A stretch of 64,000 nt of DNA, from the NCBI GenBank assembly GCA_965232015.1, contig OZ246946.1, positions 245,562 through 309,561 of the forward strand, given 5' to 3'. Below, one piece after another: positions 1-64,000 of this stretch. A program made the translations under genes and the position numbers. How positions within the stretch are numbered: position 1 is the first letter of the stretch; every line of letters begins with the position of its first letter. This DNA comes from Vicinamibacteria bacterium (GTDB taxonomy: Bacteria > Acidobacteriota > Vicinamibacteria > Marinacidobacterales > Marinacidobacteraceae). Under the pieces are notes generated by a model. That model was not told where the DNA came from. It saw only the letters and a list, made by a program, of their open reading frames with translations, and ran no database searches.

Positions 1-409
1 CGTCGTCGAGATCGTCGGGATCGAGAAAGTCGGTGAACCGGGTGCGCAGCCCCCACCGCGCCAGCGCGGTCGAAAGCAGATGCATGGTGCCGTGGTAGGC
101 ATCTTGGGGCGCCAGTACCAGATCTCCGGGGGAGAGGGCGTACATCACCGAGTGGATCGCCGCCGTACCCGAGCCGAACGCGATGCACTCCGCCCCGCCC
201 TCGAGATCGGCCACGACGGTTTCGAGGGCGACCCGGTCCGGATTGCCGCTTCGACCATAGATGAATCCGCCGCGGAGTTCCCCCGAGTCGTCGCGCTCGA
301 ACGTCGTCGAGAGGTGGATCGAGGGCGCCACGGCGCCTGAACGTTCTACCGGCCGTCCGGCGTGAACGCTCCGCGTCTCGATGCGCCGGGAGGAACCGGA
401 TTCACTCAT
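1..409 (-). CDS. Cys/Met-metabolism PLP-dependent enzyme (cystathionine gamma-synthase/beta-lyase family), N-terminal part only; C-terminus runs off the left edge
   Basis: Reverse-strand translation MSESGSSRRIETRSVHAGR...YGRSGNPDRVALETVVADLEGGAECIAFGSGTAAI matches the Cys_Met_Meta_PP N-terminal signature (Y-R-NPT...LE...LEGG...SG). Start codon is the reverse complement of cat at 407-409. Confidence 0.8.
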   Translation of the reverse strand, partial: MSESGSSRRIETRSVHAGRPVERSGAVAPSIHLSTTFERDDSGELRGGFIYGRSGNPDRVALETVVADLEGGAECIAFGSGTAAIHSVMYALSPGDLVLAPQDAYHGTMHLLSTALARWGLRTRFTDFLDPDDLDD

Positions 410-443
410 GGCGGGGATTATCCGCCGTCCCCGTCCAAGCAGC

Positions 444-659
444 CTGTGGACAAAGTCACGCGGCCCGGTTCTCCCGGTAGGGGCTCGAGCGGCGATGCAT
501 CCCGCCTGAACGCACCCCTTCGCTTCGCTCCGGGGCGCTCTTCGTTGCGCATCGGTCGGAATACACCCGGTATTCCTCCCTCGCGCGCCGCCCCCACCGG
601 GAGAACTGGGTCAGCCGCGCGCCTCGCCACTCTCGGTGCTCACGCGACTTTATCCACAG
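444..659. mobile_element. 216-bp MITE-like element, copy 1; terminal inverted repeats CTGTGGACAAAGTCACGCG / CGCGACTTTATCCACAG; non-coding
   Basis: Near-identical ends and internal blocks are shared with the second copy at 42655-42870. It contains the CCCACCGGGAGAACTGG motif. ORFs inside it (362..784) are spurious. Confidence 0.6.
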
Positions 660-864
660 GCTGCAAGGAGAGCGGGGTGAACCGGAGCGGGAGAAACGGT
701 TCCGTCCTACAGGGGTGTAGGTGGGCGTCGCGTGTCGGGCCCGGGCTTCCCTCGTGGGATGCGCATCCCGCCCGCCAGTGGTGACTCCCGTTCGGAACTT
801 TAGTAGCCGGAACACGAGTCGCCGCGCCGGTTCGGGTTCAGTGTAACTGCGGTCCCCGGCCCGG

Positions 865-951
865 TGCCGGGAGCGGGGTTCGAACCCGCACGCCCCTGGA
901 GGGCGGGGAATTTTAAGTTCCCGACGTCTTCCTGAATTCCGTCATCCCGGC
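865..951 (-). tRNA. tRNA-Leu (anticodon TAA), class II with long variable arm; CCA not encoded
   Basis: Reverse complement reads GCCGGGATGACGGAATTCAGGAAGACGTCGGGAACTTAAAATTCCCCGCCCTCCAGGGGCGTGCGGGTTCGAACCCCGCTCCCGGCA. Acceptor stem GCCGGGA/TCCCGGC, anticodon loop CTTAAAA, T-arm GCGGG-TTCGAAC-CCCGC. Architecture is the same as E. coli tRNA-Leu(UAA). Confidence 0.8.
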
Positions 952-2355
952 GTCGGAGCGGTGCTTCCGATGCGGATGATACGAACGCGACCCGTCGCCT
1001 CGGACGCCGGGGGTGAGCCCGATCATCAGATCCATGACGTTCGTGCCGGTGGGGCCGGTCCGGAGGAGCTCTCCGGTGCGGTCGAACACGGTCCACGAGT
1101 CGTTTCGGGCGAGCGCGGCGGCGGGTTCGAGGCCGAGCTCCGACGCGCGCGCCCAGCTCCCCCCGTCCACGACCGCGCCCGCGGCGTCGGTGGGTCCGTC
1201 GGTGCCATCGGTGCCCCCGGCGAGAAGCGCCACACCGGAGGTTCCATCGAGCGCTCGCGCCGCGACCAGCGCGAACTCCTGACTGCGGCCGCCCTGGCCG
1301 TCCCCGGTCACCCGCAGGGTGAGTTCGCCGCCGGCGAGGAGCGCCGCGGGACCGGGGCGAGCCGCGACCTCGGCGAGTCTGGTCGCGAACGCCCGGGCCG
1401 TTCCCCCGACTTCGCCGGTGAGATCCCGGCCGAAGAACTCGACGGGGTAGCCGAGCCGCGCCGCCTCGGCAGCGGCGGCGTCGAGCGAGCGCCGGTTGCT
1501 CGCCAGGATGTGGTGCGGCGGGGCCGATCGGGCGTCGGAGGGCGTCTCCGGGATGCGGCCCGCCGCGCCCGCGTCGAGCCGACGCCGCACCGACTCCGGA
1601 ACCCTTCGGACGAGGTCGTAGCGGGAAAGCACCTCGAGCGCGTCGCCGAATGTCGTCGGATCCGGCGTCAGCGGCCCCGACCCGATGGAGGTCAGGTCGT
1701 CGCCCACGACATCGGAGATGACGAGGACCGCGGCCCGCAGGTCCCTGACGAGCGGCATGAGATGGCCGCCCTTCACCGCCGAGAGGTGCTTGCGGACCGT
1801 GTTGATCTCGTGGATATCGGCCCCGCTCGCGAGCAGGAGTTCGTTGGTCCGCGCTTTCGCTTCGAATCGGATCCCCGAAGCGGGCGCGACGAGCAGCGCC
1901 GAAGCCCCTCCGGTGAGCAGGAACAGGACCCGGCTTCCGGCCGGAACCCGCCGCAGGTCTTCGACGAGACGACGGGTCGCCGCCACCGAAGCAGTGTCCG
2001 GCACCGGGTGGGCCGCCTCTTCGACGGTGACGCCGCGGACCTCCTCGACGTGCCCCCGCTTCACGATGATCCGGCCGGACAGCCTCTCTCCTTCGAGCCC
2101 GCCGGCGATGGCCCGGCCGAGCGCCGCCGCCGCCTTCCCGGCGCCGAATACGAACACCCCCTCTTCGGGCGTGTGCGCCGCGGGGAGGAGCGGCGCGCCC
2201 CCGAGCGTCCATCCGGCGCGCGCCGAGCCACCGAGGCCGCGGGCGAGGATCGGGGCGGGGTCGGCGGCCGCCAGCCCGGCGCGGAGCACCCGGTGGAGAT
2301 CCCGCCGCAGCCCGGGTTCGCCCGGCGTCGGCGCGGCGTCGGCCACGTCGGTCAT
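913..2355 (-). CDS. glycerate 2-kinase (MOFRL family, TtuD/GckA-like)
   Basis: Motifs FVFGAGKAAAAL, LLTGGASALL, GGTDGTDGPTD, TGPTGTNVMDLMI. ATG is the reverse complement of 2353-2355. The C-terminal tail reads about 30 residues beyond the usual family end and overlaps the 5' half of tRNA-Leu. Confidence 0.8.
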   Translation of the reverse strand: MTDVADAAPTPGEPGLRRDLHRVLRAGLAAADPAPILARGLGGSARAGWTLGGAPLLPAAHTPEEGVFVFGAGKAAAALGRAIAGGLEGERLSGRIIVKRGHVEEVRGVTVEEAAHPVPDTASVAATRRLVEDLRRVPAGSRVLFLLTGGASALLVAPASGIRFEAKARTNELLLASGADIHEINTVRKHLSAVKGGHLMPLVRDLRAAVLVISDVVGDDLTSIGSGPLTPDPTTFGDALEVLSRYDLVRRVPESVRRRLDAGAAGRIPETPSDARSAPPHHILASNRRSLDAAAAEAARLGYPVEFFGRDLTGEVGGTARAFATRLAEVAARPGPAALLAGGELTLRVTGDGQGGRSQEFALVAARALDGTSGVALLAGGTDGTDGPTDAAGAVVDGGSWARASELGLEPAAALARNDSWTVFDRTGELLRTGPTGTNVMDLMIGLTPGVRGDGSRSYHPHRKHRSDAGMTEFRKTSGT

Positions 2356-2399
2356 TCGGGCCCTTTCGGAGCGGCGGGATGACGAAGTAGAGTCAGGCC

Positions 2400-2549
2400 A
2401 TGGTTCGGCCACCGGAGGTGAGCGATCCGGAGCCGGAACCGCGGCCGCTCCCGCGGCGTCTCTATGTCGTGCTGGCGTTCGCCCCGATCCTGCTCGCGGG
2501 GCTCGCGCTGGCCGGTCTGATCCTTTTTCACTGCGCGAGAGTATGACGG
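2400..2549 (+). CDS. possible 49-aa small membrane protein (MVRPPEVSDPEPEPRPLPRRLYVVLAFAPILLAGLALAGLILFHCARV) in the divergent intergenic region
   Basis: ATG-to-TGA ORF with one clear TM helix. Weak RBS. No homology evidence. Confidence 0.2.
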
Positions 2550-2586
2550 TCCGGGCGCCCGATCCCGGCTGCGACGGAGGTGTCCG

Positions 2587-3570
2587 GTGTCCGAGCTGTA
2601 TGTAGCCGAAGGAGGTCGGGTCGTCGGCCCGTTTCCGGTGTCGGAGGTCCGCCGCCGCCTCGATTCCGGCCGGTGGGGGCCGGGCGTTCAGGTCTGTCCG
2701 ACCGGCAGCCAGGAGTGGCGGCCGGCGTCCGCCGTCACCGGGCTCCTCGGCGGCCCGGCGCCGCCGCGCCCCCCGCGGTCGCAGCGGATGCACGAGGTGG
2801 ACTTCCGCGTCGTCGGGGAGGAGATGCAGTTCGTCGAGGTCGAGCTCGATCCTCGCGAAGGCGCCATCGCCGAAGCCGGGGCCATGATGTACATGACCTC
2901 CGGGATCGAGATGCAGACGATCTTCGGGGATGGAAGCCAGCGCGGCTTCATGGACAAGATGCTCGGCGCCGGGAAGCGCCTGCTCACCGGCGAGAGCCTG
3001 TTCATGACCGAGTTCGTGAACCGGGGCGCGGGCAAGCAGCACGTCGCCTTCGCCTCCCCCTACCCGGGGAAGATCATCCCCGTGGACCTCGCCGAGATCG
3101 GCGGCCGCGTCATCGCGCAGAAGGACGCGTTCCTCTGCGGCGCGAAGGGCGTCTCCGTCGGGATCGCCTTCCAGCGTCGCATCGGAACCGCGCTGTTCGG
3201 CGGCGAAGGCTTCATCATGCAGTCGGTCGAGGGGGACGGCATGGCTTTCCTGCATGCCGGCGGCACGATCGAACGGCGTGAACTCGGCCCCGGCGAGAGC
3301 CTCCGGGTGGACACCGGTTGCCTGGTCGCGCTCGCTCCCTCGGTGAACTACGACATCCAGACGGTCGGCGGCGTCAAGTCGGCGCTGTTCGGCGGCGAGG
3401 GCTTCTTCTTCGCCCGTCTCACCGGCCCCGGCTGGGTGTGGCTGCAGTCGCTGCCGTTCAGCCGCCTCGCGGGGCGGATCCACCAGGCGGCGCCCCAGAC
3501 CGGCCGCGGCGGCAAGGGCGAGGGATCGCTCCTCGGCCGGCTCTCGGGCGTGGGCTGGGACGGCAACTGA
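2587..3570 (+). CDS. DUF4339 (GYF-like) N-terminal domain fused to an AIM24/TIGR00266-family domain
   Basis: GTG start with GGAGG RBS at 2574-2578. N-terminus MSELYVAEGGRVVGPFPVSEVRRRLDSGRWGPGVQVCPTGSQEWRPA fits DUF4339. The rest (MQFVEVELDPREG...GEGFFFARLTGPGWVWLQSLP) fits the AIM24/DUF124 fold. Confidence 0.75.
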   Translation: MSELYVAEGGRVVGPFPVSEVRRRLDSGRWGPGVQVCPTGSQEWRPASAVTGLLGGPAPPRPPRSQRMHEVDFRVVGEEMQFVEVELDPREGAIAEAGAMMYMTSGIEMQTIFGDGSQRGFMDKMLGAGKRLLTGESLFMTEFVNRGAGKQHVAFASPYPGKIIPVDLAEIGGRVIAQKDAFLCGAKGVSVGIAFQRRIGTALFGGEGFIMQSVEGDGMAFLHAGGTIERRELGPGESLRVDTGCLVALAPSVNYDIQTVGGVKSALFGGEGFFFARLTGPGWVWLQSLPFSRLAGRIHQAAPQTGRGGKGEGSLLGRLSGVGWDGN

Positions 3571-3671
3571 GGCGCGTCATCGCTTCCTTTGGGGCTTCCT
3601 CCGCGCGCTCGTTCGTCGAACGGTTCCGCTGGGACGGCTGGACCCCGGACGAGCGCGCGACGCTCCTGTTC

Positions 3672-4136
3672 GTGGTCACCGGCGGGCGAATCCTGCTGAT
3701 CGAGAAGCACCGCGGGCTCGGCGAAGGGAAGGTGAACGGCCCCGGTGGACGCCTCGAACCCGGCGAGACGCCCCGGGAAGCCGCGATCCGGGAGACCGAG
3801 GAGGAGGTGCTCGTCCGCCCCACTGGAGTCCGGTTCGCGGGCGAGCTGCAGTTCCAGTTCACGAGCGGCTTTTCGATCCACGTCCACGTCTTCCGCGCCG
3901 ACGGCTGCATCGGAGAGCCCGGCGGGACCGAGGAAGCCACCCCGCTGTGGGCTTCGCTCGACCGGATCCCCTATGACCGCATGTGGGAAGACGACGCGGT
4001 GTGGCTGCCGCTCCTCCTGCGCCGGGAGCGGTTCTCGGGACGCTTCGTCTTCGAAGGGGACCGGATGCTCACCCACGAGATCCGGACCGGGGCGGAGATC
4101 GCCGAGCCGGAATCCGACCTCGACGCGCGGGCCTGA
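3672..4136 (+). CDS. NUDIX hydrolase (MutT-like)
   Basis: Nudix box GGRLEPGETPREAAIRETEEEVLV. No ATG is in frame after the upstream stop. GTG at 3672 is the most plausible start, but the in-frame upstream stretch FRWDGWTPDERATLLF looks protein-like. Confidence 0.7.
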   Translation: MVTGGRILLIEKHRGLGEGKVNGPGGRLEPGETPREAAIRETEEEVLVRPTGVRFAGELQFQFTSGFSIHVHVFRADGCIGEPGGTEEATPLWASLDRIPYDRMWEDDAVWLPLLLRRERFSGRFVFEGDRMLTHEIRTGAEIAEPESDLDARA

Positions 4137-4170
4137 CCGGACGCCGGGTCGAGCAGGTCGGAGCCGTCCG

Positions 4171-4647
4171 GTGCGAACTTCCGAGCTGAGCCGGGAGGTC
4201 TGGCTCCCGCGACCGCCGGAGGAGGTGTTCCCGTTCTTCGCCGACGCCGGAAACCTCAATCGGCTGACGCCGCCCTGGCTCCACTTCCGGATCCTCACCC
4301 CGCGACCCATCGAGATGGCGGTCGGCGCCCGGATTGACTACGGCCTTCGCCTCCACGGCCTCCCCATCCGCTGGCGGAGCGAGATCGCCGCGTGGGATCC
4401 GCCGCACGGCTTCGTGGACGAGCAGCGGCGCGGTCCTTACCGGGTCTGGATCCACCGCCACGGCTTCGAGCCCCACCGCGAAGGCACTCTCGTCACCGAT
4501 CACATCCGCTACGCCGTCCCCGGCGGCCCGCTCGTGGACCGGCTCTTCGTCCGTCGCGACCTGCGCCGCATCTTCGACTACCGCACCGCCCAGCTCCGCC
4601 GCCGGTTCCAACGCGTACCGTCCACGGGGCTGCGTGCGCGGTCGTAG
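4171..4647 (+). CDS. SRPBCC-family protein (polyketide cyclase/dehydrase-like fold)
   Basis: EVWLPRPPEEVFPFFADAGNLNRLTPPWLHFRILT... is typical of SRPBCC/COG4276 proteins. GTG start at 4171. Confidence 0.65.
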   Translation: MRTSELSREVWLPRPPEEVFPFFADAGNLNRLTPPWLHFRILTPRPIEMAVGARIDYGLRLHGLPIRWRSEIAAWDPPHGFVDEQRRGPYRVWIHRHGFEPHREGTLVTDHIRYAVPGGPLVDRLFVRRDLRRIFDYRTAQLRRRFQRVPSTGLRARS

Positions 4648-4656
4648 AGTCCATAG

Positions 4657-4678
4657 GCCCATATGCGCTAATATGGGC
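4657..4678. promoter_or_regulatory. perfect inverted repeat GCCCATAT-gcgcta-ATATGGGC immediately upstream of vapB; candidate operator overlapping a TAATAT -10-like hexamer
   Basis: 8-bp arms with a 6-bp spacer, 7 nt upstream of the antitoxin ATG. Confidence 0.4.
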
Positions 4679-4684
4679 TGCCGT

Positions 4685-4930
4685 ATGAAGACCACTGTTG
4701 AGCTCTCCGATCCTCTGGTCGCCAAGGCGAAGGCCTACGCCGCCCGGAACGGCGTCACGCTCCGGTCCCTCATCGAGATCGGGCTGCGGCTCGCGATGAG
4801 GGCGGGCCGGACCCGGGAGCCGTTCCGGCTGCGGGACCTCAGTGTGGGAGGGAAGGGGCTCCAGCCGCAGTACCGAGACGCGGACTGGTCGCGTATCCGG
4901 GAGGCGATCTACAAGGGGCGAGGAGGGTGA
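4685..4930 (+). CDS. vapB: VapB-type antitoxin
   Basis: MKTTVELSDPLVAKAKAYAARNGVTLRSLIEIGLRLAM resembles VapB/Rv0299-like antitoxins. Its stop overlaps the PIN toxin start (GTGA). Confidence 0.65.
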   Translation: MKTTVELSDPLVAKAKAYAARNGVTLRSLIEIGLRLAMRAGRTREPFRLRDLSVGGKGLQPQYRDADWSRIREAIYKGRGG

Positions 4931-5361
4931 TCGCCACCGACACCAACATTCTGGTGCACGCGCACCGCGCCGACTCCGAGTGGCACGAGTCCGCCAGTTC
5001 GCTGGTGCGGTCGCTGGCGGAGGGTCGGGTCGTCTGGGGCCTGCCTTGGCCCTGCGTGCACGAGTTCCTGGCGGTCGTGACCCATCCACGCATCTTCAAC
5101 CCCCCGTCCACGATCGCCCAGGCGGCGGAGCAGGTGGAGGCGTGGCTCGAATCGGACGCGGCGGCGCTCCTCACGGAGTCCGACTTCCACTGGGAAGTCC
5201 TCCGTCAACAGCTCTTGGGCCGAGGGATCCGAGGCCCCAAAGTGCATGATGCCCGGATTGCGGCCCTGTGCCTCGAGCACGGGGTCACGGAGTTCTGGAC
5301 GGCCGATCGGGACTTCAGTCGCTTCCCGGACCTGGCGACCCGCAACCCGTTGGGTCACTGA
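4927..5361 (+). CDS. vapC: PIN-domain VapC toxin
   Basis: IATDTNILVHA N-terminal acidic motif and C-terminal TADRDF. GTG start overlaps the antitoxin stop. Confidence 0.85.
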   Translation: MIATDTNILVHAHRADSEWHESASSLVRSLAEGRVVWGLPWPCVHEFLAVVTHPRIFNPPSTIAQAAEQVEAWLESDAAALLTESDFHWEVLRQQLLGRGIRGPKVHDARIAALCLEHGVTEFWTADRDFSRFPDLATRNPLGH

Positions 5362-5496
5362 CGCTCCGCCCGGCGGCAGGGCGCCGTCCGCCAGCGCCAA
5401 CCGAGGCTCTGATGGGTGGCTCAGCTTGCCCTCCAACGGGCCTTGGTCTTGGGCACGGGGATTGTTCGCGTCATTGTCGTAAAATCTCCGCGTATT

Positions 5497-6687
5497 TTGA
5501 CGACAGTCCCGCGATTCTTCCGTCCACCGCAATCCAGCTTCTTTCTCTTCGGTCCGCGGGGAGTGGGCAAGACCACCTGGGTGCGCTCCGCCTTCCCGGA
5601 CGCCCTCATGGTGGACCTACTCGATGCCGCGACCTACCGGGAGCTTGCGGCGCGACCCGAGCGGCTGGCCGCGCAGGTCGCCGCCACCGGAGCGACGACG
5701 GTCGTCGTGGATGAAGTCCAGCGCCTTCCTGAACTGCTCTACACGGTCCATTCCCTCATCGAGTCCGACCGCGCCCTCCGGTTCGTCCTGACCGGCTCCA
5801 GCATCCGGGCGCTCCGCCGCGCCGGCGTCAACCTCCTCGGCGGCCGCGCCGGCCACCGGGAACTCCACCCGTTCCTGGCCGCCGAGCTTGGCTCTCGGTT
5901 CCGTCTCGACGATGCGCTCGCCCACGGGCTCGTGCCCGTGGTGTCCCAGGCGAGAGATCGGCGCCGGGCCGCCTCCTCCTACGCATCCCTCTATGTGGAC
6001 GCGGAAGTACGCGCCGAGCAGTGGACGCGGAACATCGGCGGGTTCAGCCGCTTCCTCGAAGCGATGTCCTTCTCCCACGCCGCAGAGCTGAACCTCTCCG
6101 CAGTCGCCCGCGAAGCGGGAGTCCCACGCGCCACGGTCAGCGGTTTTCTCGAGATCCTCGAGGATCTCCTGCTCGGGTTCCGTCTCCGCGTCTTCTCCCG
6201 GCGAGCGAAGCGGCGTCTCGCTCGGCGCCCGAAGTTCTTCTTCTTCGACGCCGGGGTCTATCGCGCCTTTCGCCCCACCGGGCCGCTCGATCGCCCGACC
6301 GAAATCGAGGGACCGGCGCTCGAAGGCCTCGTGGTCCAGCACCTCCGGGCGTGGGCGGCCTGCCGGGACGGCAAGGAGCGCATCTCGACATGGCGCACTC
6401 GGGCCGGAGTCGAAGTCGACTTCGTGATCTACGGCCCGGACGAGTTCGCCGCGATCGAGGTGAAGAACAACCGGCGCGTCCGCCCCGAGGATCTGCGTGG
6501 CCTGTGCCGCTTCGGGGAGGACTACCCCGACGCCCGCCGCCTCCTCCTCTACCGCGGCGCAGACCGCCTCCTCACCGACGGCATCTTCTGCCTCCCGGTC
6601 GAGGAGTTCCTCACCGCCCTCCACCCCTCCGGCTCGCTGACCGCGGCCGCCGGCCCACCGGCTGATCAGAGCAGGCGAACGCGATGA
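5497..6687 (+). CDS. AAA-family ATPase (AAA_14 + DUF4143 architecture)
   Basis: Walker A LFGPRGVGKTTWV, Walker B VVVDEVQRL, and a DUF4143-like C-terminus. TTG at 5497 sits about 17 aa before the P-loop. The upstream stretch 5460-5495 is AT-rich with a TAAAAT hexamer and looks non-coding. Confidence 0.75.
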   Translation: MTTVPRFFRPPQSSFFLFGPRGVGKTTWVRSAFPDALMVDLLDAATYRELAARPERLAAQVAATGATTVVVDEVQRLPELLYTVHSLIESDRALRFVLTGSSIRALRRAGVNLLGGRAGHRELHPFLAAELGSRFRLDDALAHGLVPVVSQARDRRRAASSYASLYVDAEVRAEQWTRNIGGFSRFLEAMSFSHAAELNLSAVAREAGVPRATVSGFLEILEDLLLGFRLRVFSRRAKRRLARRPKFFFFDAGVYRAFRPTGPLDRPTEIEGPALEGLVVQHLRAWAACRDGKERISTWRTRAGVEVDFVIYGPDEFAAIEVKNNRRVRPEDLRGLCRFGEDYPDARRLLLYRGADRLLTDGIFCLPVEEFLTALHPSGSLTAAAGPPADQSRRTR

Positions 6688-7514
6688 AAGTGCTGACCTG
6701 GAACGTCAACCGGGCTGGGGAGTCGCGGCGCGGACTGTGGGAGTTCCTTCGGCGCGAACAGCCGGACATCGTCCTGCTTCAGGAGGTTGCGGGGATTCCG
6801 GCGCGCGTCCTCGACGGTTACCACAGTCACCGGGTCGCGCCGAGGTACTTCGACGGCAGAAGGGCACCGTTCTCGACGGCCATTCTCTCCCGGGGCGCCC
6901 TTGATGCGACCCCGTACCTCGGATCGGAGTTGCCGTGGGTGGAGAGGATCCACCGGGAGCGGCGCGGATGGATCATCGAGTGCCGGTCGGTGCTCCCCAG
7001 CGGGGAGAGCATCCGGGTTGTTTCCGTTCATTCGCCCGCGTTTCCCATTCCCGAGAGTGAGCTGGCCGGTGTGGACGTGGCCGGGATCCAACTGACGAAC
7101 AATCCGAAAGTCTGGTTCACGGAGATCCTGTGGGCTCTCCTTCGTAGCACCGGCGTCTCCGCCGATACGCACTGGATCGTCGCTGGTGACTTCAACAGCT
7201 CCGTGAAGTTCGATGACCCGTACGACAGGGGCAATCGCCAGATCATCGAACGCCTGAATGCTCTTGGCTTGACCGACTGTCTGAGTTACTTCCACAGCCG
7301 GGCGGTGCCGACATTCCAGCATTCGGGCAAGTCCGTCATTCATCAGTTGGACTACTGCTACGTGAGCTCTCCGTTGCTGTCGCGCCTTGCGCGGGCGGAC
7401 GTGCCCGGTCAGGACGAGGTCTTCCGGACGCAGCCGAGGCTGAGCGACCATCTTCCGATCGTGTGCGAATTCGACGGAGTCTCTTCCGATCCAGACCGCC
7501 CAGGAGATGCCTGA
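6684..7514 (+). CDS. endonuclease/exonuclease/phosphatase (EEP) family protein
   Basis: MKVLTWNVNRAG...IVLLQEV...WIVAGDFNS...SDHLPIV are the EEP motifs. Start ATGA-overlaps the preceding ATPase. The gene is lower GC than its flanks. Confidence 0.8.
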   Translation: MKVLTWNVNRAGESRRGLWEFLRREQPDIVLLQEVAGIPARVLDGYHSHRVAPRYFDGRRAPFSTAILSRGALDATPYLGSELPWVERIHRERRGWIIECRSVLPSGESIRVVSVHSPAFPIPESELAGVDVAGIQLTNNPKVWFTEILWALLRSTGVSADTHWIVAGDFNSSVKFDDPYDRGNRQIIERLNALGLTDCLSYFHSRAVPTFQHSGKSVIHQLDYCYVSSPLLSRLARADVPGQDEVFRTQPRLSDHLPIVCEFDGVSSDPDRPGDA

Positions 7515-7555
7515 ACAGGCCCTCACCCGGGCCGAGCGCCCGCGCCTCGCTCGCG

Positions 7556-10552
7556 CTACTGCGCGGCGGAGCAGCGGGTGATGAAAGTCCGCTGCTCCTC
7601 GGTGGAGGGGTCGTTGGCGGCGCAGGCGGCAAGGGCTTCGGCCGCTTCGTCCCGCCGACCGAGGGCGGTCAGCGCTTGCGCCCGGAACCAGAGCGGACGG
7701 GCCTCGGTGGCGCGGTGGGCTCGTCCGACGCCGAGGTTCTCCGGATAGGTGAGCGCGTGGTCGAAATGGGCCAACGCGGTCTCGGCCTCGCCCTCCGCGA
7801 GTGCGGCGCGTCCCAGTTCGACGTGGGCGGCCGAGAAGAGCTGCCAGATGGTGGCGTCGCCCTCGCGGAAGTTCACTTCGGCCCGCTCCAGCAGCGCGAT
7901 CGTGTCCTCGTAGCGGCCGGTGGCGCCCAGCGCTCGCGCCCACTCGATGTTGATGTCGTGGCGGCGTCGCAGCCCCTCCGGAATCCGCTCCAGCACCGCG
8001 GTCGCGGCGGCGGGGCGTCCCTGCTCGAGGTGGAGGCGGGCGAGGTCCCGGTAGAGGGTCTGATCGCGGTGGCGGGCGGCGATCGCCTGCTCGAGGTGGT
8101 GTTCTGCTTCCGTCGGCTGGTCGAGGAGCTTCCAGTGGATCATGCCGAGGCCCCGGTGGGCGGTGGAGAGACCCGGATCCCGCTCGATGGCGGCCTCCCA
8201 GGCGGCCATGGCCTCGTCGTAGCGGCTCAGTCCGGCGAGCAGCCGTCCCAGCAGCAGGCGGGGCGCGGGTTCGCCGGGCGCGGTCCGGGCGGCGTCGCGC
8301 AGCACGCGCACCGACTCGGGGCGCGAGGGGAAGTGGTAGTCGAGACGCGGCCGGTGCCCGCGCTGCCGGTTGCGGTCCCGCTCGGCGATGTCCCCGACCT
8401 GCCCGGCCCAGTCCCCCGCGTGGTACCAGAGCATCGGCCCCGGGGCGAATCCCGCGTCCTCGATCAGGGCGTCGAGCGCGTCGAGGGCGACTTGCGGCAG
8501 CCCGGCTTCGGCCGTGGTGAGGAGCGCCTCGATCAGGGCGAACTCGGGCTCTCCGGCCAGCGCCAGCATGGCCCGGGCGGCCTCGGCGCGACTCGCGTCG
8601 TCGCCCGCGGTGTGGATCCGGACGACCCACGGGATCAGGCTCACGGTGCCCGCTTCGATCTCCCGGTGGGCGTCGGCGGCGCTGGCGTCGGCGTCTCCGG
8701 TGGCGAGCCGCGCCAGCAACAGCCAGTCGGAAACCGGAGCGCCGAGCTCGGCCGCGGTCTCGAGGGCGCGCATGGCGGCTTCGGGCTCCCCCGTGTTCAG
8801 CAGGATCCGGCCGGCGAGACGCCAACCGACCGCCTCCGCTCCGGCGAGCTTGGTGGCGAGGTAGGCGGAGTCGAGCCCGGCTTCCGGATCTCCGGCGCGG
8901 TAATGAGCCACGCCGAGCAGGAAACGGGCGAATCCGTGCTCCGGATCGGCGCCCACGATCCGGGTGAGGCGCTTCGATGCCGCCTCCCACAACCCCGCCT
9001 TCAGGTCGAGGACGGCGAGGCCGACGCCGGCGTCCCGGTGGTCGGGGGCGAGGGCGAGCGCCCGTTCGTAGAGCCGGCGGGCCTCGGCCCGATTCAGGTC
9101 CTTGTCGGCCCGCTCCGCGGCGGCGAACGCCTCCTCCGCTGTAGTCGGCTCGGTCGCTACCGGGAGCGCCGGCGGCTCTTCAGCCGGGATCTCGAGCGGG
9201 GACCGGTAGGCGAGGATCGCCTCTCCCTCGACGATGACCTCGACCTGGACCGGCGTCGCCTGATCGCCCTCGGATCGCAGATTCGCGGGGAGTCGGACCT
9301 CCGTCGCCTCGGTCGGCGTGAGATCGCGCACCTCGGTGTGCTCGCCTGACGCGGTTCGAAGCGTCACTGCGGCGCTCGGCAGATCCCGGGCGGCGAGGAA
9401 CAGGAACCGGGTCGCTGCGTCGGCCTCGACGCGTTCCACCACGAGATCGGGCGCCGCGTACTCGAAGCCCTCGCCGAGCCCGAACACCGGCGCCCACTGC
9501 TCCCGCCACGCCACCGTCTGGCCGGGGTGGAGCCAGGCGTAGTCCGACTGGGTGGGCAGCGGCCCGCTCTGAACTTCGATGTAGGGGCCGTCCTCATCGG
9601 TGAGGTTGCGCTGGTTCATCGCCCCGTCGTCTCCCTGGCCCCATGTCCAGCCCTTCTTGCCGGGCAGCTCCCGGTGGTCGGCGGTCTGGACGATCCCCCG
9701 GTCATCACCGGAGTCGTAGGCGCCGAAGAAGTCGTGGACCGCGCGGTAGGCGAAGATCGAGGTCGGCTCCGGGTAGTTGGGGAGCCGGGTCATGTCCACG
9801 CCGTTGTCTTCCGGAAACCGGTAGAAGGTCGTCCCGAAGTGGTCGGAGGCCAGCGACATCGGGTAGATGAAGCGGGTTCCTTCGCGCTGCGGGAAGGCGG
9901 TGTTGTTCCAGAAGTAGTAGGGGTGCGGCAGGTCGGTCGGGTTGAACAACCGGATTTCCTGGTCGAGCCGCGCGACGCCGGGGCGCAGCGTCAGCCGGAC
10001 TTCCCAGCCGGTGCGGAAGCTCTGTTCGATCTCGCCGATCACCAGCGTCGCCGAGCCGTCCGGATTCTGAACGCCGGTCACGTTGACCGGGGAGTAGCTG
10101 GTGACGGTGTGGCCCTGCGGCCCCCGGTTCCACTCGATCCCGCCGGAGACCCACGCTCCCCGAAGCGCGATCAGACCGGGTCGGATGACCTGGTTGTTGT
10201 AGAACATCTGCTCGTTCTCGCGCTTGTCCAGCACCCACTGGATGCGTCCGCCGATCTCGGGCAGGCAGGCGATCCTGAGGTACTCGTTTTCGAGGAAGAA
10301 CGCCTTCCAGGTGTGGTCGGCGCGCTCGCTTCCCAGGTTGTCCTGCATCGTGTACGGATAGACGATGGAGCCGTCGGTCTCCCGGAATTGCGGGTTCGGG
10401 TCGTCGGGCAGGAGCGCGTAGGTCGGAAGCGTCAGCTCGCCCTCCCAGGCGCGGACCGCCTCCTGGGCGGCGGCGCCGGCGGGGACGAGAAGGGCCAGGC
10501 ACAGACAGGGGGCGCGGAAGGACCAGGCGGGGAATCGGAGCAAGGCGCTCAC
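7556..10552 (-). CDS. secreted DUF5107-like N-terminal domain protein with C-terminal TPR repeats
   Basis: Signal peptide VSALLRFPAWSFRAPCLCLALLVPAGAAAQ from GTG 10552 with a GAGG RBS. The C-terminal half has TPR-like helices. The N-terminal extension of the track ORF (to 10786) is Arg-rich and spurious. Confidence 0.75.
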   Translation of the reverse strand: MSALLRFPAWSFRAPCLCLALLVPAGAAAQEAVRAWEGELTLPTYALLPDDPNPQFRETDGSIVYPYTMQDNLGSERADHTWKAFFLENEYLRIACLPEIGGRIQWVLDKRENEQMFYNNQVIRPGLIALRGAWVSGGIEWNRGPQGHTVTSYSPVNVTGVQNPDGSATLVIGEIEQSFRTGWEVRLTLRPGVARLDQEIRLFNPTDLPHPYYFWNNTAFPQREGTRFIYPMSLASDHFGTTFYRFPEDNGVDMTRLPNYPEPTSIFAYRAVHDFFGAYDSGDDRGIVQTADHRELPGKKGWTWGQGDDGAMNQRNLTDEDGPYIEVQSGPLPTQSDYAWLHPGQTVAWREQWAPVFGLGEGFEYAAPDLVVERVEADAATRFLFLAARDLPSAAVTLRTASGEHTEVRDLTPTEATEVRLPANLRSEGDQATPVQVEVIVEGEAILAYRSPLEIPAEEPPALPVATEPTTAEEAFAAAERADKDLNRAEARRLYERALALAPDHRDAGVGLAVLDLKAGLWEAASKRLTRIVGADPEHGFARFLLGVAHYRAGDPEAGLDSAYLATKLAGAEAVGWRLAGRILLNTGEPEAAMRALETAAELGAPVSDWLLLARLATGDADASAADAHREIEAGTVSLIPWVVRIHTAGDDASRAEAARAMLALAGEPEFALIEALLTTAEAGLPQVALDALDALIEDAGFAPGPMLWYHAGDWAGQVGDIAERDRNRQRGHRPRLDYHFPSRPESVRVLRDAARTAPGEPAPRLLLGRLLAGLSRYDEAMAAWEAAIERDPGLSTAHRGLGMIHWKLLDQPTEAEHHLEQAIAARHRDQTLYRDLARLHLEQGRPAAATAVLERIPEGLRRRHDINIEWARALGATGRYEDTIALLERAEVNFREGDATIWQLFSAAHVELGRAALAEGEAETALAHFDHALTYPENLGVGRAHRATEARPLWFRAQALTALGRRDEAAEALAACAANDPSTEEQRTFITRCSAAQ

Positions 10553-11262
10553 CTCGGGGACAGCGGCTCGGGGGCGGGGAGAAGACGGAGGGGCCGGAAG
10601 GCGTCCGGTGCGTGGAAGCTGGGGCCGCCGGTGGGGGACCACGCCGCGAAGACGGCGCCCTCGGCGGGGGCTTCGGGACCGCCGGGACGCTTGATGCGGA
10701 AGACGTTGAACGCCATGGTGGTTCCCGGCCTTGGCGGAGCCTCCAGATCGAGTCCCCTCCACGGGAGGAAGGCGGTGGCGGTCCATCCGTCGTGGAACTC
10801 CGTCACCGAGACCTCGAGTCCGGCGACATCGAAGCCCCGGTCCATGACGCCCGCCGGGACCGGGATCTCGTCCGATCCGGACTCGCCCGGACCGAGTCGG
10901 CGCAGGTCGCAGACGACACCCGCCGGATTCACCTCGACCTCGACGTAGCGTCCGTCGCCGACCGGGTCGAGGAAGATCTCCACGACCTCCTCTTCCCAGA
11001 TCGGTGCATCCCGCTCGGACATGGTGAACCAGGGGGCGTCATCGTCGGCGTCGAAGCGGAGGTGGAGCCCGGCGGCGCTCCACAGCGCCCGGAAGCGGGT
11101 CCGATAGGGCGCGGGGCCCCAGGTGGCCGCCGGCGCCCGCGCCCACTCGGAAGCGTCCGCCCGAAGCAGATCGCCTGCATCGGCGTCCGTCCAGCCGGCG
11201 TCATGACCGGTCGAGGGAGCAGAGAGAAGAGCGGACCCGAGCAGGGCAGGGAGAAGCGGCAT
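10549..11262 (-). CDS. secreted carbohydrate-binding family 9 (CBM9)-like protein
   Basis: Signal peptide MPLLPALLGSALLSAPS. DGRYVEVEVNPAGVVCDL and WTATAFLPW resemble CBM9-like domains. Stop overlaps the downstream DUF5107 start (GTGA). Confidence 0.6.
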   Translation of the reverse strand: MPLLPALLGSALLSAPSTGHDAGWTDADAGDLLRADASEWARAPAATWGPAPYRTRFRALWSAAGLHLRFDADDDAPWFTMSERDAPIWEEEVVEIFLDPVGDGRYVEVEVNPAGVVCDLRRLGPGESGSDEIPVPAGVMDRGFDVAGLEVSVTEFHDGWTATAFLPWRGLDLEAPPRPGTTMAFNVFRIKRPGGPEAPAEGAVFAAWSPTGGPSFHAPDAFRPLRLLPAPEPLSPR

Positions 11263-11289
11263 GATCGGAGGCGGAAGGCTACCGGAGCG

Positions 11290-11540
11290 CCGCCTTGCCG
11301 GCGCGCCGGACTCCAGTCTCATGCCGGGCCCCCACCGGGAGAACTGGCGCCGGACTCCAGTCTCATGCCGGCGCGCCGGACTCCAGTCCGGCAATTTGTC
11401 GGCGCCGGCGCGCCGGCAGAGGAGTGCCGGCAGAGGAGCGCCGGCAGAGGAGCGCCGGCAGTGGCAGGCCGGCTTGGAATTGCCGGACTGGAGTCCGGCG
11501 CGCCGGCAGAGGCGCGCCGGCAGCGGAGCGCCGGCGCACC
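11290..11540. repeat. REP-like palindromic repeat cluster (about 8 units; core GCGCCGGACTCCAGTCCGGCAATT) in a divergent intergenic region
   Basis: Stem CCGGACT / AGTCCGG. Units occur in both orientations with degenerate copies. Translated ORFs here (PDWSPARRQ...) are spurious. Confidence 0.85.
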
Positions 11541-11599
11541 GCGTATCGTTGCGCGGTCATGTTCGGGACCGGAGGAGCCGTCCCGAGGGAGGACATCGA

Positions 11600-13318
11600 A
11601 TGCGGCGAACCAGCGGGAAGAAGCGGCTCGGAGCGGTGCTGACGGCGGTGGCGGGACTGAGCTGGGGGCTCGCCGGGGCGGGAGCGCGGCCGGCGGAGGC
11701 GTCGGTGATGGGCGCCAACGGGATGGTCGTGACATCGCATCCGCTCGCCGCCCAGGCCGGCCTCCGGATCCTGCAGGCGGGAGGGAACGCCTTCGATGCG
11801 GCGGTGGCGAGCGCCGCCGTGCTCGCGGTGGTCGAGCCGCTCATGTCCGGGCTCGGCGGCGTCGGCGGCTACGCCCTGATCCATGACGCCGAGACCGGCG
11901 CGGTCCGGTCGCTCGACTTCATCGGCGCCGCGCCCGCCGCCGCCGACCCGGAGGCGTTCTCGGCCGGGAGCCGACTGTGGGACCGCACCCACCCGGCGAG
12001 GGACAGCTTTCTCGCGCCGCTCGTCCCCGGCAACCTCGCCGGCTGGGCCGCGCTTCTCGAGGAGTACGGCTCCATGTCCTGGACCGAAGTGCTCGCGCCC
12101 GCGATCGGGTACGCCGAGGACGGCTTTGCGGTGACGCCGGCGGTCAGCGGCGCCTTCGGGACCAGCGGCTTCGGAGCCGACGTGGCGCGCTACCCGTACG
12201 GGGCCGGTATCTTCTTCAAGGCGGGCAAGCCGTGGCCGGTCGGCGAGATCCTGAAGCAGCCCGATCTGGCGAAGACGCTGCGGGCCGTCGCCGAGAGCGG
12301 GCCCGAGGTCTTCTACGGCGGCGCGCTCGCCGAGACCTTCGCCCGGACGTTTCGGGAGAACGGCGGCCTCCTGACCGCCGATGACTTCCGGAGCTACGAG
12401 GCCCGCTGGAGCGAGCCGCTCCGCACGACCTATCGCGGCTACACGGTGTACAGCCAGCCGCCGGGCGGCTCCGGGATGACCGTGCTCCAGACGCTGAACA
12501 TTCTCGAGCAGTTCGATGTGGCGGCGCTCGAGCACAACTCGCCCGAGTTCGTCCACCTCGTCGCCGAGGCCCTGAAACTCGCGTTCGTGGACGAGGACGG
12601 GTGGAACACCGGCAAGGACTACGCCGAGATCCCGCTCGACCGGTTGCTGTCCAAGGAGTACGCGGCGGAGCAGGCGGCGCGCATTGATCCGGACCGGGCG
12701 CAGTTCCACGCGGCGGCCCGATCGGCATCCGACCTCCCCACCGCCGTGGAGCACACCACCCACCACACGGTCGTGGACCGCGATCACAACGTGGTCACGA
12801 TCACCCAAACGCTCATGCTCCCCGCCGGAGTCGTCGTCCCCGAAACCGGCGTCATCTTCAACAACGGGATGTCCTACTTCAGCCTCGATCCCGACGACGT
12901 GAACCGGATCGAAGCGGGCCAGCGCCCCCGGTTCGTGATGAGCCCGACGATCGTGACCCGCTTCGACAGGCCGTACTTCGCGCTCGGATCGGCGGGCGGC
13001 TGGACGATTCCCCAGACGATCCTGCAGGTGCTCGTGCGCGCGCTCGATTACGACATGGACGCGGCCGCCGCCGTGGATGCGCCCCGTTTCGTCGTCCGCT
13101 ATCTCGACAACTCGATCCCCTACCTGCCCGGCACCGACCTCGTCCTCGAGAAGGACTTCTCGGCGGAGGTCGCCGAGGCGCTGAATGGGCGCGGCCATCG
13201 TCTTCGGGAGCCGGCGAACCGGCTCGGGATGCTGAACGCGATCCGGATCGTCCCCGGCTCGGGCGTCCTCTCCGGCGGGCCCGACCGACGCCGCGAGGGG
13301 CACGCGGCCGCCTGGTGA
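11600..13318 (+). CDS. ggt: gamma-glutamyltransferase
   Basis: MVVTSHPLAAQAGLRILQAGGNAFDAAVA..., the TTHHTVVD autoprocessing region, and a GGSGG C-terminal motif. GGGAGGA RBS. Confidence 0.9.
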   Translation: MRRTSGKKRLGAVLTAVAGLSWGLAGAGARPAEASVMGANGMVVTSHPLAAQAGLRILQAGGNAFDAAVASAAVLAVVEPLMSGLGGVGGYALIHDAETGAVRSLDFIGAAPAAADPEAFSAGSRLWDRTHPARDSFLAPLVPGNLAGWAALLEEYGSMSWTEVLAPAIGYAEDGFAVTPAVSGAFGTSGFGADVARYPYGAGIFFKAGKPWPVGEILKQPDLAKTLRAVAESGPEVFYGGALAETFARTFRENGGLLTADDFRSYEARWSEPLRTTYRGYTVYSQPPGGSGMTVLQTLNILEQFDVAALEHNSPEFVHLVAEALKLAFVDEDGWNTGKDYAEIPLDRLLSKEYAAEQAARIDPDRAQFHAAARSASDLPTAVEHTTHHTVVDRDHNVVTITQTLMLPAGVVVPETGVIFNNGMSYFSLDPDDVNRIEAGQRPRFVMSPTIVTRFDRPYFALGSAGGWTIPQTILQVLVRALDYDMDAAAAVDAPRFVVRYLDNSIPYLPGTDLVLEKDFSAEVAEALNGRGHRLREPANRLGMLNAIRIVPGSGVLSGGPDRRREGHAAAW

Positions 13319-13336
13319 GCCGGGTCGGCCGATCCG

Positions 13337-15286
13337 TCAGCGAATGAAGAACTCCAGTTCGCCCGCCGCGGTGCGGTCGCGCCGGTCGTCGGTCACCCGA
13401 ACCACGGCGGTGTAGCGGCCGGCGCGGAGGCCGGCGGTCTGGAGCGGGAGCATCACCGGGGTGCCCTCGCGCCGCGTCGGATCGATCTCGAACAGATCCG
13501 GCCGCTCCGCTTCGACCACGACCTCGCCCAATTCGTCCAGCACCTCGTAGGCGACCTGGACCCGCGACGGTGGACCGGCGTCCCCGGGGAGAATGAAGAA
13601 CGCGACCCGGGCGTTTTCCGCCGGAGCGAACACCGCCACCGGCCGCACCGGAGGACCGACCGCCTCCGGCTGATGGGCTTCGGCGACGAAGGGGAACACG
13701 CTCGAGAGGGTGAACTCGCTCCCGAGACGCGCCGGCACCGAGAACTCGGTGGCGACGGAATGGACCGCGCGTCCTCCCCGCTCGATGCGGATCTCGAACT
13801 CATGGGTCCCGGAGGGGAGTTCGACGGGGACGCCCACCCAGAAGCGCCGCGGATCCACGGCGGCCTCCGCCTCGGCGAGAGTCGTCCCGCCTTCTCCGGT
13901 GACCTGCAGCCGGAGTGTTCCCGGCTCCTCGACCCAGGACTCCGGCAGCGCCGCCGTGAGCACCGCGAACGCGCCGTCGGGACGGGGATTCAGGAGGTAG
14001 GCGTAGCTGTGGATGTTCTCCGGGAAGGCGTAGCCGTAATCGCCCCGGGCGGTGGCCTCGACGATCTCGCCGCGGCGTTCTCTGGCGAAGTAGCCGGGGC
14101 GGGCGATGACGCGCAGATCCCGATCCCCCGGGACCCGCACCTCGATGCGTCGGTAGCTGCCGTCGAGCTCGCTGTTCGACGGCGAGAACGACAGCAGGTA
14201 GTAGAGCTCGTTCTGGACGCCGATGCGGTTCAGCGCCACCGCGAAGTTCGTCTGGTTGGGGAAGTGGGCCCCTCCGGTGGCCACCGCGAGCGAGGCGTTC
14301 CCCCCCTCCGCGAGCACGTTCGCGGCGATGTTCATCCGCGTCATGATGTCGTCCGGGGGCATGACCCCCATGTCGTTCCCGAGCGAGTCGAAGCTGTTCT
14401 GGCTCGCGGTCAGGATGTTGTTCTCGTTGCCGTAAACGCCCTCGATATCAACGGAGTAGAGCGTCGCGTTCGCGTGGTTCAGTTGCTGGATGGCGGCGAG
14501 CAGCGCGTTCGTCTCGTCTTGCGCGCTCCGACCCGGGAACCCCTCGACCATGTTGCCGGCGACCTCGTCCACGATCTGCCTCGAATCGGCAAACGTCTGG
14601 AGCATTGAGGACAGCAACACCACGATCTTGCGCCCCGGGACCGGCTCGAGCGCCTCGGCGAGCGCCGAGAGCATCTGGAACGACTCGCGGGCGTCGGCTT
14701 CGGGCACGAAGCTCGAGTAGGTGCCGGGGACGATCCGCCGCACGCTCGCGAGCGTCTGCTCCTTGCCGGGCCAGAACTCCTGCAGCACGCGCACTTCGTT
14801 GGCGAACTCGAGGATCATCGTCTCGTCGCCTTCCACCATGTTGTTGGCGACGAACTCCTCGAGCCCGCGCTTGGCGCGCCGGAGGTTCACCGGATCGGCG
14901 CGGCGCCGGTTGAAGACGATGACGAAGCGACGGGGGGAGGCGTTGATCTCGCCCGCGGGCGCCGCCTCTTCGGTCGCCAGCGCCCCCTCACCCTCGGCCA
15001 CCACATCGTCGGAGGGGCCGTAGCGCTCCCAGTCCACCACGTCGAGGCTCAGGACCCGCTGCGGTTCACCCTCCTCGAGCAGCTCGAAGTCGTCCGGCGT
15101 GAGTCCGGGGACCGGGTTCCCGTCCTCGTCGAGGACCAGCACGTCCACGATGACCCGAGTCGCTGCGGTTCGGAACCGGAACCCCTGGGCGGAAGCCGGG
15201 GCGGCGGAGACGGCGGCCACGGCGAGCGCGGCCAGTCCGACGGGAAGCGCGCGGCCGATTCCGCGTCGGATCGGGAACCCGGACAT
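13337..15286 (-). CDS. VWA domain protein, TIGR03436 (VWFA-related acidobacterial domain) family, secreted
   Basis: N-terminus FRTAATRVIVDVLVLDEDGNPVPGLTPDDFELLEEGEPQRV is the TIGR03436 signature. Signal peptide present. Confidence 0.75.
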   Translation of the reverse strand: MSGFPIRRGIGRALPVGLAALAVAAVSAAPASAQGFRFRTAATRVIVDVLVLDEDGNPVPGLTPDDFELLEEGEPQRVLSLDVVDWERYGPSDDVVAEGEGALATEEAAPAGEINASPRRFVIVFNRRRADPVNLRRAKRGLEEFVANNMVEGDETMILEFANEVRVLQEFWPGKEQTLASVRRIVPGTYSSFVPEADARESFQMLSALAEALEPVPGRKIVVLLSSMLQTFADSRQIVDEVAGNMVEGFPGRSAQDETNALLAAIQQLNHANATLYSVDIEGVYGNENNILTASQNSFDSLGNDMGVMPPDDIMTRMNIAANVLAEGGNASLAVATGGAHFPNQTNFAVALNRIGVQNELYYLLSFSPSNSELDGSYRRIEVRVPGDRDLRVIARPGYFARERRGEIVEATARGDYGYAFPENIHSYAYLLNPRPDGAFAVLTAALPESWVEEPGTLRLQVTGEGGTTLAEAEAAVDPRRFWVGVPVELPSGTHEFEIRIERGGRAVHSVATEFSVPARLGSEFTLSSVFPFVAEAHQPEAVGPPVRPVAVFAPAENARVAFFILPGDAGPPSRVQVAYEVLDELGEVVVEAERPDLFEIDPTRREGTPVMLPLQTAGLRAGRYTAVVRVTDDRRDRTAAGELEFFIR

Positions 15287-15302
15287 CGTTCAGCCGTCTC
15301 CC

Positions 15303-17669
15303 TCAGAGGCGGAACAGGTAGTTCAGCTTGAGCGAGAGGCTGCGGTTGCGCACGAAGAACACGTCCGAAGCCCACTCGTCCAGCTCGGTATAGACGAGGA
15401 ACAGATCGGTCCCGGGCTTCGGGATCCAGTTGAACCGGACGTTGGAGGCCAGATCGCCGGTCGCCTCGTTGTACTGGAACAGCCCGAGCAGCACCAGATC
15501 ATTGCGGAACGCCACGCGCATCCGGGTGGAGACGAGATGGGTGTCGAGGTCTCCCCCGGGCAGGCGCAGACGGTTGTATTCGTAGTTCCCGTCGAGCCCG
15601 AAGTTCCGGTTCACCCGGTAGTTGCCCCCGAGGGACCAGGTGTTCCGGCTGCCTCCCCAGAAGCCCCCGAACTCGTAGCTGGTGCGGACCCCGGCATAGC
15701 GGCGGCGGTAGGTGTTGAGCCGGATCGTGTAGCGACGGAACGGGTACTCGCCGGCGGGCACGAGGACATCCTGGATCGTGTAGTCGCTGGTTGTGTACTC
15801 GAACATGTCGCTGACCTCGAACTGGACCTCGTCGCCGCTCTCGAGGGTGGCCCGACCCTGCAGGTTGGCGCGCCGGGTCTCGAGGACGTTGTCGAAGTTC
15901 CAGATCGTGGCCATGTTCGCGGTGAAGTGGACCTGACGCATCCACGGCGCGTCGGGCCGCGGCGAGACCCCGCCGGAGAAGTAGCTCTTCCGCATCCCCC
16001 GACGCTGGACGAAGCCGATCCCGGGATCGAAGTTGTCCCCGATCTCGATGTACTTCGCGGTGCCCTGGATGAGATCCGTCTCGTAGTCCAGCCGTCCGGT
16101 CGCGAGGTCCGACCCATCGAGGTCGGCTCCGGTGGACACCCGGGACCAAAGACCCTCGAACGTCCAGGCGTTGCCGGCGTGCAGGCTGGTGTCGAATCCG
16201 ATGACCCGGTTGAAGGCGTCCCCGCCGGTGGCCGAGCGATCGGTGAACACCGCGCCCACGCTGGAGCGGGTGGAGATGTCCCGCTTGACGCGCGCCACCG
16301 AGAACGACTCCCCCGGGGCGCCGCCGTGGTCGCCCGTGACCATCTCCATCAGTCCGACCGTGTAGCGCCCCTGCCGACCGGAGAGGCGGGCCCCTCCGAG
16401 GATGGGAACCGCTTCACCGCTGTTGGACAGACCGATCCGACGGGTGAAGACGACATCGGCGTCGCGGCGCTCCCCGAACGCGAAGTCCCGCTGCCCTTCG
16501 AGGAAGATCTGGCGCTTCTCCGGGAACCGCAGCGAGAACCGGGTGAAGTTGAGCTGGAGGTCGTCCACCTCTTCCTGGGCGAAGTCGGTGTTCCAGGTGA
16601 AGTCGGCCGTCAGCCCGGGAGTGACGCCCCATTTCGCGTCGATGCCGCCGTCGGTCCGGGTCGTCGCTCCATCCCAGTCGCCGCCGCCGTCGAGCCCTCC
16701 GGCGGCGTAGGGCCGGATTTCGACGTTGCGTCCCGGCCGGATCCCTTCCAGTCCGTGGAGCTTGCCGAGCTCGGCGGGGCGGTACCAGGTGGAGTCGTTC
16801 GAGACGAACGGCCAATAGACCTCTTCCTTCTTCTGCGGGATGTTCCGCTTGAACCCGATGCCGAACTCGATCGGCTCCCCCTCCCGGGGAGGCCGGAACC
16901 GGAGCGACTTGAACGGGATCCGGATCTCGGAGGTCCATCCCCACGGGAAGGTGCGGCCGCGGGCTTCCCAGACCATGTCCCAGTCCAGGTTGCGGGTCCT
17001 CTCGTTCTGCCCGTTCTGGCTCATGTCGAACAGGATCCCGTTCGCGTTGGTGGCGAGGAAGACGGCGCTGCGCTGGTCGTTGTAGGCGTCGAGCAGGATC
17101 GCCACCGCGTCGTCGCTGCCGATGTTCTCGTCGCGGAACATGGTGCGTGGACGGCTCGCCTCGGCGTTCGTCATGGTGCAGGCGAACCCCACGTAGAGGT
17201 TCTCGTCGTCGTAGAGGATGCGCACGACGGTGCTCTCGGTGGACGGCAGCCCCTCGCGGGTCTCCCGTTCGTAGAAGTCTCCGATCGGGATTGCGGTCCG
17301 CCACACCGCTTCGTCGAGGCTTCCGTCCACTTCGATGCCGTCCGGGGCGCGGGCGGCCTGCATCTCCCACGGCCGCGCCTCGAGCGCGCTGACCCGTTCC
17401 TCCCGGCTCATGCCCCGGAGCTCGTCCGCGGTCGGGAAGACATCCGGCGGCGCCGGTAGCGCCAGAACGCCCCCGTCGCTGGCGGCGTCTTCGGCCGCGG
17501 CGCCCTGAACGGCTGGACCGGCGGCCAGATCCTGCTGGAGGCGCTCGAGGAGCGCCCTCCCCCGATCCTTCGGCTCGTCGTCCTCTGCCGGCGCCGCGAC
17601 GCCGAGGCCCGCGACGGCGACCGCGAACGCGGCGAACGCCGTCATCCGGCGCCTGCGATCCCTGTTCAT
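15303..17669 (-). CDS. DUF5916 domain protein with N-terminal CBM9-like module (predicted outer-membrane/secreted hydrolase-like)
   Basis: Signal peptide MNRDRRRRMTAFAAFAVAVAG, DGSLDEAVW...YVGFAC CBM9-like region, and a long beta-rich C-terminus ending ...LNYLFRL. Alternative start at 17645. Confidence 0.75.
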   Translation of the reverse strand: MNRDRRRRMTAFAAFAVAVAGLGVAAPAEDDEPKDRGRALLERLQQDLAAGPAVQGAAAEDAASDGGVLALPAPPDVFPTADELRGMSREERVSALEARPWEMQAARAPDGIEVDGSLDEAVWRTAIPIGDFYERETREGLPSTESTVVRILYDDENLYVGFACTMTNAEASRPRTMFRDENIGSDDAVAILLDAYNDQRSAVFLATNANGILFDMSQNGQNERTRNLDWDMVWEARGRTFPWGWTSEIRIPFKSLRFRPPREGEPIEFGIGFKRNIPQKKEEVYWPFVSNDSTWYRPAELGKLHGLEGIRPGRNVEIRPYAAGGLDGGGDWDGATTRTDGGIDAKWGVTPGLTADFTWNTDFAQEEVDDLQLNFTRFSLRFPEKRQIFLEGQRDFAFGERRDADVVFTRRIGLSNSGEAVPILGGARLSGRQGRYTVGLMEMVTGDHGGAPGESFSVARVKRDISTRSSVGAVFTDRSATGGDAFNRVIGFDTSLHAGNAWTFEGLWSRVSTGADLDGSDLATGRLDYETDLIQGTAKYIEIGDNFDPGIGFVQRRGMRKSYFSGGVSPRPDAPWMRQVHFTANMATIWNFDNVLETRRANLQGRATLESGDEVQFEVSDMFEYTTSDYTIQDVLVPAGEYPFRRYTIRLNTYRRRYAGVRTSYEFGGFWGGSRNTWSLGGNYRVNRNFGLDGNYEYNRLRLPGGDLDTHLVSTRMRVAFRNDLVLLGLFQYNEATGDLASNVRFNWIPKPGTDLFLVYTELDEWASDVFFVRNRSLSLKLNYLFRL

Positions 17670-17773
17670 GACTACCCCGAACCGGATTCTACCCGACGCC
17701 GGTCGGGCGGGACGGGCGCCTCGCAGCGCCGCGCAGCCGAAGCGCTGGCCCCTTGCGAACCGGCCGGCTCCGG

Positions 17774-18358
17774 CTACCAGACCGAGATGTCCACCCGGGC
17801 GTCCCGATCGCGAACCTCGACTTCCGCGCCTCGCGCGAACCGGATCACGGCGCTCGCGAGCGCGCGGCCGTCGCACCGCACCGTCGCCGAGGCGTGGTCT
17901 CGCTCGTCGTCGTCGGGCGCCGTTTCCGCGCACGCCTCGGCGGCGCGGGCGAGCGCCCGGATCGGGGCCCGCACCAAGACCCGCGCGTCGGAGCCCTCCT
18001 CCCGGATCCGGACGACGATGTCCTCCTGTTCCTTGGCCACCAGGACCAGCTCGTCGCCGTCCTCGACCCGGACCAGGACCGCCTCGTCCACGTCTTCGAG
18101 GCTGGTGAGAAGAGCTCCGAGGGCGAGGAGCGCGGGACCGGCGTCGCGGTCGAGGTCGGCGTGGGCCTCGTCGAACAGGCGCTCCGGGAGGAACTCGAGA
18201 GCCGCGAGGGGGATGAGCAGCGGAACCGGCGCGACGATCGTGGGGCCGTCGTCGCTGACCACCGAGACCACCGCCACGCCGCAGGCGGCGAGGCAGGCGC
18301 CGAACAGCAGGGCGGCGGCGAGCGCCGCGAGCGCGAGAAGACCGAGGAAGCGCACCAT
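17774..18358 (-). CDS. hypothetical protein with N-terminal TM anchor
   Basis: MVRFLGLLALAALAALLFGACLAACGVAVV followed by an acidic D/V-rich domain. Adjacent to the similar gene 18363..18944. Confidence 0.45.
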   Translation of the reverse strand: MVRFLGLLALAALAAALLFGACLAACGVAVVSVVSDDGPTIVAPVPLLIPLAALEFLPERLFDEAHADLDRDAGPALLALGALLTSLEDVDEAVLVRVEDGDELVLVAKEQEDIVVRIREEGSDARVLVRAPIRALARAAEACAETAPDDDERDHASATVRCDGRALASAVIRFARGAEVEVRDRDARVDISVW

Positions 18359-18362
18359 CGAA

Positions 18363-18944
18363 CTACTGCGGCCCGATCCAGACGCGGACCCGGCCGTCCC
18401 CGCCGTCCACGACCACGAGGTCGCCCTCGTGGTCGGCGAGTCGCCGGACGGCCCCGGCGAAGTCCACTTCCCCGTCGTCGTCCGCGAACAGCGCATCGCC
18501 GACCGCCGTCGGGAACCGGACGTTCAGCGAGCCGTCCTCGTCGGTCGTGGTGATCCGCACTTCGTCGCCGTCCATTCGGGCGCGCAGCCCGCCATCGTCG
18601 TCATCCATCGAAACCCACGCTCCCGGTTCATCGCGCAGCGCCTGCCACAGGGCGCGCAGTTCCTCGACCTCGAGATCCCTCTCCCGGGAGTGGTCGGCGT
18701 GCTCGATCGCGTTCGCGAAGGCCTCCCGTCCCATGCGGTCGGAGAGCGCTTCCACGGCGGCGAGGGGCAGATTCACCTCGACCCTGGCCCGGTCCGACTC
18801 GTCCTCGACCTGGACGTGGAGCCACGGGGCATCCGACTGACCGGCCGCCGAAGCGGCGGTGAACGCCAGCAGGCACGCGGCGACGGCGGCCGTCACGAAG
18901 CGCCGGGACCGCGCGTGGGATGGAATACGCAAGGTGTTGAACAT
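18363..18944 (-). CDS. hypothetical secreted protein
   Basis: Signal peptide MFNTLRIPSHARSRRFVTAAVAACLLAFTAASAAGQ, then an acidic domain. Its ATG overlaps head-to-head with the ATG of the divergent gene at 18943. Confidence 0.45.
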   Translation of the reverse strand: MFNTLRIPSHARSRRFVTAAVAACLLAFTAASAAGQSDAPWLHVQVEDESDRARVEVNLPLAAVEALSDRMGREAFANAIEHADHSRERDLEVEELRALWQALRDEPGAWVSMDDDDGGLRARMDGDEVRITTTDEDGSLNVRFPTAVGDALFADDDGEVDFAGAVRRLADHEGDLVVVDGGDGRVRVWIGPQ

Positions 18945-19857
18945 GTCTCCCCGTAACGCGGACGATTCCGGGCCGGTTCCGGTTGCGGGTCCGCCTGCGC
19001 CCCGTCCGCGGTCGCTGCTCTACGTTCCGGCGTCGAAACCGAGGATGGTGGCGAAGGCCGCATCCCGCGGCGCCGATGCGGTGATCCTCGATCTCGAGGA
19101 CGGCGTCCATCCGGCCTCCCGACCAGCGGCGCGGGCCGCGCTTCCGGAGGCCTGCGAAGTGTCGGCCGGTCTCGGCGCGCCGGTCGCGGTGCGCGTGAGC
19201 CCCGCCGGGACCAGCGATCGCGCTCGCGATCTGGAGGCGGTCGCCCACGCCGCGCCCGATGCGGCGCTTCTCGCCAAGGCGGAGACGGAGGAGGAGATCC
19301 GCGAGGCGCGGGCCGCGCTCGGGGACGGGATTCGGGTGTGGCTGATGATCGAGACCGCTCGCGGCGCGGCCGAGGTCTTCCGGTTGGCGCGGACGCCCGG
19401 TGTCAGCGGCCTGGTGTTCGGTTCCGCCGACTTCCGCCTGAGCATCGGAGGTTCCGGCCTGCCCGGGGAGCGCGACCTCGATTTCGTGAGGTCCCGGCTG
19501 GTGCTGGCGGCGCGGGCCGCGGGCGTTGCGGTGTGGGATGCGCCGTGGTTCGCGTTCCGGGATCTCGACGGCCTGCGGCGTAGCGCCCGGCGCGCCTTCG
19601 CGCTCGGCTTCGACGGCAAATCCGCGGTCCATCCGATGCAGATCGAACCGATCCACCGGGCGTTCGCGCCGTCGCCGGAGCAGCGGGCGTGGGCCGAGCG
19701 GGTGGTGCAGGCGGTCGAGGCGGCCGAGCGCCGGGGCGAGAGCGTGGTGGAACTGGACGGGCAGCTCGTGGAGGCGCTCCACCGGCGCGAGGCGCTTCGG
19801 CTGCTGCGCCTCGCGTCGTCCACGCCGAGGGCGGGGGTCAGTCCTTCGTCGCCCTGA
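18943..19857 (+). CDS. HpcH/HpaI aldolase / citrate lyase beta subunit (CitE)-like CoA-ester lyase
   Basis: SLLYVPASKPRMVAKAASRGADAVILDLEDGV, MIETARG, and DGK are CitE-family motifs. Confidence 0.8.
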   Translation: MSPRNADDSGPVPVAGPPAPRPRSLLYVPASKPRMVAKAASRGADAVILDLEDGVHPASRPAARAALPEACEVSAGLGAPVAVRVSPAGTSDRARDLEAVAHAAPDAALLAKAETEEEIREARAALGDGIRVWLMIETARGAAEVFRLARTPGVSGLVFGSADFRLSIGGSGLPGERDLDFVRSRLVLAARAAGVAVWDAPWFAFRDLDGLRRSARRAFALGFDGKSAVHPMQIEPIHRAFAPSPEQRAWAERVVQAVEAAERRGESVVELDGQLVEALHRREALRLLRLASSTPRAGVSPSSP

Positions 19858-21047
19858 CCGCCGCGACAACGCGGGCGAGCGCTTCCCCAGCGAGGTCGGA
19901 GAGCGCCATCCCATCGCCGCCCACGTTGCGCAGCAGGGCGACCGAGACGCCCGAGACCGGCTCGATCCACGCGGCCGCCCGGTAGCCAGCCACGCTCCCG
20001 CCGTGCCCGTAGGCGGTGAACGGCGCCCCGTCCGCGTCCACGAGTCGCCGGGTCTGGAAGCCGAAGCCGTAGCCGCTCGAGAGGTCTCCGGCGGCGAAGG
20101 CGCGGGTCAGGTTGTCCTGACGGACTCCACCGGGGAGCACGGCGTCGAACGGCGCCCCCTCGGCGCCCGTCAGGAAGCGCAGGAATCGGTCGAGATCGTT
20201 CACCGTGGAGTAGAGCGCGCCGTTCGGCACCTTGTAGCCGCGGCCCCGATGCTCCCGCGCCGGGGTGTCGAAGTCGAGTCCCTCCGGCGCTGCAGTGGCG
20301 CCGGCGGCGATCCGTTCCTCGACCGCCGGAACGGGGAGGAACACGGTCGAGTCCATGCCGAGGGGAGCGAGCAGGTGGGAGGCGACGTGGTCGAGGAACG
20401 GCTCGCCGGCGGCCGCTTCCACCGCGGCTCCGAGGACGGCGTAGCCGATGTTGGAGTACTGGTAGCGGGTGCCCGGCTCGTACTCGAAGGAGGTCTCCTC
20501 GAGCGCCCGAAACGCGACCACCTTCCACTCGGCCGGCGCGCCCACGAGGTAGTCGGGGAGGTTTTCCGGCTCGCGGGCGAGCCCGCCGGTCATGGTGGCG
20601 AGCTGGAACAGGGTGGGACCGGGCGTGTGGGCGAAGGGGTTGTCCACGCGGTCCAGCTCCGGGACGAGCGCGGCGACCGGATCCCCCAGCCGCGCCTTCC
20701 CCTCGTGGACGAGCCGCAGCATGGCCATCGCGGTCACCGGCTTCGTGATGGAGCCGATCCGGAACAGGTGGTCGGCCTCGACCGGCGTACTCCGCGCCTC
20801 GTCGGCAAAACCGAATCCCGCTGCGGCGAGCGCCGCGCCATCCCGAAAGACGCCGAACGACGCCCCTCCGCGCCCGTCCTCCTCCACGAGTCCCCGGATG
20901 TCCTCCGCCGCCTGGTGCGCGGCCTCCGCCGGGGTCTTGGGAACCCCGTCCGGCGGCTGCGCGCCACCGCAACCGGACGCAGCGATGGCGGCGGCGAGCA
21001 AACCGGCGCGGACGGGCATGCGGCGAACGGGAATCGGGAACGTCATG
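19838..21047 (-). CDS. serine hydrolase of the beta-lactamase/PBP family; lipoprotein
   Basis: SITK (S-x-x-K), YSN, and HGG motifs. Lipobox AASGC. Alternative start at 21019. Confidence 0.8.
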
Positions 21048-21068
21048 GCGCAGAAGTATGGAACGCTC

Positions 21069-21104
21069 CTGCCGGCGCGCCGGACTCCAGTCCGGCACCG
21101 AGAG
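21069..21104. repeat. single REP-like unit
   Basis: CTGCCGGCGCGCCGGACTCCAGTCCGGCACC. Confidence 0.8.
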
Positions 21105-21171
21105 ACGCTCCCAGCCCGTTCCTCCCCACCGGCCCGCCCTCGGTCCGCGGCCCCGAGTACTCTCCCGCCGC

Positions 21172-22080
21172 ATGCCGAGCGCCGCCCGGCCGCAGCCGGG
21201 GATCCTCGCCGACATTCCGCGGCTCGCCCGCTATCTCGTCTTCCGGCGTGCTCCGGGGACGGGCGGCGCCCGCGAGGCCCTCGAAGCCGTCGGCGAGCCG
21301 CCACCGGAGGCAGTCGGCGTGAAGCGCGTGGTCGGATTGGGGAGTTCGCTGGTCGCAGAGCTGGGCGGCTCCGTCCCCGGACTGCGCGATCTCCAGCCCG
21401 CCTCCGGTCCGGGCTTCACCGTCCCCTCGACTCCGGCGGCGCTGTGGGTCTGGCTGCGCGGCGATGACCGGGGCGATCTCTTCCACGAGACCCGCCGACT
21501 TGCCGGGCTGCTCGCCCCGGCATTTCGTCTGGACGACGTGGTGGACGCCTTCCGGTACCGGGGCGGGCTCGACCTGACCGGCTACGAGGACGGCACCGAG
21601 AACCCCACCGGAACCGCCGCCCGCGCCGCCGCGCTCGTCGCCGGCGCGGGACCCGGCCTCGACGGCTCCTCATTCGTCGCGGCGCAGGTCTGGGAGCACG
21701 ACCTCGAGCGCTTCGAGCGCTTCTCCGGCCCGGTCCAGGACCACATCATCGGCCGCCGCCGCAGCGACAACGCCGAGCTTCCCGACGGCCCCGACGCCGC
21801 GCATGTCCAGCGCACCGAGCAGGAGGCGTTCGATCCGCCGACGTTCCTGCTCCGGCGTTCCATGCCGTGGGCCGACGCGCGCCGCGCCGGGCTCGTCTTC
21901 GTCGCGTTCGTCCGCGAACTCGATGCCTTCGAGCGCCACCTCGACCGGATGGTTGGCAAGGACGACCGGGTCGTGGACCACCTCTTCCGCTTCACCCGCC
22001 CTCTGACCGGCGCCTTCTTCTGGTGTCCCCCCGTCCGCGACGGACGGCTGGACCTCACTGCGATCGACGGGGAGGCCTGA
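21172..22080 (+). CDS. Dyp-type peroxidase
   Basis: Fold and motifs include GYEDGTENP and FVAFVRELDAFE... Length about 300 aa. Confidence 0.8.
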   Translation: MPSAARPQPGILADIPRLARYLVFRRAPGTGGAREALEAVGEPPPEAVGVKRVVGLGSSLVAELGGSVPGLRDLQPASGPGFTVPSTPAALWVWLRGDDRGDLFHETRRLAGLLAPAFRLDDVVDAFRYRGGLDLTGYEDGTENPTGTAARAAALVAGAGPGLDGSSFVAAQVWEHDLERFERFSGPVQDHIIGRRRSDNAELPDGPDAAHVQRTEQEAFDPPTFLLRRSMPWADARRAGLVFVAFVRELDAFERHLDRMVGKDDRVVDHLFRFTRPLTGAFFWCPPVRDGRLDLTAIDGEA

Positions 22081-22084
22081 GGCG

Positions 22085-22858
22085 ATGTCCCCCGGACCCA
22101 TCGCCCGCAAGGCGACGCGGTTCTTGCTGCGGGCGGTGGTCCACGAGATCGGGTCGGCGGCCCGGGGCAAGCCAGCCAGTCGGCGCGAGACCCCATCCCG
22201 GCCGCGTCGCCTCGTCGCCGAGTTCCTCGGGACGGCCGGCCTCCTCGCCGTCATCATCGGCTCCGGCATCATGGCCGACACCCTCTCTGGAGGGAACGAC
22301 GGGGTCGCGCTGATCGGTTGCGTCGCCGCGATCGCCGCCGGACTGACCGTCCTGATCTGGATCTTCGGGCCGGTCTCGGGCTGCCACATCAACCCCGCGG
22401 TCACCCTCGCCTTCCGCCTCCGTGGAGAAATCGGGACCGGGGACGCCGGGCTCTACTGGCTCGCGCAGTTCGCCGGAGGGGTGACCGGCACCATCGCGGC
22501 GCACGCCATGTTTGACCAGCCGCTCCTCCAGGTCGCGACCACGGTCCGCACCGGCCCGGGGCAATGGCTCTCCGAACTCGTCGCCACCGGCGGCCTGCTG
22601 CTCGTGATCTTCGCCTGCGTCCGGGTGCGGAAGGAAGCGGTCGGGGTCGCGGTCGGCCTCTACATCTTCGCGGCCTGCTGGTTCACCGCCTCCACCTCGT
22701 TCGCGAACCCCGCGGTCACGCTGGCGAGGTCGTTCTCGGACACCTTCTGCGGCATCCGCCCCGCCGACGCGCCCGCCTTCATCGCCGTCGAGTTCCTCGC
22801 GGCCCTGATCGTGACCCCCTTCGCCGCCTGGCTCTACCGGGGAGACCCGGTGGAGTAG
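22085..22858 (+). CDS. MIP/aquaporin-family channel
   Basis: Two NPA boxes (HINPAVT, ANPAVT) and six TM helices. About 40-aa N-terminal extension before the first TM. Confidence 0.9.
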   Translation: MSPGPIARKATRFLLRAVVHEIGSAARGKPASRRETPSRPRRLVAEFLGTAGLLAVIIGSGIMADTLSGGNDGVALIGCVAAIAAGLTVLIWIFGPVSGCHINPAVTLAFRLRGEIGTGDAGLYWLAQFAGGVTGTIAAHAMFDQPLLQVATTVRTGPGQWLSELVATGGLLLVIFACVRVRKEAVGVAVGLYIFAACWFTASTSFANPAVTLARSFSDTFCGIRPADAPAFIAVEFLAALIVTPFAAWLYRGDPVE

Positions 22859-23165
22859 CGGCCCCAGATCGGAGTCCGTGCGACGGGTTTGTCACAGACG
22901 AGCCGGGGGACCTCCGGCCGCTCCCGGCTCCTCGTCGCGGAGGCGGTTTACCAGGTCCAGGTCGGGTGCCTGGAAGCCGGGAATGCCCACGGGCGGGGGA
23001 GGGAACACGGGAACGCCGTTTCGGAGCCTCGGTCGCTTCGGATGCGGCATCACAGAGGGGACGGACGATGTGCCGTGACTGGTGTTCGAGGTGCCCCTCT
23101 CCAGAGCGGAGTGTGCTGCGCCTTTTCTCCGAGTCGTGGTCCTGCGCAAGTTCATGCCCGGCACC

Positions 23166-23468
23166 CTACTCATCTCCGGGCGCACGAGTTCCGTCGGCGT
23201 TCACGGCGCCGGCCGATGAAAAGCGGCGATTCTCGTTCGCAGAAGGGGTCGGAGTCGCGGCGGCTGCCCCGGGGTTCGGGAGCGAGCCGCGCGCCTCGTG
23301 ACGGATCAGCTCCAGGCGGCCATCGGACCGCGCCTCGGCGAGAGCCTCGCGCGACGGAAACCAGACCTTCGGCTCACCGGGAGCGGGGGTGTGCTCCCCT
23401 CGCGCAATCGCCAGCGTGCGCGCCTTCATCTGGTCGTAGTCGGCGATGCCGATCTCAGGCGTCGTCAT
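23166..23468 (-). CDS. small hypothetical protein, possibly a truncated COG4190-like putative DNA-binding protein
   Basis: Strong RBS GAGGAGG. N-terminus MTTPEIGIADYDQMKARTLAIARGEHTPAPGEPKVWFPSREALAEA resembles small HTH regulators. The C-terminal 45 aa are low-complexity, so the HTH is probably lost. Confidence 0.4.
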   Translation of the reverse strand: MTTPEIGIADYDQMKARTLAIARGEHTPAPGEPKVWFPSREALAEARSDGRLELIRHEARGSLPNPGAAAATPTPSANENRRFSSAGAVNADGTRAPGDE

Positions 23469-23486
23469 GGGATTGATCCTCCTCGG

Positions 23487-24902
23487 TCAGCCGGGGCGGG
23501 CGGCCGGGGATTCGTCGGCGAGCAGGTGGGCGATCGTGTTGGCGTAGTAGTCGAGGAACTGGCGGCGGGCTTCGCGCACGTGGAGCCGTCCGTCCGTCCG
23601 AACCACGATCCGCCGTTGGAGGAGCAGGCGAATCCCGAGCTCCACCGCCGGTTCGCGGTCGGCCCGGGGGATGTCGAGGAAGCCCCGGAGCGCGGCGAGC
23701 TGATCCAGAATCCGCAGCGCCGCCTCGCGCGCGGCGGGCAGCGACAGCCCTTCGGGAGGGCCCTTCCGCAGGACGGCCGCGACCAGCGGCACCGGCAGCA
23801 CCGGCATGTTCTCCCCGATGCGGCGCATGAGGTCCCGGGCGAGCGTCTGGACCCGGGCGGAGCGGACCTCGGCGTCCACCGGCCCGGCGGGGAAGCCGTG
23901 CGCATCCAGCCACTGCCGCAGCGAGACGGGAGCGCCCACCCGCACGGTGGCGGCGCCGAACGGTCTCCACCGGTGGCGAAGGCGCAGCCCGATCTGCTGG
24001 GTCGCGAAACCGAGGCTGGCCCGCCATGACCGGAGACGGGTCGGACTCCAGCCCCGCGTCTTCAGGAACTGCAGGTTCGCGTCCTCCGGCACCCGGTCGT
24101 AGTTCGCCGCCACCGGAACGAAGGCGATGTCCCTCCCGCCGTCGGCCGCCAGCGAGCGGACCACGTACTCCAGCATTCCGAGGCGCGGCTCGCCGAGGCG
24201 CCCGTCGGCGGAGAGCCGTCCCTCGATGAAGAACGCCTGCGCCACCCCCGAGCGGACGGCCGCCCGCACCTGTCCGGCGAGCACCGCCCGGTAGAGCCGG
24301 TTCCGGGAACCCCGGCGCAGGAACGAACCGCCGAGAGCGCGCACGAAGGGCTCGAGCGGCCAGTAGCGGGCCCACTCCCCGACGACACACGACACGATGG
24401 CGTGGTCCGAGAGCGACGTGGCCGCGATCACGTAATCGAGGTTGCTCCGATGGTTCATCACGAACACCGGCGTCGTCCCGGCGAGCGCGCCACGGAACGC
24501 GCGTTCATCCCGGTACTCGACCTGGATCCGGAACCACCTGGCGAGGAACGACTTCATGGGCCCGCGAACCAGCCGCAGGTAGAGCCCGGCGTTCAGCGAC
24601 GGCGAGATCTCCATCGCGTAGCCGCGGGCCTCGGCGAACGCCTCCGCCTGCGACCGCCCGCTCTCGACCGCCGCCCGCAGGATGGCTTCCCGGACCCGGG
24701 AGTCGCCGAGGACCAGATCGCTGGCGGCGGCCCGGCCGAGCCGCTGGAACGCCGGGGGTGGCGCGGTGAGCTGCGCCTTCCGGAGAACTTCCGAGGTGAT
24801 GCGCGCCCGCCGACGCCTCGCGAGCGGCCGCAGCAGCAACCCGTAGGCGCAGCCGGCGACGAGCGCCCCGAGGACCAGGACCGGAATCGTCACCGGCGTC
24901 AC
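23487..24902 (-). CDS. glycerol-3-phosphate/1-acylglycerol-3-phosphate acyltransferase family (PlsB/GPAT-like)
   Basis: HX4D motif VMNHRSNLDY and an FIEGRLS block. GTG start. N-terminal TM helix. Confidence 0.75.
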   Translation of the reverse strand: MTPVTIPVLVLGALVAGCAYGLLLRPLARRRRARITSEVLRKAQLTAPPPAFQRLGRAAASDLVLGDSRVREAILRAAVESGRSQAEAFAEARGYAMEISPSLNAGLYLRLVRGPMKSFLARWFRIQVEYRDERAFRGALAGTTPVFVMNHRSNLDYVIAATSLSDHAIVSCVVGEWARYWPLEPFVRALGGSFLRRGSRNRLYRAVLAGQVRAAVRSGVAQAFFIEGRLSADGRLGEPRLGMLEYVVRSLAADGGRDIAFVPVAANYDRVPEDANLQFLKTRGWSPTRLRSWRASLGFATQQIGLRLRHRWRPFGAATVRVGAPVSLRQWLDAHGFPAGPVDAEVRSARVQTLARDLMRRIGENMPVLPVPLVAAVLRKGPPEGLSLPAAREAALRILDQLAALRGFLDIPRADREPAVELGIRLLLQRRIVVRTDGRLHVREARRQFLDYYANTIAHLLADESPAARPG

Positions 24903-24939
24903 CTGATCCTCCCGCTGGAGCTGCCGATCGGCGAGGCCC

Positions 24940-26709
24940 TCAGCCGAATGCCGGGATGCGGATCCCTTCGTCGAGCGTTTCGAGGAGCGCCGCCCGACGC
25001 TCGAGGAGCTCGTCGGCGAGGCGCTCCGCCGGGACCACCTCGGACTGCCGTTCCCCCCGGAGCCGCAGCTCGACGCCGCCGCGGGCGAGCGACCGGCGGG
25101 AGACGACGACCCGGAGCGGGATCCCGATCAGGTCGGCGTCGGCGAACTTCACTCCGGCGCGCTCGTCGCGGTCATCCATGAGGACATCGAGCCCGGCGGC
25201 CCGGAGCGAGCGGTAGATCGCTTCGGCGCGGCGCACCGACTCGTCCGCCGCTCCCGCCTTGCCGCCGAGCGGGAGGAGGTGGACATCGAACGGCGCGACG
25301 CTCATCGGCCAGACGAGGCCGTGCTCGTCGTGGTGCTCTTCGGCGATGCACGCGAGGAGGCGTCCAGAGCCGATCCCGTAGGAACCCATCCAGATCGGAC
25401 GCTCCTCGCCGCTCTCGTCGAGGAACGAGGCCCCGACCGCATCCCCGTAGCGGGTGCCGAGCTGGAAGATGTTGCCCACCTCGACGCCGCGGGAGGTCCG
25501 CATCGGCTCCCCGCAGTCCGGACAAGCGCACCCCTCGGCGGCGGCAGCGATGTCGGTGACCACGTCGGGCTCGTAGTCCCGCCCGGCGTTCACGTTCCGG
25601 AGGTGGAAACCCGCTTCGTTCGCTCCCGCCACGAGGTTGGGGGACGCCGGCACCGAGTCGTCGCACACGACCGTGACGTTGCGGAGCCCGATCGGCGAGG
25701 CGTAGCCGGCGACGGCGCCCGAAGCGCGGATCGCGTCGGCCTCGGCCGGCTGCAGCCAGGACGCCCCCACCGCGTTCGCCAGTTTCGTCTCGTTGACCTC
25801 CATGTCGCCGCGGATGACGGCGAGGATGAGCTGCTCGCGGGCGCCGCCCTCGAGTCCGGCGGTCAGGAACACCGCCTTCGCGGTCTTCGACTCGGGCACC
25901 GACAGGAACTCGCTCAGGTCGCGGATGGTCCGCGCGCCGGGCGTCGCCACTTTCTCGATGGGTCGGCGCTCCTCCGCTACCGCCGCCGGCTTCCGGAAGC
26001 GGGCGATCTGGCGATTCGCTGCGTAGCCGCACGCCCCGCACAGGACGAGAGTGTCCTCCCCGATCGGGGTCAGATACATGTACTCGTGGGCCTGCGAGCC
26101 GCCCATCATCCCCACGTCCGAGCCCACCGCGATCGTCGGGAGCCCGCACCGCCAGAAGATGCGGAAATAGGCCTCGTAGTGGTTCCGGTACTGGCGCGCC
26201 AGACCCTCGGCGTCACGGTCGAGGGTGTAGGAGTCCTTCATGGTGAACTCGCGCACCCGGATCAGTCCGGCGCGTGGCCGCGCGTCGTCCCGGAACTTGG
26301 TCTGGATGTGGTAAACGACCTGCGGGAGCTGTCGGTGGGAGCGGATCTCGGTGCGGCAGAGGTCGGCGACCACCTCCTCGTGCGTCATCGCGAGCACCAG
26401 GTCGCTGTTCCTGCGGTCCTTGAACCGCGCCATCTCCGGCCCGACCGCGTCGTAGCGTCCCGACCGTCGCCACACCTCGGCCGGATGGACGACCGGCATC
26501 GTCATCTCCTGGCCGCCGATCCGGTTCATCTCCTCGCGGAGGATGTCCTCGATCTTCGTGATCGCCCGGTGCGCGAGCGGCAGACAGGAATACAGGCCCT
26601 GCCCGAGCTGGCGGATGTAGCCGGCCCGCAGCAGGAGGCGGTGGCTCGCCGCCTCGACCCCGGCGGGGGCCTCGCGGAGGGTGACGCCGAACGCGGTGGA
26701 AAGACGCAT
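24940..26709 (-). CDS. proS: proline--tRNA ligase
   Basis: Class II aaRS motifs plus the bacterial INS editing domain. MRLSTAFGVTLREAPAGVEAASHRLLLRAGYIRQL. Confidence 0.9.
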   Translation of the reverse strand: MRLSTAFGVTLREAPAGVEAASHRLLLRAGYIRQLGQGLYSCLPLAHRAITKIEDILREEMNRIGGQEMTMPVVHPAEVWRRSGRYDAVGPEMARFKDRRNSDLVLAMTHEEVVADLCRTEIRSHRQLPQVVYHIQTKFRDDARPRAGLIRVREFTMKDSYTLDRDAEGLARQYRNHYEAYFRIFWRCGLPTIAVGSDVGMMGGSQAHEYMYLTPIGEDTLVLCGACGYAANRQIARFRKPAAVAEERRPIEKVATPGARTIRDLSEFLSVPESKTAKAVFLTAGLEGGAREQLILAVIRGDMEVNETKLANAVGASWLQPAEADAIRASGAVAGYASPIGLRNVTVVCDDSVPASPNLVAGANEAGFHLRNVNAGRDYEPDVVTDIAAAAEGCACPDCGEPMRTSRGVEVGNIFQLGTRYGDAVGASFLDESGEERPIWMGSYGIGSGRLLACIAEEHHDEHGLVWPMSVAPFDVHLLPLGGKAGAADESVRRAEAIYRSLRAAGLDVLMDDRDERAGVKFADADLIGIPLRVVVSRRSLARGGVELRLRGERQSEVVPAERLADELLERRAALLETLDEGIRIPAFG

Positions 26710-26789
26710 GGGGGCAGGAAGCCGCGCAGTGTACCGAGGCGTCGGCGCGCCGGACCGGGGCCCGAGCCGAGTGGAACCCGCGGGGCGCC

Positions 26790-28169
26790 TCAGGGCGCGA
26801 CGAGGGTCTCGGCCGGCGGCGCCGGCAACTCCATCGGGGCGGCGGAGGACCTCCGGGCCGGCATGCCGCGCAGGTACCGGAGCGCGTCGCCGAGCAGGAA
26901 GATGGAGCCGGCGACGACGACCTCTCCGTCCGGCCCGACCGCGTCGAAGGCGCGTTCGAGGGCCCGCCCCACCCCCTCCACGGCATCGGGCCCGGCGCCT
27001 TCCTCCCACGGGAAAGCGGCGGCGCGCTCGACGAGCCGTTCGAGCGGCAGCGCGCGCCGGGATGCTGCCGCTGTGAGGACGACCCGGTCGCAGTGCGGGA
27101 CGAGCTCGGGCAGCATCCCGGCGACTCGCTTGTCGCCGCTCGCTCCGAAGACGAGAACGCGGCCGCCGCGGCGCGGCATGGCGGCCAGGTAGGCGCCGAG
27201 CTCGGCGGCGCCGCTCGGGTTGTGGGCGGCGTCGAGCAGGATGGCCGGCCGGCCGGCTCCGGCGGGCAGCCACTCGAGTCGTCCCGGCCACCGGGCCTCC
27301 CGGATCCCCCGTCGAACCCGCTCCGGGTTGGGGGCCGGGTGCCCCAGCCGCGCGAACAGCCGCTCGGCGCCCCGGACCGCGAGCGCCAGGTTATCCACCT
27401 GGTGACGCCCCGGGAGCGGGAGCCACAGGTCGTCGTAGAGCCCTTCCGGCGTTCGGAGCCGTCCCCGCGAGCCCATCGGCAGGATCTCGAAGTCGGCCTC
27501 GGTCTCCTCCGGCACAGACCGGAATCGGGCGCCGCGGGTTCGCGCCTCGATTTTCAGGACCCGTTCCGCCCCGGGGGTCTGGCGCCCGGCGAGGAGCTCC
27601 CCGTCGGGGCGGGCGACCCCCGCCTTCTCCGCCGCGATCGCCTCGACGGTCGGCCCGAGATAGCGCTGGTGGTCGAGGGCGATCCGGGTCACGAGTCCGA
27701 GTGGCGCGTCGGTCGCGGTGGTGGCGTCCCACCGTCCGCCCATCCCCACCTCGAACACCGCGGCGTCCACCCGGTGGGCGGCGAAGGCGATCATCGCGGT
27801 GGCGGTGACCGACTCGAAGAAGGACGGCCGGAAGTCCGGCGACAGTCGGTCCGAGGCCGCCGCCACTTCGCCCACCAGCCCCGCGAACTCGTCCCGATCG
27901 AGCCGCCGCCCGTCCACGGTGACCCGCTCCTCGATCTCGACCAGGTGGGGAGAAGTGAACCGTCCGACCAAGAGCCCCTGCGCCCGCAGGATCGAATCGA
28001 GCAGCGCCGCGGTCGAGCCCTTGCCGTTCGTTCCGGCGATGATGACCGACGGGTAGCGCCGTTCCGGGTGTCCGAGCTCGGCGGCGACCCGGCGGATGTT
28101 CCGGGTTCCCACCTTGACCTGGAACCGCTCGCGTCCCCGCAGGAAGGCGAGCGCCGCTTCGGGAGTCAC
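26790..28169 (-). CDS. folC: bifunctional folylpolyglutamate synthase / dihydrofolate synthase
   Basis: Mur-ligase P-loop AGTNGKGST and FEVGMGGRWD. Lies in the accD-folC arrangement known from E. coli. Confidence 0.85.
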   Translation of the reverse strand: MTPEAALAFLRGRERFQVKVGTRNIRRVAAELGHPERRYPSVIIAGTNGKGSTAALLDSILRAQGLLVGRFTSPHLVEIEERVTVDGRRLDRDEFAGLVGEVAAASDRLSPDFRPSFFESVTATAMIAFAAHRVDAAVFEVGMGGRWDATTATDAPLGLVTRIALDHQRYLGPTVEAIAAEKAGVARPDGELLAGRQTPGAERVLKIEARTRGARFRSVPEETEADFEILPMGSRGRLRTPEGLYDDLWLPLPGRHQVDNLALAVRGAERLFARLGHPAPNPERVRRGIREARWPGRLEWLPAGAGRPAILLDAAHNPSGAAELGAYLAAMPRRGGRVLVFGASGDKRVAGMLPELVPHCDRVVLTAAASRRALPLERLVERAAAFPWEEGAGPDAVEGVGRALERAFDAVGPDGEVVVAGSIFLLGDALRYLRGMPARRSSAAPMELPAPPAETLVAP

Positions 28170-28202
28170 GGATCGGACGGGAGGCGGGCCGATCCGCCGG
28201 CG

Positions 28203-29155
28203 TTACGGGGCGGCCCGGACCAGAACCGGTTCCCGAGCGGGCTCCGTCTGCGGCTTCGCGGCCCGGCGGGGGGTCTCCTCCGGGTCATGGAGGAAACGAA
28301 GCAGGGCTCCGATCACGCCCCGCAGCTCCCGCCGGTGGACGACCCGGTCCAGCATCCCGTGCCGGAGGAGGAACTCGGACCGCTGGAATCCTTCGGGCAG
28401 CTCCCCGCGGATCGTCTGCTGGATGACCCGGGGCCCCGCGAACCCGATGAGCGCTCCCGGTTCGGCGATGTTCAGGTCGCCGAGCATCGCGTAACTGGCG
28501 GTCACTCCGCCGGTTGTCGGATGGGTCAGCACCGAGAGGAAGGGCAGCCCCTCGTCGTCGAAAGCGGCGAGCGCGGCCGAAATCTTGGCCATCTGCATCA
28601 GCGACAGCGCCCCTTCCTGCATCCGGGCGCCTCCGGAGCAGGACACGATGATCAGCGGGCGTCGCTCGTCGAGCGCAGTCTCGATGGCGCAGGTGATCTG
28701 CTCGCCGACCACGACGCCCATGCTGCCGCCGATGAAGCCGTACTCCATGACCGCGAGGACGACCGGAGTGCGTTCGATCCGGGCGCGGACGACGAGGATG
28801 GCGTCGTCGAGTCCGGTCTTCTCCGAGGCCTTGCGGAGCCGAACGTAGTAATCCATCCGGTCGCGGAACCGGAGCGGATCGTTCGATCGGATCCCGCCCG
28901 GTAGCTCGCGGGCGGTGCCCCCGTCCACGAGCATCCGGACCCGGTCCCGCGCCGAGAGCCGCATATGGAAGTCGCATCGGGGGCAGACCTCGAGGTTCTC
29001 CCGGAGCGCCCGGCCGTAGATGATCTCGGAGCAGCCGTCGCAGCGGAGGAACAGCCCCTTCGGAACCTGGGGGCGGGGGCGCTCGGAGGCATCCGGAGCG
29101 GAAGCGACGGGCGCGGGAGCGGCCTCGCCCAAGGGAGTGGACACGGGGATTGGCA
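28203..29155 (-). CDS. accD: acetyl-CoA carboxylase carboxyltransferase subunit beta
   Basis: Zn ribbon CDGCSEIIYGRALRENLEVCPRCDFH and carboxyltransferase motifs GGSMGVVVGE, GGARMQEG. Confidence 0.9.
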
Positions 29156-29235
29156 TCCTAACAGAGTCATGGGCCCTCGCGACGGAGCCAGAATCGGTAG
29201 CGCCCACCGGAGTCCGTCTGACCTCCCGGTAGTGT

Positions 29236-29458
29236 CGGAGCGCCGGACTCCAGTCCCTTGCCTGCGCGCCGGACTCCAGTCGCTTGCCGGAGCGCCGGAC
29301 CCCAGTCCGGCAATTCCACGCGAGGCTGGACCTCGGTGCCTGCACTCCTCGGCCTGCGCGCCGGACTCCAGTCGCTTGCCGGCGCGCCGGACTCCAGTCC
29401 GGCAATTCCACGCGAGGCGGCTCCTCGGTGCTGGCGCTCCTCCGCCGGCGCGCCGGCA
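29236..29458. repeat. REP-like repeat cluster (about 7 units)
   Basis: Repeated GCGCCGGACTCCAGTC(C/G)... units in the same orientation. Confidence 0.85.
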
Positions 29459-29462
29459 ACCG

Positions 29463-29657
29463 CTACCGGCTGGGCTCTCCGGTCCTCGCCGCGAGGTCCG
29501 CGAGGAAGAGCATGGCCCCCTCGATCCGGGCGACCCGCTCGCCCAGCGAGCGCAGATCCGCACGGATCGCCCGCTGCCCGGAGATGATGAGCGTGGCAAG
29601 GCCGATGCCCAGTGTGGCGCCGACTGCGATGATGGCGATGACTTCGGAGCTCACATT
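29463..29657 (-). CDS. possible 64-aa small membrane protein (MSSEVIAIIAVGATLGIGLATLIISGQRAIRADLRSLGERVARIEGAMLFLADLAARTGEPSR)
   Basis: GTG start. One TM helix plus an amphipathic helix. Fills the 220-nt gap between the REP cluster and the RNA ligase. No clear RBS. Confidence 0.3.
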   Translation of the reverse strand, partial: NVSSEVIAIIAVGATLGIGLATLIISGQRAIRADLRSLGERVARIEGAMLFLADLAARTGEPSR

Positions 29658-29681
29658 GGTGACTCTAGCGTGATGGTGGTC

Positions 29682-30377
29682 CCCCGCGGTACGGCGTACT
29701 CTCCGCGCCCCGTGGCCGCCCTCAAGTACCCCAAGACGCCCTACTGGCCGTGGTCGCCGTCCATCGGCCGCGATGACCGGGTGCTCCGGGATCCCTCCGT
29801 CTTCGTGGGGCCGGAAGTCGTCGTCACCGAGAAGCTCGACGGCGGCAACACTCTGCTCCACCGCGGCCAGGTCTATGCGCGCAGCGTCAGCACCCCGTCG
29901 AGCGCCGCGTGGATGGCGATGGTCCGGAAGCACCACGCCTGGAAGGTGACAGAGCCCAATGTCCTGCTCTACGGGGAGGACCTCTACGGGGTCCACTCGA
30001 TCGAATACGACCCCATGCCGGAGGACCAGACTTTCCGCGCCTTCGCCCTCCGCACCCCGGAAGCCGGCTTCGCTTGCTTCGACGACCTGAAAGCGTACGC
30101 GGACGCCCGCGACATCCCGGTCGCCCCGACGCTGTTCCGCGGTCGCTTCGACTCGGTGTCGGCTATCCGGCGGTTCCTCGAGACCGCCCACCGCCAACCC
30201 TCCGTCCTCGGCGGCGAGCGGGAAGGGATGGTGCTTCGCCCGGCCGGCGCCTTCCAGGAAGGCTCTTTCGGTCAGCTCACCGCGAAGTCGGTCCGCGCGA
30301 ACCACGTCCAGACCGACCGCCACTGGACCCGAAACTGGCGCCCCTGCCAGCTCCTCCGGGCGACGGCCACGGGGTGA
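29682..30377 (+). CDS. RNA ligase family protein (Rnl2-like nucleotidyltransferase, PF09414-like)
   Basis: Motif I VTEKLDGGN (KxDG). Convergent with the PIN-ATPase-MTase operon. Confidence 0.65.
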   Translation, partial: PRGTAYSPRPVAALKYPKTPYWPWSPSIGRDDRVLRDPSVFVGPEVVVTEKLDGGNTLLHRGQVYARSVSTPSSAAWMAMVRKHHAWKVTEPNVLLYGEDLYGVHSIEYDPMPEDQTFRAFALRTPEAGFACFDDLKAYADARDIPVAPTLFRGRFDSVSAIRRFLETAHRQPSVLGGEREGMVLRPAGAFQEGSFGQLTAKSVRANHVQTDRHWTRNWRPCQLLRATATG

Positions 30378-30401
30378 ACGGATGCGACCAGCGCCTACGG
30401 A

Positions 30402-30908
30402 TCACCGGGCCGGCTTGCCGACCTTGCTCTGGTGCTGGGGACAGAGCTGCTCCAGAGGTACGCCGAGACGCTCCAGGAGAGCGCTCTGCTCGTCCCAGTC
30501 GCTGTCGGTGGCGTTAAGGATCGCTGCGCCGGCCTTCACGGCTACGGCCAGGAACTTCCGATCAGACGGATCGAGTTCGTTCTTGGGGAGCTCTGCGAAT
30601 CCTCGCGACTCGTCCGATGGCGTGATCCGTACCCACTCCGTTGCCGCGGTGTGCGATCCGCCCATGACGGCGATGCAGAATTCACTTCCAACGCCTCGGC
30701 CTGCTCGATTGTCGAGAAGTCTCTTCCGGTACTCACCCAGGACGCCCCACGACGCATCGACACAGACGATGGTCCGGCTGCGAGTCACTGCTTCGAGTCG
30801 CGCCGTGCACGCCCGTTGACAATCCAGGTCGGCGTGTGTGTCCACATCCCCACAGCTTCCCGCCTCGGCGGCGATCAGAACATTCGTGTCCACGACAACG
30901 CGTGTCAC
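30402..30908 (-). CDS. PIN-domain nuclease
   Basis: MTRVVVDTNVLIAAEAG and ATDSDWD acidic residues. GTG start overlaps the ATPase stop (GTGA). Confidence 0.8.
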   Translation of the reverse strand: MTRVVVDTNVLIAAEAGSCGDVDTHADLDCQRACTARLEAVTRSRTIVCVDASWGVLGEYRKRLLDNRAGRGVGSEFCIAVMGGSHTAATEWVRITPSDESRGFAELPKNELDPSDRKFLAVAVKAGAAILNATDSDWDEQSALLERLGVPLEQLCPQHQSKVGKPAR

Positions 30909-32296
30909 GCCTGGTCCTCCATCCGCCGCCGCATTCCCGCCTCCTGGATCGCGAACACTTCCGCGAGCTCATCGCCGAAAAAGTCCTTGGGCCAATTCTT
31001 GATCTGACCGTAGCGATCGAGTTCGAGGTCGTTGAGTTGAGCTCCACTGTCGCCCGTAGAAACGAAGAAGAGTCTCACGTCGGCGGAGCCCTCTGCTCCC
31101 TCGGCCCTGCGCCGTTGAATTCGACGCAGGAGGTGCTCGCTGTGGCTCTCCATGACGATCTGAACATCGCGTGTCTGCGCCGCGTGCAAAAACACATCCG
31201 CCAGGATCGCTTGTGCGGAAGGATGAAGGTGGATCTCGGGTTGCTCCAAAAGGACAATGGAACCTTGGGGAACGTGATACAGAAGGACAAGAATCGGCAA
31301 GACCTGAGAGACCCCGAACCCGACATCGGTGAGCGTGGACTCGCATCCATTCGGGCTGGTCGTCACGAGTGCCCGCCACAGGTTGGACTGCTCGTCGATC
31401 CGTACGATCCGAAAACCTGACACGAGACCCATTTCCTTGAGCCAGTGAGCGATGACCTCCTGAAACGGACGGCCGCGCCCCTTCTCGTCAATTAGTTCCT
31501 CGCCGGACTCGGTTGCCGCGAGCAGAGCATCAATAGTCAGTTCTCCGCGTGTGCCGACATCGGTAGGCCGGACTCCGCCGAAGCGATAGAATCGGTGAGG
31601 GCGCGCCCGTAGCGGACCTAGGTATGAGATGGAGTCCATCATGATTTCATACAGGAAGGGCGCAATGCGGAGTTGACGTATGACCTGACGGTCTTTTCTG
31701 CTCCCGGTGTCCTTGGTGCGGGAGGCACCGGCCCAGTAATGCGTTGGAAGAACGTAGCTCTTGGCCGGCGCGATTCGACCGCCGCGGTGTGAAGAGAGTC
31801 GCCTCACCTCCTCAATCGGCCCGTCGTTGTTGATGAACTCATAGCCGTCGGCTTCGTGTGCGCGCCGAATGCCGATCCAATGGTCCCCGACGTGATAACA
31901 GAGGTCGATCGTCTCGGGAGCGGACCCGCGTAGGCGCACGCTGGACTCCAGACGGTGCTCCGGCGCGCTCCTTAGCGAGGGATGGTCGGCACGAAACGGT
32001 CGGCGATGGCGTTCGTACCAGCTCACCGTCCACGACAGGGCGAGACTCTGGTCGTGTCGGTGAATCAGGTCTCGGTAACTGCCGAGATTGACGAGTTGGT
32101 CTGGACCTCCGAAGTTCAGCGTGACGGCGGGGTCTGTCGCGTTCCTCGTCTGCTTCAGCATGAGGAGGAACTGGAACAGGCTGCTCTTGCCGGAGCTGTT
32201 CGTCCCGAAGATGCCGGTGAGCTGGCCGAACTCCAAGTCGACAGCCTTCCATGCCTTGAAGTTCTCGAGGTGAAGTCTGGTGATCACGGTCCCTCC
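30905..32296 (-). CDS. ABC-type (OLD/Septu/PARIS-like) AAA ATPase, AAA_15/21 with DUF3696-like C-terminal region
   Basis: Walker A GIFGTNSSGKSSLFQ and Walker B / H-loop IVLLEQPEIHLHPSAQ. GTG start at 32296 with strong RBS AAGGAGGG. Lower GC (about 57-60%) than the backbone. Confidence 0.8.
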   Translation of the reverse strand, partial: GGTVITRLHLENFKAWKAVDLEFGQLTGIFGTNSSGKSSLFQFLLMLKQTRNATDPAVTLNFGGPDQLVNLGSYRDLIHRHDQSLALSWTVSWYERHRRPFRADHPSLRSAPEHRLESSVRLRGSAPETIDLCYHVGDHWIGIRRAHEADGYEFINNDGPIEEVRRLSSHRGGRIAPAKSYVLPTHYWAGASRTKDTGSRKDRQVIRQLRIAPFLYEIMMDSISYLGPLRARPHRFYRFGGVRPTDVGTRGELTIDALLAATESGEELIDEKGRGRPFQEVIAHWLKEMGLVSGFRIVRIDEQSNLWRALVTTSPNGCESTLTDVGFGVSQVLPILVLLYHVPQGSIVLLEQPEIHLHPSAQAILADVFLHAAQTRDVQIVMESHSEHLLRRIQRRRAEGAEGSADVRLFFVSTGDSGAQLNDLELDRYGQIKNWPKDFFGDELAEVFAIQEAGMRRRMEDQA

Positions 32297-32354
32297 TTCG
32301 CCGGGATGGCGCCGAACGGTGACGGGCGGCTGCGCCCAAGCCCGTTTCCGAACT

Positions 32355-33747
32355 CTACCGGCGGATGAGGCCAAGGACGAACTCCTCGTGCATCCGTCGC
32401 TCGATCCCGGACCTCGTCGCTGCGCCCCAGCGAGCCGGCATCATCCGGCGGTCGCGATCCAGCCGCCGCCGACCGATGCCCGCGACCTCGAAACCGGTCT
32501 CCTCCGCGAGCGCCGCCAGCGCGAGGTGGGTCTCGACGTCGAGGCCGCGCAGCACGGAAGTGCCCACGACCACGATCGCCGCCCCTCCCGGCCGGAGGAC
32601 GCGCTCCGTTTCGCGCAGCACGGCCGCCATGTCCCCGAAGTAGCGCCGGAGAACCGCGGCCTTGCGCCGGTCGAGCTCCGCGAGGGCCGCCACCGTGCGT
32701 CCGCAGCGATCGGGCAGGTCGCCCCGGCCGCCGCCGAGCACGGCGTCGTGCCCGACGTAGCGCCGGCGCAGGCGGGTCAGATCGGCAATCCTCCAACCCA
32801 GCCACACCAGCGAGAACTTGTGCGCCCGCATGTAATCAATCGCGCCGTTGGCGTAGGGCGGCGACGTCACGACCAGATCCACGCCCTCGGGCGGCAACCC
32901 GGTGTCCGTCGCCGGGGCGTCGAGCACTCGGGCGGTCGGCGCGTCGTCCCCGGCCCCGGCCGGAGCGCCCCGGGACCGGACGATGCGGCGGAGACGGCCC
33001 TCGAACACCGCCAGCGCCGGTTTCGGCTGCTTCGCCTCGACCCGGTGGGGCCGGGTGTGGGCCAGATCCCGCGCCAGCGAGACGCCACCCGACTTGGCGA
33101 TGATCGTCGAAGAGAGGACGACCTCGAGGAATCTCCGCGTTCGGGGCTCGCGCACGCCGGAAACCGCGGCGGCGAGCGCTTCCAGCTCGAGCTGCTGCGC
33201 CGGGCGGAACCAGTAGTCCACGAACTTCCGCGTTGCGGCGTCGAAGCGGCGGTCGAGGTCGCGCGTCAGCCCGGCGGCATCGCTCCGCAGGCGGGCGCCG
33301 GCGAGCGCGAGAACATCGCGTCCCGCCTCCGCGGCGGCTCCCGGGTCCGGCGGAGCCAGCTTGGCGAGCGCGATCCGGCGGGCGAGCGGATCAATATCGC
33401 AGCCGATGGCTCGCCGCCCGAGCGACTGCGCCTCGACGAGGGTCGTTCCGGAGCCCGCCATCGGGTCGAGCACGGCGTCGCCGGGCCGCGACAGGACCTC
33501 GATGAACCGGCGGGGCAGGGCGGGGGGGAACTTCGCCGGGAACGGATGCCAGCGGTGGCGGCCGGACGAGCCCCGGCGCCCGTGGAAGCCGAGATCCGCG
33601 TCGAGCAGCGCCCGGAGCCGCTCGCCGACCGGTTGCACCTCCGCGTCGGCCGAAGTCTTCGAGCGCGGCGCTGCCGGGTCGGGGAGCGGGAACAGCGAGG
33701 GCGCCTCGGGCACGGTGCGTCCGGCGGCGCGATTGCGGCCCGGCATT
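32355..33747 (-). CDS. site-specific DNA methyltransferase (N6-adenine/N4-cytosine, PF01555-type, circularly permuted motif order)
   Basis: AdoMet motif HPFPAKFPPALPRRFIEVLSRPGDAVLDPMAGSGTT comes first, then catalytic TSPPY and RVLRPGGAAIVVVG. Alternative start at 33809. Confidence 0.8.
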
Positions 33748-33772
33748 GTGTGCTGGCGGCGCGGCCCCCGGA

Positions 33773-33792
33773 GGCGCCATTGTCCCGCGCCG
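33773..33792. repeat. 20-bp direct repeat GGCGCCATTGTCCCGCGCCG, left copy
   Basis: Identical 20-mer at 36066-36085. The pair brackets a 2.3 kb segment. Confidence 0.7.
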
Positions 33793-33809
33793 CTGGCGCC
33801 CCGGCTCAC

Positions 33810-34400
33810 GAGGCTGAAGCGCGCGGCGTGACATCTGCCGCAAACGACCCGGTCGAGGAGTCTTCACCCCCTTTTGGACGCTCGGTCGTCGCCTGCCCCC
33901 GCTGCGCCGTTCGTCTGCGTGAGGAGTGGGATGGCGGTGATGCAGCCGGACGTGTGGCGGGTACGCGCGGGCGGGGACGGCCCATGAACTCCGACGACGC
34001 AGTCTTGACGCTCATCGTGCTTGGCCGGTGGAACTGCGGCATCATCGTGGCGTGGTAACGGATGATCCGGCGCGACACCCGGCATGAGTTCGGCGCACTC
34101 CGCCGGGATCTCCGTCGCGGGTTCGCGCAGGCCCGCCAGGTACGACTCGAACGCCGGCGGGAGTTGGTGAGCCCGCTTTCCCGGGATGGAGCAGCGTCTT
34201 CGTCGGCATGACGACGGCGACCTCGACGCCATCGGTGGCGAACCAGTCGCACGTGTTCACCATCACGGCCTGGATTGCCCGTGGCTCACCTCTGCCACTG
34301 CACCTCGCGGGTGCGATGCGTGGTGGCAGCATACGAAGAATGATGCCGAGCCGACGCAACCTGTGAGCTGTGCGCCTCAGCCTGCCAATCGGTAGGATCA
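33810..34400 (-). pseudogene. gene remnant: several partial frame-shifted protein-like fragments, no intact ORF
   Basis: Fragments VMVNTCDWFATDGVEVAVVMPTKTLLHPGK, FESYLAGLREPATEIPAECAELMPG and IRYHATMMPQFHRPSTMSVKTASSEFMG lie in three different frames. Confidence 0.3.
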
Positions 34401-34820
34401 GCGGTCCCTGTTCGACCAGAGCGCTCGGAAACCCTCCTGGGTGAAGTGCCTGTCTCCGGTGAGGACATCGCTAATGTCGAGTTTCCGCATTACGACCATG
34501 GAGACGCAATCCGTCAGGCTGTAGCCCTTGTCCTCTCGCTGCTCGTACAAGTCCAAGCCGGCCAGGAACGAGCTCCGGGTCTGGGGTTCTACCCGGATGC
34601 TGCGGTCGTCGAGGATCTCTCGCACCGTGATCGTGGCGCGCTTTCTCGCACGGGATCCGAGCGTGCACAGTGCGGCAAGGAATTCGACCAGCACTTCATC
34701 TGTAGTCACGAGTTGGGCCCCTGCGACTGCGTTCCCGGCTCTTGTCGCGGCCCTGTGCCAAGGATCCCTCGGATTCGCCACGGCGATCCAGTACGCCGCG
34801 TCCACGAAGACTAGCTTCAC
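34398..34820 (-). CDS. PIN-domain VapC-like toxin
   Basis: MKLVFVDAAYWIA...TTDEVLVEF...TDCVSMVVMRKLDISDVLTGDRHF. GTG start overlaps the stop of the upstream partner. Confidence 0.8.
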   Translation of the reverse strand: MKLVFVDAAYWIAVANPRDPWHRAATRAGNAVAGAQLVTTDEVLVEFLAALCTLGSRARKRATITVREILDDRSIRVEPQTRSSFLAGLDLYEQREDKGYSLTDCVSMVVMRKLDISDVLTGDRHFTQEGFRALWSNRDR

Positions 34821-35722
34821 GTGTCGTCCACGCCGTAAATGTAGTGATCCAGCCGAGCGGACAAGTCACTTGGGAGCTTCTCCCACTCCTCATCGGGGAC
34901 ATCGGAGAAGATTTCGGCGATGCGCGCCTGGATAGCCGGTGCGTCCGTCAGAGAAGACGGTCGTCCGTCATCAACCAGAGTGATCGAGTCGGCCAGAGTG
35001 ACCTCGGTCAGAGCACCCATGGGTTCGAAGCGCCCCCTGCCAGCCACTCGGATCCGCGCCACCCGGTGTTCCTTGAGCGCCTCCGTGACAACCGCTTCCT
35101 GAGGCTTTGTGAAGCGGACGGGGATGCATCGCCCGTCATCCGTCCAGAGCTGAAACTTCCACCGGTGGACATCGGCTTCGAGCACCCGCCCTTCCAGGTA
35201 AATCGAGTCCGGGTACGGCTGGTCCATGAGGGAGCGGACGACGGTCCGCGTCTTATCGGACACGATCGTTGTCGGTCGGTTAGGGGAAGTGAAGGAAAAA
35301 CGCGCGCCCGCCGGAAGGTCTCGTCCCAACCCCTGACACACCCGCACGACGTGCATCGGAACACCTCGTGGAGGAGGCTCATCGCGATTGGCCGCTCCCA
35401 GCGTCTCGGAGGTCAACCGGACCGCTTCCTCCATCACCGTGGGGGCATCAAGCAGGGGAGTAGGGTCGGGCGAACGCGGCGCGAGCCGGATCGACACGCT
35501 TCCCGCCTCGATCGCCGTGAAACAGAGCTGAGTCCGTTCGTCGAAGCCCTTGGGGACGCGCTCGCGTGCCGGATGGCGCACCTTCCAGACAGCGCGAGCC
35601 GCCTCGGTCACGATCTTCTGGAACTGAAGCACGGTCCGGAGGGCACCCGCATCCAGCGCTCCACCCGCGTAGGGCTCCCCCCCAAAGTGGAGCCGCACGA
35701 GCTCCGAGCGTCCTGTCGTCAT
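34817..35722 (-). CDS. 301-aa hypothetical protein in the antitoxin position upstream of PIN toxin; no recognisable antitoxin fold
   Basis: MTTGRSELVRLHFGGEPYAGGALDAGALRTVLQFQKIVTEAARAVWK... Stop overlaps the PIN start. RBS GAGGGA. Confidence 0.5.
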   Translation of the reverse strand: MTTGRSELVRLHFGGEPYAGGALDAGALRTVLQFQKIVTEAARAVWKVRHPARERVPKGFDERTQLCFTAIEAGSVSIRLAPRSPDPTPLLDAPTVMEEAVRLTSETLGAANRDEPPPRGVPMHVVRVCQGLGRDLPAGARFSFTSPNRPTTIVSDKTRTVVRSLMDQPYPDSIYLEGRVLEADVHRWKFQLWTDDGRCIPVRFTKPQEAVVTEALKEHRVARIRVAGRGRFEPMGALTEVTLADSITLVDDGRPSSLTDAPAIQARIAEIFSDVPDEEWEKLPSDLSARLDHYIYGVDDT

Positions 35723-35775
35723 GAGCGGCCGTCCCTCGGACCAAACGCGGCGAAATCCGCGCTGCCCAGTGTTCG

Positions 35776-35797
35776 CCGACAATATACATTGACACGG
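35776..35797 (-). promoter_or_regulatory. AT-rich imperfect palindrome CGACAATATACATTGACACGG upstream of the 34817..35722 / PIN operon; candidate promoter (-10 TATATT on minus strand) / operator
   Basis: The only AT-rich patch in an otherwise 70% GC intergenic region, about 55 nt upstream of the start codon. Confidence 0.3.
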
Positions 35798-36065
35798 CTC
35801 GTGTCGGGGCCCTGTGCCTGGCTGAGTCGCCCCCGAGGTCCCGGCGACAGGAGATCGCGCCCGGCGCGGAACAGTTCGGCCGAGTCGGGGACGACGAGGA
35901 GGCCGAGGCCCTCGGGCGGGAACACCTTGAGAGGCAGGCGGTCAGGGCGGAAGGGGAGGAGATGCGCACGGGCGAGGAGGCTTGGTGCCTCGCCGATGAG
36001 GACCATCTGCTGGCGGGGCTGGCCGCCATCACCGCGCGCCCCGACGCCTCGGGGCCGCGCTTCTC

Positions 36066-36085
36066 GGCGCCATTGTCCCGCGCCG
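36066..36085. repeat. 20-bp direct repeat GGCGCCATTGTCCCGCGCCG, right copy
   Basis: Identical to 33773-33792. Confidence 0.7.
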
Positions 36086-36142
36086 TTCGGCACGCCGGGC
36101 GCGGCTCGCCTAAGATCGCACCCCGCGGAGGTTCCCCGACCC

Positions 36143-37933
36143 ATGGAAGCGAAGACCCTGAACCAGCTCCTCGCCGCCGCCTGCGCCCGGCACGACAAGC
36201 CCGACGCCCTCATGCACAAGGCCGACGGCGAGTGGAAGAACATCTCGTCCGCCGAGTGGCTGGATGCAGCCCGCGACGTGGCGATGGGCCTCCACGCTTT
36301 CGGCGTGAAGAAGGGCGAGCGCGTGGTCCTGCTCTCCGAGAACCGCGTCGAGTGGTTCTTCGTGGAGGCCGGGCTCCAGATCCTCGGCGCCGTGACCGTG
36401 CCGATCTATCCCAGCCTGACCGCCGGCCAGGTGGCTTACATCGTCAACAACTCGGGGGCCCGGGTCGTCGTTTGTTCGACCGCCGAGCAGCAGGCCAAGG
36501 TCGCGGAGGTCCGCGACGAGCTCTCCACCGTGGAGGCCGTCTATTCGTTCGACGAGCCGACCATCGAGTCCAACGCCGAGTCGTGGACGGCGGTCACCGA
36601 CGCCGGGAAGCGCGCCCGCGAGGCCGACCCCGGGGGTGCCGAGCGGCTCGCGGCGCAGGTCGAGGAGGACGACCTCGCGACCATCATCTATACCTCGGGC
36701 ACGACCGGGGACCCCAAGGGGGTGATGCTGACCCAGGCGAACCTCCTGACCAACGCGATCGTGGGCGCCCGCACCATCGCAACGATCGACGAGGACGACA
36801 TCGCGATGTCGGTCCTCCCCTACGCCCACGTGTTCGCCCGCATGGTGGCGCACTACCTCTACCCGCACCTGGGGGTCACGATCGCCATCGCCGAGAGCAT
36901 GGACAACCTCGTCGCGAACATCGGCGAGGTGCGTCCCACGGTCATGGCCTGCGTGCCGCGCTTCTACGAGAAGATGCGCGACCGGGTCATGGAGTCGGCG
37001 GCGGCCGGCAGCCCGGTGAAGCAGAAGATCTTCCACTGGGCGTTCCGGGTGGGCCACGCGGTGGGCCGTCACCGCCAGGACGGTACGGAGCCGTCCGGCT
37101 GGTTGGCGTTCCGCTACAAGGTGGCCACGAAGCTGGTGTTCAGCAAGCTGCACGCCCGTCTCGGTGGCCGGATGCGGCTGTTCGTCTCGGGCGGCGCCGC
37201 GCTGCCACGCGATGTGGCCGAGTTCTTCCTCGCCGCCGGCTGGCTGGTGATCGAGGGCTACGGCCTCACCGAGACCTCCCCCGTGATCAGCGTGAACCGG
37301 CCGAGCCGCTTCCGGTTCGGGACCGTGGGGCCGGTGGTCGAGGGCGTCGAGGTGCGCATCGCGGACGACGGCGAGATCCTCTGCCGCGGCCACAACATCA
37401 TGAAGGGCTACTTCGGGAACGAGGCGGCCACCGCCGAGGCGATCCGCGACGGCTGGTTCCACACCGGCGACATCGGGGAGTTCGACGCGGACGGCTTCCT
37501 CCGGATCACCGACCGCAAGAAGGACCTGCTGGTGACCGCCGGGGGCAAGAATGTCGCGCCGCAGCCCATCGAGGGCAGGCTCAAGGCGAGCGCGCTGATC
37601 TCCGAGATCGTGATGGTGGGCGACGGCAAGCCCTATCTGTCGGCGCTCGTGGCGCCCGACTTCGCAGCGCTCGCCGCCTGGTGCGCCGATAACGGCGTCG
37701 CGGCGGACGGTCCCGAGGCGATGGCCGCCAGCAGCCGCGTGCGCGAGCAGCTCATGTCCGAGGTCGAGCGGCTCAGCGAGGGACTCGCCTCCTTCGAACG
37801 CGTGAAGAAGATCGCGGTGATCGCGGCGGAGTTCTCGATCGAGACCGGCGAGCTGACCCCGACGCTGAAGGTGAAGCGACCGGTGGTCGCGAAGCGCTAC
37901 GCCGACGTGATCGAGAACCTCTACGCGGCCTGA
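36143..37933 (+). CDS. AMP-dependent synthetase/ligase (long-chain fatty-acid--CoA ligase-like)
   Basis: AMP-binding motifs TSGTTGDPKGVML, YGLTETS, GWFHTGDIG, GKNVAP. Confidence 0.85.
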   Translation: MEAKTLNQLLAAACARHDKPDALMHKADGEWKNISSAEWLDAARDVAMGLHAFGVKKGERVVLLSENRVEWFFVEAGLQILGAVTVPIYPSLTAGQVAYIVNNSGARVVVCSTAEQQAKVAEVRDELSTVEAVYSFDEPTIESNAESWTAVTDAGKRAREADPGGAERLAAQVEEDDLATIIYTSGTTGDPKGVMLTQANLLTNAIVGARTIATIDEDDIAMSVLPYAHVFARMVAHYLYPHLGVTIAIAESMDNLVANIGEVRPTVMACVPRFYEKMRDRVMESAAAGSPVKQKIFHWAFRVGHAVGRHRQDGTEPSGWLAFRYKVATKLVFSKLHARLGGRMRLFVSGGAALPRDVAEFFLAAGWLVIEGYGLTETSPVISVNRPSRFRFGTVGPVVEGVEVRIADDGEILCRGHNIMKGYFGNEAATAEAIRDGWFHTGDIGEFDADGFLRITDRKKDLLVTAGGKNVAPQPIEGRLKASALISEIVMVGDGKPYLSALVAPDFAALAAWCADNGVAADGPEAMAASSRVREQLMSEVERLSEGLASFERVKKIAVIAAEFSIETGELTPTLKVKRPVVAKRYADVIENLYAA

Positions 37934-37994
37934 GGCACCTGGTCCCGCGTCTCCCGTCGCCCTCGCCGCCACCGGGGCGCGGATCACGCACTCC

Positions 37995-39488
37995 GTGACC
38001 ACGGACCGGTTCGAAACCGTGATCGGGCTCGAAGTCCACGTGCAGCTCGACACCCGGACCAAGCTGTTCTGCCCCTGCCGCAACACGTTCGGCGAGCCGC
38101 CCAACTCGCAGATCTGTCCGGTCTGTTACGGCCTCCCCGGGGCGCTTCCGGTTCCGAACCTCCGCGCCGTGGAACTCGCAGTCGTCGCGGCGCTCGCGCT
38201 CGACTGCGAGGTGGAGCCGGAGTCCATCTTCGAGCGGAAGAACTACTTCTACCCCGATCTGCCGAAGGGCTACCAGATCACCCAGTACGACAGGCCGATC
38301 GCCCGGCGCGGCGGCGTCCGGATCCAGGTGGGAGACGCGTCTCCGCGCATCATCCGCATTCACCGCATCCAGCTCGAGGAGGACGCCGGAAAGCTGGTCC
38401 ACGACGGCTACCGGGGGTCGGAGGAAGGGAGCGGGGTGGACTTCAACCGGGCCGGCGTCCCGCTCATCGAGATCGTGAGCGAGCCCGATCTTCGGTCCGC
38501 CGCCGAAGCGGGCGACTACGCCCGCACCCTCCGGCAGCGCATCGTCCACGCCGGGGTCTCCGACGCCGACATGGAGAAGGGCAACCTGCGGATGGACGGG
38601 AACATTTCGATCCGCCGCCGCGGGGATGCCGCTCTCGGCGCGAAGGTGGAGCTGAAGAACCTGAACTCCTTCCGCTATCTCGAGCGGGCGCTCGCCTACG
38701 AGGAGGTCCGTCAGCGGAGGATCCTCCGCTCCGGAGGCGTCGTGGTCCAGGAGACGCGCCTGTTCGACGAGGGCCAGGGCCGCAGCTTCGCCATGCGGTC
38801 CAAGGAGGAGGCGGCCGATTACCGCTACTTCCCCGACCCGGACCTGCCCCCGCTGCGGTTGCCGCCGGGGCTGGTGGAGTCCGCCCGCGCCGGACTCCCC
38901 GAGTTCCCGACCGACCGGGCCGCGCGCTTCGTCCGCGACTACGGGATTCCGGAGGACGCCGCCCACCAGATCGCGGCGCGGCGCGGGCTCGCCTCGTACT
39001 TCGAGACTGTCGTCGAGGCGGCTGCGGGGTCCGGGACCCCGGCCCGCGACGTCGCGCCGGTCGCGGCGGCGTTCCTGACCACCGATGTCGTCGCGCGCGA
39101 GAAGCAGGACGGCGGCTTCCGCGCGCCGCCGCGCCCCCTCGGCCAACTGATGGCCCGCCTCGCCGACGGCCGGCTGCCCCGCAACGCGGTTCGGGATCTC
39201 TTCAACGCGCTCGCCGACCGCGGGGAGGATGCTCCCGAACTCGATGCGCTGATCGCCGAGCTCGGGTTCGACCATTTCGCCGGCGGGGACCGCCTCGAGC
39301 GGGCGGCGGCGGAGGTTGTCGCGGCGTACCCCGACGAGGCGGCGGCCTACCGGTCCGGCAGGAAGAAGGTCATCGGCTTCCTCATGGGTCGGCTCCTGCG
39401 CGAACTCCGCGGCAAGGCGGACGCCCGGGCCGCCCGCTCCGCGCTCGAACGGGTGCTCGAAGGAGCGCCGGACTCCAGTACGGCCTGA
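37995..39488 (+). CDS. gatB: Asp-tRNA(Asn)/Glu-tRNA(Gln) amidotransferase subunit B
   Basis: FETVIGLEVHVQL, CPCRNTFGEPPNSQICPVCYGLPG, and the GatB/YqeY C-terminal domain. GTG start. Confidence 0.9.
   Translation: MTTDRFETVIGLEVHVQLDTRTKLFCPCRNTFGEPPNSQICPVCYGLPGALPVPNLRAVELAVVAALALDCEVEPESIFERKNYFYPDLPKGYQITQYDRPIARRGGVRIQVGDASPRIIRIHRIQLEEDAGKLVHDGYRGSEEGSGVDFNRAGVPLIEIVSEPDLRSAAEAGDYARTLRQRIVHAGVSDADMEKGNLRMDGNISIRRRGDAALGAKVELKNLNSFRYLERALAYEEVRQRRILRSGGVVVQETRLFDEGQGRSFAMRSKEEAADYRYFPDPDLPPLRLPPGLVESARAGLPEFPTDRAARFVRDYGIPEDAAHQIAARRGLASYFETVVEAAAGSGTPARDVAPVAAAFLTTDVVAREKQDGGFRAPPRPLGQLMARLADGRLPRNAVRDLFNALADRGEDAPELDALIAELGFDHFAGGDRLERAAAEVVAAYPDEAAAYRSGRKKVIGFLMGRLLRELRGKADARAARSALERVLEGAPDSSTA
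39463..39485. repeat. single REP-like unit at the gatB / kinase junction
   Basis: GGAGCGCCGGACTCCAGTACGGCC. Confidence 0.7.
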
Positions 39489-40159
39489 CCGCGCTCGCGC
39501 CGCTCGTCGCCATCGCCGGCGCGAGCTGCACCGGAAAGACCCGGTTCGCGCGGAAGCTGGCGGAGGCGCTCGCTCCCCGCCGCGCGGTGGCGCTGTCGCT
39601 CGACGACTACTACCGGGACACCTCGCACCTCACCCGCGCCGAACGCCGCCGGGTGAACTACGACGAGCCGGCGGCGTTCGCGCTCGACGCCTTCGTCACC
39701 GATCTGCGGGCGGTTCGTCGGGGCGGCATCGCGCCGCGGCGCCGCTACGACTTCGCGACCGGCGCCGCCCGGACCGACGGCGCGCTGGGACCGGCGGACA
39801 TCGTGCTCGCCGAAGGACTGTTCGCCCTCCGCGAGCCGCGGATCGCCGAGGCCGCCAACCTCCGCATCCTCCTCGAAGGGGACGACGACCGCCTCCTCGC
39901 GCGGCGCGTCACCCGGGACGGCGCCGAGCGCGCCTACAGCCCGGAGGAGGTCGAGGAGCGTTTCCGGAGCACCGTGATCCCGTCGCAGCGCCGGTTCCTC
40001 CGCGGTGCGGCGGAGGGGGCCGATCTGGTGTTCCCGATGGACTGGGGCAGCCGCGATGTCGCACTCGCCGCCTTCCGTCTCCTTCCTTCGGATGGCCGCG
40101 GCGGGGATACTTGCGGCCGGAGACGACCCCGCCAGCCCCGGAAAGGACTCAATCCGTGA
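39485..40159 (+). CDS. uridine kinase / phosphoribulokinase-family nucleoside kinase
   Basis: P-loop LVAIAGASCTGKTRF and LSLDDYYRD. There is no ATG/GTG/TTG upstream of the P-loop. CTG at 39485 overlaps the gatB stop, so the start is uncertain. Confidence 0.55.
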   Translation: MTALAPLVAIAGASCTGKTRFARKLAEALAPRRAVALSLDDYYRDTSHLTRAERRRVNYDEPAAFALDAFVTDLRAVRRGGIAPRRRYDFATGAARTDGALGPADIVLAEGLFALREPRIAEAANLRILLEGDDDRLLARRVTRDGAERAYSPEEVEERFRSTVIPSQRRFLRGAAEGADLVFPMDWGSRDVALAAFRLLPSDGRGGDTCGRRRPRQPRKGLNP

Positions 40160-40992
40160 CCGCCCCCATCCTTCGCATCGGGCACAGCCCCGATCCCGAC
40201 GACGCCTTCATGTTCTGCGCCCTCGCCCACGGCGCGGTCCGGATCCGCGACTACGAAGTCGAGCACGTCCTCGAGGACATCGAGAGCCTGAACCGGCGGG
40301 CGATGCGGGGCGACCTCCCGATCACCGCGATCTCGGCCCACGCCTACCTCTCGGTGGCGGACCGCTACTGGATCATGGCGTCGGGCGCGAGCATGGGCGA
40401 GAACTACGGTCCGGTGGTCGTGAGCCGCCGTCCCGGAAGCCTCGCCGACCTCGTCGGCCGCCGGGTCGCGATCCCCGGCCCGCGGACCACCGCCGCGCTG
40501 CTGGCGCGCTGCTACATCGGCGACTTCGAACCGGTCGTCGTCCCCTTCGACGAGATCTTCGACGCGGTGGACGAGGGCCGCGCCGAGGCCGGGGTGGTGA
40601 TCCACGAGGGGCAGCTCACCTACGGCGCGCGCGGCTACCACCTGCTCTCCGACTTCGGCGTCCGCTGGGAGGAGGAGTGCGGTCTGCCGCTCCCGCTCGG
40701 GCTCGATGTGGTGCGCCGGGATCTCGGCCGGGAACTCGCGACCGAAGTGAACCGGGCGATGCGCGACAGCATCGACTGGGCCTACGCCAACGAGGACGAG
40801 GCGCTCGACTACGCGCTGCAGTTCGGGCGCGGGCTCGAGCGCGAGCTGGGACGACGTTTCGTCAAGATGTACGTCTCGGCGCTCACCCGGGACATGGGAG
40901 ACGCCGGCGAGGCGGCGCTCAGGCGATTGTTCGCGATGGCCGCGGAGGCGGGCGTCGTCGAGGAAGCCCCCGACTTCACGCTGATCCGGTAA
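40156..40992 (+). CDS. MqnA/MqnD-family protein (futalosine-pathway menaquinone biosynthesis, PF02621)
   Basis: ILRIGHSPDPDDAFMFCALAHGAV and ISAHAY. GTG start overlaps the kinase stop. Confidence 0.7.
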   Translation: MTAPILRIGHSPDPDDAFMFCALAHGAVRIRDYEVEHVLEDIESLNRRAMRGDLPITAISAHAYLSVADRYWIMASGASMGENYGPVVVSRRPGSLADLVGRRVAIPGPRTTAALLARCYIGDFEPVVVPFDEIFDAVDEGRAEAGVVIHEGQLTYGARGYHLLSDFGVRWEEECGLPLPLGLDVVRRDLGRELATEVNRAMRDSIDWAYANEDEALDYALQFGRGLERELGRRFVKMYVSALTRDMGDAGEAALRRLFAMAAEAGVVEEAPDFTLIR

Positions 40993-41035
40993 CGGCCGCC
41001 CGCGCCGAAGGGCAAGGAGTAAGGAAGAGATCGCC

Positions 41036-41827
41036 ATGCTGCTCGCGTTCGACGTCGGCAACACCAAGACGGCGATCGGGCTCCACGACGGCGGGCAGTG
41101 GGTCCACGCCTGGCGGGTGTCCACCCGGCCCGGCCGGCTCCCGGACGAAATGGCGGTGCAGCTCGACGGGCTCCTCCGCCTCGCCGGACACTCGCGGGAG
41201 CGGATCGTCCGGCTGGCGGCGGCGAGCGTCGTGCCGGCGGTGACCGGCGCGCTCCGGGATCTCTCCGAACGGCGCTTCGGGAGTCCGCTCTTCGTGCTCG
41301 ACCACCGGACCGCGCACGGCATCACCCTCGCGGTGGAGACCCCCGAGGACACCGGGCCCGACCGGATCGCGAACACGATCGCCGTCCACCACCACCACGG
41401 CGTGGACGCCATCGTGCTCGACGCCGGGACGGCGCTGACCTTCGATGTGATCTCGCGCGACGGCGAGTACCGGGGCGGAGCGATCGCCCCCGGGCTCGGG
41501 GTTTCGGCGGAGGCGCTCGTCGGACGCACCGCCCGCCTGCCGCGGATCGAGCTGAAGCCGCCGAAGCGCGTCGTCGGCCGGGACACGGTGTCGGCGCTCC
41601 GCTCGGGGCTCGTCCTCGGGTGGACCGGCATGGTCCGCGAGATGGTCCGGTTGCTCCGCGCCGAGGTCGGCGGCGAGCCGCTGGTGATCGCCACCGGCGG
41701 CGCCGCCCGTCAGGTCGCGGACTGGAGCGGGGTGGTGGACCGGGTGGACGAGCGCCTCACGCTCGAGGGCGTCCGCCTCGCCTGGTCCCGGGACCGCGCC
41801 GGGAAGCCGGGGAGCGCCGTTACCTGA
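41036..41827 (+). CDS. coaX: type III pantothenate kinase
   Basis: MLLAFDVGNTKTAIGL and GGAIAPG are CoaX motifs. Confidence 0.85.
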   Translation: MLLAFDVGNTKTAIGLHDGGQWVHAWRVSTRPGRLPDEMAVQLDGLLRLAGHSRERIVRLAAASVVPAVTGALRDLSERRFGSPLFVLDHRTAHGITLAVETPEDTGPDRIANTIAVHHHHGVDAIVLDAGTALTFDVISRDGEYRGGAIAPGLGVSAEALVGRTARLPRIELKPPKRVVGRDTVSALRSGLVLGWTGMVREMVRLLRAEVGGEPLVIATGGAARQVADWSGVVDRVDERLTLEGVRLAWSRDRAGKPGSAVT

Positions 41828-42593
41828 CGCGAACCCCGGCGAGTCGCCCGACCTGGCCGATCGCGGCGCCGAAGGTCGCGAACTGCCAGAACATCCCCGG
41901 GATCACCCCGACGATGCACAGCACGATCGAGAGATCCCCGAGGATCGCGATGAAGATGAGGGTGAGGAGCAGGAAGAAGTAGTTCCCGCGGGCCCGGCGG
42001 ACGTTGTCGAAGGCGTCCCCGAACGCGAATCCGGAGCCCAGCGATCCGGTGGCGGCGAGGTTCATCAGGTTGGCCGGGAGGATGCCCTTCGCGAGGAGCA
42101 CCGTCATCATGAGCAGGAAGAGGGAGAAGAGCCCGATCAGCGCGCCGACGACCATCAGGCCGGGGGCGTCGTCGGCTTCGCCGAACCCGATGAGCATGCC
42201 CCCGAAAGCGAGGAGCGCCAACCCGACCGCGACCGCGACCACGATGTGGACGACGATCACGATGGCGGCCTTGAGCCCGTCCATCAGGATGCCTCCGAAC
42301 TCGTCCCCCCAGTCCGGCATGGGATGCTCGTCGCCCCGCATCACGCCGCGGGCGGTGCGGAGCCCGAACCCGAGCAGCAGGAACAATCCGAGCCCGAGGA
42401 ACGGGATGAGCAGCACCGCGACGCACCCCACCAGGAACTTGCCGAGGGCGTGCGGATCGCGAAACGCCGTCCCCAGGACGCTGGAGAAATCGAACCGGCC
42501 GGAGGCGTCGTCGGCTGGCGGCGGCGCGCCGGGTTCGGGGGGTGGTGGGGGAGCGCCCGGCGAGGAGCCCTGGGTGGCGGATGCGTCGTTCAC
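41820..42593 (-). CDS. DUF4013-like polytopic membrane protein with Pro-rich N-terminus
   Basis: Multiple TM helices, N-terminal PPPPPEPGAPPP. Confidence 0.6.
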   Translation of the reverse strand: MNDASATQGSSPGAPPPPPEPGAPPPADDASGRFDFSSVLGTAFRDPHALGKFLVGCVAVLLIPFLGLGLFLLLGFGLRTARGVMRGDEHPMPDWGDEFGGILMDGLKAAIVIVVHIVVAVAVGLALLAFGGMLIGFGEADDAPGLMVVGALIGLFSLFLLMMTVLLAKGILPANLMNLAATGSLGSGFAFGDAFDNVRRARGNYFFLLLTLIFIAILGDLSIVLCIVGVIPGMFWQFATFGAAIGQVGRLAGVRVR

Positions 42594-42654
42594 TTCGAAT
42601 GGTCCTTTCGGGGCGTCCGCCCCGGTATCCTTTCCTGCTTCGCTCTGAATCAGG

Positions 42655-42870
42655 CTGTGGACAAAGTCACGCGGCCCGGTTCTCCCGGCAGGGCTCGAGC
42701 GGCGATGTAACCGGGCTGGCCCCCACCGGGAGAACTGGCGCGCCCCTCCGCTACGCTCCGGGCCGCTGTTCGTTGCGCATCGGTCGAAAGACGGTGCGGT
42801 CTTCCTCCCTCGCGCGCCTGGTCAGCCGGGTGCCTCACCGCTCTCGGCGCTCACGCGACTTCATCCACAG
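42655..42870. mobile_element. 216-bp MITE-like element, copy 2
   Basis: Same TIRs and internal blocks as 444-659, with internal block order partly rearranged. Sits in the divergent acnA promoter region. Confidence 0.6.
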
Positions 42871-42882
42871 CCTCTTACGCAA

Positions 42883-45588
42883 ATGCTACGGAATCCGTTC
42901 AACTCCCTCGAAACTCACGAAACCCCCGACGGCCCGGCGCGGATCTACGCGCTCGACGCCCTCGAGCGGGCCGGTCTCGGTTCCCTGTCGCGGCTCCCGT
43001 TCTCGATCCGCGTTCTCCTCGAGTGCCTGCTGCGCAACGAGGACGGCCGCACCGTCACCGAGGACGACGTGGCCGGGCTCATCGCATGGGACGGCAAGAG
43101 CCCGTCCCGGCGGGAGGTTCCGTTCCGCCCCGCCCGGGTCGTCCTGCAGGACTTCACCGGGGTTCCGGCGCTCGTGGATCTCGCGGCGATGCGGTCGGCC
43201 CTCGCCCGCATGGGTGGCGATCCGTCCCGGATCAATCCGAAGGCGCCGGTGGATCTCGTCATTGATCACTCGGTCGTCGTGGACGCCTTCGGCAGCCCGA
43301 TGGCGCACCGCGAAAACGCGAAGCGCGAGTTCGAGCGGAACCAGGAGCGCTACCGGTTCCTGCGGTGGGGCCAGAAGGCGTTCTCGCGCTTCCGCGTGGT
43401 CCCGCCCGCGACCGGGATCGTCCACCAGGTGAACCTCGAGCTGCTCGCCAAGGTGGTCGTCGCCGACGGGAAAGGGGACGAGCGGGTCCTGTTCCCCGAC
43501 ACCCTGGTGGGGACCGACTCCCACACCACCATGATCAACGGTCTCGGCGTCCTCGGCTGGGGCGTCGGCGGGATCGAGGCGGAAGCCGCGATGCTCGGCC
43601 AGCCCTGCTACCTGATCACGCCGCGCGTCGTCGGGTTCCGGCTGTCGGGCGAACTTGCGGAAGGCGTCACCGCGACCGACCTCGTCCTCACGATCACCGA
43701 GCGCCTGCGCGCTCACGGCGTCGTCGAGAGCTTCGTCGAATTCTTCGGCGAGGGGCTCGCGCAGATCTCCCTCTCGGATCGCGCCACCGTCGCCAACATG
43801 GCGCCCGAGTACGGGGCCACCATGGGGTTCTTCCCGGTGGACGCCGAGACGCTCGCCTACCTCCGCCGCACCGGCCGCACCGACGAGGAAGTGGATCGGG
43901 TGGAGGCCTACACGAAGCGGCAGGGTCTCTTCCGCACCGACGAGACCCCGGACCCCGAGTACTCGGATGTCCTCGATCTCGACCTCGGTTCGGTGGTTCC
44001 GAGCCTCGCCGGACCCAAGCGGCCGCAGGACCGGGTGGCGCTCTCCGACATGAAGCGCGCGTTCCGCGAGTCGCTCAGCGCGCCGGTGGGCGCGAGCGGC
44101 TTCGGACTCGCGGCGGACGAGCTGGGCCGCACCGCGAACGCCGGGAACGGCGCCAACCTCGGCCACGGCGCCGTCGTCATCGCAGCGATCACCTCCTGCA
44201 CGAACACATCGAACGCCGGCGTCATGCTGGCGGCCGGCCTGCTGGCGCGCAAGGCGGTGGAGCGGGGGCTGCTGACGCCTTCCCACGTGAAGACCTCGCT
44301 GGCGCCCGGCTCCAAGGCGGTCACCGAGTACCTGCAGGAGGCGGGACTGCTCGGCCCGCTCGCCGATCTGGGCTTCCACCTCGTCGGCTACGGCTGCACC
44401 ACCTGCATCGGGAACAGCGGCCCGCTTCCGGAGGCCGTGGACCAGGCGATCCACGGCGCCGATCTGGTGGCGGCGTCGGTCCTCTCCGGCAATCGGAACT
44501 TCGAGGGCCGGGTCCACGCGAGCGTGCGCGCGAACTACCTCGCCTCGCCACCGCTGGTGGTCGCCTATGCGCTCGCCGGGACGGTGGACATCAATCTGAC
44601 GACCGAACCGCTCGGGAGGGATGCGAACGGCGACGCGGTCTACCTGCGCGACCTCTGGCCGAGCAGCGACGAGGTCAGCGCCGCGCTCGACCGGGCGCTC
44701 CGGCCGGAGACGTTCCGGCGGATGTACGGGAACGTCTGGAACGGCAACCCGACCTGGAACGAGATCCCGGTGGACGCCTCCGAGCTCTACCCTTGGGACG
44801 AGACCTCCACCTACATCCAGGAGCCCCCGTTCTTCGAGGGGATGAGCGTCGCCCCGTCCGCCCCCGCCGATGTGGAAGATGCGCGCATCCTTGTTCTATG
44901 TGGGGATTCGGTCACCACCGACCACATCTCCCCGGCGGGATCCATCGCCGGCGACGCGCCCGCCGCCGCGTATCTGGAGGACCGCGGCGTCTCCCGGCGC
45001 GATTTCAACTCCTACGGCTCCCGGCGCGGGAACGATCGGATCATGCTGCGCGGCACGTTCGCGAACATCCGGTTCCGCAACGAGCTGGTGCCCGGGGTAG
45101 AGGGCGGCTTCACCGTCCACCACCCGTCGGGAGAGCGGACGACGATCTTCGAGGCGGCGCGCCGCTACCGGGAGGAAGGCGCTCCGCTCGTCATCCTCGC
45201 CGGCAGGGAGTACGGCACCGGATCCTCCCGGGACTGGGCCGCGAAGGGCACCCTCCTCCTCGGCGTGCGCGCCGTGATCGCGGAGAGCTTCGAGCGCATC
45301 CACCGCAGCAACCTGGTCGGCATGGGAGTGCTCCCTCTCGAGTTCCCGGAGGGGGAGAGCGCGGCCTCGCTCGGCCTCCGGGGCGACGAGACGATCCGGA
45401 TCACCGGCGTCGCCAACGGGCTCGCCCCGGGAACGGAGCTCGAGGTGACCGCCACGGCGGCCGACGGCTCCACCCGGACGTTCAGCGCCCGCTGCCGCCT
45501 CGACTCGGCCGTCGAGGTGGACTACTACCGCAACGGCGGCATCCTCCCCACCGTCCTCCGCGAGCTCGCCAGCGGCCGCCCGGACTAG
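42883..45588 (+). CDS. acnA: aconitate hydratase A
   Basis: Full-length aconitase with 4Fe-4S cluster-ligand motifs and SRDWAAKG... swivel domain. Confidence 0.95.
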
Positions 45589-45620
45589 CGTCCGGCGCGG
45601 CCGCTGGCGAGCGCGTGGAA

Positions 45621-45808
45621 CGCCGGACTCCAGTCCGGCAATTTGCAGCCGGCGCTCCGCCCTCCAGTCCCCTGCCGGCGCGCCTTGCCGGCGCGCCGGA
45701 CTCCAGTCCGGCAATTTGCTGCCGGCGCTCCGCCCTCCAGTCCCTTGCCGGCGCGCCGGACTCCAGTCCGGCAATTTGCAGCCGGCGCTCCGCGCTGCCG
45801 GCGCGCCG
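45621..45808. repeat. REP-like repeat cluster (about 6 units)
   Basis: Repeated GCCGGACTCCAGTCCGGCAATTTGC units between convergent genes. Confidence 0.85.
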
Positions 45809-45838
45809 CCCCCGGATCAAGCCGAAGCCACCCCGAAC

Positions 45839-48631
45839 TCAGGTCACCGGTCTCACACCGCCCTTCCGGCCAAGACCGTATCCGACCCGAAACACGTCGG
45901 GGATGTCCACGCGACCGTCTCGGAGACGCCGGAACACCCCGATAGCCTCGAGATCCTCACGACGCCGGGCGCCTCGGCGACCGAGGCCCCTGGGCGGAAG
46001 CTCGGCTCCGCTGCCTTCCATCCGATCCGAGACCCCATCGGTGGCGTCCGTGGTCTGCCAGATCTGCTTGATGACGTCGAAGGCGCAGGGAACGACCGTC
46101 CCGGAGAGCGGACGGAGAAGGAGTTCCACCCACGGGTAATCCTCCCCGAGTTCCCGGATGCGAATCTTCGATGCTTCCCGGACTCCGCGCTTCACGCTCT
46201 CGTAATGCAGCGCGTACCGGTAATCCGGGTAGCGATCCGCCGTGTTGGCGGCCGCAGCTCGCAGCGCCTCGATGAACGATCGCGGGCTCACGTTGCCGTC
46301 GGCGTCTCCCAGGTGGTTCGGGATCCAGGTGTAGGGGAACCCCCGCCTCCGGTCCCGACCCATCCACGGTCCGGTGATCACCGAGTGAAACAGCTTCCGA
46401 CGGGTTTCTTCGTCGATCGCCGGGGACCGAAAATAGAGCTGGTTCCCGACTTCGGTGGCCTCCCAGCCGTCAGGCCCCAGCAGAGGGCGCAGCTCCTCTC
46501 CGCGGTCTCCGTTGCCGAGGTACTGCCATAGCATCCCGTAGAGGGCGTCCCGCGGCCAGGAGAGTTCCACGCTGGAATTGAGCACCTTGGACGCATCCGG
46601 GAAATCGGCTATGCACGACTCCTGCGCCTGATCGAGTCGGAGGAAGACCTTCGCGCGCAGCCTCCGGAAGGACCGCATATCGAGCGCGTGGCGAAGCAGG
46701 CCTCGGATCAAGTCGAGAACGGAGGGCCAGTCGTCAGCGCTGCGATCGAGCCCGTCGAACAGCAGCAGGGAGGTTCGGCCCCGCCGGTCGAACCGACCGT
46801 CGCAGTCACGAAACAGGCGGGCAACCCCTTCCGGATTCTCCTCCACATGCTTCACGCGCCGGGACCAGGAATCCAGGGCCTTCAGGGAGTGACCCGCCTC
46901 CGCGAGCTGGTGCGCATGCACGGTGCGCCAGATGTCTCGATGTCGTGAACCGGACGCGATGATGGTCCGAATCTCATCCGGTCCCGGGTAGAAGTTCGGC
47001 GCCTCGACGACACCGAACCCGGGTCCCACATCGGTTGGCGCCCCCGGAAACCGGCGCTGAGGCGAGTCGAGCGCCAGCAGCTTCCGGGTCGAGGCCTGCT
47101 GCAGCGCGCTCCACCAGAAGGTCTTGCCGGCCCCCCTCATCCCCGTCACGAGCAGGACATCGGGATCCAGCGCCTTGCGGTGAGCGGGCGACAGGTACAC
47201 ATGGGAGAGAGGCGGCGCGGCGCCGTGGCTCGTACCCTCCGGAAGATCGCGCAGGGCGGCGCGGGCGATCTCGGCATCGCGCGTCGCTGCGGAGGGCCTC
47301 CCTGTCTTGAGCTCAAACGTCGAGCCGACCGCGGATCCTCCGAACTCCCCCGCAGCGAGGCCACGGTGTTGCTGCCCGAAACGCTCGAGGAAGGGCGCGT
47401 AGGCCTGCATCACCACGGATTCACCGAGGCGTCGCAGCGGAGTTCCCCCGGCGAATCCGCGATTCCAGTGGATGACCAGCGGACTGTGGGGCGCATCCTC
47501 CTCCGCGACATCGTAGGAAACCGGATCGGCGGACGCGTCGCCGGCTCCTCCCAGCGTGTCGTAGAGACAGTCCCGAAAGAGGTCCCAGGCGTTCTCGCGG
47601 AAGCTCGCGAGGTATCGGTCGGTGGCGATGTTCGGCGTCAGGCCGGAGACGAGCGACAGACGCTCGCGAATCTTGGACGCGAGTCCCAGCACCCTCCAGT
47701 GCTCGAAGAGAACCCGGTAGCCGGTCCAGGTGGCTGGAGAATCCACGCCGAACAGCAGAACCTCGGCCCCGACATCCATCAGCGTTGCGGCTGCGATGTC
47801 GTGGAGGCCGCTTCGGCTCTCCAGGAGAACAACGGTCGGCCTGAGTCTGGTTTCCAGAGAATGGAGCATGCGCCGAAGCCGAAGAGTCCAGGGGTCCGAC
47901 GCGGTGTCCATATACACCCGCCCCAGCTTGGCGAGGTATTCCCCCGGGTCGCGCCCGTGCGCTGGTGCAACCCACACGTTTCCCGGCAGATCGCGGGCCC
48001 AGGCCGGACTCCCCACCATGTCCGGGAGCACGCGGTCCCCCTGTCCGACCAGTTCCTCCACGAACCAGTCAGCGACCCCGAAGTCGGGTCGGGCCCGCTC
48101 TTCGAACAGCGCCGGCGCAAGACCCGGAGACTCGAGGTCCAGATCCACGGCCAGGACATCCTCTCCCCGGCGCGCGAGGTGCCAGGCGAGAACCGCCACT
48201 GTCGTGCTCCGGCCGACGCCCCCCTTGATCGAGTAGAGCGTGTACCGGAGTGGTCGTCCGTCGGTGTCCTCCTCGCCGAGCGTCCACCAGCCCCTGCCTG
48301 CGGTGAGCCGGTCGGCCAGGACGACTCCCGGAGCGATCTCCTGGGCCGTGCTCTCGAGCGTGCCAAGCAACCCGGGATCGCTCCACAACAACACCCGCTC
48401 CGCAGGACGCCCGTGAGCCCCGAGCCGGCGGTGTACCTCGCGAGCCAGTCTCTCGAGGGCGCTCCGCAGACGATCGTCGCCGTCGAACTCTTCGGAGACC
48501 GAGATCCCGACCCTGCCGAACAGATCTCGCACCACGTAGATGCGGGGAACGCCGTTCGGGAGGTCCGCCGCCTCGAACGCCGCCTTGAGCTGGCCTCGCA
48601 GCTCGTCGAACGGCACGAAGGGGATGCTCAT
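45839..48631 (-). CDS. 930-aa double P-loop protein: N-terminal unknown domain, ParA/MinD-like domain with deviant Walker A (SIKGGVGRST), and C-terminal NACHT/STAND-like NTPase
   Basis: ParA-like YSIKGGVGRSTTVAVLAWHLARRGEDVLAVDLDLESPGL. Second P-loop VLLVTGMRGAGKTFWW with NACHT-type Walker B LLLFDGLDRSADD. ATG overlaps the stop of the upstream small gene (ATGA). Confidence 0.7.
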   Translation of the reverse strand: MSIPFVPFDELRGQLKAAFEAADLPNGVPRIYVVRDLFGRVGISVSEEFDGDDRLRSALERLAREVHRRLGAHGRPAERVLLWSDPGLLGTLESTAQEIAPGVVLADRLTAGRGWWTLGEEDTDGRPLRYTLYSIKGGVGRSTTVAVLAWHLARRGEDVLAVDLDLESPGLAPALFEERARPDFGVADWFVEELVGQGDRVLPDMVGSPAWARDLPGNVWVAPAHGRDPGEYLAKLGRVYMDTASDPWTLRLRRMLHSLETRLRPTVVLLESRSGLHDIAAATLMDVGAEVLLFGVDSPATWTGYRVLFEHWRVLGLASKIRERLSLVSGLTPNIATDRYLASFRENAWDLFRDCLYDTLGGAGDASADPVSYDVAEEDAPHSPLVIHWNRGFAGGTPLRRLGESVVMQAYAPFLERFGQQHRGLAAGEFGGSAVGSTFELKTGRPSAATRDAEIARAALRDLPEGTSHGAAPPLSHVYLSPAHRKALDPDVLLVTGMRGAGKTFWWSALQQASTRKLLALDSPQRRFPGAPTDVGPGFGVVEAPNFYPGPDEIRTIIASGSRHRDIWRTVHAHQLAEAGHSLKALDSWSRRVKHVEENPEGVARLFRDCDGRFDRRGRTSLLLFDGLDRSADDWPSVLDLIRGLLRHALDMRSFRRLRAKVFLRLDQAQESCIADFPDASKVLNSSVELSWPRDALYGMLWQYLGNGDRGEELRPLLGPDGWEATEVGNQLYFRSPAIDEETRRKLFHSVITGPWMGRDRRRGFPYTWIPNHLGDADGNVSPRSFIEALRAAAANTADRYPDYRYALHYESVKRGVREASKIRIRELGEDYPWVELLLRPLSGTVVPCAFDVIKQIWQTTDATDGVSDRMEGSGAELPPRGLGRRGARRREDLEAIGVFRRLRDGRVDIPDVFRVGYGLGRKGGVRPVT

Positions 48632-49046
48632 GGCATTCCGTCCTGTTCCATCAGCCGAACCATTTGACGGATATGGCGGGCTGCTCCCCGGTGTCTGTCC
48701 ACAGCCGCCCGGTCGGTATATCCGGTCCCGGAATACCGGTTGTGGTGCGACCAATCCGAGAAAGGGCTTGCGGGCGGGAGAGCTCGCACGTATGCGGCGG
48801 CTCTATGCTCGCTGAACCGCTTGAACTTCGCCCACAAGGCCTGGATGTGCTTGCGGTGGCGATGTTCCAGAGGATGACCGGAGGCGTTCAGGGGCATACC
48901 GTGCCTTGCCATGACCGCCTTGAGCCCGCATTCGGCGCTGAGGCCGAAGAGCTGGTCCGCATTTCCCCATCGCTGGCGGGCGTACAGCAGCTCGGCATCT
49001 TCCCAGTGCCTCCCTTGCGCCTCCGGGAAACTGGCTCTCAGATTCA
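48628..49046 (-). CDS. 139-aa hypothetical protein translationally coupled to the ParA-NACHT protein
   Basis: GTG start with GGAGGAG RBS. MNLRASFPEAQGRHWEDAELLYARQRWGNADQLFGLSAECGLKAV...EHRHRKHIQALW. No confident family assignment. The track ORF's N-terminal extension runs into a repeat and is spurious. Confidence 0.5.
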
Positions 49047-49113
49047 CGGATCGGGCTCCTCCTGCGGGTGCCGGGGCCAAGCGGCTACTCGCAACAGTAG
49101 CGCGGCCCTGCCC

Positions 49114-49180
49114 GCGCGCCGGACTCCGCCGGTTCTCCCGGCCAGTTCTCCCGGTGGGGGCGGGGCGGGGCCCGGCAATG
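49114..49180. repeat. variant REP / CCGGTTCTCCCGG-family repeat block
   Basis: CGCGCCGGACTCCGCCGGTTCTCCCGGCCAGTTCTCCCGGTGGGGG, preceded by hairpin GCTACTcgcaacAGTAGC. Confidence 0.6.
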
Positions 49181-49204
49181 CAGCGCACCAGCCGGCGGCG
49201 CCGC

Positions 49205-49696
49205 CTACACCGCGCGCTGCACCGACCGCCGCGCCACCAGCCAGGTGATGAGCCCGCCGATCAGCGTCGTCCACAGGATCAGCCAGAAGCCGACCTGGGC
49301 GAGGAAGCCGCCATAGAACCACTGCGCCCACACACCCATCTCGGCCTCCATCTCAGGCGGGTAGGCGTCGTAGTGCGTGCCCCAGTCGCCGAGCGTGGCG
49401 AACAGCATGATGAGGATCACCGGGATCCGCGCCCCCAGCCCGTACACGAAGTTCACGCAGAGGGCCGACTTGAACCCGGCCTCCCCCGCCGCGGCGAGCT
49501 TCCGCCCGAACCACACGGCGAAGATGGGCGCCAGCCAACTGATCCCGATGATCGCCCCCGTGCCTCCGGCCTCCCGGTTCACCAGGAAGTCGGGCAGTCC
49601 GCCGAGCGCGCCGAGCAGCCGCACCAGCGTCACGGCGAGCGAGATCCAGACCGCGGCCTGGACCAGCCGCCATGCAGAAGAACAAGATGTAGCCAC
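49205..49696 (-). CDS. hypothetical polytopic membrane protein
   Basis: GTG start. 4-5 TM helices. The overlapping alternative frame is Arg-rich junk. Confidence 0.55.
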   Translation of the reverse strand: MATSCSSAWRLVQAAVWISLAVTLVRLLGALGGLPDFLVNREAGGTGAIIGISWLAPIFAVWFGRKLAAAGEAGFKSALCVNFVYGLGARIPVILIMLFATLGDWGTHYDAYPPEMEAEMGVWAQWFYGGFLAQVGFWLILWTTLIGGLITWLVARRSVQRAV

Positions 49697-49813
49697 GGAA
49701 ACCGTCCTCGGGCTGGCGGGGCGAGAGCCGTCGCGGACGATCCACGCCGGCCGCCCTCGCCGCGCCCCAATTCTGGCAGACTAACGATCCATCCCGAAGT
49801 GAGGCGCCCTCCA

Positions 49814-51775
49814 ATGCATTTCTCTTGTTGTCGCATCCTCTTTCTTGTGGGTTCCGCAGGGATCGCAGCCGGCTTCGCAGCTTCCGGCTGCGCCGCGCCG
49901 GCCCCCCGGTTCGACGAGGCCCGGCTCCTCGAGCACATCTCGACGCTCTCCTCGGACGAATTCGGAGGCCGCGCCCCCGGCTCGCCCGGTGAGGAGAAAA
50001 CCGTCGAGTTTCTGACCCGCGGCTTCGCCGAGGCGGGGGTCGAGCCCGGCAACCCGGCGCTCGACGGCGCGGCGGCGTGGACCCAGCCGGTCCCGCTCGT
50101 CGGCTACGGCGCGACCACGATGGAGGCTTCCTCGGATCCGGGCGGCGGCTGGACCCCCGGCGAGGCGTTCGTCGCGTGGACGCGCCGCGACGAGCCGGTG
50201 ACGGAGGCGTCGGGCGAGCTGGTGTTCGCGGGCTACGGCGTTCAGGCCCCCGAATACGGCTGGGACGACTTCGGGGACGCCGACCTCGACGGCAAGATCA
50301 TCGTGGTCCTCGTGAACGACCCGCCCGGCGACCACCACTTCGGTGGCGACGCGATGACCTACTACGGCCGCTGGACCTACAAGTACGAGCAGGCGCTCGC
50401 CGCCGGAGCTCTCGGCGCGCTGATCGTCCACGAGACCGGCCCGGCGGGGTATCCGTGGGAAGTCGTCCAGGGCTCGTGGACCGGCCCCCAGTTCGATCTC
50501 CGCGCCCCGGCCGGGGACGATGCGCCCGAGCATCTCCCGGTCCAGGGCTGGATCCATCTCGACCTCGCGACCTCGCTCTTCGCGGCGGCAGGCGCGGATT
50601 TCGCCGAGGCGAAGGCGCGCGCCGCCGACGCCGGGTTCGTCCCCGAGCCGCTCGGCGTCACCGCCGAGTTTCGGATCGAGACCACCCGCACCGAGCTCGA
50701 ATCGAACAACGTGATCGCCCGGATCCCGGGAACCGAAGCGCCCGACGAGACGGTGATCTACACCGCCCACTGGGACCACCTCGGGACCGCCGAAGGCATG
50801 GAGGGCGACAACATCTTCAACGGCGCATTCGACAACGCCACCGGGACGGCGGGTCTCCTCGCCCTCGCCGAGGCGTTCATGGCGGAGGGCGCGCCGCGCC
50901 GCAGCATCGTCTTCCTCGCCGTGACGGCAGAGGAGCAGGGGCTCCTCGGCTCACGCCACTACGCGGACAACCCGCTCTACCCCCGGGCCGACACGGTGGC
51001 GGCGCTGAACATGGACGGTCTGAACGTGTGGGGCCCGACGTCCGACATCACCGTCGTCGGTCTCGGCCAGTCCGATCTCGACGACGTGGCCGCGGAGGTC
51101 GCCGCCGGGCTCGGACGCACGCTCAGCCCCGACCCGGAGCCGGAGAAGGGCTATTACTACCGCTCCGACCACTTCGAGTTCGCCCGGGTGGGGATCCCGG
51201 CGTTCTATCCGGACACCGGCACCGACTTCATCGGTCGCAGCCCCGACTACGGCATGGAGGTCCGCGACGCCTACGTGGCCGAGCGCTACCACAAGCCCGG
51301 TGACGAAGTGCTGCCCGAGTGGGATCTCGGCGGCATGGTGACGGATCTCGAGTTCCTCTACCGCATGGGCCGGAGGCTCGCGGAGGACGACGACTGGCCC
51401 GCCTGGTCTCCCACCAGCGAGTTCCGCGCCCGCCGCCGGCGCGCCGGACTCCAGTCCGGCACCGAGCGTCCCGGCCAACCGGCGCCTCCCTGCCGGAGCG
51501 CCGGACTCCAGTCCGGCACCGAGCGTCCCGGCCAACCGGCGCCTCCCCCCCGGAGCGCCGGACTCCAGTCCCTTGCCGGCGCGCCGGACTCCAGTCCGGC
51601 AATTCCACGCCGGCGCACGCTGCGGGAGCGCCGGACTCCAGTCAGGCACCGGTCAAGAGGGTTGCGTGCCGGACTGGAGTCCGGCGCTCCAGGGCGCTCC
51701 ATCGCGACCGCGTCGGGGCGGCAGGATTTGAACCTGCGACCCCCTGATCCCGAACCAGGTGCTCTGCCAGACTGA
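49814..51775 (+). CDS. M28-family peptidase (PA domain + M28 aminopeptidase), lipoprotein
   Basis: Lipobox AASGC. Motifs HWDHLG, NGAFDNATG, FLAVTAEEQGLLGS, RSDHFEF. The 3' end has no in-frame stop until 51773, reading through the REP cluster into tRNA-Pro, so the true C-terminus is uncertain. Confidence 0.7.
   Translation: MHFSCCRILFLVGSAGIAAGFAASGCAAPAPRFDEARLLEHISTLSSDEFGGRAPGSPGEEKTVEFLTRGFAEAGVEPGNPALDGAAAWTQPVPLVGYGATTMEASSDPGGGWTPGEAFVAWTRRDEPVTEASGELVFAGYGVQAPEYGWDDFGDADLDGKIIVVLVNDPPGDHHFGGDAMTYYGRWTYKYEQALAAGALGALIVHETGPAGYPWEVVQGSWTGPQFDLRAPAGDDAPEHLPVQGWIHLDLATSLFAAAGADFAEAKARAADAGFVPEPLGVTAEFRIETTRTELESNNVIARIPGTEAPDETVIYTAHWDHLGTAEGMEGDNIFNGAFDNATGTAGLLALAEAFMAEGAPRRSIVFLAVTAEEQGLLGSRHYADNPLYPRADTVAALNMDGLNVWGPTSDITVVGLGQSDLDDVAAEVAAGLGRTLSPDPEPEKGYYYRSDHFEFARVGIPAFYPDTGTDFIGRSPDYGMEVRDAYVAERYHKPGDEVLPEWDLGGMVTDLEFLYRMGRRLAEDDDWPAWSPTSEFRARRRRAGLQSGTERPGQPAPPCRSAGLQSGTERPGQPAPPPRSAGLQSLAGAPDSSPAIPRRRTLRERRTPVRHRSRGLRAGLESGAPGRSIATASGRQDLNLRPPDPEPGALPD
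51431..51690. repeat. REP-like repeat cluster (about 7 units, both orientations)
   Basis: Repeated GCGCCGGACTCCAGTCCGGCACCGAGCGTCCCGGCCAACCGGCGCCTCCC superunits. Confidence 0.85.
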
Positions 51776-51786
51776 GCCACGCCCCG
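51713..51786 (-). tRNA. tRNA-Pro (anticodon CGG)
   Basis: Reverse complement CGGGGCGTGGCTCAGTCTGGCAGAGCACCTGGTTCGGGATCAGGGGGTCGCAGGTTCAAATCCTGCCGCCCCGA. Anticodon loop TTCGGGA is identical to E. coli tRNA-Pro(CGG). Confidence 0.85.
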
Positions 51787-51879
51787 TCGGTCGAAGTCGC
51801 GGATTCTAGCCGGGGGCCGACCTGCGGCCGCGCGCGAACGCCAAACCGTGGGCTCGGTCCGCTGCCGACGGCGAACCGC

Positions 51880-52758
51880 TCAGCGGGACAGCCAGCGGAA
51901 GATGACTCTCGTCGCCTCCGCCAGCCCGGCGCCCAGACCGATCAGGGCGGCGCGCCGCCACCAGTCGGCGCGCTTCCTCCGGCGTGTCTCGCGCGCCATG
52001 ACAAGGGCCTCCAGCCGGTCGAAGCGGCGGAGGAGCTCCTGGATGCCTTCACGCAGCTCCGCCCGTTCGGCGCGAGCCTCGGCGAAGCCCTTTTCCCGCT
52101 CGGCGCGAGCCTCGGTGAAGCCCTTTTCGCGCTCGGCGCGAGCCTCGGCGAAGCCCTTCTCGCGCTCGGCGCGAGCCTCGGCGAAGCCCTTCTCGCGCTC
52201 GGCGCGAGCCTCGGCGAACCCGTCCTCCATGTCGGTTCGCGTCTTGGCGTCGGTCCTCTGGAGGTCGGACTTCGCTTCCGAGATGCGGTCAGCGAGCCGC
52301 TTCTCCATTGCCTCGCGCTCAGCGCGGGCCTCGGCGAAGCCCTTGTCCCGAGCAGCGCGGGCCTCGGCGAAGCCGCGCGCCACATCCGATCGGGTCTGGG
52401 CGTCGGACCTCTCGAGATCAGCCTTGGTCTCCGAGATGCGCTCGGTCAGCCGCTTCTCCGTCTCGTGTCGGTCCGCCCGGGCCTCCTCGCGCTGGTCGCG
52501 CGCCATGCGGACGGCGAGACCGAGGAATCCGCTCTCGGTGACGGGCGCCTCCGTCGGCCGGCCGGGCGGCGGAGCAGGCGGAGATGCGCCTGGATGCTCG
52601 GCGCCAGCCACCTTCGGCGACATGGACGACGAACTGGAGGGGCTCATGCGGGTCGCGCGCCTCGCGGGCGACGCGGATTCAGTGTAGGCCGTCTCCGAAG
52701 AGCCCGCAACCGATCCGGACGCCGGGGCGGCGCCAGGAGGTGCTTCTCGATGCTTCAT
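51880..52758 (-). CDS. coiled-coil protein with five 11-residue tandem repeats (KGFAEARAERE) and a C-terminal TM anchor
   Basis: 33-bp DNA tandem repeats at 52069-52230. C-terminus WWRRAALIGLGAGLAEATRVIFRWL. S/P-rich N-terminus. Start could be the internal M at 52506. Confidence 0.55.
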   Translation of the reverse strand: MKHREAPPGAAPASGSVAGSSETAYTESASPARRATRMSPSSSSSMSPKVAGAEHPGASPPAPPPGRPTEAPVTESGFLGLAVRMARDQREEARADRHETEKRLTERISETKADLERSDAQTRSDVARGFAEARAARDKGFAEARAEREAMEKRLADRISEAKSDLQRTDAKTRTDMEDGFAEARAEREKGFAEARAEREKGFAEARAEREKGFTEARAEREKGFAEARAERAELREGIQELLRRFDRLEALVMARETRRRKRADWWRRAALIGLGAGLAEATRVIFRWLSR

Positions 52759-53097
52759 GCTTTCTTCTTCTGGCGGGTCTTGGCGGGGTCAAGATCGGGA
52801 GCCGGACCGGACGCGCCCGCCTCCCGGAAAGAGAGACGGAGGACCGCGGCGTCCCAACCATCGGCCCCGCCAGACCGACGCACCATGGCCTGGAACCCGC
52901 CGATCGAAGCCCGGAGAGGGGCCGGGCCAACCCCCCGAAATCCATGCTTGACATCCCCGCCCGTACTGTGTTGAAGTAAACGCCCGTGCTCGCACTCCGG
53001 CAGTCGTCCCCTTGGATGTACTACCCCGGCGCGAGCCAACTCCTTCTACTGGTTCCCGCCATGCGCAGCATCAAGCCGTCTCCCGACGTTTTGACCT

Positions 53098-53125
53098 TGC
53101 CCCCCGAAGCCTTCCTGCCTATACT
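53098..53125 (+). promoter_or_regulatory. candidate sigma70-like promoter (TTGCCC -16- TATACT) in a low-GC patch upstream of the first FN3 lipoprotein gene
   Basis: The region 52930-53200 is conspicuously AT-richer than the genome. Confidence 0.3.
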
Positions 53126-53296
53126 TTCTCGGCAGTTGGCCCGTGGGCTGTGTGCGCACCGGGCCGCCCCGTCCTACGGGAGGTAGAAATGATTTTCACG
53201 AGACGGCGCCTTGCCCTCTCCGGATCCCCACCGGGATCTTCGGACCAGGCTGCAGACGCGGTCCTGTCCATCAACGCCCTACAGGAGGTAGGCGAA

Positions 53297-55900
53297 ATGA
53301 CGCAGTTCACGAGGAAGTCGGTCCCCCGCGGGCTGACCCTCCTCCTTGCCCTGTTCCTGGGTGCCGGTCTCGTGCTCTCGGGATGCGGTGAGGACGAAAC
53401 CCCCGCCCCGGCGCCGGCTCCGGCCCCTGCGCCACCCCCTGCCCCCGAGCCTGAGCCCGAACCGGAACCCGAGCCAGAGCCCGAGCCGCCCGCTACGCCT
53501 ACCGGCCTCATGGTTTCGGAGACCACCGAAACCTCCATCACCTGGACCTGGGACGCCGTCGAAGGCGCGATCGGTTACGCAGTGCAGGCCAGCGCGGATC
53601 AGGTGTTCGACGACTCGGACATGATCCACCCTGCGGCCGAGACCACCTTCACCGCTGCGGACCTCGAGCCGGGCACCACCATGTCGGTCCGCGTGGCCGC
53701 CGCGGGAGCGCTCGACGGGTCGCTGAACAGCGCGTGGACGACCCACATCACCGCCACGTCGGCGGTGCCTCCTCCGGTGGTGATTCCGGTCCCGAGCGGC
53801 TTCATGGCCGAGGGTGGAGACGGCTCCATCACGTGGAGCTGGGACGCCGTTGAGGGCGCCGACGGGTATGCGATCCAGGTCAGCTCGGACGAGATGTTCG
53901 ATGACATGGACGCGACGACCTACACGATGGAGACCTCGCACACCGTCGAGGATCTCGGTTACTCCGAGAGCAGGTTCGCGCGAGTTGCGTCCACTGCTGG
54001 TGAGGGCGACGACATGATGATGAGCATGTGGAGCACCCACATGACGGGCATGTCGGCCGCCGCAGCTCCCCTGCCTCCGCCTTCCGTGACGTTCTCCCTG
54101 CCGGACGGTCAGAGCCACTTCATGGTCGCGGACGACGACGATGACGAGGCCACGGCCATGGCTTGGATCAACCCCAAGACCGTCGTGGAGTCGGACTCCA
54201 CCGCGATCATCACTCCGATGTTCGTGGACGGCGCCAACGGGGTCCATGTGGGCGCCAGTGACGACAACATGCCGTTCACCTACGTGGGAGCCGAGGACAA
54301 CTGGGAAATGCTCCAGAGCGCCGTGCTCGACGGTGGCGCGACCTTCATGGTCCAGCGGACCACGATGGGCGCCAACCAGGAGATGGAGCCGAGCAACGAT
54401 GTGTCCTACTACACCTGCGGTCCGTTCGAGTGCGCGGAGGGAGAGGACGCCCCGGATCTTTCGATCGCCAACTCCAAGGCCTGCACGGCTTGGGATCCGA
54501 TGGTGGAGATCCAGGTCGGCAAGGTGGACAACGACGTCATCGTTCCCGATGACGGTGAGGAAACCGCGGACGGCTTGAACACGAACGACGGTATCGACTT
54601 GGGCATCGTCACCAGCTCCAGTCTCGAGATGAATGTCAAGAGCGTCTTTTCTGGTGTTGAGGGAGGCACGAACACCTCTTCCACCGTTGAGGCCGCGAGC
54701 GGCAGCAACAAGACCCTCGAAGTGACGGCCGTCAACGGGGTGATCCGGATCGATGGAGACAACCTGGACACCGATGCCGACGAGGAGGACTACGTGGTCT
54801 GCGACAACGACTACACATTGGAAAATGTGAGCAGTAAGGCAGACCGGCCTGTGGGCTGCTTCCGGCTGATCGGTCCCGGCGCCATGGGCAGGGACGCTGC
54901 CAAGGGCCCTGACTACTTGTCCGGCTGGAGCATCGAGCTGAGTCCCGTGGACGGCGACGTGACTTGGGGCAACGTTGACTGGGAGGACGATCCGTTCGAG
55001 GATCTCGAGTGCGGCGCCGCCGATCCGATCATGGTGGCCGACCATGTGGATGTCTGCTCCATGTTCGAGGCCGAGGTGGATGGCGCCACCGCCCGGGGCT
55101 GGACCCCTGAAGTGGTGTTCGACGGGACGAGCAATCAGGTCACCATGTGGCGCGCCAGCACCCGCGCTGCCACTGACCACGAGGCGATGTTCAAGACGCT
55201 CTGGTTCGACGACAATCTGAATGGCAAGATCAAGAATGACGGGACCCTTGCCCGCGCACGCCCCGCGCCTGCGGATGGGGCTACTGCCAACGCCATGCAC
55301 GATCTCTACGATCAGAATGAGAACGATGGGAACCTTGAGGTGATCTGGGAGCACCTGACCGACTCCGATGGGGACCTGATCAGCGCCGTGGGCGACCTCG
55401 GCAAGGCTGACCTTCTGAGCGACTCGGACAACAAGAGTACTGTCGACGATGAGCGCACGATTTTGGTGGAGACGTGCACCGGAGACGGGGCGACTTGGAC
55501 GCCGGCAAGTTACACCGGTACCGACCCCAGTGCCGGTTGTGTCGGGGGTACCTACAACACCACCGGCGACTTGGCGATCAAGACCAACCCGGACGGCAAC
55601 GCGGACAACTATGTCGATACTGCCCCCTCGGTCGTCTTCTCTGACTTCCGCGGATGCAGCGAGGATGACGGCGGCGACGATGCCGACGGTTCCGAATGCG
55701 ATGCGACGTGGGTCCACGATGTCACGATTCTGTTCGCGGACGGCACGTTCGGCTGCAGCACGACTCGAGATGTGACCATCACGTGCGAGTGGGACGCTGA
55801 CGGCGGAATGGCCCAGGGCCGTAACGCTCTGCCGAACAGCTTTGACGGAGAGGGCGATGACAGCAATCTCGACAACTTCCTCAAGTGCACCGCCAACTAG
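53297..55900 (+). CDS. secreted lipoprotein with (PE)n linker, two FN3-like domains and a large acidic C-terminal domain
   Basis: Signal/lipobox LLLALFLGAGLVLSGC. AGGAGG RBS. PAPAPAPAPPPAPEPEPEPEPEPEP linker. FN3 pattern PTGLMVSETTETSITWTWDAVEGAIGYAVQ. About 60% GC. An in-frame upstream ATG at 53189 (MIFTRRR...) also has an RBS. Confidence 0.7.
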   Translation: MTQFTRKSVPRGLTLLLALFLGAGLVLSGCGEDETPAPAPAPAPAPPPAPEPEPEPEPEPEPEPPATPTGLMVSETTETSITWTWDAVEGAIGYAVQASADQVFDDSDMIHPAAETTFTAADLEPGTTMSVRVAAAGALDGSLNSAWTTHITATSAVPPPVVIPVPSGFMAEGGDGSITWSWDAVEGADGYAIQVSSDEMFDDMDATTYTMETSHTVEDLGYSESRFARVASTAGEGDDMMMSMWSTHMTGMSAAAAPLPPPSVTFSLPDGQSHFMVADDDDDEATAMAWINPKTVVESDSTAIITPMFVDGANGVHVGASDDNMPFTYVGAEDNWEMLQSAVLDGGATFMVQRTTMGANQEMEPSNDVSYYTCGPFECAEGEDAPDLSIANSKACTAWDPMVEIQVGKVDNDVIVPDDGEETADGLNTNDGIDLGIVTSSSLEMNVKSVFSGVEGGTNTSSTVEAASGSNKTLEVTAVNGVIRIDGDNLDTDADEEDYVVCDNDYTLENVSSKADRPVGCFRLIGPGAMGRDAAKGPDYLSGWSIELSPVDGDVTWGNVDWEDDPFEDLECGAADPIMVADHVDVCSMFEAEVDGATARGWTPEVVFDGTSNQVTMWRASTRAATDHEAMFKTLWFDDNLNGKIKNDGTLARARPAPADGATANAMHDLYDQNENDGNLEVIWEHLTDSDGDLISAVGDLGKADLLSDSDNKSTVDDERTILVETCTGDGATWTPASYTGTDPSAGCVGGTYNTTGDLAIKTNPDGNADNYVDTAPSVVFSDFRGCSEDDGGDDADGSECDATWVHDVTILFADGTFGCSTTRDVTITCEWDADGGMAQGRNALPNSFDGEGDDSNLDNFLKCTAN

Positions 55901-55918
55901 GATGCGGCGTCTCCTGAA

Positions 55919-55973
55919 GTCCGGCTGAGTTCGGACCTCAGAGAGCCCCGGGGTCTTCGGACCTCGGGGCTCT
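55919..55973 (+). terminator. tandem GC-rich hairpins downstream of FN3 gene 1 (GTCCG-8nt-CGGAC; AGAGCCCCG-14nt-CGGGGCTCT)
   Basis: Perfect stems; weak U-tract. Confidence 0.3.
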
Positions 55974-56100
55974 TGGCGTGTACGCCGGCTATGGAGCGCG
56001 TGTCCTCACCAGTCCTCCCGGCCAGTTCTCCGGGTGGGGGGTGGGGCGGGTGGAGTGCGGCACGGTCCCAGGGGGAGCACGGGACTCCAATCGGGCACGG

Positions 56101-56163
56101 TGTCAATGGCTGTCAATGGCCATCGAAAATGCGACACTTCTGGCCGCCGAAAATGCGACACTT
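56101..56163. promoter_or_regulatory. two tandem direct-repeat pairs: TGTCAATGGC x2 and CGAAAATGCGACACTT x2 (8-nt spacer) in a low-GC patch
   Basis: Exact repeats. The arrangement is typical of direct-repeat transcription factor binding sites. Confidence 0.3.
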
Positions 56164-56563
56164 TGGGGGTCGAGGCTCGTCGCGGGAAGCTCGCCCCGTT
56201 CATTGGCGTGGAGGCGCGATGCGGCCGAGCCCGGGGTCGTTCGGGGCTGCGTTCGGGCTTGCGGTCCAGGGCGGATCGGTATCCCTCGCCGCGGGGCCCG
56301 CTTCGGCGGGGCGCCTCGGAGACGAGGCGGTCGGCTCGTGTGTCGGGTGCGGGGCGGTCAACTCGCGCTCGCCCGCGGCGAGGGAAGGATCCGGCCCGTT
56401 CCGGGTCGCAACGCCGAGGGAGGCGGAGCAGCGCGAGCGTCCGGGCGGTGCGGGGTCGCCTGGAACGGCCCGGGCGGCGTTGGCGCGCCAGCCGGGGCCC
56501 GATCGCAGGCGAGGTTGGGCCGGGCGTCCGTACGTCGAACTCCGCCCGGGAGGATCGGGGACC

Positions 56564-56600
56564 GCCGGCGCGCCGGGCTCCAGTCGGGCAATTGCCGGCC
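56564..56600. repeat. degenerate REP-like unit
   Basis: GCCGGCGCGCCGGGCTCCAGTCGGGCAATTGCCGGCC. Confidence 0.6.
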
Positions 56601-56879
56601 GGGCTGGGCCGCGCAGAGAGAGGTCAGTTGGGTCCCCGTTAGCGAACGGTTGCGCGCCGGCCGGCGGCGCTGCGAGCCCCTGATAGGCTAGACGCCAAGG
56701 CATGGGGGAACCGCCCGACGGGTTGGTCCTCGCATGTCGCCGCAGGGGCCAGAGCGATCGGCCGCCCGCGATGACCGGTAGCGGGCCGCGGGCTGAGTGT
56801 GGTACCATGCGGCTGATAGATGTGTCCTGACATGCGCGGGCAGAGCCTGCGCCGCAACACCGGCCGGGAGGTAGGTGAC

Positions 56880-59447
56880 ATGAAGTCGCTCACAGGCAAG
56901 TTTTCGTCCGTCCGCGGATGGGCTTTGCTGCTGATCCTGTTCCTCGGCGCGGGCCTCATGATGGCGGCCTGCGGGGATGACGAACCGGCGACCACTCCGG
57001 TGCCGGCTCCGGCCCCCGAGCCCGAGCCCGAGCCCGAGCCCGATCCGCCGGCTGTGCCGACTGGCCTCCGCATCGCCGCCATCGGTCAGGACTTCATCGA
57101 GTGGATCTGGACGCCGGTGGGGAACGTGAGCGGCTACGACGTGCAATACAGCGTCAACGAGGTGTTCACCGACGAGGACGAGATCATCGCCCGGACGGCC
57201 GAGCAGGTCACCTACCGCCGGGAGGGCCTCGAACCGGAGGCTAGCGGGTCGGTGCGGGTGCGGTCCGCCGCCGGAACCGGCGACGATCGGATCACGAGCG
57301 GCTGGTCCACCCACGTGACCGGGATGGCGATGGCCGTTCCGGTGGCGCCCCCGACTCCGACCGGCCTCGCGGTTTCGGCGACGGAGACTTCGATCACCTG
57401 GACCTGGACCGCCGCCCCGGGAGCGGAGGGCTACGTGGTGCAGATCAGCGAGGATGAGGTGTTCGAGACGATGTTCGAGGGGGCGGACCACTACGCGGTG
57501 ACCCGCGAGACGTCCCACACGATCGCCGGGCTGGAGGCGGAGACGACCCGGTATGCGCGGGTGGCGGCCGGGGTGCTGACGGGCGCGGTTCCTTCGCTGG
57601 ATCCGGGCGACTACCTGCTCAGCGCGTGGACGATCCACGCGACGGGGATGACGGAGGCGGCGGCGCCGGAGAGGCCGCCAGCCCCGGCGAACGTGCGGCT
57701 GAGGATGCGGGGCTCCGACTACCTCGAGTGGACGTGGGACGCGGTCGAGGGGGCGAGCGGCTACCAGAGCCAGTTCAGCGCCAGTTCGACCTTCCCGAGC
57801 GGGCAGGCGGGCAGCGAGATCCACCAGGGGATGGCCAGCACCACCCGCCGGGTCGCGAACCTGGACGCGGAATCGGACGGCCACCTCCGGGTGCGGACTT
57901 ACACGGGGACTCTGACCGAGCCGACCTACGGGGACTGGAGCGACGGCCATCGGGCGACGACCGCCGAGCCGCCGCCAGCGGTGGCGCTCGACGCTCCCGA
58001 GGGCCTGCGGGGCTCGGCCGAGACTGCGACTTCGATCACGCTCACGTGGGACGAGGTGGACGATGCCGACGCCTACGAGGTGCGGCAGCGGGAGCCTGGC
58101 GGCGCGTGGTCTGACGCGAGCTGCGGATCGGCGACCGCGGACAACGAGGTTGCCGACGAGGAATGCGTCGCGAGCGGCCTGGACTCGGGCACCGACTACG
58201 ACTTCGGGGTTCGGGCGCTCCCGGCGAACAACGACAGGGCGCACAACGCCAGCACGTGGAGCGACACGCTGGAGTCGAGCACGACCGGCACCTCCACCAC
58301 GACCCCACCCCCAACCACCTCCGGCGGCGAGAGCGGACCGCTCAACATCAGTTGGGACAGCAGCGGCGGAACGATCACCTGGTATTGGGACCAGGCCGCA
58401 GACCGAACCTCCGACTACGAGAGATGGAAGTCTGCAGCGTCTGCGGACGGCGTGGATGCCGCCATAAAGTGTCCCGCAGCCAGCGCCGCCGTTTGGGCCG
58501 CCGGCGGCGGGACTCGCACCCTGGACGGAGACACGCGGGAGCCCCAGGAGGCTGCCACGCCTGGCAGCGCGTACCTCCTGTGCGTTCGGTCCGTCAAGGA
58601 AAACACGCGGAGCGCGGTCTCCTACGCCTGGGCGATCGTCCCTACCGACATCACGGGCGGCGAGCCCAGCGCAGAATCCAGACAGGTGACGACCGCCATC
58701 AGCTTTGGCATCACTCTCGATCCGGGCTTCACCTACCAGCTTCGCCGCGTTTCCACGAGCGTCAACGACGATACCTTCGACGCGCGCGACTGCAGCGGTG
58801 GCACGGCGCTCCGCGATGAGGTCAGCGATTTCCCGAGTCTCCCACTGGGGTCCTACGAGGTGGGAGCCCTGTCTCCATACACTCGCTATGGGCTGTGCTA
58901 TCGCGCCACAAACGACGCCGGCGCCTCGGAGTGGCAGTTCACGGAGAACGGCGTCCTGACTCTTCCTGGCCGGCCGAGCGCACCTGTCGCGGCGGTCAGT
59001 TCCATCGCGCATGATGCGACGTCCCGCGATGCCGTGTGGAACGTGGCGACTAGCGGAAACGCCCGGGTGCCGCGGGCTCACGAGGCATACGACGTCAAAG
59101 TGATCTCGATGCGCTCAGCCAACCCCTACGTCAGCGGTGACACCGGCCCGAGGAGCCCTGACCTGTCGCTAGCGGATTGTGAAGCCACCTCGGCGCGCAC
59201 GAATACGACATCCGAAGACGTTGCGCCGGGAGATCGGAGCAACAATCAGAGGGGATTCACCGTGACACACGATGTGGAGGGGCCCGCAACGCCAACGGCA
59301 GAGGAGCCGAACATGGACCAGGACTACCGGGTCTGCGTTCGCGCTCACCTGGGCGGCGGCACGCACCAGGGGGCCGCCGACGCGCGAAAGGGCCCGTGGG
59401 TCCTTGGTTCGCTCGTCGTGAAGAGGGACGCTCCTGCGTCGAACTAG
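56880..59447 (+). CDS. secreted lipoprotein with (PE)n linker and about six FN3-like domains; paralog of 53297..55900
   Basis: MKSLTGKFSSVRGWALLLILFLGAGLMMAAC lipobox. RBS GGGAGG. Repeated PTGL...SITWTW... FN3 modules. Confidence 0.7.
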   Translation: MKSLTGKFSSVRGWALLLILFLGAGLMMAACGDDEPATTPVPAPAPEPEPEPEPDPPAVPTGLRIAAIGQDFIEWIWTPVGNVSGYDVQYSVNEVFTDEDEIIARTAEQVTYRREGLEPEASGSVRVRSAAGTGDDRITSGWSTHVTGMAMAVPVAPPTPTGLAVSATETSITWTWTAAPGAEGYVVQISEDEVFETMFEGADHYAVTRETSHTIAGLEAETTRYARVAAGVLTGAVPSLDPGDYLLSAWTIHATGMTEAAAPERPPAPANVRLRMRGSDYLEWTWDAVEGASGYQSQFSASSTFPSGQAGSEIHQGMASTTRRVANLDAESDGHLRVRTYTGTLTEPTYGDWSDGHRATTAEPPPAVALDAPEGLRGSAETATSITLTWDEVDDADAYEVRQREPGGAWSDASCGSATADNEVADEECVASGLDSGTDYDFGVRALPANNDRAHNASTWSDTLESSTTGTSTTTPPPTTSGGESGPLNISWDSSGGTITWYWDQAADRTSDYERWKSAASADGVDAAIKCPAASAAVWAAGGGTRTLDGDTREPQEAATPGSAYLLCVRSVKENTRSAVSYAWAIVPTDITGGEPSAESRQVTTAISFGITLDPGFTYQLRRVSTSVNDDTFDARDCSGGTALRDEVSDFPSLPLGSYEVGALSPYTRYGLCYRATNDAGASEWQFTENGVLTLPGRPSAPVAAVSSIAHDATSRDAVWNVATSGNARVPRAHEAYDVKVISMRSANPYVSGDTGPRSPDLSLADCEATSARTNTTSEDVAPGDRSNNQRGFTVTHDVEGPATPTAEEPNMDQDYRVCVRAHLGGGTHQGAADARKGPWVLGSLVVKRDAPASN

Positions 59448-59689
59448 CCCTTCTCGTCCGGCCCTGGGTCGTCCCCGGGGCCGGCGTCATGAACCCGGCG
59501 TCGCTCGGCGCCGGGTTCTCGCTTGTACGGCGTGATCGCTCACGCCACCCGATCGCGGCCCGCGATCAGCGTGCGTCGCCCACCTCCTACGGGACTCTCC
59601 GCGCCGAGAGTTGGCGAGACTCTCCGGGCGCCCTGCTCATCGCGGTCATCCTGACCGTCGCTGCCGGTCGCGAGGGTGAGTACAAACAA

Positions 59690-59719
59690 GACCCGGCGCG
59701 TCTTCGGACGCGCCGGGTC
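59690..59719 (-). terminator. strong intrinsic-terminator hairpin GACCCGGCGCGTC-TTCG-GACGCGCCGGGTC with U-tract (TTGTTTGT) on the minus strand; usable by both convergent genes
   Basis: 13-bp perfect stem, tetraloop, and a T-rich tail in the minus-strand reading direction. Confidence 0.5.
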
Positions 59720-60143
59720 TTCGCATGTACGGGCTGCACGGCGACGGGGTCAAGGCGATTCGAAGAGGCGGCGCTCTCCGGGTCGTGAGGAAACGCGGTT
59801 CCGCCTGTTTCCGGTCGGAAACAGTGGGGACGGCGGGGCCTGTACAACGACCGAGTCCGCGACCCACTGCGCCCTGTTCCCCGCGGTCGGTTCCTGGATG
59901 CCTCAGCCGCGTCTCGCGCTGATCGTGCCCGGTGCCTAATCGCCGGAACCCGCCGGCGCCACCTCCACATGCGTACGCCCCAGCGCGTCCCCGTTTGCCC
60001 AGTCCAGGAAGTCGAAGCTCGGGCGGGATCCCGAAGCGGCCGGAACTCAAGCCGCAAGGCTACTCCCGCCCGTGGCGACGCACCTACCCTAGGCACGGGG
60101 GGGCGGCCGAAGCCGCCCCCGCTACCAGTCCTGTTGATGACAG

Positions 60144-62435
60144 CTACTCGGTCTTCTGTCTGATTTCCGAAGAGTCGCTGATGACCCAAGGACCGGCGCG
60201 CCAACCGCCTTCAGCCTTTACTCGAACACACAGCTGCACCCTCCGGTCGTCAAGGTCCGGATCGTCAAGCTCAGGGCGTGCGAATTCGCCGGACTCGACT
60301 GTGATTCCTTGCGGGTTGTCCGTCGCAGAAATCAGGGCGCTCTCGCTCGGGTCGAATCCCGGAGTGCTAAGGGTACCCGCGCTGCACGCAGCCTGTACAT
60401 CCCTGGAGGGAACGCTCGTAACAGTCCTGAGTGCGGTACCGGTATCGCTGTCGTGATCGTACTTTTCGCGATAGCTGAGAGTTCTCGCGTCGAACTCAGC
60501 GCCATTCCTCGGGACATCCCGCCTACTGCGGACGGGCAGCGTCCACACTACCTTGCTCGCGGTGTCGTGATCCAGTGTCGTTCTCGAACTGTCCACGACA
60601 GGCCTCGGCGGGGCGGCTGGAAGAGTAGTGACCTGGCCTGTAGTTGCCACCCACGATGTCTGCCCTTTGGCGTTGTGGTACCGCATGCAGAGGGAGTACC
60701 TCGTGAAAGATTGAAGACCTTGGCTGAAGGGGACGTCAACATCTACCAGTGGGACGTCTGTGTCGCCCTGAGCAACGACCGCTCCCGAGGCACACGCACT
60801 CCCCAACTCGCTCGCACTTGCCGGGACGTTGTCGCGTCCGGGTGTGGCTATCGTGCGGAGGTCATAGTTGAAACCGCCCGCGATATTCGCAACAGTCCAT
60901 TGAACCGATGTGGTTCGACTTCCGTCCTCCCGGTCAGTGAAGGTGCCGGCAGCGGGGAGGGCCGGAGTCGTAATCGCCCACGCGAACGAAACATCATCCT
61001 CTTCGTCGTGTGGCCTCACGCACAGCAAACGAGTGTTTCCCGGCTCCAAACTCAGGCTAGTCAAAGTGTGAGAGGTCTGTGCGGAGTTGTATCCGGCCGT
61101 GTTGGCGTCTGCTGGCCAGGTCACCGCGGTACCGGTACAGGGGTTTGAGGAGTCGCTATAGGTGGTTGCAGTAGAGACTACGAAGTCATACCGCCCCTCT
61201 CCAACACGATCCCAGATCCAAGTGATGCTAGTGGCCGTACTCTCCCAACGGACGTTCAGGTTTCCGGAGCCGCCGCCGGTGGTCGGGGGTGGAGTGGTCG
61301 TGGAGGTGCCGGTGGTGCGCGACTCCAGCGTGTCGCTCCACGCGCTGGCGTTGTGCGCCCTGTCGTTGTTCGCCGGGAGCGCCCGAACCCCGAAGTCGTA
61401 GTCGGTGCCCGAGTCCAGGCCGCTGGCCACGCATTCCTCGTCGGCAACCTCGTTGTCCGCGGTCGCCGATCCGCAGCTCGCGTCAGACCACGCGCCGCCA
61501 GGCTCCCGCTGCCGCACCTCGTAGGTGTCGGCATCGTCCACCTCGTCCCAGGTGAGCGTGATCGAAGTCGCAGTCTCGGCGGAGCCCCGCAGTCCCTCGG
61601 GAGCACCGAGCGCCACCGCTGGCGGCGGCTCGGCGGTCGTCGCCCGATGGCCGTCGCTCCAGTCCCCGTAGGTCGGCTCGGTCAGAGTCCCCGTGTAAGT
61701 CCGCACCCGGAGGTGGCCCTCCGATTCCGCGTCCAGGTTCGCGACCCGGCGGGTGGTGCTGGCCATCCCCTGGTGGATCTCGCTGCCCGCCTGCCCGCTC
61801 GGGAAGGTCGAACTGGCGCTGAACTGGCTCTGGTAGCCGCTCGCCCCCTCGACCGCGTCCCACGTCCACTCGAGGAAGTCGGAGCCCCGCGTCCTCAGCC
61901 GGACGTTCGCCGGGGCTGGCGGCCTCTCCGGCGCCGCCGCCTCCGTCATCCCCGTCGCGTGGATCGTCCACGCGCTGAGCAGGTAGTCGCCCGGATCCAG
62001 CGAAGGAACCGCGCCCGTCAGCACCCCGGCCGCCACCCGCGCATACCGGGTCGTCTCCGCCTCCAGCCCGGCGATCGTGTGGGACGTCTCGCGGGTCACC
62101 GCGTAGTGGTCCGCCCCCTCGAACATCGTCTCGAACACCTCATCTTCGCTGATCTGCACCACGTAGCCCTGCGCTCCCGGGGCCGCGGTCCAGGTCCAGG
62201 TGATCGAAGTCTCCGTCGCCGAGACCGCGAGGCCGGTGGGAGTCGGGGGCGCCACCGGAACGGCCATCGCCATCCCGGTCACATGGGTGGACCAGTCGCT
62301 CGTGATCCGATCGTCGTCGGTTCCGGCGGCGGACCGCACCCGCACCGACCCGCTAGCCTCCGGTTCGAGGCCCTCCCGGCGGTAGGTGACCTGCTCGGCC
62401 GTCCGGGCGATGATCTCGTCCTCGTCGGTGAACAC
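60144..62435 (-). pseudogene. 5'-truncated inverted paralog of the FN3 lipoprotein at 56880..59447 (no signal peptide, lacks first FN3); break-point at a REP element
   Basis: The first 480 residues are near-identical at the DNA level to 57135-58315. Homology ends exactly at the REP unit at 62468. The remaining C-terminus is divergent but FN3-like. Only a GTG start and no signal peptide. Confidence 0.55.
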
Positions 62436-62467
62436 CTCGTTGACGCTGTATTGCGGCCAGCGCGCCT

Positions 62468-62500
62468 CTGCCGGCGCGCCGGACTCCAGTCCGGCAATTC
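62468..62500. repeat. REP-like unit at the duplication break-point
   Basis: CTGCCGGCGCGCCGGACTCCAGTCCGGCAATTC. Confidence 0.8.
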
Positions 62501-62594
62501 ACCAAGGCAATGCGGGTCGCGGCCCCGCTCTGGAGAACCCCACCGGGAGCGCCTTCGGCCGGTGTCGGCCATCAGGAACGGGCGCCCGATGCGG

Positions 62595-63193
62595 CTATGC
62601 CGGCCAGCCCATCTCGTCGAAACCGGACCGCAGCTCATCAAGGCTCTCGTCCACTGTCCGGACATGGGCGTTCACGTGCTCCGCGTCGTCGAGCGCCGGG
62701 CCGCAGGCAACCGCCGCGGCGGTATTCAGCCCCAAGTCGCCCCACCAGACCCCCGTGGCCTTCTCGAGCATCGGACTGGATCCGAGCACGTAGCCGAGCC
62801 GCAGCCTCGCCATCCCGTAGCCTTGGCGAAGGTGCGAGCGACGATCACCGGGCCGTCCGCCACCGCGAGGGACACGGCGTCCTCTCTTTCGTCCCGGAAC
62901 TCGCCGTAGGCCTCATCCACGATCAGGATCCCGCCGCAGGAGAACCGCTCGGCCACAGAGACGATGTCGGCGCGCGAGACCGGGGCGCCGGTGGGGTTGT
63001 TCGGGTTCGCCAGATACACGATCCGGGTGTCGCGACGGATCGCCTGACGCATCGCCACGACATTGAGCGTCCCTTCGGGGCCCATCGGAGCGCGGATCAC
63101 TTCCGCGCCGATCGCCTCCGCGAGGCCGCCCCACCAGCCGCAGGTGGTTTCGCGGAGCACGACGCTCGTAGCTCCCGGCTCGCCCGTACACAC
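62595..63193 (-). pseudogene. class I/II aminotransferase (HisC-like) remnant: 5'-truncated and carrying a 1-nt frameshift
   Basis: Frame A gives VYLANPNNPTGAPVSRADIVSVAERFSCGGILIVDEAYGEF...VARTFAKATG. Frame B continues MARLRLGYVLGS. Removing one nt restores the consensus RTFAKATGMARLRLGY. The N-terminal about 100 aa are absent. Confidence 0.6.
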
Positions 63194-63282
63194 TCTTGAA
63201 ACATCCGGGAGTCCCGACTAGCATCACGCTACCCTTTCGTTCTCGCGGCCGAGTCGCTTCTCACCACTGCTCGGAGTGCTCC

Positions 63283-63744
63283 ATGACAGCAGACACCCCG
63301 TTCTTCATTGACGGCAAGCCCCATGGGTTTGAGCGCCAACTGAGCGTGTCTAAGCTTCTCGACATGGCTGGACAATCCACTCGCGCCGCCGTTCTGGTCA
63401 CTGAGGACGGAACGGAGCACGAAAATCCCGACGAGCTGATCACGATCGCGCCACGTGAGCACTTTCAGACCAAGATGCGCGACGCGTGTCAAGAGCCTGC
63501 TGACCCTTCAATCCGTTACGCTGTGAACGGCGAGGCGAACTCCACGACCGAGAATCCGATATCGCTCCGGTCCATCCTGCAAAACGCCGGAGTCGGAGCC
63601 GCGATCGACCTCTCAGACCTGGACAGCTATTACCTGGAGAACACGGTGGATGGTCGCAAGTACGAGCACCTCGACGATCTGGTCACGGTCTCAGGCGGGG
63701 ACAATTTCCTCGCGATCCACGTTGGCAGCACACCCGTAGCGTGA
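63283..63744 (+). CDS. multiubiquitin-domain protein (tandem beta-grasp, PF14452-like)
   Basis: Two ubiquitin-like repeats: FFIDGKPHGFERQLSVSKLLDMAGQ...ITIAP and IRYAVNGEANSTTENPISLRSILQNAGVGAAIDLSDL...VTVSGGDNFLAIHVGS. About 58% GC. Confidence 0.55.
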   Translation: MTADTPFFIDGKPHGFERQLSVSKLLDMAGQSTRAAVLVTEDGTEHENPDELITIAPREHFQTKMRDACQEPADPSIRYAVNGEANSTTENPISLRSILQNAGVGAAIDLSDLDSYYLENTVDGRKYEHLDDLVTVSGGDNFLAIHVGSTPVA

Positions 63745-63750
63745 ACTCCA

Positions 63751-64000
63751 GTGCTCGAAACAATCTGCGACGAGTTGCGGGATATCGGGCTTGCACCGAG
63801 GATCGTCGAGTTCCCGGGTTTTTCGCACTCGAGTCGCGCCGTCATCTTTGATGTGGAGGTGCAGCACGGCCGTTACAAGGGGGCGATCCTGGCGATCGCT
63901 GTGAGCTTTCAAGAGGACGCATATCCCGAATACCCACCGCACTTCGTGCACTTCAAGTCGTCCATTGACACGAAGTTCAGGGAGCACACCACGCACGTCT
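63751..64000 (+). CDS. prokaryotic E2 (ubiquitin-conjugating enzyme-like) protein, N-terminal part; continues beyond the window
   Basis: GTG start 6 nt after the multiubiquitin stop. VLETICDELRDIGLAPRIVEFPGFSHSSRAVIFDVEVQHGRYKGAILAIAVSFQEDAYPEYPPHFVHF has the UBC-like YP-x-x-PP-x-F signature. Confidence 0.5.
   Translation, partial: MLETICDELRDIGLAPRIVEFPGFSHSSRAVIFDVEVQHGRYKGAILAIAVSFQEDAYPEYPPHFVHFKSSIDTKFREHTTHV

What the first reader, a model, noticed from the sequence alone, without database searches (positions are those of the whole stretch)
444..42870. Two copies of a 216-bp MITE-like element with about 17-bp terminal inverted repeats, plus the shared CCCACCGGGAGAACTGG motif
Copies at 444-659 and 42655-42870 share the ends CTGTGGACAAAGTCACGCG ... 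CGCGACTT(T/C)ATCCACAG and several internal blocks. Both sit in intergenic regions, next to tRNA-Leu and in the acnA promoter region. The internal 17-mer CCCACCGGGAGAACTGG also occurs outside the elements (about 11322, 49135, 56000), sometimes abutting REP units. The elements could alternatively be a structured small-RNA family.
Basis: seen in the sequence. Interest (0 to 1): 0.5.

Follow-up and report, generated by a model that had tools for sequence, protein, structure and literature searches.

The report
Folded mini-transposon family with nested 18-mer
The two 216-bp copies belong to a previously undescribed family of small non-coding transposons (MITEs) in marine Vicinamibacteria. One copy inserted just upstream of the aconitase gene, and the shared 17-mer is a separate 18-nt mini-repeat that gets inserted into these elements and into other repeats.

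Summary
Each copy is 226 nt, at 439-664 and 42650-42875, with terminal inverted repeats (TIRs) of about 26 nt. The two copies are 88% identical.

**Family.** They belong to a family with a 171-nt core (185 nt with full TIRs). It is multi-copy in at least 7 Vicinamibacteria/Ca. Marinacidobacterium genomes. Copies are usually flanked by TA in a YTAR context.

**Mobility.** Copy B is present and identical in a strain whose aconitase (acnA) is 99% identical. It is absent from the same DUF4013/acnA spacer in five relatives (82-87% acnA identity), which have TAA at that point. One orthologous copy is inverted between species, and abutting copies share a single TA.

**Structure.** The element folds into a 68-pair rod. 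In the 25 copies tested, 97.6% of cells are paired and 24 pairs show changes on both sides. In 49 copies G-U outnumbers A-C 10:1 on the strand complementary to the finding's + strand.

**What was not found.** No Rfam family matches, no transposase was found, and there is no orientation bias toward neighbouring genes.

**The 17-mer.** It is an 18-nt unit, CCCCACCGGGAGAACTGG. It sits at eight or more sites in the core, at different sites in copies A and B, in REP-like clusters, and in tandem arrays of period 18. It is polymorphic between orthologous copies.

**Verdict.** This is a new MITE family. The nested 18-mer is the unusual part.

The parts
439..664 (+). MITE copy A. It is 226 nt: a lineage-specific 180-nt core (the 171-nt family core plus 9 extra nt), two 18-nt units and the outer TIR bases. 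The better-folding strand is the minus strand.
   Evidence: (nhmmer E=2.8e-38). Minus-strand fold -133.8 kcal/mol, z -9.0.
437..438 (.). AA dinucleotide flanking copy A on the left. It occupies the position of the family's TA.
665..666 (.). AA dinucleotide flanking copy A on the right.
439..464 (+). Left TIR of copy A: GCAGCCTGTGGACAAAGTCACGCGGC.
   Evidence: helix 1.
639..664 (+). Right TIR of copy A: ..CACGCGACTTTATCCACAGGCTGC.
465..482 (-). Older, diverged 18-nt unit (CCGGTTCTCCCGGTAGGG) at core site 30. Copy B has one at the same site.
592..609 (+). Canonical 18-nt unit CCCCACCGGGAGAACTGG, preceded by GC, at core site 130. Absent from copy B. It pairs with 465-482.
42650..42875 (+). MITE copy B, 226 nt, with decayed outer ends (TCAGG../..CCTCT). 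It ends 7 nt before the acnA ATG.
   Evidence: (E=7.5e-31). Identical in the 99% strain; absent in five relatives.
42677..42693 (-). Diverged unit at core site 30, 17 nt long.
42721..42738 (+). Canonical 18-nt unit at core site 56. Absent from copy A. It pairs with 42677-42693.
42876..42877 (.). TA at the right junction of copy B. The empty sites in relatives read TAA here.
11330..11347 (+). Canonical 18-nt unit between two REP-like units. The dinucleotide CG that starts a REP-like unit is replaced by GC plus the unit.
49129..49159 (-). Canonical 18-nt unit (49142-49159) plus an adjacent 13-nt partial copy (49129-41), next to a REP-like unit.
   Evidence: (D19).
56009..56039 (-). 18-nt unit with 1 mismatch (56022-56039) plus an adjacent 13-nt partial copy.
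   Evidence: (D19).

Best explanation
[quoted passage not shown] Marinacidobacterium and unnamed Vicinamibacteria MAGs.

**Anatomy.** The canonical element is 185 nt. It has TIRs of about 26 nt (GCAGCCTGTGGACAAAGTCACGCGGC) and no coding capacity, and it is usually flanked by TA inside a YTAR context.

**Mobilisation (inferred).** A transposase supplied in trans recognises the shared outer TIR and inserts the element at TA with duplication. That behaviour is typical of IS630/Tc1-mariner transposases. An IS5-type transposase with a YTAR duplication is not excluded.

**Fold.** The whole element forms a 68-pair rod with a three-way tip. The covariation is shown. The level at which selection acts (RNA or single-stranded DNA of one strand) is inferred.

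**The 17-mer.** It is a separate 18-nt unit that has been inserted repeatedly into the element, into REP-like clusters and into other repeats. It adds a net 18 nt and rewrites 1-3 bases at one junction. Copies A and B each gained a second unit at a different site after they diverged. In both, the new unit is complementary to the older unit at site 30.

**Consequence at acnA.** Copy B landed 7-12 nt upstream of the acnA start codon. That pushed the former upstream sequence 226 nt away, so acnA transcription must now start in the element or read through it.
For: **Multi-copy family**
- The capped genome scan returned 102 loci.
- nhmmer found 107 hits and 51 full-length copies, 25 of them with a core of exactly 171 nt.
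- Counting nhmmer hits spanning more than 100 nt of the core profile, at least 28 lie in OZ252286 and at least 24 in CAXXLQ010000004.

**Ends**
- TA lies on both sides in 32 of 49 copies, against a TA dinucleotide frequency of 1.0%.
- The outer Y and R bases are not correlated, so they are flank and not element.
- Abutting elements share one TA.
- Two other short families carry the same TIR with different interiors.

**Mobility**
- Copy B is filled in the window and in the 99% strain, where it is 245/245 identical.
- The site is empty in L155, L159, L160, L156 and L157, all with the same DUF4013/acnA arrangement.
- Two of the closest relatives (L155 and L159) read ..C-TAA-CGCARATG at the empty site.
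- Relatives carry copies at other sites.
- An orthologous copy lies in the opposite orientation in another species.

**Structure**
- In 25 copies, 97.6% of cells are paired, 24 of 68 pairs change on both sides, and 0 of 500 shuffles reach the observed values. Slid controls pair at 31-41%.
- The RNAalifold folding term is -105.5 on the minus strand against -77.0 on the plus strand.
- In 49 copies there are 300 G-U cells against 31 A-C cells.

**The 18-nt unit**
- It occurs at eight or more sites in the core.
- An orthologous MITE in two species carries units at sites {109,141} versus {30,65}.
- Arrays have an exact 18-nt period, and there are 116 hits in 415 kb.
- A 20-for-2 difference exists between strains that are 99% identical across the flanking sequence.
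Against: - No autonomous element or transposase with these TIRs was found. This covers the roughly 415 kb of fetched loci, the window ORFs that were tested, and the plasmid and phage collections.
- The size of the duplication is not settled. TA is self-complementary, and a 4-bp YTAR duplication fits about as well.
- Copy A is flanked by AA/AA. Copy B's left junction reads TGAA. Two L156 copies are flanked by TG..CA/CG.
- No empty site is available for copy A.
- A DDE cut-and-paste transposon has no obvious need for a strand-specific fold, so the G-U asymmetry is not explained by this model alone.
- Loci were fetched by an exact TIR match, so TIR conservation is overestimated.
Confidence: 0.8

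Rival explanations
1. A multi-copy structured non-coding RNA gene family. The 185-nt rod would be the functional product of the strand complementary to the finding's + strand. The inverted ends would be just the closing helix.
For: - Covariation is strong in all five helices.
- G-U outnumbers A-C by 10 to 1, and the fold is about 28 kcal/mol better on one strand.
- Sequence conservation across species is high, 0.88-0.94 per column.
- The 18-nt insertions lie mostly at or next to loops and junctions.
Against: - There is no orientation preference relative to neighbouring genes: same/same 13, opposite/opposite 13, mixed 13.
- The same orthologous site holds the element in opposite orientations.
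- The copy B site is filled in the window lineage and empty in relatives.
- Partial and tandemly amplified modules exist.
- The same termini occur on families with unrelated interiors.
- No Rfam family matches, and no promoter-like site lies in or near either copy.
Confidence: 0.12
2. A REP/REPIN-type or IS200/IS605-derived element (a PATE) moved as single-stranded DNA by a Y1 HUH transposase such as a RAYT or TnpA. The fold would be the substrate, which would explain the strand asymmetry.
For: - The fold is strand-specific.
- The same genomes are full of REP-like hairpins such as GCCGGACTCCAGTCCGGC.
- Copies cluster in one orientation along parts of a chromosome.
Against: - The element has long, symmetric TIRs and TA flanks at both ends. 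IS200/IS605 elements and REPINs lack both (established knowledge of those families).
- No GTAG or CGTC tag is visible at the foot of the hairpin (read from the sequence; criteria from PMC3733652).
- No Y1 transposase was found in the window ORFs tested.
- Orientation does not correlate with local GC skew.
Confidence: 0.05
3. Not mobile. A segmentally duplicated regulatory region or a chance palindrome shared by two promoters.
For: Only two copies lie in the 64-kb window, and both are just upstream of minus-strand genes.
Against: - Dozens of copies occur in other genomes with unrelated flanks.
- Zero chance matches are expected.
- Relatives have an empty site at copy B.
- The two downstream genes are unrelated: a PLP-dependent Cys/Met-metabolism (cystathionine gamma-synthase/lyase-like) enzyme, judged from its translation by recall, and a DUF4013 membrane protein.
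Confidence: 0.01

Closest known systems
Correia/NEMIS elements of Neisseria, within the bacterial MITE class reviewed by Delihas 2008 (PMC2229807)
   Same: - Non-coding, about 100-200 bp.
- TIRs of about 24-26 bp and TA at the termini.
- Intergenic, and often immediately upstream of genes.
- Transcripts predicted to form one long stem-loop.
- Length variants that differ by an internal block.
- No cognate transposase identified (for the class features).
   Different: - No sequence similarity, and a different phylum.
- The fold here has a branched tip and is backed by extensive compensatory changes and a one-strand G-U bias.
- Length variants arise from an 18-nt unit at many sites, not from one 50-bp block.
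- IHF binding and RNase III processing were not tested.
RUP of Streptococcus pneumoniae and other IS630/Tc1-mariner-derived MITEs (Stowaway-like)
   Same: - TA target and flanks.
- TIR-defined ends.
- Several short families share one TIR.
- Insertion next to or into other copies, sharing a TA (for RUP and IS630-Spn1).
   Different: For RUP a parent IS with matching TIRs is known. Here none was found, so the IS630 link rests only on the TA/YTAR flanks.
Small dispersed repeats (SDRs) of cyanobacteria (Elhai et al. 2008, Genome Res 18:1484; cited in PMC3116915; details from memory)
   Same: Very short repeats of about 20 nt, found dispersed and nested inside other repeated elements, and present or absent between otherwise orthologous sequences.
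   Different: - Different sequence and phylum.
- The unit here is 18 nt, invariant across species, and also forms exact 18-nt tandem arrays.
- Its insertion rewrites 1-3 adjacent bases.
- The mechanism is unknown in both cases, and the paper could not be read here.
REP/BIME mosaic elements and REPINs
   Same: The 18-nt unit sits between REP-like hairpins in mosaic clusters. These clusters differ even between strains about 99% identical in the flanking sequence.
   Different: The 18-nt unit is not a hairpin. It also inserts into MITEs, and the MITE itself has TIRs and TA flanks.

Membership tests
Bacterial MITE (non-autonomous class II element) | Small size (under about 300 bp) and no coding capacity | tested here: met
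   The canonical element is 185 nt and the window copies are 226 nt. All three minus-strand frames are closed. One plus-strand frame is open in 22 of 25 copies, but I saw no start codon in the translations, and the peptide differences fall where the stems covary (my reading of the six-frame translations).
Bacterial MITE (non-autonomous class II element) | Terminal inverted repeats | tested here: met
   TIRs of about 26 nt form helix 1, which is 99% paired in 25 copies.
Bacterial MITE (non-autonomous class II element) | Target-site duplication | tested here: inconclusive
   - TA lies on both sides in 32 of 49 copies, against a 1% background.
- Abutting copies share one TA.
- The empty site for copy B has TAA.
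- TA is self-complementary, 2 bp and 4 bp cannot be separated, and both window copies have imperfect flanks.
Bacterial MITE (non-autonomous class II element) | Many dispersed copies with unrelated flanks, and filled/empty polymorphism | tested here: met
   Copy B is filled in two strains and empty in five relatives.
Bacterial MITE (non-autonomous class II element) | A related autonomous IS with the same TIRs | tested here: not met
   None was found in about 415 kb of loci, in the 10 window ORFs scanned, or in the plasmid and phage collections. Whole genomes could not be scanned. This feature is also missing for Correia elements, so it is not strictly required.
IS630/Tc1-mariner-mobilised MITE | TA target with 2-bp duplication | tested here: inconclusive
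   The flanks fit TA in YTAR, but an IS5-type 4-bp YTAR duplication fits as well.
IS630/Tc1-mariner-mobilised MITE | TIR similarity to an IS630-family element in the same genomes | not testable with these tools
Rfam RNA family | A match to a curated covariance model | tested here: not met
   Only tRNA reached the gathering threshold. The best element hits have E between 0.19 and 8.
REP/REPIN | A 20-40 nt hairpin with a conserved GTAG/CGTC tag, a RAYT partner, and no TIR or TSD | tested here: not met
   The element is 185 nt with TIRs and TA flanks. No tag is visible. No RAYT was found among the tested ORFs.
Small dispersed repeats (the 18-nt unit) | A very short repeat, nested in other repeats, present or absent between orthologous sequences | tested here: met
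   This is a resemblance in kind only. There is no sequence relation and no defined mechanism for either.

The most novel reading that the evidence does not exclude
The 18-nt unit CCCCACCGGGAGAACTGG may be an ultra-small insertion module with a mechanism of its own. It would be copied from a conserved template or recognised by a dedicated enzyme, then written into repeat elements, mostly at or near the loops and helix ends of their fold, replacing about 2 nt with about 20.

That would explain four things:
- It is invariant across genomes whose genes are only 75-85% identical.
- It forms exact 18-nt arrays.
- It differs between orthologous MITE copies.
- It differs between strains about 99% identical in the flanking sequence.

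A linked possibility is that the MITE's one-strand fold is read as RNA and has a host or element function.
Probability: 0.25. Interest if true: 0.75.

Novelty: new member of a known kind. Interest (0 to 1): 0.5.

Why it matters
It adds a well-defined MITE family to a poorly known, uncultured marine class of Acidobacteriota.

**A dated insertion at a core gene.** The element inserted directly in front of a core TCA-cycle gene, acnA. The filled and empty states are both available for comparison.

**An unusually clean structure signal.** The family gives a 68-pair fold with many compensatory changes and a strand bias. This raises the question of why a DNA transposon should keep a strand-specific structure.

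**The nested 18-nt unit.**
- It gives a second example, outside cyanobacteria, of very small insertion units, whose mechanism has never been explained.
- Many independent insertion sites and strain-level polymorphisms make that question testable here.
- The unit is also a practical marker of very recent change in these genomes.

Tried and rejected
- **Riboswitch or leader idea.** Both copies lie upstream of minus-strand genes, but those genes are unrelated and orientation is random across the family. Rejected.
- **Autonomous IS between TIR pairs 600-3000 bp apart.** Those intervals hold ordinary genes or arrays of modules, for example a metalloprotease in L033.
- **Metagenome scan** with a window-lineage 18-mer (GTTGCGCATCGGTCGRAA).
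- **Viral scans.** Only chance hits. L152 carries 23 nt of the TIR at the cut end of a contig and cannot be resolved.
- **Plasmid and phage blastn.** No match.
- **Coding hypothesis**, prompted by core lengths that are multiples of 9. Rejected: the insertion as a whole (185 nt plus a 2-nt duplication) would not be a multiple of 3, and the peptide variation appears to track the covarying stems.
- **Replichore bias.** Runs of one orientation occur in OZ252286 and OZ244986, but there is no link to local GC skew and the replication origin is unknown. Inconclusive.
- **Template-switch copying** of the site-30 unit to the opposite arm. The observed plus-orientation sites (130, 141, 146-149) are not opposite site 30 in the fold, by my mapping of the sites onto the helices.
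- **DnaA boxes in the TIRs** (TTATCCACA and TTGTCCACA). They are absent from the second TIR subfamily (GGYRAAACYC), so probably coincidental.
- **Empty site for copy A.** The flanking synteny is not kept in L101 or L158. The source contig could not be fetched. One protein search was wasted on the wrong frame.

Full report
**1. The observation**

Both copies are present as described, in the same orientation.
- The left 19-mer is identical in A and B and has an inverted partner at the right end. Zero such matches are expected by chance.
- The 17-mer CCCACCGGGAGAACTGG has five exact or near-exact matches (593, 11331, 42722, 49142, 56022). Two diverged inverted copies lie inside the elements (465, 42676). 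That is 7 matches against 0.34 expected.
- A pairwise alignment gives 87.7% identity over 204 positions and two reciprocal 18-nt gaps. The 17-mer sits at a different place in each copy.

**2. True boundaries and family**

A pattern covering both ends was scanned against one genome per species.
- Streptomyces and other scattered hits are single and unrelated; L071 is an example.
- Vicinamibacteria and Ca. Marinacidobacterium MAGs gave many loci each. That genus is placed in Acidobacteriota, class Vicinamibacteria.
- TIR pairs fall into discrete length classes of 171, 189, 207, 216, 225, 261 and 315 nt.
- An HMM of the 171-nt class finds 107 hits and 51 full-length copies.

The flanks show that the inverted repeat continues outward.
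- The consensus is TA|GCAGCCTGTGGACAAAGTCACGCGGC...CACGYCACTTTATCCACAGGCTGC|TA, in a YTA..TAR context.
- The window elements are therefore 439-664 and 42650-42875.
- Copy A is flanked by AA/AA. Copy B has decayed outer ends.
- TA lies on both sides in 32 of 49 copies, against a TA dinucleotide frequency of 1.0%.
- The bases outside TA are not complementary more often than chance (p=0.44), so the element ends at TA.
- A 2-bp TA duplication and a 4-bp YTAR duplication cannot be told apart, because the common targets CTAG and TTAA are palindromes.
- Abutting elements share a single TA. Examples are the three tandem copies in L160 and the pairs in L041 and L002. This is what insertion into a flanking TA with duplication would give.
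- Two further short families carry the same TIR with unrelated interiors.

**3. Evidence for mobility**

The acnA protein has a 99%-identical homologue on a 3.8-Mb contig and a graded series of relatives. All six relatives that were fetched keep the divergent DUF4013/acnA pair.
- The 99% strain has the same 289-nt spacer, and its copy of the element is identical (245/245).
- Five relatives (82-87% acnA identity) have spacers of 55-154 nt with no element.
- Two of the closest empty sites read ..CCC-TAA-CGCAGATG (L159) and ..CAC-TAA-CGCAAATG (L155).
- The window reads ..CTCTGAA|element|TA-CGCAAATG.
- Copy B is therefore a lineage-specific insertion at that TA(A), ending 7 nt before the acnA ATG.

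Other observations point the same way.
- The same relatives carry family copies at other sites.
- In L047 and L076 the element occupies the same site between conserved flanks, but in opposite orientation.
- Across 51 full-length copies there is no orientation preference relative to neighbouring genes.
- No empty site could be obtained for copy A, because its flanks are not syntenic in relatives.

**4. Structure**

The strand complementary to the finding's + strand folds better.
- Copy A folds at -133.8 kcal/mol (z -9.0) on that strand against -111.4 on the other. Copy B gives -121.7 against -103.4.
- On 49 copies the RNAalifold folding term is -105.5 against -77.0, with similar covariation terms.
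- The consensus is a 68-pair rod. It has the TIR helix, a second long helix, and a three-way tip with two hairpins.
- On 25 natural 171-class copies, 97.6% of cells are paired.
- Of the 68 pairs, 24 change on both sides (109 cells).
- None of 500 shuffles reaches any of the five measures.
- Sliding the partners drops pairing to 31-41%.
- Non-Watson-Crick cells are 300 G-U against 31 A-C. About seven founder G-U pairs stand against none of the opposite kind, so the bias is modestly significant.
- Two TIR subfamilies, GGACAAAGTCAC/GTSACTTTRTCC and GGYRAAACYCAC/GTGRGTTTCACC, covary.

The fold is therefore under selection on one strand, as RNA or as single-stranded DNA. No Rfam family matches. The scans found no promoter-like site in or beside either copy. 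The only intrinsic-terminator-like hit inside an element is a weak 7-pair stem in copy A at 521-537.

**5. The 17-mer**

The length classes arise from an 18-nt unit, CCCCACCGGGAGAACTGG.
- It is inserted after core columns 30, 56, 64-67, 72, 109, 130, 141 and 146-149.
- Its orientation is fixed at each site.
- The net gain is 18 nt, occasionally 19.
- One to three bases at one junction are rewritten, most often to GC.
- By my mapping of these sites onto the helices, about five of the eight lie at or within a base pair of a loop or junction.

The window copies share a lineage-specific core about 9 nt longer than the family's, plus an old, diverged unit at site 30. Each then gained a canonical unit, A at site 130 and B at site 56. 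In both, the new unit is complementary to the site-30 unit and adds a 17-bp helix.

The unit turns over quickly.
- An orthologous MITE in two Marinacidobacterium species carries units at {109,141} versus {30,65}. The MITE core outside those indels and the right flank are roughly 90% identical by eye; the left flank has diverged.
- In the 99% strain a REP-like cluster reads CCGG|GCCCCCACCGGGAGAACTGG|CGCC where the window reads CCGG|CG|CGCC. Conversion from a paralogous cluster could also produce this.
- The unit occurs 116 times in 415 kb of loci. Of these, 82 lie inside this MITE family. The rest are in other repeats or in tandem arrays of exact 18-nt period.
- In the window the three copies outside the MITEs are intergenic. 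Two (11330 and 49142) adjoin REP-like units, and two (49142 and 56022) have a 13-nt partial copy beside them.

**6. What it is**

The anatomy matches the bacterial MITE class summarised by Delihas (PMC2229807): small, non-coding, TIR-bounded, TA at the termini, with a long stem-loop transcript. Correia elements and RUP are the closest named examples.
- The mobilising transposase was not found, so the IS630-type mechanism is inferred from the TA/YTAR flanks only.
- The literature search found no description of this family.
- The 18-nt unit resembles the small dispersed repeats of cyanobacteria in kind (reference seen; paper not held).

**7. Limits**

- Loci were fetched by exact TIR matches, which inflates apparent TIR conservation.
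- Whole genomes could not be scanned, so copy numbers are lower bounds and the absence of a parent IS is weak evidence.
- The covariation controls do not fully remove the effect of relatedness, although the slid controls are far lower.
- Expression was not tested.

**8. Verdict**

The nested 18-nt unit and the strand-biased, covarying fold are the features worth following up. Interest is scored at 0.5.

Noticed in passing
window 11287-11540, 21061-21140, 29224-29430, 45600-45820, 51430-51650, 56564-56613, 62460-62520: Abundant REP-like hairpin units (GCGCCGGACTCCAGTCCGGCAATT; stem GCCGGACT/AGTCCGGC) arranged in mosaic intergenic clusters. Related genomes use a different stem (GCCGACCTCCGGTCGGC).
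   Followed up: partly
window 45641-49228: A 3.6-kb segment is absent from the 99%-identical strain (L154). The left breakpoint is exactly at a REP-like hairpin, and the right end is next to the 18-nt unit at 49142. The segment encodes a 971-aa protein with a ParA/CbiA-like P-loop and a weak AAA_16 hit (45839-48754, minus strand).
   Followed up: partly
window 51437-51581 versus L154 9043-9123: The REP-like cluster at the same locus differs between two strains that are about 99% identical in the flanking sequence. The other strain has the 18-nt unit (a 20-mer in place of CG) and fewer REP-like units.
   Followed up: partly
L047 1130-1300 versus L076 3105-3275: The same insertion site between conserved flanks holds the 171-nt element in opposite orientations in two species. 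This means either re-insertion at the same TA or in-place inversion through the TIRs.
   Followed up: partly
L048 3985-4245, L051 1345-1659, L060 353-753, L072 3811-3834; L037 2718, L039 3036-3438, L041 7140: Two other short repeat families carry the same 26-nt TIR with unrelated interiors: ..GGCATTCCCGAGCCAAGAGGGATGG.. and ..GGCCCAGTTGCCGTGAAATGCAGTCGCGCC...
   Followed up: partly
L075 4386-5233, L055 6421-7405, L052 714-1920, L160 4270-4770: Arrays of partial or whole elements in tandem. One example is left-end modules with a 71-nt period. Another is three whole copies that share single TA junctions.
   Followed up: partly
window 444-455 and 648-659; most family copies: Both TIRs contain DnaA-box-like 9-mers (TTGTCCACA and TTATCCACA) in inverted orientation. 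They are absent from the second TIR subfamily, so probably coincidental.
   Followed up: partly
window 865-951 (minus strand) and 916-2355 (minus strand): The tRNA-Leu(UAA) was missed by the whole-window Rfam gathering scan but scores 43.9 bits on a short scan. It overlaps by 36 nt the 480-aa DUF4147/MOFRL (glycerate-kinase-like) ORF, a product of exactly this sequence and length that the protein collection also holds.
   Followed up: yes
L152 12-34 (IMGVR_UViG_3300031950_000289, contig end): A viral contig ends with TAGCAGCCTGTGGATAAAGTCAC followed by an AT-rich interior that is cut off after 11 nt. This could be the end of a related, possibly autonomous, element.
   Followed up: no
window 30905-32374 (minus strand), 34398-34820 (minus strand): An AAA_15/AAA_21 plus DUF3696 ATPase with lower third-position GC (0.72), and a PIN-domain gene. 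Both look like defence or toxin-antitoxin genes.
   Followed up: no
window 52060-52464; 53403-53911 and 56980-57476: Tandem 33-nt repeats at 52060-52464, lying within ORF 51880-52758 (minus strand). Paired repeated segments, including Pro/Ala/Glu-rich tracts, in the two large ORFs 53012-55900 and 56820-59447.
   Followed up: no
family consensus, + strand: One plus-strand reading frame runs open through the element in 22 of 25 copies, and another runs from the flanking TAG to the flanking TAG. All three minus-strand frames are closed. Judged to be a composition effect and not coding.
   Followed up: partly

Follow-up and report, generated by a model that had tools for sequence, protein, structure and literature searches.

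REPs (repetitive extragenic palindromes) are defined as GC-rich palindromes of about 20-40 nt that can fold into a stem-loop, are dispersed in high copy number, mostly outside genes, carry a conserved GT[AG]G guide tetranucleotide 0-2 nt 5' of the hairpin foot, and flank the gene of a cognate REP-associated tyrosine transposase (RAYT) in the same genome, forming a REPtron. In E. coli, the REPs, the BIMEs that they build and the associated TnpAREP (RAYT subclass 2.2; PDB 4ER8) form one such system, in which the short extragenic palindromes, rich in GC and preceded by a guide tetranucleotide, are highly repeated and clustered in composite arrays, and for which a Y1 HUH transposase is the associated enzyme. 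The palindromes of E. coli are imperfect and longer than the hairpins described below, and their orientation alternates within BIMEs. The REPINs of Pseudomonas fluorescens SBW25, reported by Bertels and Rainey in 2011, are said to be inverted REP doublets. In the REPs of RAYT subclass 2.4 (Bertels group 4), three G-C pairs stand at the bottom of the stem, and REP insertions are found in frame in tnpAREP (Quentin et al. 2018, PMC6006769). REPs are reported to favour unidirectional and convergent spacers, and some families have degenerate feet (PMC3733652). Finally, intragenic REPs contribute in-frame peptide segments to housekeeping proteins, C-termini included, with cluster-encoded stretches of 43-82 amino acids (Di Nocera et al. 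2013, PMC3733652).

In the window, by which we mean the whole 64-kb stretch of DNA analysed here, there is a family of short hairpins that we think are probably REP elements of the subclass 2.4 type, seeded by a RAYT, duplicated locally and rewriting gene 3' ends. The hairpin unit is GCCGGAC-TCCA-GTCCGGC, i.e. a 7-bp GC-clamped stem with a 4-nt loop and a predicted folding energy, as DNA, of approximately -8.5 kcal/mol; the window holds 12 perfect hairpins. On its 5' side the unit is flanked by a foot (GGCG or GGAG) and on the other side by a tail (AATT(T/C) or CCG), the general frame being foot-C-GCC-N4-TCCA-N4'-GGC-A. As in subclass 2.4 REPs, the foot tetranucleotide lies 1 nt 5' of the stem, and GCC...GGC closes the stem bottom in every full unit, giving three consecutive G-C pairs. 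Unlike in that subclass, the stem is short, being neither of the 'long' nor of the 'double-foot' form, and the foot is not GT[AG]G. Namely, over the 24 units in the window we count GGCG 11 times, GGAG 7 times, TGCG twice and other tetranucleotides 4 times, the canonical GT[AG]G guide foot being found in none of them, which is a point against the RAYT-type REP reading. With E. coli REPs the units have in common that they are short, GC-rich palindromes with a tetranucleotide at the 5' side, grouped in composite arrays; they differ in sequence and in RAYT subclass.

Copy number is far from chance expectation. Within the 64 kb, the 15-nt core CGCCGGACTCCAGTC is matched 24 times with at most 2 mismatches, spread over 8-10 loci, compared with 0 expected; the 24-mer GCGCCGGACTCCAGTCCGGCAATT is matched 14 times with at most 3 mismatches, compared with 0.00 expected from shuffles, and the stem pattern 16 times, compared with 0.05 expected. 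Matches to the core (11304-11500, 21078, 29241-29399, 39466, 45583-45768, 51442-51686, 56571 and 62477, in addition to an incomplete copy at 49100-49140 and a match at 31939 that is probably due to chance) lie, with few exceptions, between genes or at gene ends. The features are the following.

11287..11535, no strand assigned: REP cluster between two divergent genes, CBM9-like (-) and gamma-glutamyltranspeptidase (+); 5' half-units at 11304 and 11348, a full unit on + at 11370-11396, a full unit on - at 11478-11504, and tandem repeats of the 14-nt GCGCCGGCAGAGGA
21068..21101, + strand: single full unit with foot GGCG and tail CCG; flanking genes, beta-lactamase family (-) and Dyp peroxidase (+)
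29233..29456, + strand: array upstream of accD; of its 5 units, two are full and three are 5' halves
39462..39487, + strand: degenerate unit GGAGCGCCGGACTCCAGTACGGCC in the last codons of gatB, from alignment to the relatives L125 and L126 and from the relatives' GatB C-termini
45574..45599, - strand: degenerate unit CGCGCCGGAC-GCTA-GTCCGGGCG at the aconitase 3' end, from comparison with L125, L126 and L128
45617..45817, + strand: array between convergent genes; full units at 45621, 45694 and 45754, plus two 5' halves in degenerate form
49100..49160, no strand assigned: partial unit (GCGCGCCGGACTCC...) joined to two accessory modules CCAGTTCTCCCGGTGGGGG
51431..51690, no strand assigned: array abutting tRNA-Pro; of its 7 units, 6 are on +, including a half-unit, and 1 is on -
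55985..56050, no strand assigned: degenerate unit with a TATGGAG foot, as in relatives, followed by the accessory module
56564..56600, + strand: single degenerate unit GCGCCGGGCTCCAGTCGGGCAATT; an fn3/DUF4992 gene lies downstream
62460..62500, + strand: single full unit with foot GGCG and tail AATT, 16 bp past the edge of an inverted duplication
62519..62555, - strand: GCTC/GAGC stem-variant relic, forming a fusion with the accessory module (GCTCTGGAGAACCCCACCGGGAGCGCC)

The accessory module thus accompanies a partial, a degenerate and a variant unit, and the composite at 62519..62555 is also present in L125.

Direct tandem arrays with many 5' half-units are the dominant layout, accompanied by singletons at four loci. 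As an earlier note on this DNA had proposed, the units occur in both orientations (21 on + and 3 on -), fill the divergent promoter region at 11287-11535 as well as the convergent region at 45617-45817, between aconitase (+) and a ParA-like gene (-), and mark a duplication break-point, in that an inverted duplication of 1218 bp at 96.6% identity (61240-62454 vs 58360-57143) stops 16 bp short of the unit at 62470-62500. Its description of arrays of 6-8 units, on the other hand, fits only 51442-51686, with 7 units; elsewhere there are 3-5, many of them 5' half-units. Inverted pairs are confined to two loci, each of which folds, like an SBW25 REPIN, into one long hairpin: 11366-11508 is a REPIN-like structure of 143 nt with 31-bp arms (predicted DNA fold -73.3 kcal/mol, z = -10.8), and 51625-51690 is predicted at -33.5 kcal/mol (z = -8.0). 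Inverted doublets are nevertheless a minority here, with direct arrays and singletons prevailing, unlike in SBW25, and 21 of the 24 units lie on one strand, unlike in the alternating BIMEs. This preponderance of direct arrays and half-units, which also departs from subclass 2.4, runs against the RAYT-type REP reading when set beside classical alternating BIMEs or REPIN pairs, and so does the fact that divergent regions hold 3 of 8 loci, unlike the reported REP preference.

Spacing between units is irregular (26, 34, 44, 57, 60, 73 and 92 nt), and the arrays also repeat at a higher order, in tandem blocks of 57, 73 and 92 nt that are 90-96% identical, which suggests that they have grown by block duplication. 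In particular, the array upstream of accD is a 92-nt higher-order repeat (2.1 copies, 90% identity), that at 45617..45817 has periods of 73 nt and 60 nt, and that at 51431..51690 contains a 57-nt repeat. Could such clusters of short repeats, with short non-repeat stretches between them, be CRISPR arrays or MITEs? We give this practically no credence. CRISPR arrays likewise consist of short palindromic repeats in clusters, but here there are dispersed singletons, no regular period and no unique spacers, the would-be spacers being repeated themselves, and Pfam scans return no cas genes; this anatomy refutes a CRISPR array, as the earlier note had already judged. A MITE has terminal inverted repeats bounding an element of 100-400 bp with target-site duplications. 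The units are hairpins of 24-44 nt, and neither terminal inverted repeats nor target-site duplications bound them, so the MITE candidate is rejected as well. A separate MITE-like element does occur in the window, at 437-662 and 42648-42873.

Comparison with relatives shows that the repeats have rewritten three housekeeping genes at their 3' ends, namely those for GatB, aconitase and the M28 peptidase, which bears out the earlier claim that gene ends are invaded. In gatB, alignment to L125 and L126 identifies the unit at 39462..39487 as an 18-nt in-frame insertion, adding six codons (GAPDSS). It had been thought that a unit at 39463 sits in place of the kinase start codon. This was wrong: the unit is the in-frame insertion at the 3' end of gatB, and in both L125 and L126, which lack it, the gatB stop likewise overlaps the CTG at the kinase (CTGA) and no ATG, GTG or TTG precedes the kinase P-loop. 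In aconitase, the degenerate unit at 45574..45599 supplies the last four codons (GRPD) and the TAG stop, the C-termini in L125, L126 and L128 being ...LAE*, ...LASS* and ...LAG*, respectively. In the M28 peptidase, the native 3' end and stop are replaced by the array, leading to approximately 114 array-encoded codons of read-on, and the frame indeed continues, as had been noticed, through the array into tRNA-Pro (51712-51786, -), the next stop lying only at 51773-51775, within the tRNA gene. L128 and L129 have kept the M28 stop codon, i.e. the loss is strain-specific. Like intragenic REPs and Rickettsia palindromic elements, the units encode in-frame segments in housekeeping proteins. Unlike with intragenic REPs, the effects lie at gene 3' ends (the six codons of GatB; the four codons and new stop of aconitase), and the M28 stop loss lets array-encoded codons run into an antisense tRNA gene.

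The presence and copy number of units also differ at the level of strains. Namely, among strains with near-identical GatB, the spacer downstream of aconitase holds no unit in L130, one in L129 and three full units here, and the array upstream of accD differs in the sister strain L129 and in L128. At the syntenic loci, L125 and L128 carry other stem variants with foot TATGGAG, L126 has no intergenic units, and the corresponding spacers of a 78%-GatB relative are free of them. Clusters do recur in relatives at the same spacers (upstream of accD, downstream of aconitase and between M28 and tRNA-Pro), which suggests remodelling in place. One may then ask whether the units are orphan REPs of RAYT-type descent, which have lost mobilisation, whose foot has decayed from GTAG/TATGGAG to GGCG, and which change only via slippage, unequal recombination and gene conversion. 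Such a history would agree with the recurrent clusters, the non-canonical foot, the clean periods of 57, 73 and 92 nt and the fact that no RAYT is present in any lineage locus examined. However, some single insertions are lineage-specific, their sites being empty in relatives (the 18 nt in gatB; one unit in L129 versus none in L130 after aconitase), and these call for a seeding mechanism. What is more, the RAYT scan covered only about 64 kb of approximately 3.9 Mb. We consider orphan REPs rather unlikely, and REPs seeded by a RAYT the better reading.

Our search for a cognate enzyme, which the earlier note had proposed, found no RAYT / Y1_Tnp gene or pseudogene in the 64-kb window or in approximately 110 kb of syntenic sequence from relatives, a difference from subclass 2.4. 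In a Flavobacteriales MAG (L007), a 20-mer identical to that of the unit flanks a RAYT gene on both sides and occurs once more inside it, and the encoded protein matches Pfam Y1_Tnp (4.4e-10) and the NCBIfam REP-associated tyrosine transposase model (98.1 bits vs a cutoff of 80) and aligns to E. coli TnpAREP (PDB 4ER8) over the HUH and Tyr motifs. The protein motifs of this RAYT clade, NHVH, W[HQ] and YIHxNP, agree with the table in PMC6006769. A repeated GC-clamped hairpin lies within 250 nt of the RAYT gene at 61 of 80 metagenomic loci of the clade, compared with 3 of 47 shifted controls, and 27 of the 80 fit CGCC-N3-4-loop-N3-4-GGC strictly, the loop being for instance CTCCAG or CCCCAG. As in subclass 2.4, copies also lie in frame inside the RAYT genes of this clade, which is outside the window: in the alignment A1, inserts of the AGLESG-, ATLERG-, AKLELG- and ANREIG- types stand immediately before VWHREYFDRY, and DNA hairpin copies fall inside RAYT matches at 18 of the 80 loci. 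The exact 20-mer is found in MAGs labelled Acidobacteria, Caldilineaceae, Verrucomicrobiota, Flavobacteriales/Bacteroidota, Gemmatimonadetes and Gammaproteobacteria, a spread over many phyla like that of subclass 2.4. In the Acidobacteria MAG OH_CBB_232, it has the canonical GTAG foot and forms tight inverted doublets, as in SBW25 REPINs; in L125 and L128, the foot position reads (TAT)GGAG. With a short GC-clamped hairpin, a foot tetranucleotide, irregular spacing and a frame common to the RAYT-clade hairpins, the family has turned out to be REP-like, as first described.

The units may act as terminators or mRNA stabilisers, and regulatory roles of E. coli REPs are documented (PMC6006769, PMC3733652). 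A stronger claim would be that they are primarily selected regulatory elements (terminators or attenuators, stabilisers of mRNA 3' ends, protein-binding sites), whose distribution reflects function and not mobility. Several clusters do lie directly 3' of + strand genes in sense orientation (gatB, aconitase, M28), and their positions recur in relatives. Nevertheless, no T-tract follows the hairpin, the tail being AATT(T/C) or CCG, and a scan of 39000-57000 for Rho-independent terminators reported no unit; moreover, three loci are in divergent promoter regions. The range of 0 to 3 copies among near-identical strains, and their absence from the same spacers of the 78%-GatB relative, argue against an essential conserved function, and we find this explanation very unlikely.

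Returning to RAYT-seeded REPs, the most likely sequence of events is as follows. A RAYT (Y1 HUH transposase), encoded elsewhere in the approximately 3.9-Mb genome, would recognise, in single-stranded DNA, the hairpin together with its 5' foot, and would seed copies at new intergenic sites. These sites would then expand and contract locally as blocks of several units are duplicated in tandem or deleted. Since insertion takes place at or inside the final codons, gene 3' ends would occasionally be rewritten. We infer that this genome has a cognate RAYT and that RAYT, and not recombination alone, disperses the units. That said, we know of no demonstration of RAYT-driven REP mobilisation in vivo for any family. 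It is also conceivable, though on the whole unlikely, that the guide foot has switched from GTAG/TATGGAG to GGCG/GGAG in a still active family, either via a RAYT of altered specificity or via RAYT-free block duplication and recombination, with enough activity in both cases for sister strains to differ and a stop codon to be lost. If this were true, the lineage would offer a natural test of whether REPs need their transposase in order to spread.

REPs as a class are already well known in bacteria, and no new kind of element or mechanism is involved here; what is undescribed is the family from this lineage. The present analysis adds such a family from an uncultured, approximately 70%-GC, Acidobacteriota-like lineage. 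In genomes of this kind, care is needed in annotating ORFs that run through REP arrays, in calling kinase starts and in avoiding CRISPR false positives. Comparison of sister strains, in turn, provides clean, dated examples of REP dynamics, i.e. spacers with 0, 1 or 3 units, the 18-nt gain in gatB, the aconitase stop and the loss of the M28 stop, and the family as a whole adds a small data point on the diversification of REP feet and stems.

The repeat motif is real and stands far above chance. In the window, the 24-mer GCGCCGGACTCCAGTCCGGCAATT has 14 matches with at most 3 mismatches, against 0.00 expected from dinucleotide-preserving shuffles, the stem pattern CCGGACTNNAGTCCGG has 16 against 0.05 expected, and the 15-nt core CGCCGGACTCCAGTC is matched 24 times with at most 2 mismatches (+ strand, 21; - strand, 3). 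The motif family claimed in the earlier note is thus confirmed, with practically no matches expected for the first two patterns. A match at 31939, within an AAA-ATPase gene, is probably due to chance. All of the repeat loci lie between genes or overlap with the ends of genes, in a window of approximately 70% G+C whose housekeeping genes include those for gamma-glutamyltranspeptidase, ProRS, Mur ligase, AccD, GatB, a uridine-kinase-like PRK, MqnA, CoaX, aconitase, M28 peptidase and tRNA-Pro. Replication and transcription direction are not separable as sources of the strand bias, since the window shows weak GC skew and no locus lacks a neighbour on the + strand. An Rfam search gave tRNA-Pro as its sole match, and a full-text literature search with the stem sequence gave no paper.

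Repeat units and their arrangements in the window (core matches at up to 2 mismatches)
11304-11500, core matches
21078, core match
29241-29399, core matches
39466, core match
45583-45768, core matches
51442-51686, core matches
56571, core match
62477, core match
49100-49140, partial copy
51426-51571, higher-order tandem, period 57 nt, 2.6 copies
45621-45757, higher-order tandem, period 73 nt
29260-29456, higher-order tandem, period 92 nt, 2.1 copies
11366-11508, inverted doublet, long hairpin (z = -10.8)
51625-51690, inverted doublet, long hairpin (z = -8.0)

A full unit runs foot(4)-C-GCCGGAC-TCCA-GTCCGGC-A-tail, the foot being GGCG (n=11), GGAG (n=7), TGCG (n=2) or another sequence (n=4) and the tail AATT(T/C) or CCG. 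As single-stranded DNA, the computed fold (-8.5 kcal/mol) has a 7-bp stem and a 4-nt loop. Of the copies, twelve form perfect hairpins, five are degenerate, and six are 5' half-units (CGCCGGACTCCAGTC and then NCTTGCCGGNG), always with another unit after them. The tandem periods of 57, 73 and 92 nt indicate block duplication. That said, the "arrays of 6-8" of the earlier note were overstated: one array does have 7 units, and the remaining ones are shorter. It is this anatomy that excludes both CRISPR and a MITE, readings to which we assign a next to negligible probability, and that led us to reject an intrinsic-terminator reading as well; the earlier description of a REP-like, non-CRISPR hairpin family stands, the units being GC-clamped hairpins of the frame found in subclass 2.4 REPs.

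A scan with the 20-mer CGCCGGACTCCAGTCCGGCA, taking one genome per species, matched at least 44 stretches, and the matches listed include MAGs labelled Acidobacteria, Caldilineaceae, Verrucomicrobiota, Flavobacteriales/Bacteroidota, Gemmatimonadetes and Gammaproteobacteria. The Acidobacteria MAG OH_CBB_232 carries the canonical REP foot GTAG before the core, together with tight inverted doublets GTAGCGCCGGACTCCAGTCCGGCAcgtGCCGACCTGGAGGTCGGCGCTAC, and the foot in the Caldilineaceae MAG is GGGAG or GGGAA. Two further loci, from a 'Gemmatimonadetes' MAG (L023) and an 'Acidobacteria' MAG (L026) of the same study (jk18x bins), are identical around the REP match, which suggests a shared organism or mis-binning. 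We do not regard the identical 20-mer across phyla as a novelty. Namely, the conserved frame leaves four free stem positions, or 256 variants, so that recurrence is expected without horizontal transfer.

In the Flavobacteriales MAG locus L007, the same 20-mer flanks an ORF on both sides and occurs once inside it. This ORF contains the motifs HVHVLF and YIHNNPVKAGL, matches Pfam Y1_Tnp (4.4e-10) and NCBIfam NF047646, the REP-associated tyrosine transposase (RAYT; 98.1 bits, cutoff 80), and aligns to E. coli TnpAREP (PDB 4ER8) across the HUH and Tyr motifs. Its family comprises 3467 proteins at E <= 1e-10 and is named RayT in several sources. In a sample of 80 metagenomic loci of this clade, the strict frame CGCC-N3-4-loop-N3-4-GGC, with loops such as CTCCAG and CCCCAG, lies beside or inside the RAYT gene in 27, and a repeated GC-clamped hairpin lies at most 250 nt from a gene end in 61, compared with 3 of 47 intervals shifted by 2 kb. 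The stems vary by lineage (GGGC/GCCC, AGGC/GCCT, GAGC/GCTC, AAGC/GCTT, GGAC/GTCC and others), while clamp and loop are retained. What is more, REPs encode in-frame inserts in the proteins themselves (AGLESG, ATLERG, AKLELG, ANREIG), both at the termini and at a single conserved position in the interior. The same combination is described for subclass 2.4, or Bertels group 4 (Quentin et al. 2018, PMC6006769): REPs with three G-C pairs at the base of the stem, in-frame REPs within tnpAREP, RAYT motifs NH[IFV]H, WQ and YIxNNP, and an occurrence scattered across phyla. REP copies inside RAYT genes are therefore not claimed as new. Frame, clade hairpins and in-frame inserts together lead us to place the window repeats in the subclass 2.4 REP type. 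On two unrelated metagenome contigs (L076, 4296-7871; L083, 4341-7910), a DNA-methylase-like ORF of approximately 1190 aa includes a complete in-frame RAYT domain, and one database source labels a RAYT homologue 'restriction enzyme/putative DNA methylase'.

The explanation that we consider likely is a joint one. Namely, a RAYT encoded elsewhere in the genome would seed hairpin units via single-stranded DNA, the arrays would then grow and shrink by block duplication and deletion, and units at gene ends would now and then rewrite coding sequence. It should still be noted that neither the window nor any locus retrieved from the lineage contains a RAYT, that the foot is non-canonical, that the arrays are mostly direct, and that three of the eight loci lie in divergent spacers, all of which count against this explanation. 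Alternatively, the units could be orphan REPs that change solely by slippage and recombination, which we hold to be rather unlikely.

Syntenic loci in relatives, reached via GatB homologues, bear on the last step of the joint explanation. They come from two sister strains with 3.81-Mb contigs and GatB near-identical to that of the window (L129, L130), from L128 (GatB identity at least 90%), from MAG JAJEAO01, labelled Acidobacteria bacterium (L125, 87%), and from L126 and L127 (78%). GatB ends in ...LEGAPDSSTA in the window, L129 and L130, as against ...LEAD, ...LDAD, ...LGNR or ...LEGG in relatives, and in the DNA alignment the difference is an 18-nt in-frame insertion, a half-unit. The final four codons of aconitase (GRPD) and its TAG stop lie within a degenerate unit on the - strand, and both are missing in L125, L126 and L128. 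The M28 peptidase of L128 and L129 ends in ...EFRARRL(Q/E)DRP(E)*, followed by a REP array, whereas in the window array sequence has taken the place of the native 3' end and stop codon; the reading frame continues for approximately 114 extra codons (repeats AGLQSG, APDSSP, AGLESG) and stops inside the antisense tRNA-Pro. These three genes bear out the earlier proposal that units invade gene ends, including the read-through into tRNA-Pro. That said, the M28 tail is a predicted reading frame, and its lost stop may be an assembly deletion. An 88-aa peptide encoded by the REP array had no protein match at E <= 0.1, and REPs within genes and at C-termini have been described before (PMC3733652).

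A unit had also been proposed to sit where the kinase start codon should be, and this did not hold. In the window (junction 39485-39540), L125 and L126, with or without a unit, the gatB stop overlaps a CTG (CTGA), and no ATG, GTG or TTG lies 5' of the uridine-kinase-like P-loop (VAIAGASCTGKT) in any of the three genomes. A translationally coupled start at this CTG is suggested by the sequence; automatic annotations place the start 3' of the P-loop.

Other sequences accompany the units. An accessory module, CCCCCACCGGGAGAACTGG, occurs 8 times in the window against 1.2 expected and in some cases lies directly 5' of a unit, for instance at 11329-11347.

Accessory modules (18-19 nt, (G)CCCCCACCGGGAGAACTG(G)) and MITE-like element in the window
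590-609, accessory module
42720-42738, accessory module
11329-11347, accessory module
49128-49160, accessory module
56018-56040, accessory module
437-662 and 42648-42873, two copies of a MITE-like element, ~226-245 bp

The two MITE-like copies, one beside tRNA-Leu and the other upstream of aconitase, share 74% identity in BLAST, with blocks up to 93%, and have terminal inverted repeats of ~22 nt (CAGSCTGTGGACAAAGTCACGCG...CGCGTGACTTYATCCACAGSCTG); copy 1 has a perfect DnaA-box-like TTATCCACA at its right end. The position of the accessory module differs between the copies, so that it acts like a separate mini-insertion; relatives carry it between REP foot and hairpin.

The segment 61240-62454 is an inverted copy of 58360-57143 (96.6% identity, 1218 bp), within two fn3/DUF4992 paralogues (56820-59447, +; 60144-62435, -), which suggests recent duplication or gene conversion. 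The unit at 62470-62500 does lie 16 bp past the edge at 62454, as the earlier note had seen; its role in marking the break-point is a candidate only. A third fn3 gene lies at 53012-55900. Tandem repeats of 33 nt (4.6 copies, 96% identity) and 153 nt occupy 52060-52464, inside a - strand ORF (51880-52758) with no Pfam match. The region 30400-34700, of lower GC (0.63-0.65), encodes an AAA_15/AAA_21/DUF3696 ATPase and an N6_N4 DNA methylase and, being absent from L126, is likely a defence or restriction-modification islet.

How stable, then, is the family among relatives? On the 3' side of aconitase, L130 has no unit of the window's GGAC type and L129 has one, compared with 3 full and 2 half units in the window; 5' of accD, the arrays of the window, L129 and L128 all differ from one another. 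L125 and L128 carry mostly other stems (GCTC/GAGC, GGTC/GACC), with foot TATGGAG, and the syntenic locus of L126 has no intergenic unit. L125 also has, between the kinase gene and mqnA, a 790-nt composite cluster (12090-12883) of REP variants, accessory modules and GCCGGCGCGCCGG palindromes; it is absent from the window, where the two genes overlap by 4 nt. That the units are primarily regulatory elements appears improbable, as copy number differs among near-identical strains and a terminator scan of 39000-57000 picked up no unit. Judging by these differences in unit number, array, stem and foot, the family turns over within the time that separates strains and species. The window repeats are a genuine REP-type family whose foot is degenerate and whose dynamics at strain level are well documented.

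Follow-up and report, generated by a model that had tools for sequence, protein, structure and literature searches.

In a Vicinamibacteria bacterium, the functional unit of a defence hotspot between accD and fadD is in our judgement likely to be a variant of the anti-phage system HEC-03 with three genes, whose products are ABC ATPase, PIN nuclease and RNA ligase, the adjoining DNA methyltransferase being a neighbouring orphan of the NgoMIV family; this reading is drawn from sequence comparison. The stretch of DNA analysed, hereafter the window, comprises 64,000 nt (assembly GCA_965232015.1, contig OZ246946.1, positions 245,562-309,561, forward strand).

Gene content of the accD-fadD interval

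The features of the interval, in window coordinates, are as follows:

28203-29459, minus strand: accD, flanking the locus on one side
29673 or 29712 to 30377, plus strand: RNA ligase (PF09414, by Pfam)
30378-30401: spacer between the convergent stops of the ligase and PIN genes (24 nt, sequence read)
30402-30908, minus strand: PIN nuclease, putative HEC-03 effector (168 aa, PADLOC HEC-03A)
30905-32287, minus strand: ABC ATPase of HEC-03 type with a DUF3696 C-terminal helix (460 aa, PADLOC HEC-03B)
32288-32354: 67-nt gap separating the methyltransferase and ATPase genes, which includes the ATPase ribosome-binding site GGAGG
32355-33809, minus strand: N6_N4 methyltransferase, assigned as an orphan Type II enzyme (Pfam, PADLOC MTase_II)
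From about 36143, plus strand: fadD, flanking the locus on the other side

The three consecutive minus-strand genes that an earlier note on this DNA had placed between accD and fadD (PIN nuclease, ABC ATPase, methyltransferase) are all present, and the defence context it proposed is borne out, the ATPase-PIN pair matching HEC-03. Its start coordinate, 29463, is part of a spurious antisense open reading frame. The operon with GTGA overlaps that it described holds at one junction, the ATPase stop and PIN start overlapping at GTGA 30905-30908, but not at the other: the methyltransferase and the ATPase do not overlap, because the ATPase starts at GTG 32287, 67 nt past the methyltransferase stop (32355-32357). 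This GTG is preceded by GGAGG, and both the HMM matches and the deposited 460-aa protein begin there. Translation of the methyltransferase probably begins inside the open reading frame, either at ATG 33746 or close to 33711, the latter following the annotation of the related locus L086. A terminator-like hairpin was searched for in the 24-nt spacer between the ligase and PIN genes, and none was found.

The low-GC island of the earlier note shrinks to the ATPase (GC 0.60, GC3 0.72) and PIN genes (GC 0.64, GC3 0.72), whereas the methyltransferase (GC 0.75, GC3 0.89) is backbone-like and the ligase (GC 0.70, GC3 0.90) looks native. Recent horizontal acquisition can likewise be retained for the ATPase-PIN pair only; the accD-fadD interval is a variable, long-standing defence hotspot common to related genomes. 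Another low-GC stretch, which the earlier note had not listed, lies at 34398-35782 and contains a second PIN module according to Pfam and PADLOC profiles.

An ATPase-PIN pair of the HEC-03 type

The ATPase was correctly described as DUF3696-type, Pfam detecting AAA_15 (2.4e-24), AAA_21 (4.8e-20) and DUF3696 (3.8e-08). Its best PADLOC match is HEC-03B (PDLC04148, 3.7e-151), residues 31-487 of the long open reading frame aligning with profile positions 2-455 of 458; NsnB (1.9e-60), AriA (6.8e-27), GajA (5.7e-10) and Old (4e-09) score lower. The proposed comparison with PtuA, AriA, GajA and OLD models gave weak and partial matches to AriA, GajA and Old, but placed HEC-03 ahead of them. The Walker A motif (GTNSSGKS), the Walker B motif (EQPE), the signature GxGxS and residues Q46 and H382 do not vary across 24 homologues, and the AF2 model (pLDDT 77.6) shows an ABC ATPase fold and matches the heads of GajA, PtuA, Rad50, SMC and OLD with E about 1e-10. 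The PIN nuclease call also stands: the protein matches HEC-03A over its full length (PDLC04147, 1.8e-42), Pfam PIN_3 falling marginally under its cut-off (9.1e-06, 26.9 vs 27 bits). Conservation across 70 homologues is 93-100% at D7, E59, D116 and D135 (likewise at D51, D113 and D137), and the catalytic acidic set is therefore intact. The PIN gene lies directly 3' of the ATPase gene in 75 of 80 distant HEC-03 loci.

HEC-03 (Hma-embedded candidate 03) is an experimentally validated anti-phage system first found embedded in methylase-containing Hma systems: the Pseudomonas cichorii version lowers plaquing of several phages in Escherichia coli, needs both genes to do so, and is toxic when over-expressed or induced (Payne et al., bioRxiv 10.1101/2024.01.29.577857). 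The window proteins are 44% (ATPase, 1e-112) and 43% (PIN, 5e-38) identical to the tested P. cichorii ones, and we assign the pair, judging from these matches, as HEC-03 orthologues with intact catalytic motifs, the ATPase being the presumed sensor or regulator. The PADLOC run thus runs contrary to the view that the system has no name. As in HEC-03, the ABC ATPase ends in a DUF3696 tail and its gene overlaps that of a stand-alone PIN protein lying next downstream; unlike the published system, that of the window lies outside any Hma system, and the two-gene published form is extended, here and across an entire clade, by a conserved PF09414 RNA ligase that is included neither in the HEC-03 paper (10.1101/2024.01.29.577857) nor in the PADLOC HEC-03 models.

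Several other systems share part of this architecture. In Menshen, NsnB is likewise an ABC ATPase ending in DUF3696, and two of its DUF3696 helices are predicted to clamp the PIN-like domain of NsnC (PMC12065111). The PIN of Menshen, however, lacks catalytic activity and forms a fusion with a BECR RNase, whereas that of the window is stand-alone and keeps D7, E59, D116 and D135, and Menshen has a ParB/DUF262 sensor (NsnA), whereas the ORFs neighbouring the window system have no DUF262 match in Pfam. Membership was rejected on these grounds: an NsnB score well under the HEC-03 score, no NsnA, and an unfused PIN that retains its acidic residues. PARIS, Gabija, Septu, retron I-A and OLD also combine an ABC ATPase sensor with a nuclease effector, and AriB (PARIS) and P2 OLD are reported to cleave tRNA. 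Their effectors are nevertheless TOPRIM or HNH enzymes rather than PIN, and they have no ligase partner; PARIS, Gabija and OLD, whose nuclease partner or fusion is of TOPRIM (or DUF4435) type, were set aside because the partner here is a PIN domain, for lack of any TOPRIM domain in the window system and for the weak, partial AriA, GajA and Old matches. MADS was rejected as well (NCBIfam MAD3 39 vs a cut-off of 420 bits, over the P-loop region only; PADLOC mad3 3e-11 and mad2 9.3e-13, far below the HEC-03 and MTase_II matches), as was VapBC, no small VapB-type antitoxin lying upstream and the overlapping upstream gene encoding the 460-aa ABC ATPase.

The RNA ligase as a proposed third partner

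Read from ATG 29673 the ligase has 234 aa, and from GTG 29712, the start used in relatives, 221 aa; it matches Pfam RNA_ligase (PF09414, 9.8e-16). Among 20-36 homologues, motifs I (TEKLDGGN, consensus KxDGxN), III (LYGED), IIIa (FYAFAL), IV (EREGVVLR) and V (KSVR) vary little or not at all, and the protein is accordingly predicted to be a catalytically intact covalent nucleotidyltransferase, namely an ATP-dependent RNA ligase. The earlier description as Rnl2-type stands as regards the RNA ligase family (PF09414 being the 'Rnl2' family). As to the subtype, the accessory domains sought (C-terminal in T4 Rnl2, N-terminal OB in Rnl5) are absent, so that the protein consists of the nucleotidyltransferase domain alone, and a fold search with its poor model (pLDDT 59.6) gave only weak matches to Rnl3, Rnl5 and Rnl2, none of them significant (E at least 0.04).

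The gene does sit tail-to-tail with the PIN gene, convergent across the 24-nt gap, and the RNA-cleavage and RNA-repair pairing that this had suggested proves to be the best-supported part of the earlier note, the synteny with ATPase-PIN extending to dozens of loci across phyla. The order ATPase, PIN, ligase, with all three adjacent, recurs in 28 of the 80 distant loci, from many phyla, and is co-directional in every one of the 28, with ligases 59-67% identical to that of the window; about two-thirds of the sampled HEC-03 loci have no ligase. The ligase-linked ATPases form a single clade in the tree, within which the window ATPase falls. ATPase and ligase identity matrices are correlated (Mantel r = 0.83, p <= 0.001), which host phylogeny may partly explain, and correlations across the genes of the module range from r = 0.75 to 0.83. 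When the search was reversed, ligase homologues of at least 57% identity had ATPase and PIN directly upstream in 14 loci, a PIN or PIN remnant only in six and neither in five, while none of those at or below 55% had an ATPase or PIN upstream; more distant relatives adjoin repair genes of RlaP, kinase or macro type. On IMG/VR contigs, divergent HEC-03 loci, one of them adjoining an integrase, carry a ligase of 22-26% identity in the same position and form a second, divergent mobile group with the same architecture. The ligase persists in about nine loci whose ATPase and/or PIN genes have decayed or are missing (L085, L087, L090, L092, L093, L097, L108, L109 and L119), and the converse loss is seen only in L023, at the base of the clade, with intact ATPase and PIN but no ligase. 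Taken together, the ligase appears to be a conserved, previously undescribed third partner of ATPase-PIN, although an accessory and not an essential one, because the two-gene P. cichorii system defends without it and about two-thirds of loci lack it.

Within the lineage of the window, the ligase lies on the strand opposite to ATPase-PIN (in the window, L001, L002 and L086), and is therefore not co-transcribed with them here. Its GC3 is 0.90-0.92 in all lineage members, against 0.65-0.82 for ATPase-PIN, and it may thus now be an independent housekeeping repair gene; it is nonetheless found 24 nt from the PIN gene in every member having ATPase-PIN. Compared with L086, the spacer before the ATPase is about 100% identical (bins 32300-32399), the ATPase body 43-86%, and a divergent patch in the C-terminal half of the ligase coincides with the ATPase-PIN allele swap. 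L085 and L087 have lost ATPase-PIN and retained the ligase. The inverted orientation and native composition of the ligase, next to ATPase-PIN alleles that are swapped or deleted, suggest that it acts on RNA ends generally rather than as an allele-specific subunit.

Functional pairing of an RNA nuclease with an RNA ligase is also known from T4 Pnk/Rnl1 facing PrrC, where the repair enzymes are phage-encoded and the nuclease host-encoded, and from bacterial Pnkp/Hen1, where end healing is required. HARP, a PIN-like RNase P, forms a nuclease-ligase gene pair with Rnl3 (PMC12153264), but in a tRNA-processing context, with a ligase of another family (PF18330) and no ATPase. A predicted conflict system combining PIN_3, an ATP-grasp RNA ligase, an ATPase and HNH (Burroughs and Aravind 2016, as cited in PMC5499597) comes close to the logic proposed below, its ligase being suggested, in that citing paper, to neutralise toxic nucleases; as far as the citing paper describes it, that system differs in having an ATP-grasp ligase and HNH, whereas the window has a PF09414 nucleotidyltransferase and no HNH. 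The Deinococcus radiodurans pMP1 ligase WP_010884034.1 (about 210 aa, annotated 'RNA ligase family protein') is also reduced to the nucleotidyltransferase domain and is 36% identical to that of the window, but its operon partners are a TIGR02452 macro-like protein and an AAA ATPase rather than an ABC ATPase and a PIN. We take this operon to be the radiation-induced DRB0098-0100 repair operon, its AAA family ATPase presumably having a kinase-like role.

Mechanism and alternative readings

In the working model, an oligomer of the ATPase would use its C-terminal DUF3696 helices to hold the PIN, in the way predicted for NsnB and NsnC of Menshen, and would act as an infection sensor that, once infection is sensed, releases or activates the PIN RNase; the latter would cut an essential RNA (most likely tRNA or rRNA) and thereby stop translation. 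Cleavage by metal-dependent PIN nucleases yields 3'-OH and 5'-phosphate ends. Such ends are direct substrates of ATP-dependent RNA ligases, with no end healing required, and on this account host RNA would be resealed by the ligase, whether to buffer a leaky PIN or to allow the cell to recover. That the ligase reseals RNA cut by the PIN nuclease is thus probable.

The ligase could instead be a partner with a task other than repair: it could aid the attack, for instance by joining or circularising cut RNAs so that they no longer function or by adenylylating RNA ends, or it could sense breaks in RNA. Or else the PIN could nick DNA that the ligase then seals. The synteny and co-evolution data would fit equally, the protein is without the additional domains by which Rnl2 and Rnl5 recognise nicks, and the D. 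radiodurans relative DRB0100, annotated as DNA-ligase-like, is presumably to be counted on the same side. We give this reading only a small chance, as more distant family members occur in RNA-repair contexts (RlaP, kinases), ligase-only remnants outlast ATPase-PIN, for which a benign or protective activity fits better than a toxic one, and two-gene systems defend without a ligase. Somewhat less probable is that the ligase has here become a domesticated stand-alone repair gene, only the two-gene HEC-03 working as defence: convergent orientation, native GC3 and retention in L085 and L087 after ATPase-PIN loss would agree with this, but not the constant 24-nt distance from PIN, the 59-67% identity to the system-linked clade (at most 55% to free-standing ligases) or the divergent patch coinciding with the allele swap. 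It seems very improbable that ATPase-PIN plays no part in the phage defence of its host and is instead an addiction module of the toxin-antitoxin kind. The PIN is VapC-like, induced HEC-03 is toxic and a second PIN module lies nearby; yet a HEC-03 homologue lowered phage plaquing with both genes required, the upstream gene encodes a large ABC ATPase instead of a VapB-type antitoxin, and the swapping of alleles inside a frame that stays conserved, as seen here, is what defence loci typically show.

The slimmest chance is left to the architecture put forward in the earlier note, in which methyltransferase, ATPase and PIN would form a novel restriction-modification-like system, methylation marking self and ATPase-PIN attacking unmodified invaders. 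The three genes are co-oriented (a 67-nt gap, then the GTGA overlap) and also adjacent in L002 and L086, and HEC-03 was discovered inside methylase-containing Hma systems. This reading is nevertheless largely refuted. No methyltransferase homologue was found in any of the 80 distant HEC-03 loci nor in the relative L001, which has ATPase, PIN and ligase only, while L085 keeps the methyltransferase with its ATPase deleted; clustering of ORFs in HEC-03 neighbourhoods revealed no other conserved neighbour, and ten sampled upstream neighbours include no methylase. The neighbourhood analysis proposed earlier thus upholds the ATPase-PIN pair (75/80) and a ligase in part of the loci (28/80) but not the methyltransferase (0/80), and by the measure the earlier note itself named, co-occurrence of the genes elsewhere, the triad fails. 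The methyltransferase is 98% identical to that of L086 in protein and 99-100% in DNA, the ATPase only 62%, and it stays near-identical between genomes that differ by about 40% in their ATPase-PIN alleles. VapC-type PIN proteins are RNases and would not be guided by methylated DNA, and the MADS-type scores given above lie far under the cut-off, both of which also count against the triad.

With HEC-03 plus ligase preferred as the functional unit, the methyltransferase is best considered by itself. It matches N6_N4_Mtase (PF01555, 3.2e-22) and PADLOC MTase_II (5.7e-31), and its description as a circularly permuted N6/N4 enzyme is confirmed: motif I (DPMAGSGTT) is N-terminal to motif IV (SPPY), and the C-terminal part of PF01555 aligns with the N-terminal part of the protein, which is therefore permuted relative to that profile. 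Homologues of 57-64% identity immediately precede PF09015 NgoMIV-type endonuclease genes, whereas the methyltransferase of the window is solitary, a tblastn search of the 64 kb with two enzymes of homologous loci finding no NgoMIV-type enzyme (best E 0.22). Since its family pairs with such enzymes, it is therefore regarded as an orphan Type II methylase, left over from a restriction-modification system and unrelated to HEC-03. In the close relative L087, an NgoMIV-type endonuclease adjoins a methyltransferase pseudogene.

An ATPase-PIN pair of the HEC-03 type

The four genes located between accD and fadD, in a window whose GC content is about 70%, had been read in the earlier note as a low-GC island, in which a methyltransferase, an ABC ATPase and a PIN nuclease form a minus-strand operon with stop/start overlaps, convergent with an RNA ligase.

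Genes of the locus (window positions, strand, description)
28203-29459, minus, accD, one border of the locus
29673 (ATG) or 29712 (GTG) to 30377, plus, RNA ligase (PF09414, 9.8e-16)
30402-30908, minus, PIN gene, 168 aa
supported start GTG 32287, minus, ABC ATPase, 460 aa (AAA_15, AAA_21, DUF3696)
32355-33809, minus, N6_N4 DNA methyltransferase
from about 36143, plus, fadD, other border of the locus

This observation is only partly right, as the low GC is restricted to the ATPase and PIN genes (third-codon-position GC, GC3, of 0.72 each), while GC3 looks native at 0.89 in the methyltransferase, 0.90 in the ligase and 0.85 in accD. The stop codon of the ATPase does overlap the start codon of PIN in the bases GTGA, but the ATPase and the methyltransferase do not overlap: the former starts 67 nt beyond the stop of the latter, at a GTG codon located eight bases past a GGAGG, where both the HMM alignments and the deposited protein begin. 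A promoter and terminator scan gave no informative signal in such high-GC DNA. The interval between accD and the ligase harbors tandem 26-nt and 92-nt repeats (29233-29431; core GCGCGCCGGACTCCAGTC, five copies), within a 500-bp repeat-rich stretch (29200-29700) that resists alignment with a relative, despite 99% identity in the flanks, and into which the long accD ORF probably over-extends.

The ATPase-PIN pair is an already known system, HEC-03, composed of an ABC ATPase and a VapC-like PIN protein; several coliphages plaque less in its presence, both genes are required, and the system is toxic when induced (Payne et al., bioRxiv 10.1101/2024.01.29.577857). The PADLOC profiles of HEC-03 cover both proteins of the window end to end (3.7e-151 for the ATPase, 1.8e-42 for PIN), and identity to the tested Pseudomonas cichorii HEC-03 reaches 44% for the ATPase (1e-112) and 43% for PIN (5e-38). 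The next-best PADLOC matches of the ATPase are Menshen NsnB (1.9e-60), PDC-M55A and AriA (6.8e-27), followed weakly by GajA and Old, all below HEC-03. Across 24 ATPase homologues, the Walker A, Q-loop, signature motif, Walker B and switch histidine are invariant. The AF2 model of the ATPase (pLDDT 77.6, pTM 0.80) matches the heads of GajA, retron PtuA, Rad50, SMC and OLD (E about 1e-10), and in a PDB sequence search the sole matches were the N-terminus of OLD and, weakly, PtuA. Residues D7, E59, D116 and D135 of PIN are kept in 93-100% of 70 homologues, and the nuclease is therefore predicted to be active. The pairing itself is conserved, with a PIN gene directly downstream of the ATPase in 75 of 80 distant loci that carry HEC-03-type ATPases elsewhere (one genome per species). 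It should be mentioned that the names used in PADLOC (PDLC04147/PDLC04148) are swapped relative to the paper, as its 'HEC-03A' matches PIN and its 'HEC-03B' the ATPase, while HEC-03A in the paper is the ATPase.

Membership of MADS, Menshen, PARIS, Gabija or OLD is ruled out by the HMM scores and by missing partner domains, the MADS-type models scoring far below their cut-offs. In Menshen, paired DUF3696 helices are predicted to clamp a PIN-like domain (PMC12065111). The PIN of this system (NsnC) is dead, in contrast to that of the window, which keeps its acidic residues.

The methyltransferase as a neighbour in the same hotspot

The methyltransferase had been taken, together with the ATPase and PIN, as part of a single unnamed defence system, a proposal that does not hold: besides the identity of the pair as HEC-03, a tblastn search found homologues of the methyltransferase only in the closest relatives of the window (L002-L004, L085 and L086), and none in the 80 distant loci. 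All-against-all clustering of ORFs from 84 loci recovered the ATPase, PIN and ligase, with antisense shadow ORFs of these three, and no conserved gene beyond them, and ten upstream neighbours sampled were unrelated housekeeping genes or had no Pfam match. Within the lineage, the two parts come and go independently. For example, ATPase, PIN and ligase are present in the relative L001, which has no methyltransferase. In L085, where a clean deletion of window positions 30722-32368 joins the methyltransferase to a PIN remnant, this gene outlives the ATPase, and in the close relative L087 (10710-12867) the ATPase-PIN pair is gone and the methyltransferase is a pseudogene, whose frameshifted fragment adjoins an NgoMIV-type restriction endonuclease at the edge of this hotspot, the view ending at a contig end.

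The methyltransferase belongs to a large, well conserved family, and homologues 57-64% identical to it are followed by a PF09015 NgoMIV-type restriction endonuclease, often with overlapping stop/start codons; no such endonuclease is encoded within the 64-kb window. Given this pairing, the independent gain and loss in the lineage and the absence from the 80 loci, the gene is a solitary Type II methylase located in the same hotspot as the ATPase-PIN pair, and its membership of the system is ruled out by synteny, lineage presence/absence, composition and pairing with NgoMIV-type enzymes. A 60%-identical homologue is also found at another locus (L172, 1018-7383). There it immediately follows a radical SAM gene of 972 aa, which is itself preceded by a 190-aa gene and by another ATPase with AAA_15/AAA_21; with a NotI-type restriction-modification pair nearby, this region is another defence-island context.

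A conserved RNA ligase partner

A conserved ligase partner is absent from both the HEC-03 description and PADLOC. A homologue of the ligase (59-67% identical) directly follows PIN, on the same strand, in 28 of the 80 distant loci, whose hosts include Vicinamibacterales, Binatia, Thermodesulfobacteriota, Gemmatimonadota, Alpha- and Gammaproteobacteria, Spirochaetia and Latescibacterota, among others. Between the window and these loci, identity is lower for the ATPase (42-48%) and PIN (40-53%) than for the ligase. A neighbour-joining tree was built from 95 ATPases; its 41 ligase-linked sequences all fall in a single clade that includes the window ATPase, with four exceptions: two decayed loci (L042 and L044), one whose contig ends inside the ligase (L055), and the basal locus L023, with an intact ATPase-PIN pair and no ligase. 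Pairwise identities of the three proteins correlate over 42 complete loci (ATPase-ligase r = 0.83, Mantel p <= 0.001). Loss is asymmetric, as the ligase is kept without an intact ATPase-PIN pair in about nine loci, and L023 is the only case near the clade of an intact pair lacking the ligase.

Metagenomes were also searched from the ligase side. Among 25 loci with at least 57% ligase identity, the ATPase and PIN are both directly upstream in 14, and PIN alone or a PIN remnant is found in six, two of which are on contigs too short upstream for an ATPase. The remaining five have neither; three of these (L108, L109 and L119) are on contigs where a PIN gene or more would have fitted, and two (L091 and L130) are cut by a contig end. 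Neither gene was found beside the ligase in any of 55 loci where its identity is at most 55%; the neighbours there are RlaP, an AAA_33 kinase-like protein and various unrelated genes. A relative on the Deinococcus radiodurans plasmid pMP1 (L192, 117530-120233; 36% identical) shares its operon with a TIGR02452 protein and an AAA family ATPase. Such repair-type neighbours are also seen at L165 (4201-5322) and L123 (8071-8556), with an RlaP nucleotidyltransferase or an AAA_33 kinase-like protein. A second, far more divergent HEC-03 group (ATPase 34-37% identical) occurs on IMG/VR contigs with its own PF09414 ligase, only 22-26% identical, that overlaps or directly abuts the PIN gene. In two loci of this group (L175, 2909-6221; L177, 3797-7607), adjacent genes overlap or abut, with a DUF4145 gene after the ligase in L175 and a tyrosine integrase immediately upstream in L177.

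The ligase keeps motifs I, III, IIIa, IV and V, and consists of the nucleotidyltransferase domain alone. The label 'Rnl2-type' given to it in the earlier note is appropriate at the level of the Pfam family and not beyond: its AF2 model is poor (pLDDT 59.6), Foldseek matches to Rnl3, Rnl5 and Rnl2 are not significant, and a PDB profile search returned no match. PADLOC has no model for the ligase and reports such loci as two-gene HEC-03, an annotation practice that the present analysis corrects; the ligase is nowhere mentioned in the HEC-03 paper (bioRxiv 10.1101/2024.01.29.577857). Among the papers covered, a set without Krishnan et al. (2020) or the 2016 study of Burroughs and Aravind, none ties DUF3696, HEC-03 or PF09414 to a partnering RNA ligase; an earlier in silico mention may exist.

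Why would a defence nuclease travel with an RNA ligase? The suggestion that the two proteins form an RNA-cleavage/RNA-repair pairing, made from their adjacency, is strengthened by a linkage that is conserved and, judging from sequence comparison, co-evolving, and all three proteins have intact catalytic motifs. An ATPase oligomer might sense infection and release or activate the PIN RNase, which would cut an essential RNA and stop translation. Metal-dependent PIN nucleases leave 3'-OH and 5'-phosphate ends, which an ATP-dependent ligase could reseal directly, either buffering leakiness or permitting recovery. We tentatively propose, as a reading somewhat short of probable, that a large, horizontally spread HEC-03 clade carries its own RNA ligase to reverse the RNA damage inflicted by PIN, i.e., a defence with built-in repair, in which the host arrests translation and then recovers, or tolerates a hair-trigger nuclease, the ligase being an enzymatic 'antidote' and not a binding antitoxin. 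However, two-gene HEC-03 works without a ligase, and the ligase of the window is convergent with, and compositionally distinct from, the ATPase-PIN pair. Neutralisation of nucleases by an RNA ligase encoded beside them was put forward by Burroughs and Aravind (2016, cited in PMC5499597) for a different operon, in which PIN_3, an ATPase and HNH accompany an ATP-grasp ligase. For many ABC-ATPase-coupled defence nucleases, PARIS and OLD among them, the current view is that tRNA cutting kills the infected cell or arrests it, and a widespread ligase-carrying HEC-03 subtype offers a directly testable case for whether a host may reverse such RNA damage.

SNF2 helicases lie directly upstream in two loci only (L013 and L015), and may reflect an Hma-type embedding. 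Several loci (L024, L028, L033, L036, L042, L055, L056 and L076) belong to genomes of Entotheonella, Porisulfidus and Palauibacter or to 'RHO' and 'CAR' bins, sources that are probably sponge-associated.

Allele turnover in the lineage

Related metagenome-assembled genomes share the order fadD, methyltransferase (when present), ATPase, PIN, ligase, accD, folC and proS. Compared with L086, DNA identity is 98.7-99.1% in the backbone and 99-100% in the methyltransferase, whereas protein identity falls to 73% for PIN, 62% for the ATPase and 90% for the ligase. The divergent tract extends from about 30500 to about 32150 (10790-12400 in L086), with one breakpoint in the conserved 5' end of the ATPase and the other in the PIN 3' end, and a separate divergent patch lies in the C-terminal half of the ligase (30000-30300). 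Across the four lineage members, GC3 is 0.65-0.82 in the ATPase-PIN pair and 0.90-0.92 in the ligase. This persistently low GC3 beside a native ligase, and a divergent tract in a 99% identical backbone, are read as the outcome of homologous recombination at the conserved ends of the ATPase-PIN cassette, which would have replaced it repeatedly while the surrounding frame, with the inverted ligase, stayed stable. The locus represents a clear case of defence-allele turnover, ATPase-PIN alleles of only about 60-70% identity being exchanged within a conserved frame.

The window also harbors a 2.3-kb insertion (33773-36085) that is absent from the close relatives L085 and L086.

Cargo of the insertion (window positions, strand, description)
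34398-34820, minus, VapC-like PIN gene, 4-nt overlap with the PDC-M32A-type gene
34817-35782, minus, 321-aa gene, PADLOC candidate PDC-M32A (2.6e-29)

No integrase is found in the insertion, whose cargo has a GC3 of 0.74-0.77. On either side stands the same 20-bp sequence, GGCGCCATTGTCCCGCGCCG, as a perfect direct repeat (33773-33792 and 36066-36085), of which the empty site of L086 has a single 19/20 copy.
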